NCBI RefSeq assembly: GCF_003945235.1 | Contig: NZ_RSDW01000001.1 | Span: 3,810,001-3,842,000, forward strand | DNA from: Edaphobacter aggregans | GTDB lineage: Bacteria; Acidobacteriota; Terriglobia; Terriglobales; Acidobacteriaceae | DNA length: 32,000 bases | Direction: 5' to 3' | Shown: in pieces, positions 1 to 32,000 of the stretch | Numbering within the stretch: the first letter of the stretch is position 1 | Layout of the letters: the number at the start of each line of letters is the position of its first letter | Translations under genes and position numbers: made by a program | Notes under the pieces: model-generated | Database searches by the model: none | What the model saw: the letters and a program-made list of their open reading frames with translations, nothing else | Told to the model about the DNA's origin: nothing

Positions 1-1
1 T

Positions 2-2965
2 ATCAGTAAATCGGGGGGTGAGCGGTATCACGGCGAAGCCTACTTCAACGCACGGAACAGCGCCCTGAACGCGAACGACTGGAGAAGCAATCATCAGGGA
101 GTCGCGCAGGGACCCCAGCACTATTACTATCCCGGTGGTAACTTCGGCGGTCCGGTACCGGGTACAAACAAGAAGCTCTTCTTCTGGGGCGGCTATGAAA
201 AGTGGCTTCAGAACCAAGGCAACTCAAATGTCTTGACGTCTTATATACCCACTCCGGAGATGATGGCGGGAGATTTCAGCACCGATAACGCCGACAACCT
301 AGCCCTTTGCCCCAACGGATTTTTCGCGACTCCGAAGAGCAGCTACCCGCAGGGTCAATGGTGCGGTGATCTTTCCGGAACGGTCTATGCAGACGGCTCT
401 ACTGCGAATCCTACTCCGGCTCCTTACGGAAGCCAGGGTGGAAATGTGGGCCAGAAGATACCTGCTCAGTTCATTGATTCTGGCGCGGCAGCACTGGCCA
501 AAATCTGGCCCAAGGCCAACGCGAACCCGGCAACCTCTGTCGGCAATGTCAACTACTATCAGCCCATTCCAAACCTGAACAATGGATGGATGTATCGCGT
601 TCGGGTCGACTATCAACTGGGGGAAAATACAAAGATCTACGGGTCTTATCAGCAGGCATACGACTCGCAGCTGGCGCAGGGCAATGGAGCGCACCTGTAC
701 TGGACGCCTGGCAATGCCATACCCTACCCGGGCGGCGGCGAGTCCGAGGCTTTCTCCGGCAAATCGCTGGCAGGGCACTTCGTACACAACTTCAACGCCA
801 CAACGACCAACGACTTCATGGCGGCATGGGCCTTCGGCAGCTTCCCTTTTGTCCAGCCTAACCCGTCGGCGGCCTACCGGAGCACATTAGGCTATACCTA
901 CGGCAAGGTCTTTCAGACCGCCTCTTCCAACATCCCTGCCTACAGCAGCGCCGGAAACTTTAGCTTCCCGGATTTCTCGCAGGCTTCTATCTTTGACAAC
1001 CCTCCAGGGAAATATGCAGTCCGCAAGGAAGCTCCACAGTTCAGTAATACGCTGACCAAAGTTTGGGGCGCTCATACGGTGAAATTGGGCGCATTCACGC
1101 AGACCACCGATAACTACCAGAGCACCTTTAGCACAAACCAGGATGGATCCCTCACCATTCGCGCGGGTCAGAGCACGAATATCATCACCGGAAACCAGCT
1201 TGGCTCGCCTCAGAACCCCGTGGCCAACTTCACGATGGGGATACTATCGGGCTACAGCGAAAACAACTCGTCTCCCATTGCCGATACTGCATACCAGGCA
1301 ACAGCGGTATTCGTGTCCGATAACTGGAGAGCAACCAAACACCTGACTCTTGAGCTGGGCGTGCGCGTGGAGCACATAGGCCACTGGTATGACCGTGATC
1401 ACATTGGCATGGCGGTCTTCTATCCTGATCGGGTACTGGCTGACTACAACGGTGGCAAGTACGCTCCGGGATATTACTGGCACGCCATCGATGCGGGCGT
1501 TCCGCTGAGTGGTCAGCCGAACCGTTTTGCTTATGTCGATCCACGACTGGGTCTTTCCTACGATCTGCGCGGGAACGGCAACACTATGATTCGCGGCGGA
1601 TGGGGCGCCTACCGCTTCGTCACCCAAGTCAACGACGTTTCGGCGCCGTTGGTGACCGCGCAACACGTCCTCAGTTACAACCTGCCCGGTCAGAAGAATG
1701 TCATGCTTTCGCAGCTCAACCAGTTGGCATATAAACCCTGCACATCACAATGCACAAGCGGAACACAAACGGGCTTCGATCCGGGCGACTACGGTCAGCC
1801 GCTCACCTTTGCCTACAATCTTACAATTGACCAGAGGCTGAAATGGAATTCAGTGCTCGATGTTGCGTACGTCGGAAGCAGCACCAGTCAACTTTCCAAC
1901 AACAGCGAGGGCATTGAAGGCAGCAATTTTGCTGCACTTGCCGATCAGAACAAAACTCCGCTCGGAGCCTTCTTCAAACCCGATCCAGTGACCGGTGTAC
2001 TATCCACCAACCCGGAAAACCTAGGAACGAATCCTAACGGGACAACTGGCACTTCAACCGGGAATAAGGCGGCAGATTATCACCCATACGGTTACGCGTA
2101 CGGTACCGCTTCCGCCCTCATGAATCAAAGTACCGCTTATACCAACTACAACGGTCTGCAGATAGCGTGGATCAAAACAACCGGCAAGCTCGGCTATAAC
2201 CTGAACGCTACCTGGTCGAAGACACTGGGCACGAGCCTGCAAGAGAATCCATATGATATCAACCGTAACTATGGCCCGACCTCCACGGACCGGCCGTTTG
2301 TTTTCAATGCCTCTTACTACTACCAGACCGGGAGAATCGGTTCGTCCAATCAGTTTGTCCGCGGGCTGCTGGGTGGATGGACGATCTCCGGAATCTCGAC
2401 GTGGCAATCTGGGGGATACATTCCCGCTGCGCTCGGAAACGGTGTGCCAAACTTCGGTATGGGACTAACGTATACCGGTCTGCCGGCAACTGCGAAGGCC
2501 CAGGGCATAGGTAGCGGCATCGGTAGTGCTACGTACTTTGGTACGGATGCTCCTGTTCCGATTCTGCCCACCTTAACCTGCAATCCAACCTCCGGCCTCG
2601 CCCACTACCAACGCGTCAATGGGAGTTGCTTTGCGGCGCCGGCGGTAGGAACGCAGGGCGGTCAAAATTACCCCTATATGAGCGCCGCAGCCTATTTCAA
2701 TAATGATCTGGCAATCTACAGGTCATTCCATATCCCTGGTCGTGAAGGGCAACAAGTTCAGTTCCGCGCCAGCGCATTTGACTGGCTGAACCACCCGTTG
2801 CCTGGTTACAGTTCGCTGACACCGCTCACGCTGAGTTACAACGTGGATTATGCCGGTAAAGCAATCACGCCAAACTACAACACTAAAACCTTCGGTGTTA
2901 TGGACAGTAAGACTGGCTCTCCATACCAGCGAATTATCGAATTGAATGTGAAGTACTTCTTCTAG
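2..2965 (+). CDS. TonB-dependent-receptor-like outer-membrane beta-barrel protein, C-terminal ~987 aa (5' end lies upstream of the window)
   Basis: The frame of the listed 233..2965 ORF stays open back to nt 2 (ISKSGGERYHGEAYFNARNSALNANDW...KKLFFWGGYEKW), so the TTG at 233 is not the true start. The protein is long and Gly/Asn/Tyr/Thr-rich with beta-strand-like segments (GNTMIRGGWGAYRF, VLDVAYVGSS, LQIAWIKT). It ends in ...IELNVKYFF, the aromatic C-terminal signature of outer-membrane barrels. A strong terminator follows. Family assignment is from motif recollection only. Confidence 0.7.
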   Translation: MSKSGGERYHGEAYFNARNSALNANDWRSNHQGVAQGPQHYYYPGGNFGGPVPGTNKKLFFWGGYEKWLQNQGNSNVLTSYIPTPEMMAGDFSTDNADNLALCPNGFFATPKSSYPQGQWCGDLSGTVYADGSTANPTPAPYGSQGGNVGQKIPAQFIDSGAAALAKIWPKANANPATSVGNVNYYQPIPNLNNGWMYRVRVDYQLGENTKIYGSYQQAYDSQLAQGNGAHLYWTPGNAIPYPGGGESEAFSGKSLAGHFVHNFNATTTNDFMAAWAFGSFPFVQPNPSAAYRSTLGYTYGKVFQTASSNIPAYSSAGNFSFPDFSQASIFDNPPGKYAVRKEAPQFSNTLTKVWGAHTVKLGAFTQTTDNYQSTFSTNQDGSLTIRAGQSTNIITGNQLGSPQNPVANFTMGILSGYSENNSSPIADTAYQATAVFVSDNWRATKHLTLELGVRVEHIGHWYDRDHIGMAVFYPDRVLADYNGGKYAPGYYWHAIDAGVPLSGQPNRFAYVDPRLGLSYDLRGNGNTMIRGGWGAYRFVTQVNDVSAPLVTAQHVLSYNLPGQKNVMLSQLNQLAYKPCTSQCTSGTQTGFDPGDYGQPLTFAYNLTIDQRLKWNSVLDVAYVGSSTSQLSNNSEGIEGSNFAALADQNKTPLGAFFKPDPVTGVLSTNPENLGTNPNGTTGTSTGNKAADYHPYGYAYGTASALMNQSTAYTNYNGLQIAWIKTTGKLGYNLNATWSKTLGTSLQENPYDINRNYGPTSTDRPFVFNASYYYQTGRIGSSNQFVRGLLGGWTISGISTWQSGGYIPAALGNGVPNFGMGLTYTGLPATAKAQGIGSGIGSATYFGTDAPVPILPTLTCNPTSGLAHYQRVNGSCFAAPAVGTQGGQNYPYMSAAAYFNNDLAIYRSFHIPGREGQQVQFRASAFDWLNHPLPGYSSLTPLTLSYNVDYAGKAITPNYNTKTFGVMDSKTGSPYQRIIELNVKYFF

Positions 2966-2978
2966 AACGCCTCGTGTG

Positions 2979-3020
2979 AAACGGAAGGCAAACGATCGTT
3001 TGCCTTCCGTTTTTCTTTTA
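2979..3020 (+). terminator. Rho-independent terminator of the outer-membrane barrel gene
   Basis: Perfect 15-bp stem aaacggaaggcaaac (2979..2993) / gtttgccttccgttt (2998..3012) with loop gatc, followed by the T-rich run ttctttta. It begins 14 nt after the TAG at 2963..2965. Confidence 0.85.
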
Positions 3021-4144
3021 AAATTTCTGGAATCTCTCTGTCTGAGTTACACCGCCTGCCACGATATCGTATTTGAGTCTTCGTCGTTTAAACGGAATGC
3101 AATCCCGAAGTCAGCAATAAGCCGGTCAGACCAGATGTAGAACTATAGATATAGGGTGCTTTTACAAACAACGGGTCCGCAGTATGGTGAGGGCTGGTCC
3201 CGAAAGTAGTACCTCCGCTAACGGTGGGTGGCGGTTCAAAATCCAGCAAGAACAGGGCCCGATCTTAGAGAAATGTTGATCCGCCGCGCGATCGAAGATC
3301 GGTGCCGCAGCAGACTCAAGCGAGATCAATCGCTGATCAGCAAGCGGACGTATGGTTTCGAAGCTAGAGCTCTCGAAGAGCGCGATAATTGGGGTCACAC
3401 CCAACAAACTGGCTCGTATTCTCTGGACCTTATTTCCAGCGGGATTACCGCACGCCATTCAGTTGTGTTTGCCTAAAAAAACGGCCTGAAAAACGCCAAT
3501 GCTTGGAAAGTCCTTCCGCGCCGAACGGACTTAGATCCCCAATGCTGGACTGTTAAATCCGCCGAGGCAACGCGTATTTAGGCCATGGGAGTCATGGGTG
3601 TCTACAACTTGTGCGCCAGTGAATACACATGACGTGTCATACCCCGCAACTATTCGGCAAGTCATGATGAGTTGTGACAAAAGGTTTCCCAAAAAAAGTA
3701 TTTAAGACAAACACAGAGCATGGGACTTCATACATGCGCCATCAACACGTCCGTGGAAGCCATATACGTTGGGCTTAATTGGTTCCCACTAGTCGATTTT
3801 TCTCCCGAGCTCCTTTTTGAGATGTTTGCTCGGTGCTTTGCAAGTGACACATGACCGAGAACGGCCTACCGGCCATGAACGCAAGCACCAAAAATCTTCT
3901 AGTCGCTGAACGCGCAGAGGATCCATCGCAGAAGGGCGAATACTAGGTCGTTGTAATAGTCGAAAGGCTAGAAATGTTTGAATTCTTGAAGACTGCGCAA
4001 TACCTTGGTTCTTTTTTTCACCGGTTAGACCTATTCAAAAATGTTAAGAAGATATGGAACCTACGTCTATGCTTCTTCATAAATACCAGGTCTGTTCTAC
4101 TGCAGTCTTCCTTCCAAACCATATCGTGTGTGGAAGCAATTGGA

Positions 4145-4260
4145 ATGCCACGAACATCAGGAAAATCAGAGTCAATATTTAAAGTTTCTAATAGTTCAAA
4201 GATCCACGGTTATTTCTCATTGGCTTTGCTTGCCATAATGTCTTGTGGCATAGCGGGTGC
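4145..4260 (+). other. Predicted Sec signal peptide of the giant protein
   Basis: Basic/polar n-region, hydrophobic core FSLALLAIMSCGIAG, and a small-residue A-G-A site before QTPTT. The cleavage site is predicted by eye only. Confidence 0.6.
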
Positions 4261-7200
4261 CCAGACTCCGACTACTGTGAGCCTCTCAGTCACTCCAGTG
4301 ACCGCGTCCTACGGATCCGTAGTCCAGATGACGGCCACTGTGACTGCCGGTGCAACACATCCTTCAGCCGGGACAGTTACTTTTAGCGACACCTTCAATA
4401 CTGTTACGCACGTTCTTGGTACGATCCAGGTTCAGTCAGCAAACGGCAAAGCAATTTTGCAGCGAGAACTGGGTGGAATTGGAAATCATTCCATTACAGC
4501 CACTTTCAATGCTCCGAAGACCTATCAGTCGAGTTCCTCAACTGCGCAAATTGTGGCTATCACGGGGCAGTATCCGACGACGGCAAGTCTTTTACAGACC
4601 GGTGGTGCGACGGGAAATTGGTCACTCACAGCGACAATTACGGGAACTGGCAGCCTGTCACTGTCGCCAGGCGGGAATGTATCTCTTCTTGATACGTCCA
4701 ACGGAGGCTACCTTCTTGGCATGGCCGGCCTTGGAACGGGAACTATTGCACAGCAGACCGTTGCTGGCGCCGGATCACCCATTGGTGTCGGTACTAACCC
4801 GGAGAGCGTAGCAGTCGGAGACTTTAACGGCGATGGCTTCATCGATATTGCAGTTCTTAGCAAGAGCAACAATAACAACGTAAGCATTCTGTTAGGTGAC
4901 GGCACTGGCGCATTTACCGAATTGGGAACGAAGCTAAATGCCGGCAACAATCCCGTTGCTGTAGTGACCGGAGACTTTGATGGCGACGGCAATCTTGATC
5001 TTGCGGTAACAAATTCTACTTCCAATGCGATTAGCATTCTGCTCGGCAATGGTGATGGCACTTTCCGCAACAGAGCTACGTTTACCGTAACGACGCCCTA
5101 CGCCCTGGCGATAGGAGACTTCAATCGGGATGGTATACCCGATCTCGCAGTAGCCAATAGTGGCAACCAGGTGAACATCATGTTGGGCAACGGCTCCGGG
5201 GGCTTCACCCTATCCAGTGGATCGCCATTCACCGTGGGCAATGGCGTAGCCTCCATCGTGGTGGGAGATTTTAACCGCGATGGCAACCTCGATTTTGCGA
5301 CAGCCAACCAAACCGATAATTCGATTAGTGTCATGCAAGGGGATGGTACAGGCACTGTCTTTACATCCATTACAGGTGCGTCGCTTTCGCTGGGCGCCGG
5401 TACGACTCCCCTCTCTATTGTTACTGCGGATTTCGATGGGGATAACAAACTCGACCTCGCTGTAGCGGAATCCGGAAAGAACAGGATCGGTGTTCTTCGT
5501 GGCAACGGCGATGGAACCTTCGGGCTACAGGCAACGTACGCCACTGGGTCCACGCCCTATGCACTCGCTGTAGGAGACTTCAACGCAGATGGCAACTATG
5601 ACATTGGAGTAGCCAATTCAGGCGCGACAACCGCAAGCATTTTGCTTGGAAATGGCAACGGCACATTCCAATCTCAGACGACACCCTCTGTTGGGACGAA
5701 TCCTAGATCTGTGGCTGCTGCCGATTTTGACGGAGATGGCAACGTTGATCTCGCCGTTGCAAATTATGGCAGCAACAATGTGAGCATCCTGTTAAATCAG
5801 ATAACGGATACGGCGACGGCGTCGCTGACGATGATCTCGATCCCGGGTGGCGGCAACCATTTACTGGATGCGACGTACGCAGGCGACACGAACTTCAGCA
5901 CGAGTACGTCGAATAAGGTGTCGTTGGCTGCATCCCCAATAACAACGTCGACTCTTTTGAGCACCAGCTCAAACTCTCCCACCTACGGACAGCAGGTAGT
6001 TCTGACAGCGACGCTAAGCACCAGTATGGTCGGCACCCTCACGCCAGCCGGAGTGGATACGGTGACGTTCAAAGATGGCACGACGACCATCGGAACTTCG
6101 ACGCTCTCAAGTGGTGTAGCTACTTTGAATGTCAGCAATCTAAGCGTCGGTAGTCACACGATTACAGCTGTTTTCGGTGGAGATAGCAACTTCCAAACTA
6201 GTACATCCGCTCCGGTGAGCATCGTTGTAGGCACGGCGACACCTGTCATTACATGGGCTAACCCCGCACCCATCGCTTATGGGACGTTATTGTCGACCAC
6301 GCAGCTGAATGCGGTAGCCTCAGTAAACGGCATAACTGTCCCTGGCACTTACACCTACACGCCGGCTGCTGGAACTTTACTGGCGACCGGGTCGCCGCAT
6401 ACGCTTAGTGTTACGTTTAAACCCACTGCTTCAGGAAACTACACCACAGCAACGGCGAGCGTGTCGCTCACTGTCACCCAGGCAACGCCAATCATCTCCT
6501 GGGCTACTCCGTCGCCTATCGCTTTTGGAACGCCACTCAGCAATGTACAGCTGAATGCAACGGTAACGAGCACCACGGTGGTTCCTCTGTCCAGCTATTA
6601 CAACGTGAGCGGCATCATCACCGATGGCTCGACGGTAACGAACGGTGGATTTGACGCCAACGGCAACGACTACTCCGCCAACCAGCTCGGCACATCGATT
6701 AGCTGGAATGGTGTGACCTACACATTTGGCCCAGTGAACGCGAATGATGCTGTCAGCAACATCACGATCAACCTTCCACAGGGCCACTTCTCCAGCCTCA
6801 ACATGCTCGGCGCGCTCGTCAACAATGCGACGGCTTCGAATACCTTCACCGTTACTTACACCGATGGATCAACTAAGAATTTCACACAGAGCCTGAGCGA
6901 CTGGGTTTACCCGATGAACTACGCGGGCGAGTCGAATTTGAAATGCGATATCGCACGCGATCAATCTGGCGGAGCGCAGGACACCCACTCGACCTGCGTC
7001 TACGGATATCAGTTCGCGCTCGATAGCACAAAGATCGTGCAGAGCGTTACGCTTCCAAATACGCGCAACATCGTGATGCTTGCGATGGGGCTGACTTCTC
7101 CTCCCATCGCAGGGACGATGGTTTACAGCCCGGCCGCTGATACGGTTCCTGCCGTTGGTACAGATACTCTTTCGGTTACCTTCACCCCAACGGATACTGT

Positions 7201-10200
7201 CGACTACTCGAGCGCGTCGGCGACGGTGCAACTCGTCGTCAATCCAGCCACGGCCTACCTTAACTGGCCCACACCCGCGCCAATCAGTTACGGAACGCCA
7301 CTAAGCTCGACCCAACTTAATGCCAGCGCTGTAACGGCTACGGGCGTAATCCCCGTTCCAATCTCCACCTACTATCGGGTCAGCGCTTTCTTCACTGACG
7401 GAGTCCAGTACCAAGTTGGAGGATTCGACAATAATGGCAACGCGTACTCTGCTAATCAGCTTGGAACGACGATCGCATTCAACGGCATCAACTTTGCACT
7501 TGGGCCGCCAAGCGTTCCGAACTCGATCACGAGCACCACTGTTTTGCTTCCTCAAGGAAACTTTACAACCCTGTCTTTCATCGGAGCGGCTGCCAACAGC
7601 GCACAAACTAACCAGACCTTCACCGTCAACTATACCGATGGCACCTCCACAACCGCGCAGATCAGTCTCAGTAGTTGGACGGCGTCGAGTGGCTTTGCTG
7701 GCGAGACGATCGTTTCAACGACGACCAAAGAAGATACTTCCGGCGGATCTCAAGTAGTAGGCACTTACAACCTGTACGGCTATCAGATTGCTCTCAGTAA
7801 CACAAAAACAGTTAGCAGCATCACCCTTCCGAACAATCTCAATGTCGTCGTTCTGGGCATGGCCCTCAGCACATCATCATCTGCGACAAACCCAATTCCG
7901 GGGACCTACGCTTATACCCCCGCCAGCGGAACGATCCTTAGCTTGGGGACCCATACCCTATCGGTTACGTTTACCCCTACCGACACCAGCCACTACTCCG
8001 TTGCGACCAAAACGGTTTCCATCGTGGTGAACAAAGCTGTCCTAACAGTGACCGCAAATAGTCAAAGCGTGGTATACGGTACGTCACTGGCTCCTTACAC
8101 GTACGCCATCACCGGGTTCGTCAACGGTGATACCCAGACGAGCGCAACGACGGGTACCCCATCGTTGACAACAAACCCCACGACTCCCTCCAACGTAAAT
8201 ACTTACCCAATCACTGTGGCTGCGGGCACGCTCGCCTCCAGTAACTACAGCTTCACCTTTGTTAATGGATCTGTGGTCATTACGCCGGCCACCCTTACAC
8301 TCAACGCCAATAACGCCTCAAGGTTCTATAACACCGCCAACCCCACCTTTACCGGGACCATCTCCGGGGCCGTCAACGGGGACACCTTCACCGAGAGCTT
8401 CTCCACGACCGCCAACACCTCATCAGCTGTAGGCACCTATCCAATTACCCCTGCCGCTTCCGGCACCCACCTCTCCAACTACACGCTGGCGGTCAATCCC
8501 GGTACCTTGACCGTCACCCAGGCGACCCTGACGGTGACGGCAGGCAACGCCAGCCGCGCCTACGGAGCCCCCAACCCCGTGCTCACGGCCTCGGGCGCGG
8601 GAGCGTTGTCGAGCGACAGCTTCACCTACACGGCGACGACGGCGGCAGTGCCGTCTTCTCCGCTGGGAACATACTCGATCGTGCCCGCGGTGACCGGAGC
8701 TAATCTGGGGAACTACAACGTGGTGTATGTGGATGGCACCCTGACGGTGGGCCAGGCGACCCTGACGGTGACGGCAGGCAACGCCAGCCGCGCCTACGGA
8801 GCCCCCAACCCCGTGCTCACGGCCTCGGGCGCGGGAGCGTTGTCGAGCGACAGCTTCACCTACACGGCAACGACGGTGGCAGTGCCGTCTTCTCCGCTGG
8901 GAACATACTCGATCGTGCCTGCGGTGACCGGAGCTAATCTCGGGAACTACAACGTGGTGTATGTGGATGGCACCCTGACGGTGGGCCAGGCGACCCTGAC
9001 GGTGACGGCAGGCAACGCCAGCCGCGCCTACGGAGCCCCCAACCCCGTGCTCACGGCCTCGGGCGCGGGAGCGTTGTCGAGCGACAGCTTCACCTACACG
9101 GCGACGACGGCGGCAGTGCCGTCTTCTCCGCTGGGAACATACTCGATCGTGCCTGCGGTGACCGGGGCTAATCTCGGGAACTACAACGTGGTGTATGTGA
9201 ACGGCACCCTGACGGTGGGCCAGGCGACCCTGACGGTGACGGCAGGCAACGCCAGCCGCGCCTACGGAGCCCCCAACCCCGTGCTCACGGCATCGGGCAG
9301 CGGCGTGCAGAACGGCGACAGCTTCACCTACACGGCGACGACGGCGGCAGTGCCGTCTTCTCCGCTGGGAACATACTCGATCGTGCCCGCGGTGACCGGA
9401 GCTAATCTGGGGAACTACAACGTGGTGTATGTGAACGGCACCCTGACGGTGGGCCAGGCGACCCTGACGGTGACGGCAGGCAACGCCAGCCGTGCCTACG
9501 GAGCCCCCAACCCCGTGCTCACGGCCTCGGGCAGCGGCGTGCAGAACGGCGACAGCTTCACCTACACGGCGACGACGGCGGCAGTGCCGTCTTCTCCGCT
9601 GGGAACATACTCGATCGTGCCTGCGGTGACGGGAGCTAATCTGGCCAACTACAACGTGGTGTATGTGAACGGCACCCTGACGGTGGGCCAGGCGACCCTG
9701 ACGGTGACGGCAGGCAACGCCAGCCGCGCCTACGGAGCCCCCAACCCCGTGCTCACGGCCTCGGGCGCGGGAGCGTTGTCGAGCGACAGCTTCACCTACA
9801 CGGCGACGACGGCGGCAGTGCCGTCTTCTCCGCTGGGAACATACTCGATCGTGCCCGCGGTGACCGGAGCTAATCTGGCCAACTACAACGTGGTGTATGT
9901 GAACGGCACCCTGACGGTGGGCCAGGCGACCCTGACGGTGACGGCAGGCAACGCCAGCCGTGCCTACGGAGCCCCCAACCCCGTGCTCACGGCCTCGGGC
10001 GCGGGAGCGTTGTCGAGCGACAGCTTCACCTACACGGCGACGACGGCGGCAGTGCCGTCTTCTCCGCTGGGAACATACTCGATCGTGCCTGCGGTGACCG
10101 GGGCTAATCTCGGGAACTACAACGTGGTGTATGTGAACGGCACCCTGACGGTGGGCCAGGCGACCCTGACGGTGACGGCAGGCAACGCCAGCCGCGCCTA

Positions 10201-13200
10201 CGGAGCCCCCAACCCCGTGCTCACGGCCTCGGGCGCGGGAGCGTTGTCGAGCGACAGCTTCACCTACACGGCGACGACGGCGGCAGTGCCGTCTTCTCCG
10301 CTGGGAACATACTCGATCGTGCCTGCAGTGACCGGAGCTAATCTCGGGAACTACAACGTGGTGTATGTGGATGGCACCCTGACGGTGGGCCAGGCGACCC
10401 TGACGGTGACGGCAGGCAACGCCAGCCGCGCCTACGGAGCCCCCAACCCCGTGCTCACGGCCTCGGGCGCGGGAGCGTTGTCGAGCGACAGCTTCACCTA
10501 CACGGCGACGACGGCGGCAGTGCCGTCTTCTCCGCTGGGAACATACTCGATCGTGCCTGCGGTGACGGGAGCTAATCTGGCCAACTACAACGTGGTGTAT
10601 GTGGATGGCACCCTGACGGTGGGCCAGGCGACCCTGACGGTGACGGCAGGCAACGCCAGCCGCGCCTACGGAGCCCCCAACCCCGTGCTCACGGCCTCGG
10701 GCGCGGGAGCGTTGTCGAGCGACAGCTTCACCTACACGGCGACGACGGCGGCAGTGCCGTCTTCTCCGCTGGGAACATACTCGATCGTGCCCGCGGTGAC
10801 CGGAGCTAATCTGGGGAACTACAACGTGGTGTATGTGAACGGCACCCTGACGGTGGGCCAGGCGACCCTGACGGTGACGGCAGGCAACGCCAGCCGTGCC
10901 TACGGAGCCCCCAACCCCGTGCTCACGGCCTCGGGCAGCGGCGTGCAGAACGGCGACAGCTTCACCTACACGGCGACGACGGCGGCAGTGCCGTCTTCTC
11001 CGCTGGGAACATACTCGATCGTGCCTGCGGTGACGGGAGCTAATCTGGCCAACTACAACGTGGTGTATGTGAACGGCACCCTGACGGTGGGCCAGGCGAC
11101 CCTGACGGTGACGGCAGGCAACGCCAGCCGCGCCTACGGAGCCCCCAACCCCGTGCTCACGGCCTCGGGCAGCGGCGTGCAGAACGGCGACAGCTTCACC
11201 TACACGGCGACGACGGCGGCAGTGCCGTCTTCTCCGCTGGGAACATACTCGATCGTGCCTGCAGTGACCGGGGCTAATCTCGGGAACTACAACGTGGTGT
11301 ATGTGGATGGCACCCTGACGGTCGGCCAGGCGACCCTGACGGTGACGGCAGGCAACGCCAGCCGTGCCTACGGAGCCCCCAACCCCGTGCTCACGGCCTC
11401 GGGCGCGGGAGCGTTGTCGAGCGACAGCTTCACCTACACGGCGACGACGGCGGCAGTGCCGTCTTCTCCGCTGGGAACATACTCGATCGTGCCCGCGGTG
11501 ACCGGGGCTAATCTCGGGAACTACAACGTGGTGTATGTGGATGGCACCCTGACGGTCGGCCAGGCGACCCTGACGGTGACGTCAGGCAACGCCAGCCGTG
11601 CCTACGGAGCCCCCAACCCCGTGCTCACGGCCTCGGGCAGCGGCGTGCAGAACGGCGACAGCTTCACCTACACGGCGACGACGGCGGCAGTGCCGTCTTC
11701 TCCGCTGGGAACATACTCGATCGTGCCTGCAGTGACCGGGGCTAATCTGGGGAACTACAACGTGGTGTATGTGGATGGCACCCTGACGGTCGGCCAGGCG
11801 ACCCTGACGGTGACGGCAGGCAACGCCAGCCGTGCCTACGGAGCCCCCAACCCCGTGCTCACGGCCTCGGGCGCGGGAGCGTTGTCGAGCGACAGCTTCA
11901 CCTACACGGCGACGACGGCGGCAGTGCCGTCTTCTCCGCTGGGAACATACTCGATCGTGCCTGCGGTGACGGGAGCTAATCTGGCCAACTACAACGTGGT
12001 GTATGTGAACGGCACCCTGACGGTGGGCCAGGCGACCCTGACGGTGACGGCAGGCAACGCCAGCCGCGCCTACGGAGCCCCCAACCCCGTGCTCACGGCC
12101 TCGGGCGCGGGAGCGTTGTCGAGCGACAGCTTCACCTACACGGCGACGACGGCGGCAGTGCCGTCTTCTCCGCTGGGAACATACTCGATCGTGCCTGCGG
12201 TGACGGGAGCTAATCTGGCCAACTACAACGTGGTGTATGTGAACGGCACCCTGACGGTGGGCCAGGCGACCCTGACGGTGACGGCAGGCAACGCCAGCCG
12301 TGCCTACGGAGCCCCCAACCCCGTGCTCACGGCATCGGGCAGCGGCGTGCAGAACGGCGACAGCTTCACCTACACGGCAACGACGGCGGCAGTGCCGTCT
12401 TCTCCGCTGGGAACATACTCGATCGTGCCTGCAGTGACCGGGGCTAATCTTGGGAACTACAACGTGGTGTATGTGGATGGCACCCTGACGGTCGGCCAGG
12501 CGACCCTGACGGTGACGGCAGGCAACGCCAGCCGCGCCTACGGAGCCCCCAACCCCGTGCTCACGGCCTCGGGCAGCGGCGTGCAGAACGGCGACAGCTT
12601 CACCTACACGGCAACGACGGTGGCAGTGCCGTCTTCTCCGCTGGGAACATACTCGATCGTGCCCGCGGTGACCGGAGCTAATCTGGGGAACTACAACGTG
12701 GTGTATGTGGATGGCACCCTGACGGTGGGCCAGGCGACCCTGACGGTGACGGCAGGCAACGCCAGCCGCGCCTACGGAGCCCCCAACCCCGTGCTCACGG
12801 CCTCGGGCGCGGGAGCGTTGTCGAGCGACAGCTTCACCTACACGGCGACGACGGCGGCAGTGCCGTCTTCTCCGCTGGGAACATACTCGATCGTGCCTGC
12901 AGTGACCGGGGCTAATCTCGGGAACTACAACGTGGTGTATGTGGATGGCACCCTGACGGTGGGCCAGGCGACCCTGACGGTGACGGCAGGCAACGCCAGC
13001 CGTGCCTACGGAGCCCCCAACCCCGTGCTCACGGCCTCGGGCGCGGGAGCGTTGTCGAGCGACAGCTTCACCTACACGGCGACGACGGCGGCAGTGCCGT
13101 CTTCTCCGCTGGGAACATACTCGATCGTGCCTGCGGTGACCGGAGCTAATCTGGCCAACTACAACGTGGTGTATGTGAACGGCACCCTGACGGTGGGCCA

Positions 13201-16200
13201 GGCGACCCTGACGGTGACGGCAGGCAACGCCAGCCGCGCCTACGGAGCCCCCAACCCCGTGCTCACGGCCTCGGGCAGCGGCGTGCAGAACGGCGACAGC
13301 TTCACCTACACGGCGACGACGGCGGCAGTGCCGTCTTCTCCGCTGGGAACATACTCGATCGTGCCTGCGGTGACGGGAGCTAATCTGGCCAACTACAACG
13401 TGGTGTATGTGGATGGCACCCTGACGGTGGGCCAGGCGACCCTGACGGTGACGGCAGGCAACGCCAGCCGCGCCTACGGAGCCCCCAACCCCGTGCTCAC
13501 GGCCTCGGGCGCGGGAGCGTTGTCGAGCGACAGCTTCACCTACACGGCGACGACGGCGGCAGTGCCGTCTTCTCCGCTGGGAACATACTCGATCGTGCCT
13601 GCAGTGACCGGGGCTAATCTCGGGAACTACAACGTGGTGTATGTGGATGGCACCCTGACGGTCGGCCAGGCGACCCTGACGGTGACGGCAGGCAACGCCA
13701 GCCGCGCCTACGGAGCCCCCAACCCCGTGCTCACGGCCTCGGGCGCGGGAGCGTTGTCGAGCGACAGCTTCACCTACACGGCGACGACGGCGGCAGTGCC
13801 GTCTTCTCCGCTGGGAACATACTCGATCGTGCCCGCGGTGACCGGGGCTAATCTCGGGAACTACAACGTGGTGTATGTGGATGGCACCCTGACGGTCGGC
13901 CAGGCGACCCTGACGGTGACGTCAGGCAACGCCAGCCGTGCCTACGGAGCCCCCAACCCCGTGCTCACGGCCTCGGGCGCGGGAGCGTTGTCGAGCGACA
14001 GCTTCACCTACACGGCGACGACGGCGGCAGTGCCGTCTTCTCCGCTGGGAACATACTCGATCGTGCCCGCGGTGACCGGAGCTAATCTGGGGAACTACAA
14101 CGTGGTGTATGTGAACGGCACCCTGACGGTGGGCCAGGCGACCCTGACGGTGACGGCAGGCAACGCCAGCCGTGCCTACGGAGCCCCCAACCCCGTGCTC
14201 ACGGCCTCGGGCAGCGGCGTGCAGAACGGCGACAGCTTCACCTACACGGCGACGACGGCGGCAGTGCCGTCTTCTCCGCTGGGAACATACTCGATCGTGC
14301 CTGCGGTGACGGGAGCTAATCTGGCCAACTACAACGTGGTGTATGTGAACGGCACCCTGACGGTGGGCCAGGCGACCCTGACGGTGACGGCAGGCAACGC
14401 CAGCCGCGCCTACGGAGCCCCCAACCCCGTGCTCACGGCCTCGGGCGCGGGAGCGTTGTCGAGCGACAGCTTCACCTACACGGCGACGACGGCGGCAGTG
14501 CCGTCTTCTCCGCTGGGAACATACTCGATCGTGCCTGCGGTGACGGGAGCTAATCTGGCCAACTACAACGTGGTGTATGTGAACGGCACCCTGACGGTGG
14601 GCCAGGCGACCCTGACGGTGACGGCAGGCAACGCCAGCCGCGCCTACGGAGCCCCCAACCCCGTGCTCACGGCCTCGGGCGCGGGAGCGTTGTCGAGCGA
14701 CAGCTTCACCTACACGGCGACGACGGCGGCAGTGCCGTCTTCTCCGCTGGGAACATACTCGATCGTGCCTGCGGTGACGGGAGCTAATCTGGCCAACTAC
14801 AACGTGGTGTATGTGAACGGCACCCTGACGGTGGGCCAGGCGACCCTGACGGTGACGGCAGGCAACGCCAGCCGTGCCTACGGAGCCCCCAACCCCGTGC
14901 TCACGGCATCGGGCAGCGGCGTGCAGAACGGCGACAGCTTCACCTACACGGCAACGACGGCGGCAGTGCCGTCTTCTCCGCTGGGAACGTACTCGATCGT
15001 GCCTGCAGTGACCGGGGCTAATCTTGGGAACTACAACGTGGTGTATGTGGATGGCACCCTGACGGTCGGCCAGGCGACCCTGACGGTGACGGCAGGCAAC
15101 GCCAGCCGTGCCTACGGAGCCCCCAACCCCGTGCTCACGGCCTCGGGCAGCGGCGTGCAGAACGGCGACAGCTTCACCTACACGGCGACGACGGCGGCAG
15201 TGCCGTCTTCTCCGCTGGGAACATACTCGATCGTGCCCGCGGTGACCGGAGCTAATCTGGGGAACTACAACGTGGTGTATGTGGATGGCACCCTGACGGT
15301 GGGCCAGGCGACCCTGACGGTGACGGCAGGCAACGCCAGCCGCGCCTACGGAGCCCCCAACCCCGTGCTCACGGCCTCGGGCGCGGGAGCGTTGTCGAGC
15401 GACAGCTTCACCTACACGGCGACGACGGCGGCAGTGCCGTCTTCTCCGCTGGGAACATACTCGATCGTGCCTGCAGTGACCGGGGCTAATCTCGGGAACT
15501 ACAACGTGGTGTATGTGGATGGCACCCTGACGGTGGGCCAGGCGACCCTGACGGTGACGGCAGGCAACGCCAGCCGTGCCTACGGAGCCCCCAACCCCGT
15601 GCTCACGGCCTCGGGCGCGGGAGCGTTGTCGAGCGACAGCTTCACCTACACGGCGACGACGGCGGCAGTGCCGTCTTCTCCGCTGGGAACATACTCGATC
15701 GTGCCCGCGGTGACCGGAGCTAATCTGGCCAACTACAACGTGGTGTATGTGAACGGCACCCTGACGGTGGGCCAGGCGACCCTGACGGTGACGGCAGGCA
15801 ACGCCAGCCGTGCCTACGGAGCCCCCAACCCCGTGCTCACGGCCTCGGGCGCGGGAGCGTTGTCGAGCGACAGCTTCACCTACACGGCGACGACGGCGGC
15901 AGTGCCGTCTTCTCCGCTGGGAACATACTCGATCGTGCCTGCGGTGACCGGGGCTAATCTCGGGAACTACAACGTGGTGTATGTGAACGGCACCCTGACG
16001 GTGGGCCAGGCGACCCTGACGGTGACGGCAGGCAACGCCAGCCGCGCCTACGGAGCCCCCAACCCCGTGCTCACGGCCTCGGGCGCGGGAGCGTTGTCGA
16101 GCGACAGCTTCACCTACACGGCGACGACGGCGGCAGTGCCGTCTTCTCCGCTGGGAACATACTCGATCGTGCCTGCAGTGACCGGGGCTAATCTCGGGAA

Positions 16201-19200
16201 CTACAACGTGGTGTATGTGGATGGCACCCTGACGGTCGGCCAGGCGACCCTGACGGTGACGGCAGGCAACGCCAGCCGTGCCTACGGAGCCCCCAACCCC
16301 GTGCTCACGGCCTCGGGCGCGGGAGCGTTGTCGAGCGACAGCTTCACCTACACGGCGACGACGGCGGCAGTGCCGTCTTCTCCGCTGGGAACGTACTCGA
16401 TCGTGCCCGCGGTGACCGGAGCTAATCTGGCCAACTACAACGTGGTGTATGTGAACGGCACCCTGACGGTGGGCCAGGCGACCCTGACGGTGACGGCAGG
16501 CAACGCCAGCCGTGCCTACGGAGCCCCCAACCCCGTGCTCACGGCCTCGGGCGCGGGAGCGTTGTCGAGCGACAGCTTCACCTACACGGCGACGACGGCG
16601 GCAGTGCCGTCTTCTCCGCTGGGAACATACTCGATCGTGCCTGCGGTGACCGGGGCTAATCTCGGGAACTACAACGTGGTGTATGTGAACGGCACCCTGA
16701 CGGTGGGCCAGGCGACCCTGACGGTGACGGCAGGCAACGCCAGCCGCGCCTACGGAGCCCCCAACCCCGTGCTCACGGCCTCGGGCAGCGGCGTGCAGAA
16801 CGGCGACAGCTTCACCTACACGGCGACGACGGCGGCAGTGCCGTCTTCTCCGCTGGGAACATACTCGATCGTGCCTGCGGTGACGGGAGCTAATCTGGCC
16901 AACTACAACGTGGTGTATGTGGATGGCACCCTGACGGTGGGCCAGGCGACCCTGACGGTGACGGCAGGCAACGCCAGCCGTGCCTACGGAGCCCCCAACC
17001 CCGTGCTCACGGCCTCGGGCGCGGGAGCGTTGTCGAGCGACAGCTTCACCTACACGGCAACGACGGCGGCAGTGCCGTCTTCTCCGCTGGGAACGTACTC
17101 GATCGTGCCTGCGGTGACCGGAGCTAATCTGGCCAACTACAACGTGGTGTATGTGAACGGCACCCTGACGGTGGGCCAGGCGACCCTGACGGTGACGGCA
17201 GGCAACGCCAGCCGTGCCTACGGAGCCCCCAACCCCGTGCTCACGGCCTCGGGCGCGGGAGCGTTGTCGAGCGACAGCTTCACCTACACGGCGACGACGG
17301 CGGCAGTGCCGTCTTCTCCGCTGGGAACATACTCGATCGTGCCCGCGGTGACGGGAGCTAATCTGGGGAACTACAACGTGGTGTATGTGAACGGCACCCT
17401 GACGGTGGGCCAGGCGACCCTGACGGTGACGGCAGGCAACGCCAGCCGTGCCTACGGAGCCCCCAACCCCGTGCTCACGGCCTCGGGCGCGGGAGCGTTG
17501 TCGAGCGACAGCTTCACCTACACGGCGACGACGGCGGCAGTGCCGTCTTCTCCGCTGGGAACATACTCGATCGTGCCTGCGGTGACGGGAGCTAATCTGG
17601 CCAACTACAACGTGGTGTATGTGGATGGCACCCTGACGGTGGGCCAGGCGACCCTGACGGTGACGGCAGGCAACGCCAGCCGCGCCTACGGAGCCCCCAA
17701 CCCCGTGCTCACGGCCTCGGGCGCGGGAGCGTTGTCGAGCGACAGCTTCACCTACACGGCAACGACGGTGGCAGTGCCGTCTTCTCCGCTGGGAACATAC
17801 TCGATCGTGCCTGCGGTGACGGGAGCTAATCTGGCCAACTACAACGTGGTGTATGTGGATGGCACCCTGACGGTGGGCCAGGCGACCCTGACGGTGACGG
17901 CAGGCAACGCCAGCCGTGCCTACGGAGCCCCCAACCCCGTGCTCACGGCCTCGGGCGCGGGAGCGTTGTCGAGCGACAGCTTCACCTACACGGCAACGAC
18001 GGCGGCAGTGCCGTCTTCTCCGCTGGGAACGTACTCGATCGTGCCCGCGGTGACCGGAGCTAATCTGGCCAACTACAACGTGGTGTATGTGAACGGCACC
18101 CTGACGGTGGGCCAGGCGACCCTGACGGTGACGGCAGGCAACGCCAGCCGTGCCTACGGAGCCCCCAACCCCGTGCTCACGGCCTCGGGCGCGGGAGCGT
18201 TGTCGAGCGACAGCTTCACCTACACGGCAACGACGGCGGCAGTGCCGTCTTCTCCGCTGGGAACGTACTCGATCGTGCCCGCGGTGACCGGAGCTAATCT
18301 GGCCAACTACAACGTGGTGTATGTGAACGGCACCCTGACGGTGGGCCAGGCGACCCTGACGGTGACGGCAGGCAACGCCAGCCGTGCCTACGGAGCCCCC
18401 AACCCCGTGCTCACGGCCTCGGGCAGCGGCGTGCAGAACGGCGACAGCTTCACCTACACGGCGACGACGGCGGCAGTGCCGTCTTCTCCGCTGGGAACAT
18501 ACTCGATCGTGCCCGCGGTGACCGGAGCTAATCTGGGGAACTACAACGTGGTGTATGTGGATGGCACCCTGACGGTGGGCCAGGCGACCCTGACGGTGAC
18601 GGCAGGCAACGCCAGCCGCGCCTACGGAGCCCCCAACCCCGTGCTCACGGCCTCGGGCGCGGGAGCGTTGTCGAGCGACAGCTTCACCTACACGGCGACG
18701 ACGGCGGCAGTGCCGTCTTCTCCGCTGGGAACATACTCGATCGTGCCTGCAGTGACCGGGGCTAATCTCGGGAACTACAACGTGGTGTATGTGGATGGCA
18801 CCCTGACGGTCGGCCAGGCGACCCTGACGGTGACGGCAGGCAACGCCAGCCGTGCCTACGGAGCCCCCAACCCCGTGCTCACGGCCTCGGGCGCGGGAGC
18901 GTTGTCGAGCGACAGCTTCACCTACACGGCGACGACGGCGGCAGTGCCGTCTTCTCCGCTGGGAACATACTCGATCGTGCCTGCAGTGACCGGGGCTAAT
19001 CTCGGGAACTACAACGTGGTGTATGTGGATGGCACCCTGACGGTCGGCCAGGCGACCCTGACGGTGACGGCAGGCAACGCCAGCCGTGCCTACGGAGCCC
19101 CCAACCCCGTGCTCACGGCCTCGGGCGCGGGAGCGTTGTCGAGCGACAGCTTCACCTACACGGCGACGACGGCGGCAGTGCCGTCTTCTCCGCTGGGAAC

Positions 19201-22200
19201 ATACTCGATCGTGCCCGCGGTGACCGGAGCTAATCTGGCCAACTACAACGTGGTGTATGTGAACGGCACCCTGACGGTGGGCCAGGCGACCCTGACGGTG
19301 ACGGCAGGCAACGCCAGCCGTGCCTACGGAGCCCCCAACCCCGTGCTCACGGCCTCGGGCGCGGGAGCGTTGTCGAGCGACAGCTTCACCTACACGGCGA
19401 CGACGGCGGCAGTGCCGTCTTCTCCGCTGGGAACATACTCGATCGTGCCTGCGGTGACCGGGGCTAATCTCGGGAACTACAACGTGGTGTATGTGAACGG
19501 CACCCTGACGGTGGGCCAGGCGACCCTGACGGTGACGGCAGGCAACGCCAGCCGCGCCTACGGAGCCCCCAACCCCGTGCTCACGGCATCGGGCAGCGGC
19601 GTGCAGAACGGCGACAGCTTCACCTACACGGCAACGACGGCGGCAGTGCCGTCTTCTCCGCTGGGAACATACTCGATCGTGCCTGCAGTGACCGGGGCTA
19701 ATCTCGGGAACTACAACGTGGTGTATGTGGATGGCACCCTGACGGTCGGCCAGGCGACCCTGACGGTGACGGCAGGCAACGCCAGCCGTGCCTACGGAGC
19801 CCCCAACCCCGTGCTCACGGCCTCGGGCAGCGGCGTGCAGAACGGCGACAGCTTCACCTACACGGCGACGACGGCGGCAGTGCCGTCTTCTCCGCTGGGA
19901 ACATACTCGATCGTGCCTGCGGTGACCGGGGCTAATCTCGGGAACTACAACGTGGTGTATGTGAACGGCACCCTGACGGTGGGCCAGGCGACCCTGACGG
20001 TGACGGCAGGCAACGCCAGCCGCGCCTACGGAGCCCCCAACCCCGTGCTCACGGCCTCGGGCGCGGGAGCGTTGTCGAGCGACAGCTTCACCTACACGGC
20101 GACGACGGCGGCAGTGCCGTCTTCTCCGCTGGGAACGTACTCGATCGTGCCTGCAGTGACCGGGGCTAATCTTGGGAACTACAACGTGGTGTATGTGGAT
20201 GGCACCCTGACGGTCGGCCAGGCGACCCTGACGGTGACGGCAGGCAACGCCAGCCGTGCCTACGGAGCCCCCAACCCCGTGCTCACGGCCTCGGGCAGCG
20301 GCGTGCAGAACGGCGACAGCTTCACCTACACGGCGACGACGGCGGCAGTGCCGTCTTCTCCGCTGGGAACATACTCGATCGTGCCTGCGGTGACCGGGGC
20401 TAATCTCGGGAACTACAACGTGGTGTATGTGAACGGCACCCTGACGGTGGGCCAGGCGACCCTGACGGTGACGGCAGGCAACGCCAGCCGCGCCTACGGA
20501 GCCCCCAACCCCGTGCTCACGGCCTCGGGCGCGGGAGCGTTGTCGAGCGACAGCTTCACCTACACGGCGACGACGGCGGCAGTGCCGTCTTCTCCGCTGG
20601 GAACATACTCGATCGTGCCTGCAGTGACCGGGGCTAATCTCGGGAACTACAACGTGGTGTATGTGGATGGCACCCTGACGGTCGGCCAGGCGACCCTGAC
20701 GGTGACGGCAGGCAACGCCAGCCGTGCCTACGGAGCCCCCAACCCCGTGCTCACGGCCTCGGGCAGCGGCGTGCAGAACGGCGACAGCTTCACCTACACG
20801 GCAACGACGGCGGCAGTGCCGTCTTCTCCGCTGGGAACATACTCGATCGTGCCTGGGGTGACGGGAGCTAATCTGGCCAACTACAACGTGGTGTATGTGG
20901 ATGGCACCCTGACGGTCGGCCAGGCGACCCTGACGGTGACGGCAGGCAACGCCAGCCGTGCCTACGGAGCCCCCAACCCCGTGCTCACGGCCTCGGGCGC
21001 GGGAGCGTTGTCGAGCGACAGCTTCACCTACACGGCGACGACGGCGGCAGTGCCGTCTTCTCCGCTGGGAACATACTCGATCGTGCCTGCGGTGACCGGG
21101 GCTAATCTCGGGAACTACAACGTGGTGTATGTGAACGGCACCCTGACGGTGGGCCAGGCGACCCTGACGGTGACGGCAGGCAACGCCAGCCGCGCCTACG
21201 GAGCCCCCAACCCCGTGCTCACGGCCTCGGGCGCGGGAGCGTTGTCGAGCGACAGCTTCACCTACACGGCGACGACGGCGGCAGTGCCGTCTTCTCCGCT
21301 GGGAACGTACTCGATCGTGCCTGCAGTGACCGGGGCTAATCTTGGGAACTACAACGTGGTGTATGTGGATGGCACCCTGACGGTCGGCCAGGCGACCCTG
21401 ACGGTGACGGCGGGCAACGCCAACCGCGTCTACGGAGCCCCCAACCCTGTGCTGACGGCATCGGGCAGCGGCGTGCAGAACAGCGACAGCTTCACCTATA
21501 CGGCAACGACCACGGCAGTGCAGTCTTCTCCGGTGGGAACATACTCGATCGTGCCTGCAGTGACGGGAGCGAACCTGGCCAACTACAACGTGGTGTATGT
21601 GGATGGCACCCTGACGGTAGGCCAGGCGACCCTGACAGTGACGGCAGGCAACGCCAGCCGCGCCTACGGAGCCCCGAACCCTGTGCTCTCGGCATCGGGC
21701 AGCGGCGTGCAGAACGGCGACAGCTTCACCTACACGGCAACGACCACGGCAGTCCCGTCTTCTCCGGTGGGAACGTACTCGATCGTGCCCGCAGTAACCG
21801 GAGCTAATCTGGCGAACTACAACGTGGTCTATGTGGATGGCACCCTGACGGTAGGCCAGGCGACCCTGACGGTGACGTCAGGCAACGCCAGCCGCGCCTA
21901 CGGAGCCCCCAACCCTGTGCTGACGGCATCGGGCAGCGGCGTGCAGAACAGCGACTCCTTCACCTACACGGCAACGACCACGGCAGTGCCGTCTTCCGCG
22001 ATAGGGAACTACTCGATCGTGCCTGCAGTGACGGGGGCTAATCTGGCCAACTACAACGTGGTCTATGTGGATGGCACCCTGACGGTAGGTCAGGCGACTC
22101 TGACGGTGACGGCAGGCAACGCCAGCCGCGCCTACGGGGCGGCCAACCCTGTGCTCACGGCATCGGGCAGCGGCGTGCAGAACAGCGACAGCTTCACCTA

Positions 22201-23860
22201 TACGGCAACGACCGTGGCAGTCCCATCTTCTCCGGTGGGAACGTACTCGATCGTGCCCGCAGTAACCGGAGCTAATCTGGCGAACTACAACGTGGTGTAT
22301 GTGGACGGCACCCTGACGGTAGGCCAGGCAACCCCGATTATCACTTGGGCGCCACCAGCGACGATTAGCTACGACACTCCTTTATCTGCCACTCAGCTGG
22401 ATGCAACTGCTTCGGTGCCTGGTACTTTCACCTATACACCTACCGCAGGCACGATACTTTCGGCAGGTTTGAATCAACTCTCGGTCAGCTTCATTCCCAC
22501 TGACGCAGTCAATTACACAACGCAAACAGCTACCGTTAACCTCACGGTCACTCCTTCCGCCCCCGTCATCAATTGGGCTGATCCGGCATCGATTATCTAC
22601 GGTACGGCACTCAGCTCTACCCAGCTTGACGCGACCGCCGTTCAGCCCAACGGTGTTGGGGCTGTGGCCGGTACCTTCGTCTACAGTCCGGCCGTAGGAA
22701 CTATCCTAAGCACTGGCATCCACCCGATTTCAGTCACCTTCACTCCAACTGATTCCTCCGACTACACCACTCTCATCAAGACGGTGTCTATCAACGTCCT
22801 ACCGGCAACTCTGATTCTTTCTGCGAACGATGCCACTAAAATCTATGGCGCGCCGAACCCATCGTTCACCGGTACCGTCACGGGAGTTCAGAATGGGGAC
22901 GTCTTTACCGAGAGCTTCACAACCTTAGCCTCAATGCTTTCCAACACTGGATCGTATCCGATCGTTCCGAGCGTCTCAGGGCTCAACCTGCCCTTTTACC
23001 TTCAGACGGTGAACAATGGCACACTTACCATCACAAAGGCATCGGTTACCTCGACTCTTACGCTAAGCCCCGTCAGCGTTGCCTATGGCCTCCCAGTAAA
23101 TATGACGTTAGCTTTGCAATCGACGACCAGCGGTACGCCGACAGGAACTGTCAGCTTCTTTGACAATGGCAATCTGATCGGGACTTCACCTGTCACATCT
23201 GGTGTCGCGACCTTCTCCACAACGTCGCTTCTGGTTGGAAACCATGTCATCACCACCCTCTATAGCGGCGACATGAACTTCAACGCGCAAACCGTCGCAG
23301 CCACTTCCGGGTCTAACACGGTTGCCATCACTCCGCTCGACTTCAGCTTCCAACTGACGAGCTTGCCGACCCTCCACGGAGTCTATGGAACTTCCGGCGA
23401 GTACACCTTCCACTTAGCGCCAATAGGCGGTAGCTATCCCGGAACAGTACAATTCACGATCGACGGAAGTCGCGGACCGATCTTGGCCACCTATACGTTC
23501 TCGGAAAATTCTCTCCCCATGCACGGAGGACCTGCAGACATCACACTAAACGTGGCTACCCGTAAGCTCGCTGGGATGGAACACCCTGTTGATTTATCCA
23601 GCCGTCTAGGATCTATAGCCCTTAGCCTTTTCCTGATTCCGCTTGCGTCGGCGCGACGTCTCCGCAAATCGGGACGCAAACTGGCTCGAGCCATCAGCAT
23701 GTTCGCCTTACTCTTACTCACACTTGGAGGTATCGCGTCGCTTACCGGATGCGGAAGCGGCTACCGAAGTATCGATAATCCAATTGTGGTGATTGCGACC
23801 AGTAACGGCGTTCAACACACGATTACCATCGACTACCACATCGATGCGTCAGCTCAGTAA
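4145..23860 (+). CDS. Giant secreted multidomain surface/adhesin-like protein (~6,571 aa): signal peptide, Ig-like domains, 7x FG-GAP/VCBS propeller, 2 lectin-like modules, 62 MBG-type domains, C-terminal hydrophobic module
   Basis: A single uninterrupted frame runs 3974..23860. The preferred start is ATG 4145, with GGAAG at 4132..4136 (8-nt spacer). It is followed by a Sec-type signal peptide, MPRTSGKSESIFKVSNSSKIHGYFSLALLAIMSCGIAGA|QT. The 57 codons upstream of 4145 are AT-rich, Phe/Lys/Leu-rich and carry no signal. Domain calls rest on motifs read from the translation (see the sub-features). Confidence 0.9.
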   Translation: MPRTSGKSESIFKVSNSSKIHGYFSLALLAIMSCGIAGAQTPTTVSLSVTPVTASYGSVVQMTATVTAGATHPSAGTVTFSDTFNTVTHVLGTIQVQSANGKAILQRELGGIGNHSITATFNAPKTYQSSSSTAQIVAITGQYPTTASLLQTGGATGNWSLTATITGTGSLSLSPGGNVSLLDTSNGGYLLGMAGLGTGTIAQQTVAGAGSPIGVGTNPESVAVGDFNGDGFIDIAVLSKSNNNNVSILLGDGTGAFTELGTKLNAGNNPVAVVTGDFDGDGNLDLAVTNSTSNAISILLGNGDGTFRNRATFTVTTPYALAIGDFNRDGIPDLAVANSGNQVNIMLGNGSGGFTLSSGSPFTVGNGVASIVVGDFNRDGNLDFATANQTDNSISVMQGDGTGTVFTSITGASLSLGAGTTPLSIVTADFDGDNKLDLAVAESGKNRIGVLRGNGDGTFGLQATYATGSTPYALAVGDFNADGNYDIGVANSGATTASILLGNGNGTFQSQTTPSVGTNPRSVAAADFDGDGNVDLAVANYGSNNVSILLNQITDTATASLTMISIPGGGNHLLDATYAGDTNFSTSTSNKVSLAASPITTSTLLSTSSNSPTYGQQVVLTATLSTSMVGTLTPAGVDTVTFKDGTTTIGTSTLSSGVATLNVSNLSVGSHTITAVFGGDSNFQTSTSAPVSIVVGTATPVITWANPAPIAYGTLLSTTQLNAVASVNGITVPGTYTYTPAAGTLLATGSPHTLSVTFKPTASGNYTTATASVSLTVTQATPIISWATPSPIAFGTPLSNVQLNATVTSTTVVPLSSYYNVSGIITDGSTVTNGGFDANGNDYSANQLGTSISWNGVTYTFGPVNANDAVSNITINLPQGHFSSLNMLGALVNNATASNTFTVTYTDGSTKNFTQSLSDWVYPMNYAGESNLKCDIARDQSGGAQDTHSTCVYGYQFALDSTKIVQSVTLPNTRNIVMLAMGLTSPPIAGTMVYSPAADTVPAVGTDTLSVTFTPTDTVDYSSASATVQLVVNPATAYLNWPTPAPISYGTPLSSTQLNASAVTATGVIPVPISTYYRVSAFFTDGVQYQVGGFDNNGNAYSANQLGTTIAFNGINFALGPPSVPNSITSTTVLLPQGNFTTLSFIGAAANSAQTNQTFTVNYTDGTSTTAQISLSSWTASSGFAGETIVSTTTKEDTSGGSQVVGTYNLYGYQIALSNTKTVSSITLPNNLNVVVLGMALSTSSSATNPIPGTYAYTPASGTILSLGTHTLSVTFTPTDTSHYSVATKTVSIVVNKAVLTVTANSQSVVYGTSLAPYTYAITGFVNGDTQTSATTGTPSLTTNPTTPSNVNTYPITVAAGTLASSNYSFTFVNGSVVITPATLTLNANNASRFYNTANPTFTGTISGAVNGDTFTESFSTTANTSSAVGTYPITPAASGTHLSNYTLAVNPGTLTVTQATLTVTAGNASRAYGAPNPVLTASGAGALSSDSFTYTATTAAVPSSPLGTYSIVPAVTGANLGNYNVVYVDGTLTVGQATLTVTAGNASRAYGAPNPVLTASGAGALSSDSFTYTATTVAVPSSPLGTYSIVPAVTGANLGNYNVVYVDGTLTVGQATLTVTAGNASRAYGAPNPVLTASGAGALSSDSFTYTATTAAVPSSPLGTYSIVPAVTGANLGNYNVVYVNGTLTVGQATLTVTAGNASRAYGAPNPVLTASGSGVQNGDSFTYTATTAAVPSSPLGTYSIVPAVTGANLGNYNVVYVNGTLTVGQATLTVTAGNASRAYGAPNPVLTASGSGVQNGDSFTYTATTAAVPSSPLGTYSIVPAVTGANLANYNVVYVNGTLTVGQATLTVTAGNASRAYGAPNPVLTASGAGALSSDSFTYTATTAAVPSSPLGTYSIVPAVTGANLANYNVVYVNGTLTVGQATLTVTAGNASRAYGAPNPVLTASGAGALSSDSFTYTATTAAVPSSPLGTYSIVPAVTGANLGNYNVVYVNGTLTVGQATLTVTAGNASRAYGAPNPVLTASGAGALSSDSFTYTATTAAVPSSPLGTYSIVPAVTGANLGNYNVVYVDGTLTVGQATLTVTAGNASRAYGAPNPVLTASGAGALSSDSFTYTATTAAVPSSPLGTYSIVPAVTGANLANYNVVYVDGTLTVGQATLTVTAGNASRAYGAPNPVLTASGAGALSSDSFTYTATTAAVPSSPLGTYSIVPAVTGANLGNYNVVYVNGTLTVGQATLTVTAGNASRAYGAPNPVLTASGSGVQNGDSFTYTATTAAVPSSPLGTYSIVPAVTGANLANYNVVYVNGTLTVGQATLTVTAGNASRAYGAPNPVLTASGSGVQNGDSFTYTATTAAVPSSPLGTYSIVPAVTGANLGNYNVVYVDGTLTVGQATLTVTAGNASRAYGAPNPVLTASGAGALSSDSFTYTATTAAVPSSPLGTYSIVPAVTGANLGNYNVVYVDGTLTVGQATLTVTSGNASRAYGAPNPVLTASGSGVQNGDSFTYTATTAAVPSSPLGTYSIVPAVTGANLGNYNVVYVDGTLTVGQATLTVTAGNASRAYGAPNPVLTASGAGALSSDSFTYTATTAAVPSSPLGTYSIVPAVTGANLANYNVVYVNGTLTVGQATLTVTAGNASRAYGAPNPVLTASGAGALSSDSFTYTATTAAVPSSPLGTYSIVPAVTGANLANYNVVYVNGTLTVGQATLTVTAGNASRAYGAPNPVLTASGSGVQNGDSFTYTATTAAVPSSPLGTYSIVPAVTGANLGNYNVVYVDGTLTVGQATLTVTAGNASRAYGAPNPVLTASGSGVQNGDSFTYTATTVAVPSSPLGTYSIVPAVTGANLGNYNVVYVDGTLTVGQATLTVTAGNASRAYGAPNPVLTASGAGALSSDSFTYTATTAAVPSSPLGTYSIVPAVTGANLGNYNVVYVDGTLTVGQATLTVTAGNASRAYGAPNPVLTASGAGALSSDSFTYTATTAAVPSSPLGTYSIVPAVTGANLANYNVVYVNGTLTVGQATLTVTAGNASRAYGAPNPVLTASGSGVQNGDSFTYTATTAAVPSSPLGTYSIVPAVTGANLANYNVVYVDGTLTVGQATLTVTAGNASRAYGAPNPVLTASGAGALSSDSFTYTATTAAVPSSPLGTYSIVPAVTGANLGNYNVVYVDGTLTVGQATLTVTAGNASRAYGAPNPVLTASGAGALSSDSFTYTATTAAVPSSPLGTYSIVPAVTGANLGNYNVVYVDGTLTVGQATLTVTSGNASRAYGAPNPVLTASGAGALSSDSFTYTATTAAVPSSPLGTYSIVPAVTGANLGNYNVVYVNGTLTVGQATLTVTAGNASRAYGAPNPVLTASGSGVQNGDSFTYTATTAAVPSSPLGTYSIVPAVTGANLANYNVVYVNGTLTVGQATLTVTAGNASRAYGAPNPVLTASGAGALSSDSFTYTATTAAVPSSPLGTYSIVPAVTGANLANYNVVYVNGTLTVGQATLTVTAGNASRAYGAPNPVLTASGAGALSSDSFTYTATTAAVPSSPLGTYSIVPAVTGANLANYNVVYVNGTLTVGQATLTVTAGNASRAYGAPNPVLTASGSGVQNGDSFTYTATTAAVPSSPLGTYSIVPAVTGANLGNYNVVYVDGTLTVGQATLTVTAGNASRAYGAPNPVLTASGSGVQNGDSFTYTATTAAVPSSPLGTYSIVPAVTGANLGNYNVVYVDGTLTVGQATLTVTAGNASRAYGAPNPVLTASGAGALSSDSFTYTATTAAVPSSPLGTYSIVPAVTGANLGNYNVVYVDGTLTVGQATLTVTAGNASRAYGAPNPVLTASGAGALSSDSFTYTATTAAVPSSPLGTYSIVPAVTGANLANYNVVYVNGTLTVGQATLTVTAGNASRAYGAPNPVLTASGAGALSSDSFTYTATTAAVPSSPLGTYSIVPAVTGANLGNYNVVYVNGTLTVGQATLTVTAGNASRAYGAPNPVLTASGAGALSSDSFTYTATTAAVPSSPLGTYSIVPAVTGANLGNYNVVYVDGTLTVGQATLTVTAGNASRAYGAPNPVLTASGAGALSSDSFTYTATTAAVPSSPLGTYSIVPAVTGANLANYNVVYVNGTLTVGQATLTVTAGNASRAYGAPNPVLTASGAGALSSDSFTYTATTAAVPSSPLGTYSIVPAVTGANLGNYNVVYVNGTLTVGQATLTVTAGNASRAYGAPNPVLTASGSGVQNGDSFTYTATTAAVPSSPLGTYSIVPAVTGANLANYNVVYVDGTLTVGQATLTVTAGNASRAYGAPNPVLTASGAGALSSDSFTYTATTAAVPSSPLGTYSIVPAVTGANLANYNVVYVNGTLTVGQATLTVTAGNASRAYGAPNPVLTASGAGALSSDSFTYTATTAAVPSSPLGTYSIVPAVTGANLGNYNVVYVNGTLTVGQATLTVTAGNASRAYGAPNPVLTASGAGALSSDSFTYTATTAAVPSSPLGTYSIVPAVTGANLANYNVVYVDGTLTVGQATLTVTAGNASRAYGAPNPVLTASGAGALSSDSFTYTATTVAVPSSPLGTYSIVPAVTGANLANYNVVYVDGTLTVGQATLTVTAGNASRAYGAPNPVLTASGAGALSSDSFTYTATTAAVPSSPLGTYSIVPAVTGANLANYNVVYVNGTLTVGQATLTVTAGNASRAYGAPNPVLTASGAGALSSDSFTYTATTAAVPSSPLGTYSIVPAVTGANLANYNVVYVNGTLTVGQATLTVTAGNASRAYGAPNPVLTASGSGVQNGDSFTYTATTAAVPSSPLGTYSIVPAVTGANLGNYNVVYVDGTLTVGQATLTVTAGNASRAYGAPNPVLTASGAGALSSDSFTYTATTAAVPSSPLGTYSIVPAVTGANLGNYNVVYVDGTLTVGQATLTVTAGNASRAYGAPNPVLTASGAGALSSDSFTYTATTAAVPSSPLGTYSIVPAVTGANLGNYNVVYVDGTLTVGQATLTVTAGNASRAYGAPNPVLTASGAGALSSDSFTYTATTAAVPSSPLGTYSIVPAVTGANLANYNVVYVNGTLTVGQATLTVTAGNASRAYGAPNPVLTASGAGALSSDSFTYTATTAAVPSSPLGTYSIVPAVTGANLGNYNVVYVNGTLTVGQATLTVTAGNASRAYGAPNPVLTASGSGVQNGDSFTYTATTAAVPSSPLGTYSIVPAVTGANLGNYNVVYVDGTLTVGQATLTVTAGNASRAYGAPNPVLTASGSGVQNGDSFTYTATTAAVPSSPLGTYSIVPAVTGANLGNYNVVYVNGTLTVGQATLTVTAGNASRAYGAPNPVLTASGAGALSSDSFTYTATTAAVPSSPLGTYSIVPAVTGANLGNYNVVYVDGTLTVGQATLTVTAGNASRAYGAPNPVLTASGSGVQNGDSFTYTATTAAVPSSPLGTYSIVPAVTGANLGNYNVVYVNGTLTVGQATLTVTAGNASRAYGAPNPVLTASGAGALSSDSFTYTATTAAVPSSPLGTYSIVPAVTGANLGNYNVVYVDGTLTVGQATLTVTAGNASRAYGAPNPVLTASGSGVQNGDSFTYTATTAAVPSSPLGTYSIVPGVTGANLANYNVVYVDGTLTVGQATLTVTAGNASRAYGAPNPVLTASGAGALSSDSFTYTATTAAVPSSPLGTYSIVPAVTGANLGNYNVVYVNGTLTVGQATLTVTAGNASRAYGAPNPVLTASGAGALSSDSFTYTATTAAVPSSPLGTYSIVPAVTGANLGNYNVVYVDGTLTVGQATLTVTAGNANRVYGAPNPVLTASGSGVQNSDSFTYTATTTAVQSSPVGTYSIVPAVTGANLANYNVVYVDGTLTVGQATLTVTAGNASRAYGAPNPVLSASGSGVQNGDSFTYTATTTAVPSSPVGTYSIVPAVTGANLANYNVVYVDGTLTVGQATLTVTSGNASRAYGAPNPVLTASGSGVQNSDSFTYTATTTAVPSSAIGNYSIVPAVTGANLANYNVVYVDGTLTVGQATLTVTAGNASRAYGAANPVLTASGSGVQNSDSFTYTATTVAVPSSPVGTYSIVPAVTGANLANYNVVYVDGTLTVGQATPIITWAPPATISYDTPLSATQLDATASVPGTFTYTPTAGTILSAGLNQLSVSFIPTDAVNYTTQTATVNLTVTPSAPVINWADPASIIYGTALSSTQLDATAVQPNGVGAVAGTFVYSPAVGTILSTGIHPISVTFTPTDSSDYTTLIKTVSINVLPATLILSANDATKIYGAPNPSFTGTVTGVQNGDVFTESFTTLASMLSNTGSYPIVPSVSGLNLPFYLQTVNNGTLTITKASVTSTLTLSPVSVAYGLPVNMTLALQSTTSGTPTGTVSFFDNGNLIGTSPVTSGVATFSTTSLLVGNHVITTLYSGDMNFNAQTVAATSGSNTVAITPLDFSFQLTSLPTLHGVYGTSGEYTFHLAPIGGSYPGTVQFTIDGSRGPILATYTFSENSLPMHGGPADITLNVATRKLAGMEHPVDLSSRLGSIALSLFLIPLASARRLRKSGRKLARAISMFALLLLTLGGIASLTGCGSGYRSIDNPIVVIATSNGVQHTITIDYHIDASAQ
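4760..5800 (+). other. Seven FG-GAP/VCBS-type repeats (predicted 7-bladed integrin-alpha-like beta-propeller)
   Basis: Seven spaced copies of the motif [VI]xxGDF[ND]xDGxxD[LI]A[VT]: VAVGDFNGDGFIDIAV, VVTGDFDGDGNLDLAV, LAIGDFNRDGIPDLAV, IVVGDFNRDGNLDFAT, IVTADFDGDNKLDLAV, LAVGDFNADGNYDIGV, VAAADFDGDGNVDLAV. Most copies are followed by a short S[IV]-containing segment and a G[ND]G[DNST]G[TAG]F motif (e.g. NNVSILLGDGTGAF, NAISILLGNGDGTF, ASILLGNGNGTF). Confidence 0.8.
6578..7106 (+). other. Lectin-like / putative carbohydrate-binding module, copy 1, nested inside an Ig-like domain
   Basis: A ~175-aa insert (VVPLSSYYNVSGIITDG...GGFDANGNDYSANQLGTSISWNGVTYTFGP...INLPQGHFSSLNMLGALVNN...FTVTYTDGSTKNFTQSLSDW...YGYQFALDSTKIVQSVTLPNTRNIVMLAMGL). 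It sits between the ...QLNATV half and the GTMVYSPA...LSVTFTPTD half of an ITW...YGTPLS...QLNA-type Ig-like domain. The function is guessed from resemblance to a module I recall at the termini of secreted glycoside hydrolases. Confidence 0.45.
7343..7895 (+). other. Lectin-like / putative carbohydrate-binding module, copy 2, nested inside the next Ig-like domain
   Basis: A diverged paralogue of copy 1 with the same motif order: GVIPVPISTYYRVSAFFTDG...GGFDNNGNAYSANQLGTTIAFNGINFALGP...VLLPQGNFTTLSFIGAAANS...FTVNYTDGTSTTAQISLSSW...YGYQIALSNTKTVSSITLPNNLNVVVLGMAL. It is again flanked by split halves of an Ig-like domain. Confidence 0.45.
8036..8518 (+). other. Two diverged MBG-type domains preceding the tandem array
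   Basis: Domain one is LTVTANSQSVVYGTSLAPYTYAITGFVNGDTQ...NTYPITVAAGTLASSNYSFTFVNGSVVITPA. Domain two is LTLNANNASRFYNTANPTFTGTISGAVNGDTFTESF...VGTYPITPAASGTHLSNYTLAVNPGTLTVT. Both follow the MBG (YGX-type) pattern xYGxxNP...G.VNGD...GxYxI...NY...GTLT[IV]. Confidence 0.65.
8519..21388 (+). repeat. Coding tandem repeat: 55 near-identical units of exactly 234 bp (78 aa, MBG-type domain)
   Basis: Consensus unit: QATLTVTAGNASRAYGAPNPVLTASG[AGALSS/SGVQNG]DSFTYTATTAAVPSSPLGTYSIVPAVTGANL[G/A]NYNVVYV[D/N]GTLTVG. Unit starts that I checked (8519, 8753, 11561, 13901, 21389) all fall on 8519+234n. No indels were seen. Units differ only at about a dozen recurrent dimorphic nucleotides plus one 18-nt cassette. 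Confidence 0.95.
21389..22324 (+). repeat. Four more-diverged 234-bp units (units 56-59) at the 3' edge of the same array
   Basis: The period and phase are unchanged (8519+59x234 = 22325, the first codon of QATPIITW). These units carry private substitutions (NRVYGAPNP, LSASG, TTAVQSSPVG, SSAIGNY, GAANP, VQNSDS) and many synonymous changes. All four have the SGVQN-type cassette. Confidence 0.9.
22805..23040 (+). other. Isolated diverged MBG-type domain downstream of the array
   Basis: ATLILSANDATKIYGAPNPSFTGTVTGVQNGDVFTESFTTLASMLSNTGSYPIVPSVSGLNLPFYLQTVNNGTLTITKA. It is separated from the array by two ITW...YxTxLSxTQLDA-type Ig-like domains (22325..22800). Confidence 0.6.
23333..23857 (+). 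other. C-terminal module: split beta-domain interrupted by a hydrophobic helix, a basic cluster and a lipoprotein-signal-like segment
   Basis: Order of elements: DFSFQLTS...ITLNVATRKLAGMEHPVDLSSR; hydrophobic LGSIALSLFLIPLASA (23606..23653); basic RRLRKSGRKLAR (23654..23689); hydrophobic AISMFALLLLTLGGIAS plus lipobox-like LTGC (Cys codon 23750..23752); then GSGYRSIDNPIVVIATSNGVQHTITIDYHIDASAQ and the stop. Confidence 0.6.
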
Positions 23861-23871
23861 TAGGCACAGAT

Positions 23872-23901
23872 GTGGCGAGGGCGGCAGGGGCCCCTCGCCA
23901 C
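23872..23901 (+). terminator. Possible terminator hairpin after the giant gene (no U-tract)
   Basis: 10-bp GC-rich stem gtggcgaggg (23872..23881) / ccctcgccac (23892..23901) with a 10-nt loop, 12 nt after the TAA. No T-run follows, so intrinsic-terminator function is uncertain. Confidence 0.3.
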
Positions 23902-24108
23902 GGCACTCCAAGACAGCATCCAGCAGGAAGTAAGTTTAGAAGCTTGTTTGCGTCGATAGCCTACTGCGGACACATCAGCGGCACAAGGTAAAATTCCCGA
24001 TGCTGATCTAGAGAAAGTCCGTATTCATAGTGAGATCAATAAGAAGCTTGCGACAGGCACTTGGCGCGCAGGTCTCAGTGAGGAACGGTGGTAGGGGAGC
24101 GCACACCA

Positions 24109-25032
24109 CTACTTGGGTGGTGAAGCTGGCGGGGGCTGTTTGTTTGCGTTGGGGTCTTTGTTGTTGGTAATGTCCTCGCCGTTGTAGATGATGCGCGCCG
24201 TAGCGTGGTACTGCTTATAGTCGGTGTACTTGACTATGTTGCGCATGTGGACGTCCTGCGACATCGATCCGTTGCTGGCTTGGAAGTGAAGATTGCCTTC
24301 GGCCTTGGTGTAGGTGGGGAACCAATATTTTCCGTCAACCTGCTCGTAGTAGGTGGTGAAGGGGGGTTGTAGGTCCTCGTGGCCCTTGCGCGTGTCCTGG
24401 GGGACGGTCATGCCGTTGATGAGGACGATCTGGAGATCCTGCTGGTCGACCCACACCTTGCCTTGAAAGTAGTGTTTGCCTTTTTCGATGGTTTTGGGGC
24501 CAGCTTCGAAAACGTAGGTGTCGAGTTCATCGACCTTCTGGCGGCCCAGGTACTTGACGTCGTATTTGGGCAGATCTTCTGTGGTGAGGATGAAGGGGAG
24601 GCGGTGTTCGATCTCGTCGAAGTCGGTGGGGGACATCATGACGCGCTCTAGGGTGCTGGCGGGCGCGAAGACGACGTGCTCGGTGCGCTTGCCATCCTTG
24701 TCGAAGACGATGTCGGTGACTTGGAGGTATTCTCCGTCGACGCGGTTAGTGTCCTCGGCGAGGGTGTCCACTTTGACGGTCTGGCGGAAGGTGTAGTTGT
24801 CGCGGGCGCGGCGGAACTCAGACTCGCGAGCGCCGAACTTCTGAATGATTTCGTCTACGGTCGTACCGGTGGGGGGCGTAGGGTCGAGCGGACCGAAGCC
24901 TGCGGCGTCCTGGGCTGCGTCTGAAATTGCGACAACGGTGAGGGCATTGGCGGAGATGGCCGATAGCGACAAGAACGATGCCGCGAAAAGGCCGGTCATA
25001 ACAGAGGCTCGGATCGCCGGGAGGGTCTTCAT
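24109..25032 (-). CDS. Secreted/periplasmic protein of unknown function (possible LolA-like lipoprotein-sorting fold), Pro-rich C-terminal tail
   Basis: 307-aa ORF with the signal peptide MKTLPAIRASVMTGLFAASFLSLSAISANA. A GGAG lies ~12 nt upstream of the ATG on the minus strand. The composition looks like real coding sequence. The motif block YLGRQKVDELDTYVFEAGPK...KHYFQGKVWVDQQDLQIV resembles LolA-like/outer-membrane lipoprotein-sorting family proteins (recollection only). The tail is NKDPNANKQPPPASPPK. Confidence 0.6.
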   Translation of the reverse strand: MKTLPAIRASVMTGLFAASFLSLSAISANALTVVAISDAAQDAAGFGPLDPTPPTGTTVDEIIQKFGARESEFRRARDNYTFRQTVKVDTLAEDTNRVDGEYLQVTDIVFDKDGKRTEHVVFAPASTLERVMMSPTDFDEIEHRLPFILTTEDLPKYDVKYLGRQKVDELDTYVFEAGPKTIEKGKHYFQGKVWVDQQDLQIVLINGMTVPQDTRKGHEDLQPPFTTYYEQVDGKYWFPTYTKAEGNLHFQASNGSMSQDVHMRNIVKYTDYKQYHATARIIYNGEDITNNKDPNANKQPPPASPPK

Positions 25033-25113
25033 CGTTTTGGTGACTCCAAGTTAGGGCGAGTAATGATCGCTGCTCGCACCTACTAAAGATAGACGCTAAG
25101 AGCGGAGGTTAGG

Positions 25114-26502
25114 ATGCAGGTCGAGATGAGTGCGGTGTGGAAGATGGCGGCTCTTCACTGGGCCTGCCCAGGAGCAATTGCTTGCCTTACGGGAGCGGTC
25201 TGGCTGCTGCGGCAACAAGTTCGGATTCAAGTAGCGGCACGCCGGCGTGACAGGAGGGTGAGAGGGGAGATCGAGGCGTATGCGCGGCTGGATCTGAGGC
25301 TTCTGGCCGATGGTGATGTGCGCGCGCTGAGCAGGATGGTGTGTCGGGTCGTGGCAGAGAAAAGCCGGTTCTACAGGGCGGCAATGCTCGTGCGGGACGC
25401 TGATGGGAGGCTGTACGTGGCCGGGAGTACAGGTATGGATGATAAGACTGCACACGCAATACAGCAGTGGGGAGAACGTGCAGATAAGGAAGAACAGTGC
25501 GGATCCGCCGCGGCTGAATATATGGATCATATTGGTGCTAAGAGCTTTGCCGTGGTTCTGGGTGAGAGCGCTTCGGGGGTGGGGGCGGAACGAGCCATTG
25601 TGATCCCTATCGATACCACGGGCGGGCGGATGGTAGGGGCACTGGTGGTTTGTGTTGATGGAATGATTTTTTTGCCGCGCAAGGAGGTGGTGGACGCTAT
25701 GGCTCCGCTGGAGGCGTTGGTGGTGAAACTGGGGCGTGCGATGGAAAATGCTGCGCTGGCGGAGCGTTTGCTGCGCGCGGAAAAGCTGGCAGGGCTTGGG
25801 TTGCTGGCGGGAGGGGTGGCGCATGCGCTTAATAATCCGCTGACGGCGGTGATGGGTTTTGCTGAGTTAATTGCTGATACGACACAGGATTCGCGGGTGG
25901 AAAAGGATGCGCGGACGATTGTGCAGGAGGCGCAGCGGATGCGGGAGACGGTGGAGAGTTTGCTTAATTTTTGGCGGCCGGGTAGCCAGAGCGACGAGAT
26001 GGTACGGATGACGGCGGTGGTGGAGGATTTGGCTTCGGCTTGCCGGGAGACGCTGGAGAAGAGAGGGGTTCGGCTGGTGGTGCAGGTGGGTGACGACGTT
26101 CCGGCGATCCGGGGGAACAGGGAGAAACTGCGGCAGGTGATGGAGCATCTTCTGAATAATGCCGCTCAGGCGATTGCGTCTTCGCCCAATGATGACGCGG
26201 GGTTTGAGCATGCGATTCGGGTTACGGTGAGCCATGATGCGCGGGGGCTGCATGTGATTGTGAGCGATACGGGGCCGGGGTTTCGTCAGCCGGGGCGGGC
26301 GTTTGACCCGTTCTATACGACTCGTCAGCCGGGCGAGGGGACGGGGTTGGGGTTGAGTATCTGCTATGGGATTGTGCGGGAGCATGGCGGGGAGATCAGC
26401 GCGTTTAACCTGCATCCGAGGGGGGCTGCGGTGGTTTTGGAGCTTCCGGTGGCGGATTTTTTTGTGGAGGATTTTGCCGGGGCGGGACAGGTAGTGGCTT
26501 GA
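25114..26502 (+). CDS. Sensor histidine kinase (membrane anchor + GAF-like sensor region + HisKA + HATPase_c)
   Basis: GGAGG at 25104..25108, 5 nt before the ATG. N-terminal hydrophobic segment AALHWACPGAIACLTGAVWLL. H-box GVAHALNNPLTAVMGFAELI, N-box HLLNNAAQAI, G1 DTGPGF, G2 GEGTGLGLSI. Confidence 0.85.
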   Translation: MQVEMSAVWKMAALHWACPGAIACLTGAVWLLRQQVRIQVAARRRDRRVRGEIEAYARLDLRLLADGDVRALSRMVCRVVAEKSRFYRAAMLVRDADGRLYVAGSTGMDDKTAHAIQQWGERADKEEQCGSAAAEYMDHIGAKSFAVVLGESASGVGAERAIVIPIDTTGGRMVGALVVCVDGMIFLPRKEVVDAMAPLEALVVKLGRAMENAALAERLLRAEKLAGLGLLAGGVAHALNNPLTAVMGFAELIADTTQDSRVEKDARTIVQEAQRMRETVESLLNFWRPGSQSDEMVRMTAVVEDLASACRETLEKRGVRLVVQVGDDVPAIRGNREKLRQVMEHLLNNAAQAIASSPNDDAGFEHAIRVTVSHDARGLHVIVSDTGPGFRQPGRAFDPFYTTRQPGEGTGLGLSICYGIVREHGGEISAFNLHPRGAAVVLELPVADFFVEDFAGAGQVVA

Positions 26503-26612
26503 GGGTATGTGTTTGAGGATAGGCGGGTTAGTTGGCCGGTTTCGGTGGTTAGCTTGTGGTGAAAAGTGTGGATTGTGTGGTTTTTTTGTGGTGTTTGTGT
26601 GGTGGATTCGAC
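26503..26612 (+). repeat. G/T-rich low-complexity block (C/A-rich on the minus strand)
   Basis: gggtatgtgtttgaggataggcgggttagttggccggtttcggtggttagcttgtggtgaaaagtgtggattgtgtggtttttttgtggtgtttgtgtggtgg. It contains very few C or A residues and includes a T7 run at 26581..26587. It starts immediately after the kinase stop codon. Confidence 0.6.
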
Positions 26613-26754
26613 GGTCTGAAAGTCGGCACTTTTGATGGGAATATTTCCGGGTCGGATTTTTGGCTTCGACGGACGGGAAGGTATACCCCACGGGTTGAAG
26701 CCCTTGTTGTGGCCGTCTTAGAGACCCAAGGCTGAAGCCTTGGGGTACCGAGAG

Positions 26755-27058
26755 GCAACGGCAAGGGCAGAGGCAAAAGCAACGGCAAGAAACAAATGCG
26801 GGGTCTCTCCGCTGCGCTGCTCACGATGATGCTGTGAGCAGCTCCGGTCGAGATGCCGAGTTTTGGGTTGTTGTGTGGGAGAGCAAAGGCAACGTCAAAA
26901 GCGACCGCAACGGCAAAGGCAACGGCAACTGCAAAAGCAACCGCAACTGCAAAAGCAACCGCAACGGCAAAAGCAGATCCCTACGGGATGACAAACCAAA
27001 GAACAGGCAAAGGCAAGGGCAGAAGCAAGGCAAAGACAGAAGCAACGGCAACCGCAAG
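26755..27058 (+). repeat. GCAAnn-hexamer low-complexity repeat cluster (three blocks) interspersed with GC-rich hairpin spacers
   Basis: Block 1 (26755..26796): gcaacg gcaagg gcagag gcaaaa gcaacg gcaaga. Block 2 (26883..26975): ~15 consecutive hexamers, gcaaag gcaacg tcaaaa gcgacc gcaacg gcaaag gcaacg gcaact gcaaaa gcaacc gcaact gcaaaa gcaacc gcaacg gcaaaa, including an 18-bp tandem duplication at 26925..26960. Block 3 (27007..27058): gcaaag gcaagg gcagaa gcaagg...gcaacg gcaacc gcaaga. Hairpins: cccaaggc-tgaa-gccttggg (26725..26744), gctgctcac-gatgatgct-gtgagcagc (26816..26842), atccc-tac-gggat (26977..26989). The + strand is almost free of T within the blocks. Confidence 0.8.
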
Positions 27059-27132
27059 ACGATGGCTGCGGCACGTATCGATGGTGATTCTTGCGCATCC
27101 GTCGTGAGTGGGGGCGGGAGTAGACTGGCGCG

Positions 27133-30100
27133 ATGAAGATACTGGCGGCCTTGGTCTCCTCGGTGATTTTGGGCGGGGTTGTGTTTGGACAGGTCGCGGC
27201 GCGGGCGGGTGACGGAACCGCGGATGGGACTGCGTGGAAGCGGCCTATGACGTTTGCGGACCTCCAACGGATGAGGCGGGTGAGCGATCCGCAGATTTCG
27301 CCCAGTGGGAAGTGGGTGATGTTTTCGGTGGTGGATGTGGACCTGGCGGCGAATACGAAGACCTCGCATCTTTGGGTGGTGCCGATGGGAGGCGGGAGGG
27401 AACAGGGAACAGGGAACAGGGATCAGGGCGTAGGGGGTGGTGGACAGGGAGTGGGCGGTGCGGCTTCTGGACCCAGTTCTTCGGAGGACGTGGGTGCTTC
27501 TTCCGGTGGAAGAGGTGTGGTTGGGCGGGAGCGGCAGATTACTTTCTGGAAAGAAGGGGAGAGTGAGGGGCGGTTTTCGCCGGATGGGCGGCAGGTTGCG
27601 TTTGTGGCGACGGGCGGGGCGAGTGGGCAGTCGCAGATCTTTCTGGCGGATTGGGATGAGGCAGCGGGGAAGGTCGGGACTCCGCGGCAGTTGACGCGGG
27701 TGAGCACGGAGGCGGATGGGCCTGTGTGGTCGCCGGACTCGCAGCGGATTCTGTTTGTGTCGCGGGTGTATCCGGAGTGCAGTGTGGAGGATACGTGGCT
27801 CCATCAGGATGAGTGCAACCGGAAGAAGGATGAGGCGGCGGCGAAGAGTCCGGTGAAAGCGATGGTGTTCGATCAGCTGCTGTTTCGACACTGGGACCGA
27901 TTTGTGGGGCCGAAGCGGAGCCATGTGCTGGTGGTTTCGGCAACGGATGGCAATGCGGTGCGTGATCTGACGACGAGCCGGGATGTGGCGGATGCGGAGG
28001 TGCCGACGTTTTCGCTGGGTGGGCCGATTGGGTATGCGTGGGCCCCGGACTCGAAGGAGATTGCTTATGTAACCAATCTTGATCTTGTTCCGGCGGCGAG
28101 TACGAATAACGATGTGTTTACGCTGCGGCTGGATGAGCCGAGAGCGCGGCCGGTGAGGATTTCGACGAGTTTGGGGAGCGATGATGGCCCGGCTTATTCG
28201 GCGGATGGGAAGTGGATTGCTTTTCGGTCGCAGGAGCGGGCGGGATATGAGAGTGATCGGTTTCGGTTGATGTTGTTTGATCGGGAGAAGAAGACGACAC
28301 GGGACTTGACGCCGACGATGCGCACACCCAGAGGACAATTATTTGATGGGTGGATTGACGAATTTATTTGGGCTCCCGATAGCTCAAGCTTTTTATTCAC
28401 GAGTTCGATCCGCGGAGAAGGAGCAGTTTTTAGTCTTGACCTCTGTGAAGCCTGTCCGCAGGCTAAGAGCCAAGCGCTCTTCGTACGTAGAACCGATGTT
28501 GGGGAGTTTAGTGATCTTCGAGCATTCAACGACAAGACAAACCATGGTTTTACGACGCTTGTCGCATCGAAGATGACCGTGACTCATCCCACCGAGATCG
28601 TTTCAGTCAGTCTCGGCTTACTCGGTCACGGGTTTGAAGATGTCCTTTATAGCAAGGGGTCGGAACCAGACATTACTCCAGACTTTGGAAGTGAGCATGT
28701 TCTGACACATTTGAATGATGGGTTCCTCCAGGCAATCGCTATGGAGAAGATGGAATCTTATTGGTTCACTGGCGCAGAGGGGGCGAAGGTGCAAGGATTC
28801 ATCATTCCGCCGCCTAACTTTAATCCGGCAATGACGTATCCAGTGAAGTTTTTGATTCATGGGGGGCCGCAGAGTGCGTGGGGGGATGCGTGGAGTTATC
28901 GGTGGAATGCGGAGTTGATGGCGGCGGATGGGTATGTGGTGTTGATGGTGAATCCGCGTGGGTCGACGGGGTATGGGCAGGCGTTTATCGATGGCGTGAA
29001 TGGCGATTGGGGTGGGAAGGCTTATCTCGATTTGATGAGTGGGCTGGATGCGGCGGAGGCGAAGTATCTGTTTATTGATAAGAACCGCGAGTGCGCGCTG
29101 GGGGCGAGCTTTGGCGGATTTATGGCGAACTGGATTCTGACGCATACGAACCGGTTTGCGTGCATTGTGACGCATGATGGGATGTTCAATCCGCAGAGTG
29201 CGTATGGGACGACGGATGAGCTTTGGTTCAATGAGTGGGAGTTTCGGGATCACTCTCCGGCAGGGAAGAAGGCGGGGGGGCTTGCGCAGGTGAGCGCTCC
29301 GGGACAGCCGTGGACTTATTTTGATCGGCCTGCGGCGTCGGATAATTTTCGGAGATGGTCTCCGCTGTTGTTTATCAAGAATGCGAAGACGCCTACGCTG
29401 GTGATTGATTCGCAGAAGGATTACAGGCTGGATGTGAGCGAGGGATTCCAGTTGTTTACGGCGCTGCAGCGGCTGGGTGTGCCTTCGCGGATGCTGTATT
29501 TTCCGGATGAGGGGCATTGGGTGCTGAAGCCGCAGAACTCGCAGCTTTGGTATCAGGAGGTTGGGGAGTGGTGCGACCGGTGGACGAAGGGGGATAACTA
29601 CAGCTCGGTTGGGGTTGTGGGGCCGGTGGTGGCTCCTGCTGCCGCTGCGCCTGTGACTCCGGCTGCGCCTGTGGTGAAGGCCAAGGTGCAGGAGTCGCCT
29701 AAGGTGGTGGCTCCGGTTGCGGTTGTGCCGAAGGTGGCGGTTGCTCCGGTGCCGCAGACAGTTGCGCCGCCGCAGAGTCCACCGAAGGAAGTGGCGAAGA
29801 TTGTGCCGCCTCCAACTCCGGCTGTTTCGAAGGCTGCGGTGGCGGCGCAGGAGACGCAGCAGGCTGGGGGTGCGTCGTTCCTGATCACGATCAAGGCTCC
29901 TGAGGATGAGGTGCAGGTGGGTTCGGATGCGCGGGTCGTCATTACTTTGAAGAACATCTCCAATCACCAGGTGCTGATTGGCCGTCATACGGGGACGGAT
30001 AATCCGGAGTTTTCGTACAGGATTGAGGTCAGGAATGCGGAGGGCCGGGCGGTGGAGGAGACAGCCTATGCTCGCGGGGTGCGGCAGAGCGAGGTCAACA

Positions 30101-30267
30101 CGGTGGACTATGTTCAGCCGGGGGGAATCGCGGTGCAGACGGCGCATCTTGCGAAGCTGGTTAATTTGAGGCGGCCGGGACGGTATACGGTGCAGGTGTC
30201 GCGCAAGGATGCGAAGACCGGTGCGATGGTTCGGTCGAATGAGATTACGCTGAATATTGTTCCTTGA
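27133..30267 (+). CDS. S9 (prolyl oligopeptidase / acylaminoacyl-peptidase) family serine peptidase with N-terminal beta-propeller, an internal low-complexity insertion and a C-terminal extension
   Basis: Signal peptide MKILAALVSSVILGGVVFGQVAARA. Propeller-blade motifs FSPDGRQVAF, WSPDSQRILF, WAPDSKEIAY, YSADGKWIAF, WAPDSSSFLF. Catalytic nucleophile motif GASFGGFMA (Ser codon 29107..29109). Acid and His regions DSQKDYRLD and FPDEGHWV. Confidence 0.85.
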   Translation: MKILAALVSSVILGGVVFGQVAARAGDGTADGTAWKRPMTFADLQRMRRVSDPQISPSGKWVMFSVVDVDLAANTKTSHLWVVPMGGGREQGTGNRDQGVGGGGQGVGGAASGPSSSEDVGASSGGRGVVGRERQITFWKEGESEGRFSPDGRQVAFVATGGASGQSQIFLADWDEAAGKVGTPRQLTRVSTEADGPVWSPDSQRILFVSRVYPECSVEDTWLHQDECNRKKDEAAAKSPVKAMVFDQLLFRHWDRFVGPKRSHVLVVSATDGNAVRDLTTSRDVADAEVPTFSLGGPIGYAWAPDSKEIAYVTNLDLVPAASTNNDVFTLRLDEPRARPVRISTSLGSDDGPAYSADGKWIAFRSQERAGYESDRFRLMLFDREKKTTRDLTPTMRTPRGQLFDGWIDEFIWAPDSSSFLFTSSIRGEGAVFSLDLCEACPQAKSQALFVRRTDVGEFSDLRAFNDKTNHGFTTLVASKMTVTHPTEIVSVSLGLLGHGFEDVLYSKGSEPDITPDFGSEHVLTHLNDGFLQAIAMEKMESYWFTGAEGAKVQGFIIPPPNFNPAMTYPVKFLIHGGPQSAWGDAWSYRWNAELMAADGYVVLMVNPRGSTGYGQAFIDGVNGDWGGKAYLDLMSGLDAAEAKYLFIDKNRECALGASFGGFMANWILTHTNRFACIVTHDGMFNPQSAYGTTDELWFNEWEFRDHSPAGKKAGGLAQVSAPGQPWTYFDRPAASDNFRRWSPLLFIKNAKTPTLVIDSQKDYRLDVSEGFQLFTALQRLGVPSRMLYFPDEGHWVLKPQNSQLWYQEVGEWCDRWTKGDNYSSVGVVGPVVAPAAAAPVTPAAPVVKAKVQESPKVVAPVAVVPKVAVAPVPQTVAPPQSPPKEVAKIVPPPTPAVSKAAVAAQETQQAGGASFLITIKAPEDEVQVGSDARVVITLKNISNHQVLIGRHTGTDNPEFSYRIEVRNAEGRAVEETAYARGVRQSEVNTVDYVQPGGIAVQTAHLAKLVNLRRPGRYTVQVSRKDAKTGAMVRSNEITLNIVP
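27398..27425 (+). repeat. Heptanucleotide microsatellite (GGGAACA)x3 plus one imperfect copy (GGGATCA), inside the peptidase CDS
   Basis: gggaaca gggaaca gggaaca gggatca, read directly from the sequence. It encodes ...REQGTGNRDQG... The three perfect copies total 21 nt and so keep the reading frame. Confidence 0.9.
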
Positions 30268-30314
30268 GGCTGGCGTTCGCTTGCGGTGGGTGACAATGGT
30301 GTGGGGAAGGTGCG

Positions 30315-30863
30315 ATGGCGTTTGTGAGGGCTAAGAAAAAAGAACCGCTGGGGGAGCGGGAGTTGTTTGAGTATGCGGTGGGCGCGCTGTCTCGGCGGAT
30401 GCGAACGGTGAGGGATCTGCGGCGTTTGATGAGGGCTCGCGCGGAGGAGGGTGAGGCGGGGGAGCAGGCTATGGATGCGGTGGTGGCTCGGCTGAAGGAA
30501 CTGAAGTATCTGAGCGACACGCGGTTTGCGGCGGACTATACGCGGCTTCGTAAAGAGAACGAGAAGTATGGGCGGCGGCGGGTGCAGCAGGATCTGGCGC
30601 AGAAGGGTGTGCAGAAGGAGTTGATTGCGACGACTCTGACGAAGGCGTATGAGGATGTCGATGAGGTGGCGCTGGCGCGGGAGTACATTGCGCGGAAGAG
30701 GATGAAGAAGCCGAGCGGGGAGAATGCTCAGAAGGAGACGGCGCGGGCGATGGGGCGGCTGATGCGGGCGGGGTTTTCGGCGGGGGCGATTTATAAGGTG
30801 CTGCGGGAGTGGGATGTCGAGGTGGATGAGGTGGAGGAGCCGATTTTGGAGGATGAGGGTTAG
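30315..30863 (+). CDS. recX: Regulatory protein RecX (RecA inhibitor family)
   Basis: 182 aa and Arg/Glu-rich. It has the RecX-like helical-repeat pattern: LFEYAVGALSRRMRTVRDLRRLM, AMDAVVARLKELKYLSDTRFAADYTRLRKENEKYGRRRVQQDLAQKGVQKELI, RAMGRLMRAGFSAGAIYKVL. A GGAAGG lies just upstream of the ATG. Confidence 0.75.
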   Translation: MAFVRAKKKEPLGERELFEYAVGALSRRMRTVRDLRRLMRARAEEGEAGEQAMDAVVARLKELKYLSDTRFAADYTRLRKENEKYGRRRVQQDLAQKGVQKELIATTLTKAYEDVDEVALAREYIARKRMKKPSGENAQKETARAMGRLMRAGFSAGAIYKVLREWDVEVDEVEEPILEDEG

Positions 30864-30903
30864 TTTGTGCAGGCTTTCCAGAGTGGGATGTTGCTGTGTG
30901 TGC

Positions 30904-31350
30904 TCATTGATGGGTGGCTAGAAGGAAGCAGACAAATGCGACGATGAGTGCGGCTACGCGGAGGCGGTGAAGGGTGTCCCATTTTTTGTGCTCGCGGCGG
31001 GCTCCTTCAGGAAATGAGTCGGGGGTTAGGCGGGCCATTCGATTGTTGATGGGCACGAGGAAGAGCAGCGTGACAAGAATCACGATGGCCCAGATGATGC
31101 TGGCGGCGATGAGTAGGACGAAGCCGGGTTCATGATGCCGGAGAAGGGTTTCGAGGCCGAGGAGGAGAAGGCTTACCGCGTACCAGAAAGGCATTGCGGT
31201 GCCGAGTCTTTCGGCGAACAGGCGAACCGCTGTGGCTTGGGCGCGATCGTCGAGCTTCCACACGATCGGGTTGATGAAGGCGGAGACGGCGAACTCGGTG
31301 CCGATTAATAGCCCTATGCAAACAGTGACGGCGATATCCAGAAAAGGCAT
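30904..31350 (-). CDS. DUF1772-like integral membrane protein (4 predicted TM helices)
   Basis: 148 aa with four hydrophobic segments. The motifs EFAVSAFINPIVWKLDD, MPFWY and PINNRMARL...W..LHRLR fit my recollection of DUF1772. An AGGAG lies 8 nt upstream of the ATG on the minus strand (cgcaggagtcagtgaATG). Confidence 0.6.
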   Translation of the reverse strand: MPFLDIAVTVCIGLLIGTEFAVSAFINPIVWKLDDRAQATAVRLFAERLGTAMPFWYAVSLLLLGLETLLRHHEPGFVLLIAASIIWAIVILVTLLFLVPINNRMARLTPDSFPEGARREHKKWDTLHRLRVAALIVAFVCFLLATHQ

Positions 31351-31420
31351 TCACTGACTCCTGCGTATCAGATGCGAGCGGATCGCAATGCTGTCGGAAT
31401 GATTGCAACCGGCAGTGCTT

Positions 31421-31612
31421 CTAAATGGCGCGGATCATGCGTGCGGGAAGGTAGAAGAGTGCGGCGATGAGCTCGAATGTGCCGCCTACGACGAGGCCAA
31501 GGAGGCGGAACGGCAGCAGAATGAGCCAGATCAAGGGATAGAGGATGACCGCGGCAATCGCGACGGGCCAGCAGACGACCAGCAGGAGACAGAAGATCAG
31601 GAACTTCAGCAT
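31421..31612 (-). CDS. Small (63-aa) two-helix membrane protein
   Basis: An internal ATG at 31612 is preceded by a strong AAGGAG (31628..31623, minus strand, 10-nt spacer). Product: MLKFLIFCLLLVVCWPVAIAAVILYPLIWLILLPFRLLGLVVGGTFELIAALFYLPARMIRAI. The longer 171-aa reading upstream is Arg/Pro/His/Ser-rich and antisense to a better + strand CDS. Confidence 0.5.
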   Translation of the reverse strand: MLKFLIFCLLLVVCWPVAIAAVILYPLIWLILLPFRLLGLVVGGTFELIAALFYLPARMIRAI

Positions 31613-31684
31613 CGGGGTACTTCTCCTTATGGAAAGGATACGACGGTGCGGCGGAAAAGTTCCGTCGAGTGGGATGATGGTGGG

Positions 31685-32000
31685 ATGGGAGAGTCGGGGT
31701 TGGAGCGTGTGGTGGCGGTGGACTGGAGCGGCAGGGTGGATGCCGCGGGGCAGCGAAGGCATATCTGGGCAGGGGTTTGGACGGCTTCGGGATCGGGTGG
31801 AGTGTTTTCGCTGGAGGCTGGACGGACTCGTGAGGAACTGATTGGGTGGCTGATTGAGATGGCGCGGGAGACTCCGCGGATGGTGGTGAGTGTGGATTGC
31901 TGCTTCAGTTTTCCGGCCTGGTTTTTGGAAGAGCATGGGTGTGGGACGGTGTTCGAGTTCTGGCGAAGGGTGGCGGCGGGGCAGGGCGAGCGGTGGCTGG
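31685..32000 (+). CDS. Hypothetical protein, 5' part only (runs off the window); weak resemblance to RNase-H-fold DUF429-type N-termini
   Basis: My own translation from ATG 31685 stays open to nt 32000: MGESGLERVVAVDWSGRVDAAGQRRHIWAGVWTASGSGGVFSLEAGRTREELIGWLIEMARETPRMVVSVDCCFSFPAWFLEEHGCGTVFEFWRRVAAGQGERWL. It is not in the supplied track because it has no stop in the window. It shares the G-rich codon style of neighbouring genes. An alternative in-frame GTG start lies at 31646 (AAAGGA upstream). Confidence 0.5.
   Translation, partial: MGESGLERVVAVDWSGRVDAAGQRRHIWAGVWTASGSGGVFSLEAGRTREELIGWLIEMARETPRMVVSVDCCFSFPAWFLEEHGCGTVFEFWRRVAAGQGERWL

Follow-up and report, generated by a model that had tools for sequence, protein, structure and literature searches.

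Acidobacteria rank among the bacteria that are most abundant in soil, and their soil-dwelling members typically encode large, repeat-rich proteins bearing Sec signals. A study by Ward et al. 2009 (Appl Environ Microbiol 75:2046) reportedly deals with high-molecular-weight proteins secreted by Acidobacteria and is not known to define a C-terminal tail of the present kind. The display of very large Sec-exported proteins is poorly understood in diderms outside the well-studied phyla. Several classes of described surface proteins, including T9SS cargo (e.g., SprB), PEP-CTERM and LPXTG proteins, combine an N-terminal signal with a C-terminal sorting tag. MYXO-CTERM proteins, which also carry an N-terminal Sec signal and a C-terminal sorting tag, are proposed to be lipidated on a Cys residue (with Lgt as candidate enzyme) and, after cleavage, to reach the surface via the T2SS; they have no defined lipobox and their topology is inverted relative to Lgt/LspA substrates (PMC11980579).

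The locus described here, from Edaphobacter aggregans, encodes a giant protein. All coordinates refer to the window, i.e., the whole stretch of 32,000 nucleotides that was analysed (contig NZ_RSDW01000001.1, positions 3,810,001 to 3,842,000). Like the T1SS RTX adhesins LapA, SiiE and MpIBP, the protein is giant and has a long stalk built of beta-domains in tandem as well as a terminal ligand-binding region, and a role in adhesion is likely. In contrast to these adhesins, its signal peptide and head are N-terminal and its anchor C-terminal, and it has neither GGxGxD repeats nor nearby ABC/MFP/TolC genes. An initial annotation of this DNA had set the N-terminal head and C-terminal anchor against the T1SS RTX adhesins, which is borne out by the presence of a signal peptide and the absence of GGxGxD. 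Its notion of an inverted polarity is valid relative to these adhesins but not beyond them, other Sec-dependent surface proteins sharing the arrangement of N-terminal signal and C-terminal tag. We propose that the protein is probably a giant Sec-exported, fibre-like adhesin of a diderm bacterium of the Acidobacteriaceae, whose N-terminal binding head, made up of an FG-GAP propeller and two jelly-roll modules, is carried by a stalk of 62 MBG domains and which is held by a divergent lipo-invert tail.

The giant gene, its head and its stalk

The giant gene (4145-23860, + strand) is a single intact ORF of 6,571 codons plus a stop, coding for a protein of 6,571 amino acids with a signal-peptide-like start, in agreement with the Sec-type protein of ~6,500 residues initially annotated. 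The uninterrupted ORF spans 3974-23860 (+) and offers an alternative ATG at 3974, upstream of ATG 4145; the extension from ATG 3974 has no signal-peptide character, whereas ATG 4145 opens directly on a signal-peptide-like sequence. A gene-free stretch of ~1.1 kb precedes the gene and, since a strong terminator-like hairpin (2978-3013, +) lies 3' of the upstream barrel gene, the giant gene appears to form its own transcription unit.

As read from the sequence, a Sec (SPI-type) signal peptide is predicted at residues 1-39 (4145-4261, +), with the n-region MPRTSGKSESIFKVSNSSK, the h-region IHGYFSLALLAIMSCGIAGA and a cleavage site between AGA and Q. Signals of the same type, with A-x-A followed by Q, are present in complete family members, and the N-terminal Sec signal put forward initially can be retained. 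Cys34 of the signal peptide sits in a poor lipobox (IMSC) and was judged an unlikely lipidation site, because a Met at -2 departs from the canonical lipobox and the signals of complete family members are of the SPI type.

An Ig-like (Big_3_5-type) region delineated by family scans (4271-4756, +) is followed by a seven-blade FG-GAP beta-propeller (4757-5800, +). The head matched FG-GAP (E 7.6e-32), FG-GAP_3 (E 6.1e-55) and Big_3_5 in Pfam, with scores above gathering (FG-GAP_3 184 bits, FG-GAP 109, Big_3_5 101; MBG_2 reached 233 and 303 bits). The motif D[FL][DN]xD[GN]xxD occurs exactly seven times, within residues 226-527, these Ca-loop-like motifs of the DxNxDGxxD type lying at residues 226, 277, 325, 375, 429, 478 and 527; the initially annotated propeller is thus confirmed in both its seven blades and its loops. 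Big_3_5 and related Ig-like domains, recognised by Pfam and sequence reading (5801-6574, +), precede a first beta-jelly-roll, or 'lectin-like', module (6575-7090, +), assigned from its AF2 fold and containing Cys934 and Cys951. A second jelly-roll module (7349-7864, +) is a paralogue of the first, with 46% identity in alignment A7. Pfam and PDB sequence searches gave no match for these modules. Module 1 is predicted by AF2 as a beta-sandwich (pLDDT 96.4), its closest PDB structure is AziU2/U3 (TM 0.83), and some of its 76 homologues are named alpha-mannosidase. The two 'lectin-like' modules of the initial annotation therefore stand as real paralogous jelly-roll domains, but the lectin label fits them less well, carbohydrate-binding modules matching weakly.

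Regarding the stalk, the 62 domains announced initially were recovered as 59 near-identical MBG units and three divergent MBG domains. It starts with two divergent MBG_2 (YGX-type) domains (8036-8521, +; Pfam and sequence) and continues with 59 consecutive tandem MBG_2 units of 234 bp, or 78 aa, established by repeat enumeration (8522-22327, +). Two Ig-like modules of the ITWAPP/INWADP type (22328-22804, +) and the 62nd MBG_2 domain, which is divergent (22805-23035, +), were both assigned from Pfam and sequence, and lead to a Big_3_5 Ig-like domain found by family scans (23036-23329, +); the Ig-like domains of the initial annotation are thus supported by Big_3_5 matches in Pfam. The 59 units fall into 41 distinct DNA variants and 18 protein variants with a mean identity of 94.4%, forming a mosaic of AGALSSD/SGVQNGD, G/A and D/N cassettes.

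A near-identical repeat array of 13.8 kb might have been mis-assembled, or the gene might be an unexpressed pseudogene. The 94-95% identity of the 59 copies and the short-read metagenome homologues, mostly broken at the repeats, speak in this direction. However, the reading frame is open across 19.7 kb, each of the 58 spacings between units measures exactly 78 aa, roughly half of the variable sites (27 of 59) fall in codons with an unvarying amino acid, the variants form an ordered mosaic and not collapsed identical copies, and relatives in complete genomes have ORFs >3,500 aa. We consider an artefact or a pseudogene highly improbable, while the repeat copy number of the gene could still be off.

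A terminal Ig-like domain and its predicted membrane hairpin

Motif searches of the giant protein gave no GGxGxD, LPxTG or PEP motif, and no RTX, autotransporter, TPS, T9SS or PEP-CTERM model of Pfam or NCBIfam matched it, in line with the initial annotation, which had seen no RTX, autotransporter or TPS features. Type V features (autotransporter beta-domain, TPS, intimin-type barrel) gave no match in residues 1-1752 and in the last 953 residues, the interior between these scanned ends consisting wholly of enumerated MBG units. The T9SS Por secretion tail (CTD) was without match in the last 209 residues even at E <= 10, and none was found with NCBIfam.

The C-terminal hydrophobic module noted initially is real and contains two hydrophobic segments, both predicted to lie inside a split Ig-like (PapD/ASH-like) domain. 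The first five to six strands of this domain, from TPLDFSFQ (23330-23593, +; AF2 and HMM), are modelled at tail positions 13-86 with a pLDDT of about 95. They lead to helix 1, a putative stop-transfer segment recognised by hydrophobicity and AF2 (aa 6484-6503, LSSRLGSIALSLFLIPLASA; 23594-23653, +), and to a basic loop predicted from its sequence to be cytoplasmic (RRLRKSGRKLAR; 23654-23689, +). The net charge of the stretch from this loop into the start of helix 2 is +7. Helix 2 (23690-23752, +; AF2 and sequence), which resembles a lipoprotein signal peptide, has a 20-residue uncharged stretch and ends in the lipobox L-T-G-C, whose Cys6536 (nt 23750-23752) is one of four Cys among the 6,571 residues. 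The protein closes with a terminal beta-hairpin of 35 aa (GSGYRSIDNPIVVIATSNGVQHTITIDYHIDASAQ; 23753-23857, +; AF2 and HMM), with strands at tail positions 157-167 and 170-180. The AF2 model of the tail as a whole has a pLDDT of 85, with two long helices and the terminal hairpin at pLDDT 97.

Foldseek alignments of the tail to ASH/PapD-like Ig domains run over about 170-180 columns and cover both domain halves. Moreover, an HMM of the unsplit Ig domain matches the tail before helix 1 (HMM 2-70) and again after the Cys (HMM 77-95), and once the hairpin is excised in silico it matches the tail as one contiguous domain. In the AF2 model and these alignments, a predicted membrane hairpin is inserted into a single loop of the last Ig-like domain, the final 35 residues completing the Ig fold.

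Helix 1 bears a family-invariant Pro and conserved Leu residues and is followed by an Arg-rich cluster. With this cluster, it could represent a tripartite sorting signal (PEP-, MYXO- or PGF-CTERM-like) that an intramembrane enzyme encoded elsewhere would cleave, the cut of this dedicated enzyme releasing or transferring the giant protein. Besides these features of helix 1, the near-invariant Cys at the start of helix 1 in the Terracidiphilus-type subfamily (PLACGL) and the presence, on tail-bearing proteins, of choice-of-anchor D domains, which by definition accompany various sorting tags, are consistent with such a sortase-like route. We nevertheless give it a small chance. Indeed, neither the PEP-CTERM model nor the MYXO-CTERM model TIGR03901 nor other sorting-signal models matched the tail, PEP and LPxTG motifs are lacking, and the PEP-CTERM layout is not reproduced, the helix and the Arg cluster being present but ~70 further residues following the cluster. 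In addition, helix 1 of the giant protein is devoid of Cys, no candidate enzyme adjoining the tails is conserved, and the lipobox helix and the hairpin downstream would be left unexplained.

Relationship to the lipo-invert family and conservation of the lipobox

With the final 953 residues as query and a limit of E <= 0.01, neither Pfam nor NCBIfam returned anything for the tail. Scanned alone at E <= 1, it weakly matched NCBIfam NF058595 'invert_tail' (lipo-invert putative C-terminal anchoring domain; E 0.0037, 17.6 bits, below the curated cut-off of 37 bits), tail residues 80-176 aligning with profile positions 3-108 of 113. Homologues retrieved with the tail profile clear this cut-off at 48-74 bits (49-74 for P0064, P0128, P0206, P0261 and P0300), the 60 sequences of alignment A5 (the giant protein tail and 59 homologues) all match NF058595 at E <= 0.01, and hhalign relates the subfamily of the giant protein (A2) to the typical subfamily (A6) with 99.0% probability (E 5.9e-18). 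The NF058595-type layout is also present, with, at the extreme C-terminus, a helix, a basic cluster, a hydrophobic stretch, the lipobox Cys and a short tail. Judged by these comparisons, the tail of the giant protein is a divergent member of NF058595, homologous to members above the cut-off. The undescribed anchoring module of the initial annotation has to be abandoned on these grounds (17.6 bits for the tail itself, 48-74 bits for its homologues, 99% with hhalign), and the homology to NF058595 therefore supplies, in substance, the sorting signal recognised by HMM that this annotation had itself named as speaking against its reading. NF058595 is a computationally defined family whose name says 'putative', and literature searches on the lipo-invert tail and the internal lipobox found no paper and no experiment on any member; the module, albeit widespread, apparently exists solely as a database model.

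NF058595 and the giant protein share the succession of a helix, an Arg/Lys cluster, a hydrophobic stretch with the lipobox Cys and a short beta-hairpin. In the subfamily of the giant protein, the basic loop (here RRLRKSGRKLAR) is longer, the lipobox is L/M-T-G-C instead of V-S-S-C, and the Gly/Ser-rich tether that follows the Cys in most members of the family is missing. The giant protein has 35 residues after the Cys, with an extra HIDxSxQ end, as compared to a family median of 46, and in relatives the gene is accompanied by a small outer-membrane barrel gene.

The initial annotation had called for a survey of other proteins sharing the C-terminal module, and many were found: an exhaustive profile search showed it to form the very C-terminal end of many proteins that otherwise differ, among them choice-of-anchor D proteins, a Planctomycetota CSLREA protein and varied secreted multi-Ig proteins. 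The tail profile matched 8,502 representative proteins at E <= 1e-10, partly via the Ig portion alone, and the full tail occupies the exact C-terminus in well over half of the 150 best-scoring representatives. Lipobox statistics were obtained on 229 tails, the sole selection criterion being that a basic cluster and then a hydrophobic stretch precede a Cys. The residue at -1 is small in all 229 (Ser 160, Gly 46, Ala 23), V, L, M, I and A predominate at -3, the net charge of the loop is +4 to +7, and G, S, T, A and P account for 81% of the residues at +1 to +6. Ahead of the Cys, the uncharged stretch measures 17 residues in the median, a length which is signal-peptide-like rather than that of a full transmembrane segment.

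The tails thereby resemble the signal peptides of classical lipoproteins (Lgt/LspA/Lol), with their positive n-region, uncharged h-region of ~17 residues and lipobox [LVI][ASTVI][GAS]C, and with the Gly/Ser-rich stretch that is usual after the Cys of lipo-invert tails. The elements of a type II signal peptide (n-region, h-region and lipobox) are all found in the tail of the giant protein, LTGC coming after the basic loop, but their placement is not the expected N-terminal one, the lipobox Cys being residue 6536 of 6571. Contrary to a classical lipoprotein, the signal is thus ~6,500 residues away from the N-terminus and behind a stop-transfer helix, and the 'mature lipoprotein' would be merely a hairpin of 35 aa.

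With the MYXO-CTERM/myxosortase system (MrtX, Myxococcus), the giant protein shares an N-terminal Sec signal, an invariant Cys in a C-terminal tag, a transmembrane helix with an Arg-rich cytoplasmic segment and, in a diderm host, a proposed lipidation of the Cys, whereas no match to the MYXO-CTERM model and no sign of a myxosortase were found. While the Cys of MYXO-CTERM precedes a single helix, that of the giant protein follows a second one, the two-helix tail re-inverting the chain and a canonical lipobox preceding the Cys; in lipo-invert tails, ~35-50 residues moreover follow the Cys and are part of the Ig fold. By analogy, the two-helix tail would restore the canonical Lgt/LspA topology that MYXO-CTERM inverts.

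Without any processing by Lgt/LspA, the tail might be a plain helical-hairpin anchor of the inner membrane, the Cys being kept for interface packing or a redox role and the fibre being periplasmic or envelope-associated, or reaching the surface by an unrelated route. The two long helices of the AF2 model, the agreement of the basic loop with the positive-inside rule, the absence of a processing enzyme gene nearby and the missing lipoprotein-typical Gly/Ser tether in this subfamily fit with such an anchor, which we regard as unlikely, if with a real chance. Yet the Ser, Gly or Ala at -1 in 100% of the tails, the lipobox-like residues at -3 and -2 and the tight uncharged stretch of 17 residues are not readily accounted for unless a constraint of the signal peptidase II type is assumed, and the name given to the model by the NCBI curators conveys the same lipoprotein-signal reading. 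Should lipidation prove false, the protein would be a giant repeat adhesin of the ordinary kind, held in the membrane by two helices. If it is true, the tail would define a new class of C-terminal anchoring signal and many unannotated 'Ig-like repeat' proteins would be explained, this locus being a clean full-length case in which a lipoprotein-type signal is reused at the C-terminus, inside an Ig fold.

Anchoring, outer-membrane passage and related loci

For a fibre held by a lipo-invert tail, as we favour, the sequence suggests that the N-terminal signal would be cleaved and the chain exported through SecYEG. Helix 1 would then halt translocation, the Arg/Lys loop staying in the cytoplasm, and helix 2 would re-insert with its N-terminus in and its C-terminus out, the final 35 residues being back on the periplasmic side; hydrophobicity, the positive-inside rule and the AF2 model point to this topology. 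Such an 'inverted' orientation would present the canonical lipobox to the general Lgt/LspA machinery, so that Cys6536 would be diacylglyceryl-modified and possibly cleaved, as the conservation of the motif suggests. With the membrane hairpin and the lipidation of Cys6536, the fibre would therefore be tethered at its C-terminus by the hairpin and/or the lipid, with the head distal, and we propose that dedicated neighbouring export genes are unnecessary for anchoring. If LspA cleaved, the lipid would be left on the 35-aa hairpin and the giant chain would keep both helices, so the anchoring logic requires either that cleavage does not occur or that further steps follow. The tail would largely account for the anchoring of the giant protein but not for its outer-membrane passage, and it is hard to see the point of a 62-domain stalk with an inner-membrane anchor if it does not extend to the surface.

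A two-cut process may also be envisaged, in which Lgt would lipidate Cys6536, LspA would cleave before it and a second membrane protease would cut upstream of helix 1 to remove the helix hairpin. This would leave the fibre held non-covalently, the two beta-strands of the 35-aa lipopeptide completing the last Ig domain by strand complementation, and the Lol pathway, a T2SS or the small barrel of the relatives could move it to the outer membrane or the surface. Such an anchor, by which the machinery of N-terminal lipoproteins would yield a C-terminally lipid-anchored protein, appears quite unlikely to us.

The flanks of the window encode a TonB-dependent-type barrel, a weak LolA-like protein, a histidine kinase, an S9 peptidase and RecX. 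No ABC/MFP/TolC, TpsB, exosortase or sortase gene was found among the genes flanking the giant gene in the window, as stated initially, and an Rfam scan of the window gave no match to RNA families. The upstream TonB-dependent-type barrel was considered as an Oar-like secretion partner and rejected, because this type of gene is frequent in these genomes, a strong terminator lies in between and such a gene is near only 7 related loci. The downstream LolA-like gene was likewise discarded as a partner, being below the Pfam cut-off, without NCBIfam match and not conserved elsewhere. None of the flanking genes of the window is conserved next to related tails, and the gene contexts of distant tail-bearing members have no common partner. 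The downstream gene clusters common to relatives correspond to gatC/gatA and a sugar transferase, genes with housekeeping or EPS functions, and were not retained as partners.

In all 35 Edaphobacter, Tunturiibacter and Granulicella loci with the same tail subfamily, an OMP_b-brl (PF13505) gene is located immediately downstream on the same strand. Together with the absence of known outer-membrane translocation signals from the giant protein, this association would be consistent with a wholly undescribed export or anchoring route of the kind raised in the initial annotation, and this small outer-membrane barrel of the 8-strand type might take part in it. We see a slim chance for such a route: tblastn and HMM searches found no small outer-membrane barrel gene in the window, it is missing as well in the closest relative (L003), more distant tail-bearing genes are without it, and anchoring is already covered by the curated tail. 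A barrel as small as this one, with about 170 aa, offers no channel through which a polypeptide could pass. The related genome loci are all from Acidobacteriaceae (43 of 43, in Tunturiibacter, Edaphobacter, Granulicella and Terracidiphilus), and cultured Tunturiibacter, Edaphobacter and Granulicella offer test objects for Cys6536, the hairpin and the small barrel gene of the relatives.

The giant gene, its head and its stalk

The giant gene (4145-23860, + strand) lies in one single ORF running from 3974 to 23860 in the window sequence, and its product counts 6,571 residues from the ATG at 4145. Directly after this ATG, the translation opens with a basic n-region followed by the hydrophobic core IHGYFSLALLAIMSCGIAGA and a site reading A-G-A|Q, in agreement with the N-terminal signal peptide of the initial annotation, and the 57 in-frame codons located 5' of it have a low GC content and no signal-peptide likeness. 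Upstream, a gene-free stretch of ~1.1 kb (3014-4144), with GC lowered to about 49-51%, is bounded on its left by a strong terminator (2978-3013) and contains a single, weak promoter-like site and no Rfam match.

Pfam identifies FG-GAP, FG-GAP_3, Big_3_5 and MBG_2 domains in the giant protein. The FG-GAP and FG-GAP_3 matches, together with seven regularly spaced DxNxDGxxD-like motifs (aa 226 to 527) which fit seven blades, support the seven-blade propeller initially proposed. Regarding the stalk, unit enumeration gives 59 head-to-tail MBG units of 78 aa (nt 8522-22327, +), which with three divergent MBG domains make up the 62 domains first counted. These 59 units occur as 41 distinct DNA versions (mean pairwise identity 94.4%), the variants forming a mosaic built from few cassettes. 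An assembly artefact is a rival reading of such an array; the ORF is uninterrupted, and the tails of relatives in complete genomes end very long ORFs as well (>3,500 aa in the flank retrieved).

The two modules initially called lectin-like (6575-7090 and 7349-7864, both +) are genuine paralogous domains with 76 homologues, the first being modeled by AF2 as a jelly-roll beta-sandwich (pLDDT 96). Some homologues carry the JGI name alpha-mannosidase, and some are found together with CHB_HEX_C, Fn3_assoc or ricin domains; neither module has a Pfam or PDB sequence match, and they look like an unnamed accessory-domain family. Since the sole strong PDB structural neighbor of module 1 is the azinomycin biosynthesis pair AziU2/U3 (TM 0.83) and carbohydrate-binding modules match it weakly, their lectin character is plausible but putative. 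The whole protein contains four cysteines (all +): Cys34 (4244-4246) in the signal peptide, Cys934 (6944-6946) and Cys951 (6995-6997) in jelly-roll module 1, where they likely form a disulfide, and Cys6536 (23750-23752) in the lipobox of the tail.

A split Ig-like tail with a lipobox-type helix

In the homologue alignment, the elements of the C-terminal tail keep a fixed order. An Ig-like domain starting (T)PLDFS comes first, followed by a hydrophobic segment in which one Pro never varies (…LFL[IL]PL…) and by a cluster of Arg and Lys; another hydrophobic segment, ending in a Cys that is likewise invariant, then precedes a short terminal stretch (…Y/F-P-I-x-V-T-A-T-S-N-G-V-Q-H-x-V-T-[LV]…). An AF2 model of the last 185 aa, computed with a 60-sequence alignment (overall pLDDT 85), shows strands at 13-86, helices at 98-117 and 124-148 and a beta-hairpin at 157-180 (pLDDT 97). 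Foldseek aligns it to ASH/PapD-like Ig domains over ~170-180 columns, covering both the pre-helix strands and the post-helix hairpin. Moreover, an independent HMM, made with 11 Ig domains of this type that are ordinary and unsplit, finds the window tail in two parts: its positions 2-70 align before helix 1 and 77-95 after the Cys, and in silico removal of the helices joins the two into a single contiguous domain. Fold comparison and two-piece match both argue that the module is an Ig-like domain with a ~70-aa membrane hairpin inserted in one loop.

The second helix resembles, by its residues, a lipoprotein signal peptide. Indeed, of 229 tails chosen solely for a Cys preceded by a hydrophobic stretch and, ahead of that, a basic cluster, 160 have Ser at position -1, 46 Gly and 23 Ala, with no other residue there; S, T, A or G predominate at -2, and almost all tails have V, L, M, I or A at -3. 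The window protein reads LTGC. The loop before helix 2 carries a net charge between +4 and +7, and G, S, T, A or P account for 81% of the six residues following the Cys. The uncharged stretch leading up to the Cys keeps closely to 17 residues in these tails (20 in the window), a length which is that of an h-region rather than of a full membrane span. A rival reading takes the tail as a plain hairpin anchor.

Searched alone against NCBIfam at a permissive threshold, the tail retrieves NF058595.1 ('invert_tail: lipo-invert putative C-terminal anchoring domain-containing protein') with E 0.0037 and 17.6 bits, below the 37-bit cut-off. Homologues found by the tail profile, including a Terracidiphilus choice-of-anchor D protein and a CSLREA protein assigned to Planctomycetota, reach 48-74 bits, all 60 sequences of the alignment of the window tail with 59 homologues match the model at E <= 0.01, and hhalign aligns the window subfamily to the typical one with 99% probability (E 5.9e-18). 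Together, these matches indicate that the tail belongs to a divergent subfamily of this curated putative anchoring signal. To call the module undescribed, as was done initially, was hence too strong: it is a recognizable, sub-threshold member of a family defined computationally. We found no paper mentioning the lipo-invert tail.

An exhaustive tail-profile search of 1.84 billion representative proteins returned 8,502 matches at E <= 1e-10, a number that matches to the profile's Ig part inflate. Of the top 150, well over half show a full-length match stopping exactly at the protein C-terminus, on carriers of 180 to 2,425 aa with varied N-terminal architectures, as a portable tag for sorting or anchoring would. 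In the typical subfamily (e.g., the homologue P0064 and loci L039-L045), an almost invariant Cys (…LPLACGL…) lies in helix 1 and a pair of conserved Cys in the Ig part; the window subfamily has neither, which hints at subfamily-specific processing.

Putative export and anchoring

Motif searches of the giant protein gave no GGxGxD, LPxTG or PEP motif, and Pfam and NCBIfam gave no match to autotransporter, TPS, T9SS-CTD or PEP-CTERM models. The protein is hence not a T1SS, T5SS, T9SS or PEP-CTERM substrate, and the window contains no secretion-system gene. In this respect the initial interpretation is supported; as a whole, it is supported in part.

The best-supported reading, which we consider fairly probable, is that the protein is exported by Sec and held in the inner membrane by the inserted hairpin, and that Cys6536 undergoes lipidation of the Lgt type, perhaps with cleavage by LspA. 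The basic loop between two hydrophobic segments predicts that helix 1 would stop transfer, that the loop would remain cytoplasmic and that helix 2 would re-export the last 35 residues; given this topology, the lipobox would have the orientation of an N-terminal lipoprotein precursor. The FG-GAP/jelly-roll head would then stand at the far end of the 62-domain stalk. One difficulty of this reading is that cleavage by LspA would put the lipid on the 35-aa hairpin and not on the giant chain. The chain could then be attached only via the completed Ig fold and, barring a second cut, would keep both helices.

Among analogues studied by experiment, the nearest is MYXO-CTERM, a C-terminal Cys tag with proposed lipidation (Lgt candidate), myxosortase cleavage and T2SS display, which has no lipobox and whose topology is inverted with respect to Lgt/LspA substrates (PMC11980579). 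The two-helix design of the window tail would remove exactly that topological problem, and such a re-inverted topology is presumably the meaning of 'lipo-invert'. A sortase-like cleavage at helix 1 is another rival reading.

Relatives, the small barrel and neighboring genes

A scan with the C-terminal 209 aa, covering one genome per species, gave 43 loci, all from Acidobacteriaceae (Tunturiibacter, Edaphobacter, Granulicella, Terracidiphilus and uncultured MAGs), the closest with 89% identity. Acidobacteriota are diderms, and this distribution makes the diderm assumption reasonable. None of the window flanking genes is conserved beside related tails. However, in 35/35 Edaphobacter, Tunturiibacter and Granulicella loci with the window's tail subfamily (L004-L038), an OMP_b-brl (PF13505) gene of ~200 aa lies immediately downstream on the same strand, at about 10625-11270 of the 20-kb loci (e.g., L029:10625-11251), encoding a protein with a signal peptide and ending …AYRFH. 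An unknown route involving this small barrel is a further rival. Striking as the pairing is, the tail cannot generally depend on it, since the barrel is absent from the window (including 23861-32000; tblastn and HMM), from its closest relative L003 and from beside more distant tail-bearing genes; to our knowledge, a barrel of this size cannot itself conduct a polypeptide.

Similarity between the window and L003 stops 60 bp past the stop codon (23919), coinciding with a flip in GC skew just past the giant gene (about 23900-24100), from about -0.2 to between +0.2 and +0.48. The flip could be a replication-skew switch or a rearrangement breakpoint separating the giant gene from its usual barrel neighbor. 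The skew remains strongly positive over 24000-32000 regardless of gene strand, and relatives' loci also show strong GC skews.

Convergent with the giant gene, 24109-25032 (-) encodes a secreted 307-aa protein with a sub-threshold match to LolA_like (outer-membrane lipoprotein sorting; 26.4 vs the 30-bit cut-off), suggestive because of the lipobox in the giant protein's tail; it has no NCBIfam match and is not conserved beside related tails elsewhere. A TonB-dependent-type barrel gene, continuing past the left edge of the window, ends in a strong terminator, and further flanking genes encode a histidine kinase, an S9 peptidase, RecX and an anthrone-oxygenase-like protein. The PD40 and Peptidase_S9 protein (27133-30267, +) has a Gly-rich insert close to its N-terminus and a long Pro/Ala/Val-rich linker followed by an extra ~110-aa C-terminal domain matching no family. 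Finally, between the histidine kinase and S9 peptidase genes, 26573-27051 contains short tandem repeats with periods of 6, 11, 17 and 18 bp, for example GCAACGGCAAAAGCAACC x4.8.

Follow-up and report, generated by a model that had tools for sequence, protein, structure and literature searches.

A giant acidobacterial gene with 59 near-identical MBG_2 repeats probably encodes a Periscope-type surface fibre

In a 32,000-nt stretch of DNA from a soil acidobacterium (the window), one intact gene carries 59 head-to-tail copies of a 234-bp unit, each encoding an MBG_2 domain. We consider it likely, at a probability of roughly 0.7, that this array serves as the rod-like stalk in a giant surface fibre made of a single chain, a Periscope-type fibrillar adhesin of the Acidobacteriaceae. 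Acidobacteria are among the most abundant bacteria in soil, and to our knowledge almost nothing is known of how they attach to particles, roots or one another. The locus and its siblings point to acidobacterial single-polypeptide fibres with 48–93 near-identical MBG_2 domains, potentially 0.2–0.35 µm long. Such fibres would offer a tractable system for studying the control of stalk length, the means by which a giant protein exported through Sec arrives at a diderm surface and remains attached to it, and whether gene conversion drives the GC content of bacterial repeats.

An intact giant gene built around a repeat array

The gene is an open reading frame at 3974–23860 on the plus strand, defined by the ORF list, its stop-free translation and orthologue N termini. 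It is intact over 19.9 kb and encodes 6,628 amino acids (aa) with no internal stop; a second possible start, ATG 4145 (M58), is kept in a more distant orthologue. A terminator with a 16-bp stem at 2978–3013, 3′ of the upstream gene, suggests that the giant gene is its own transcription unit.

The array spans 8519–22324, with units starting at 8519+234n in frame 0 of the ORF. A sequence-only reading of the window had described 59 exact-period 234-bp repeats without indels or stops in one gene, and both Tandem Repeats Finder (8518–22334, period 234, 59.0 copies, 95% matches, 0% indels, score 23851) and the ORF translation confirmed it, the copy number of 59 being that of one assembly. The 13,806 bp of the array, free of indels and stops, make up 43% of the window and encode 4,602 aa, or 69% of the residues of a stop-free ORF, which bears out the further statement that the units lie inside one intact gene and account for most of its protein.

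Mean nucleotide identity across the 59 units is about 95%, with 41 distinct units at the nucleotide level and 18 at the protein level. The 55 core units (8519–21388, plus strand; 78 aa each; GC 67%, GC at third codon positions (GC3) 0.83) had been taken as near-identical. This holds within variants (97.5% mean identity, versus 92.6% between variants) but not for the core as a single type, since it is a mosaic of two cassette variants, A (AGALSSD, n = 38) and B (SGVQNGD, n = 17, or 21 over the whole array), with further variation at G/A and D/N sites. Similarly, the progressive divergence proposed for the edges of the array is present at the 3′ edge, where units 55–58 (21389–22324, plus strand) are all B-like and 85.5–88% identical to the array consensus. 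It is absent from the 5′ edge, where identity to the nucleotide consensus falls at once from 99.6% in unit 0 to only 52% in unit −1.

The units match MBG_2 domains and are predicted to form a rod

The units had been assigned to MBG-type domains, and Pfam agreed: a single array unit matched MBG_2 (PF18676) at 59.8 bits (E = 4e-16) over profile positions 1–72 of 72, against a gathering score of 25 bits. Across the whole stalk, the Pfam scan counted 31 + 31 = 62 MBG_2 domains. An AlphaFold2 (AF2) model of three consecutive units (pLDDT 97.5, pTM 0.81) is all-β, with one compact β domain per unit and a near-absent linker, strand E73–78 being followed by E80–86 with a one-residue break between units. 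The closest solved folds of this model in Foldseek were tandem β-sandwich rods (cadherins, SraP, Sap and the GhpA neck), matches that are generic to tandem β-sandwiches (TM ≤0.43); PDB sequence and profile searches with the MBG_2 units found no relative. The analogy drawn earlier with the extender stalks of giant adhesins with Ig-like repeats fits both the AF2 structure and the arrangement of head, stalk and anchor described below.

An N-terminal head and a conserved C-terminal tail

As read from the sequence, the layout from the N terminus is signal peptide, head, MBG_2 stalk and C-terminal anchoring tail, all on the plus strand. The putative Sec-type signal peptide (4199–4261) has an h-region and an A-x-A site (KIHGYFSLALLAIMSCGIAGA followed by QT), and its AGAQT motif is conserved in orthologue N termini. 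The first part of the head (4265–6229) consists of an Ig-like Big_3_5 domain, FG-GAP/VCBS repeats and a second Big_3_5 domain (Pfam: FG-GAP_3, E = 1.2e-58 over 8 stretches; FG-GAP, E = 4e-32; Big_3_5, E = 1.8e-29); the repeats, about 8 in number at roughly 4796–5800, correspond to a β-propeller.

The second part of the head (6230–8032) was delineated by internal duplication, AF2 modelling (pLDDT 92.2), Foldseek and a profile match. It comprises a complete CFAP65/ASH-like Ig domain followed by a duplicated split Ig-like domain (about 6476–7249 and 7241–8032), each copy with a jelly-roll insert of roughly 190 aa. The top Foldseek matches were AziU2/AziU3 (E = 1e-9, target-normalised TM 0.76–0.79), followed by weaker matches to CBM35 and the AlgX carbohydrate-binding module (E 0.007–0.06), and a profile match pointed to AziU2/Azi28 (E = 5e-5). 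The AziU2-like inserts are candidate ligand-binding modules.

Two diverged MBG_2 domains, of an 84-aa and then a 78-aa subtype, lie between the head and the array (8033–8518; Pfam MBG_2, 2 stretches, E = 1.5e-28), and unit −1 has 47–50% aa identity to the array units. Beyond the array, Pfam delimited a membrane-proximal region (22325–23329) with two CFAP65-like Ig domains (22325–22801), which separate the array from a lone diverged MBG_2 (22802–23035), and then a Big_3_5 domain (23036–23329). The flanking single MBG_2 domains are of another subtype, 44–50% identical in aa to the array units.

The last Ig-like domain and the C-terminal anchoring module occupy 23330–23857, as indicated by a hydrophobicity scan, conservation and the NCBIfam model NF058595. 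The hydrophobicity scan placed two predicted transmembrane segments, TM1 (23606–23653) and TM2 (23690–23743); the module also has a basic loop between them (23654–23689), a lipobox-like LTGC (23741–23752, Cys at 23750–23752) and a two-strand tail (23753–23857). Siblings and about 30 protein clusters keep this module, in which GCG is invariant. When the last Ig-like domain was spliced without the hydrophobic hairpin, Pfam found no family across the junction, so it is the strand pattern that suggests a split Ig domain here.

Over its C-terminal 100 aa, the window protein aligns to the full length of NF058595 ('invert_tail', the 'lipo-invert' domain; model positions 3–108 of 113), scoring 24.0 bits (E = 3.7e-5), or 17.8 bits in a longer query, under the curated cut-off of 37 bits. 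A sibling tail scored 38.6 bits, and 27 of 28 family tails matched the model (E ≤ 0.01). The alignment and conservation suggest that the window tail is a divergent relative of NF058595 lying below the formal threshold. The function of NF058595 is itself only 'putative', and our literature search found no paper on it. An NCBIfam scan of the tail (E ≤ 10) returned nothing except this model. LPXTG, PEP-CTERM, T9SS CTD, GlyGly-CTERM and MYXO-CTERM were rejected as tail types: none of their models matched, the sequence has no LPXTG, and, unlike these signals, the tail continues for 35 residues beyond its hydrophobic segments.

Homogenization of the array and its GC content

The sequence-only reading had attributed the array to concerted evolution, and the pattern fits this: identity is about 95% within the array, versus 71–75% when its consensus unit is compared with those of sibling arrays (64–68% for the flanks), and only 44–50% in aa to the protein's own flanking MBG_2 domains. 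In line with recombination inside the array, unit identity does not drop with distance between units, and all four gametes were found at 225 of 351 site pairs.

GC3 climbs with array homogeneity across orthologues, from 0.56–0.60 in the non-repetitive heads through 0.62–0.73 in arrays with 74–80% matches, 0.80 in an array with 90% matches and 0.83 in the window core to 0.89–0.92 in arrays with 98% matches. We suggest, tentatively, that the GC content of stalk arrays tracks the strength of homogenization across the gene family, whatever the domain type. If the trend reflects GC-biased gene conversion, these arrays would be within-gene natural experiments for quantifying biased conversion in bacteria, and would provide a compositional 'clock' of array turnover.

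Relatives carry similar arrays of different lengths

The best relatives are Acidobacteriaceae metagenome-assembled genomes (MAGs), Edaphobacter and Tunturiibacter. The 234-bp unit is also repeated in sibling acidobacterial loci from nanopore metagenome assemblies: 48 times in one, at least 73.3 (about 77 by inference) and about 78 times in two others, and 93 times in a fourth. These counts are approximate because the assemblies are error-prone and split by frameshifts; the arrays of 48 and 93 copies are complete. Two of these error-prone contigs, with 3.4-kb flanks that are 99.6% identical, differ at 93.0 versus at least 73.3 copies, and the 48-copy array lies in a contig with 95% identical flanks; the differences are among sibling lineages, not within the window's own species. 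Searching public assemblies for an exact copy of the RecX protein encoded in the window gave no match, and no second genome of the window's own species turned up.

Two earlier statements did not survive the wider search. MBG-type domains had been said to occur normally in small numbers, yet Pfam MBG_2 was created from highly identical Periscope Protein repeats, with CdrA as an example (PMC8201768), and a scan of 1.84 billion representative proteins gave 7,167 MBG_2 matches, the best 150 of which have up to 37 copies; such numbers are common among public proteins. A 62-domain MBG stalk had also been thought undescribed; the design is a known, Periscope-type one, and with up to 93 copies of the unit in sibling loci, 62 is at the high end of its own family without being its extreme.

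Tunturiibacter empetritectus entries annotated as 'MBG domain-containing protein' (WP_433984142.1 and WP_433977824.1) and Acidobacteriaceae orthologues belong to the same family. They share the MBG_2 unit (61% identical), the membrane-proximal Big_3_5 region and a tail ending ...TGCGSGYFDRTYPIVVTANSNGIQHTVSVDYHINQSPQ, but their MBG_2 domains are more diverged and number only about 16, and the annotation treats them as fragments truncated at the N terminus. We rejected Tunturiibacter P0121 versus P0424 as a case of differing copy number: the 1,521-aa entry lies wholly within the 2,090-aa one, which has an extra N-terminal stretch, so that the called ORF start is the sole difference. In the closest GTDB genome (L001; head 80% identical in aa), the stalk is built from other modules, of 252 bp (×6.9), 489 bp (×7, 98%) and 228 bp (×15.6 or more).

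The caution about assembly error voiced earlier was well placed, as nearly all short-read orthologues either stop at the repeats or lose the reading frame. In short-read genomes and MAGs, such genes are reduced to truncated fragments and all but disappear from view. In JGI metagenome contigs, an exact 24-mer from the A-variant cassette had no match, and a 23-mer common to the family matched just six short stretches, with 234-bp repeats on one contig.

Comparison with known fibrillar adhesins

Periscope Proteins (Whelan et al. 2021, PNAS, PMC8201768; reviewed in PMC9704523) are single-chain surface proteins whose stalk consists of folded repeats with highly identical DNA; they have a head distal to the anchor, repeat numbers that vary among close relatives and genes that short reads mis-assemble, and the window protein with its siblings probably resembles them in these respects. 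Their arrays are defined by repeats that are highly similar in DNA and each a foldable domain, and here we find 59 units at about 95% identity with one AF2 domain per unit. The published set came from NCTC3000 pathogens, in which repeat numbers reach about 46 at most, whereas the window derives from a soil acidobacterium with 59 (62 MBG_2 in all) and a sibling reaches 93. Published numbers go up to about 46 repeats of one kind for Periscope Proteins and, for fibrillar and RTX adhesins, to 73 stalk or extender domains per protein with all kinds counted. With its 59 near-identical repeats the window is beyond the first of these figures, and with 93 copies the sibling is beyond both. We regard the window protein as a very long yet recognisable member of the Periscope type, probably a surface fibre.

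MBG_2 is also the stalk repeat of CdrA, and Periscope repeat number varies between strains (PMC8201768, PMC9704523, PMC7616799). CdrA of Pseudomonas aeruginosa, a TpsA adhesin, thus shares its stalk family with the window protein; its stalk, of strain-variable repeat number, projects an adhesive tip and has 15 MBG_2 repeats (about 70 nm) in PAO1 (PMC9704523), a quarter of the number seen here. Unlike CdrA, the window protein combines a putative Sec signal peptide with an FG-GAP/jelly-roll head and a 'lipo-invert' tail, with no TPS or haemagglutinin domains and no TpsB neighbour. We rejected a two-partner-secretion adhesin on these grounds, having found neither a TPS domain (Haemagg_act) nor Fil_haemagg repeats in Pfam scans of head, stalk and tail, and no adjoining TpsB (POTRA + ShlB).

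RTX/T1SS adhesins such as LapA, SiiE and MpIBP run to thousands of residues with 5–73 Ig-like extenders (10.1101/2025.09.30.679566). They resemble the window protein in that their interior extenders are near-identical while those at the ends are dissimilar, and in that CBM-like ligand-binding domains protrude from split extenders; their extender regions turn over among homologues and their genes are mis-assembled from short reads. In contrast to them, the window protein has no RTX β-roll, T1SS signal, N-terminal retention module or adjacent ABC/MFP/TolC genes, its polarity is the opposite (head N-terminal, anchor C-terminal) and its extender is MBG_2, not BIg. An RTX/T1SS adhesin was rejected, since Pfam and NCBIfam gave no HemolysinCabind/RTX match, the window has no T1SS genes and the predicted N-terminal export signal is instead of the Sec type.

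A model for the fibre and its alternatives

We propose that the protein would be exported through Sec by its N-terminal signal peptide and held in the cell envelope by the 'lipo-invert' tail, that is, by a hydrophobic hairpin and an invariant lipobox-like Cys. The head, an FG-GAP β-propeller with two jelly-roll modules protruding from split Ig-like domains, would be borne at the far end of 62 MBG_2 and about ten other Ig-like domains. At roughly 3.5–4 nm per domain, the stalk would measure, as an uncalibrated estimate, about 0.2–0.25 µm, enough for the fibre to cross a thick layer of exopolysaccharide and touch soil surfaces, polymers or other cells. Within the array, unequal recombination and gene conversion probably keep the units near-identical at the DNA level while also shifting copy number, and hence fibre length, between strains. 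We infer the surface location, the outer-membrane route, the adhesive function, the ligand and the physical length. One point weighs against the anchor: an inner-membrane hairpin is hard to square with a 0.2-µm extracellular rod unless the tail is processed.

It is unlikely, in our assessment, that the array is real but its number, 59, a product of assembly, whether by an expanded, a collapsed or an arbitrarily threaded repeat. Repeats of this family do break or scramble most assemblies: orthologues end in repeats or out-of-frame junk, C-terminal fragments sit on contigs of roughly 1 kb, and frameshifts occur throughout the nanopore siblings. Here, however, 13.8 kb stay in frame without an indel. 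Nor is the array one unit looped over and over: it comprises 41 different units, shows no higher-order period, contains no exact repeat longer than 608 bp, and its 2-kb registers are never more than 98.9% identical to each other, so accurate long reads could tile it uniquely, and the 48–93 copies in independent assemblies of relatives indicate that tens of copies are normal for the family. A recent neutral or decaying run-away amplification, in which the gene is becoming a pseudogene and stalk length has no function, is far less plausible than either this or the scaffold reading considered below. The very high nucleotide identity does imply recent homogenization, and some relatives are annotated merely as fragments, a state that assembly breaks and sequencing errors explain. 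By contrast, the ORF is intact, and the 78-aa unit subtype is common to sibling arrays, to which it is closer (72–76% aa identity) than to the protein's own flanking MBG_2 (44–50%), which argues that the array is old and maintained. Furthermore, 15 of the 28 variable core columns are third codon positions, and replacements in the core are limited to a few cassettes, with the fold motifs conserved.

The repeats might instead supply the structural bulk of a matrix, a sheath or an S-layer-like scaffold that is released or associates with itself, in place of a length-setting stalk on a cell-anchored adhesin. This would accord with the S-layer proteins (Sap, SbsB and EA1) among the Foldseek tandem β-sandwich matches, with the literature on CdrA as a released matrix protein and with the want of an evident outer-membrane translocator. 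We nevertheless think it improbable, somewhat more so than a mis-assembled copy number: the S-layer matches have TM-scores of only about 0.3, the C-terminal membrane-anchoring module is conserved family-wide, and a separate non-repetitive head, with its propeller and jelly-rolls, lies at the end opposite the anchor. An anchored Periscope-type fibre remains our preferred reading.

Neighbouring genes

Pfam and NCBIfam found no TpsB, T1SS, T9SS or autotransporter elements in the window, and Rfam (at the gathering threshold) and tRNA scans of it were empty. Two neighbours were considered and set aside. The upstream OMP_b-brl_4 barrel gene, as a dedicated partner, is split off by the strong terminator and is not conserved beside sibling genes. 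The downstream LolA-like gene, which might have tied in functionally with the lipobox-like tail, lies convergently on the opposite strand, scores under the Pfam cut-off and is lacking in siblings. A small outer-membrane protein gene lies 3′ of the giant gene in five related loci and is absent from the window. Synonymous GC skew reverses sharply near 24 kb.

Architecture of the giant protein and its MBG_2 stalk

A single open reading frame of 6,628 aa runs from 3974 to 23860 on the forward strand without internal stops. Within it lies a single dominant array, which Tandem Repeats Finder placed at 8518-22334 with a period of 234 and 59.0 copies (matches 95%, indels 0%, score 23851). Its units start at 8519+234n, are in frame, fill 43% of the window and encode 69% of the protein. 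An earlier sequence-only reading had described 59 in-frame units of 234 bp free of indels and stops, and the repeat search and the translation both agree with it. Its assignment of the repeats to the MBG type also held, as one 78-aa unit aligned to the whole Pfam MBG_2 model (PF18676) with a score of 59.8 bits (E=4e-16; cut-off, 25 bits). Scanned as two halves, the stalk contained 31 + 31 = 62 MBG_2 domains. The array is therefore a real MBG-type stalk, correctly recognized from the outset.

From the N terminus, a putative Sec-type signal peptide (…LALLAIMSCGIAGA/QT) is followed by a Big_3_5 domain, about eight FG-GAP/VCBS repeats, a second Big_3_5 domain, one CFAP65/ASH-like Ig domain, two more such domains that are each split by an insert of about 190 aa (6476-8032), two diverged MBG_2 domains and the 59-unit array. 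Two Ig-like domains then separate the array from an isolated MBG_2 domain, which is followed by another Big_3_5 domain and, at the C terminus, by a last Ig-like domain with a conserved hydrophobic tail.

AlphaFold2 predicted an all-beta structure for three consecutive units (pLDDT 97.5, pTM 0.81), with the last strand of one unit leading almost without interruption into the first of the following unit. In the PDB, the Foldseek matches to this model (TM ≤0.43) were all generic rods of tandem beta-sandwiches, namely cadherins, SraP, the Sap S-layer protein and the GhpA neck. Sequence and profile searches found no solved MBG_2 structure. Ig-like domains typically rise by 3.5-4 nm each; assuming this value, the 62-domain stalk would be about 0.2-0.25 µm long.

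Probable exchange and homogenization of array units within lineages

The 55 core units (8519..21388) are near-identical, as first described, but they form a two-variant mosaic in which 38 carry an AGALSSD cassette and 17 an SGVQNGD cassette. These cassettes combine freely with G/A and D/N sites, giving 41 different unit sequences at the nucleotide level and 18 at the protein level. The proposed progressive divergence at the array edges holds for the 3′ side, with units 55-58 (21389..22324) showing 85.5-88% identity to the consensus, but the 5′ boundary is abrupt. The flanking single MBG_2 domains are diverged but constitute a separate subtype, with 44-50% amino acid identity to the array units.

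All four combinations were found in 225 of the 351 pairs of biallelic sites in the core, and identity between core units did not drop with distance; together, these observations point to pervasive exchange among units. In sibling loci, which are acidobacterial loci with a 234-bp unit in nanopore metagenome assemblies, the consensus units share 71-75% nucleotide and 67-73% protein identity with those of the window, and the non-repetitive flanks share 64-68%. Because the sibling units are 67-73% identical in protein sequence, compared with 44-50% for the array's own flanking MBG_2 domains, we infer that the array is old and is kept homogeneous separately in each lineage. Concerted evolution, as originally proposed, is thus borne out by an old array that is homogeneous within each lineage and by the exchange signal in the core.

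In the closest GTDB genome (L001), different modules have expanded to form the stalk (252 bp ×6.9, 489 bp ×7 at 98% matches and 228 bp at least ×15.6), and a 240-bp Ig-like unit is expanded in other orthologues, indicating that the amplified module turns over among species. Separately, two sibling genes, in L081 (1000-7238) and in contig_140217 (stitched from L082 and L080), are 95% identical in their C-terminal regions and downstream genes but only 64-67% identical in their heads, pointing to an exchange of heads or to paralogy across the repeat array.

Across orthologues, GC and GC3 climb with array homogeneity, whatever domain is repeated. GC3 is lowest in heads (0.56-0.60) and increases through arrays with 74-80% matches (0.62-0.73), 90% matches (0.80) and the window's array core (0.83) to arrays with 98% matches (0.89-0.92) (regions: window 8519-22324 versus 4145-8050 and 22325-23857; related loci L001 12300-15730, L002 16676-17890 and L006 14334-19099). 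Third-position GC skew is about 0 in the core, compared with -0.2 to -0.3 elsewhere in the giant gene. This trend and the skew reset in the core are compatible with GC-biased gene conversion.

Copy number and relationship to known adhesins

An assembly error that makes the copy count materially wrong is unlikely. The array extends for 13.8 kb without an indel or frameshift, and tens of copies are normal among related loci. Moreover, no higher-order period is present, the longest exact repeat inside the array is 608 bp and different registers compared over 2 kb reach at most 98.9% identity, so that it could be uniquely tiled by accurate long reads, but not by short reads. The best relatives of the head (55-80% amino acid identity) are from Acidobacteriaceae MAGs, Edaphobacter and Tunturiibacter. 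Orthologues in databases mostly measure 1,400-2,200 aa and stop within repeats or in out-of-frame sequence, and C-terminal fragments lie on contigs of about 1 kb, indicating that these arrays break short-read assemblies. The siblings carry 48 copies (contig_54986, ERZ25039543), at least 73.3 copies running past the end of the fetched locus, with about 77 inferred (contig_58305, ERZ25039543), about 78 copies (contig_76864, ERZ26871208) and 93.0 copies (contig_140217, ERZ26871208), all counted in nanopore assemblies in which frameshifts break four of four sibling genes. Counts differ between contig_140217 and contig_58305 even though their 3.4-kb flanks are 99.6% identical.

The expectation that MBG domains occur in small numbers per protein was not supported by database comparison. 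Scanning one unit against the full set of 1.84 billion representative proteins gave 7,167 matches, and the best 150 of these include proteins with up to 37 MBG_2 stretches; many-copy proteins among them, from Flavobacterium, Cytophagales, Sphingomonas and others, are annotated 'MBG domain-containing protein'. In PAO1, CdrA reaches about 70 nm with 15 repeats (PMC9704523, PMC7616799). Nor is there support for the supposition that such a stalk is undescribed: Pfam MBG_2 was made from the repeats of Periscope Proteins, the number of MBG_2 domains in CdrA varies between strains (PMC8201768), up to 73 stalk domains are documented in fibrillar and RTX adhesins (PMC8286594; 10.1101/2025.09.30.679566) and the siblings have 48-93 copies. 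The protein belongs to the known Periscope/fibrillar-adhesin class, as a very long representative, and differs from CdrA, the characterized MBG_2 protein, in its head, secretion signal and anchor. Its stalk length is striking and its phylum under-studied, but the principle is already known and higher-copy relatives are present in public assemblies.

Head inserts and putative C-terminal anchor

The insert of about 190 aa was confidently modelled as a jelly roll (pLDDT 92.2). Its best Foldseek matches were AziU2/AziU3 (E=1e-9; TM 0.76-0.79 normalized by target length), with CBM35 and the AlgX carbohydrate-binding module next as weak matches (E 0.007-0.06); its sequence profile also matched AziU2/Azi28 (E=5e-5). 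The inserts at 6476-8032 are thus homologous to AziU2/AziU3 of azinomycin biosynthesis, a family that, to our knowledge, is not otherwise known in surface proteins. Together with the FG-GAP propeller, they represent a candidate ligand-binding head. A comparable layout is seen in RTX adhesins, the ligand-binding domains of which sit in 'split extenders' (10.1101/2025.09.30.679566).

The last 108 residues (23534-23857) form a module in which a strand (ADITLNVATRKLA) is followed by two hydrophobic helices with a basic loop (RRLRKSGRKLAR) between them. Next come an invariant, lipobox-like [TS]GCG and about 35 final residues that resemble two beta strands, which may complete the preceding Ig-like domain. 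The module is kept in sibling loci and about 30 protein clusters. Its NCBIfam counterpart is NF058595, 'lipo-invert putative C-terminal anchoring domain', on which our literature search found no paper. This model matched 27 of 28 relatives; against a cut-off of 37 bits, a sibling tail scored 38.6 bits and the window's tail 24 bits (E=3.7e-5, across the whole model), below the threshold. As a motif, [TS]GCG fits the lipoprotein lipobox pattern in a signal-peptide topology. TPS, RTX, T9SS, LPXTG and PEP-CTERM features are absent from the giant protein.

Genomic neighbourhood

Neighbouring genes encode an OMP_b-brl_4 barrel, separated from the giant gene by a strong terminator, a convergent LolA-like protein, an S9 peptidase, RecX and a histidine kinase (25114-26502, forward strand) with H-box and G-box motifs in its translation. 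Five related loci have a small gene for an outer-membrane beta-barrel (PF13505, 184-207 aa) situated 24-83 nt 3′ of the giant gene (L080 18367-18990, L083 18718-19341, L081 20505-end, L091 10935-11489 and L092 783-1400); it may be a conserved partner, and the window has no homologue of it. Two long antisense ORFs in the histidine kinase region (25096-25824 and 25867-26691) are probably spurious, given that they lack family matches and have low-complexity translations rich in proline, arginine and histidine. Short tandem repeats cluster at 26573-27428, between the histidine kinase ORF and the beginning of the S9 peptidase ORF, reaching into the latter (GCAACG ×14.7, 18-mers ×2-5, a 17-mer, an 11-mer and AGGGAAC ×4.6; Tandem Repeats Finder).

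Synonymous-site GC skew flips abruptly at about 23,900-24,100 (1-24,000 versus 24,000-32,000). To the left, forward-strand genes have third-position skews of -0.2 to -0.3; to the right, the skew is +0.61 to +0.86 in forward-strand genes and, measured along the coding strand of each gene, -0.42 to -0.57 in reverse-strand genes. The bias is therefore strand-specific and unusually strong. The flip may reflect a replication origin, the polarity of which it shares, or alternatively a rearrangement or an assembly junction.
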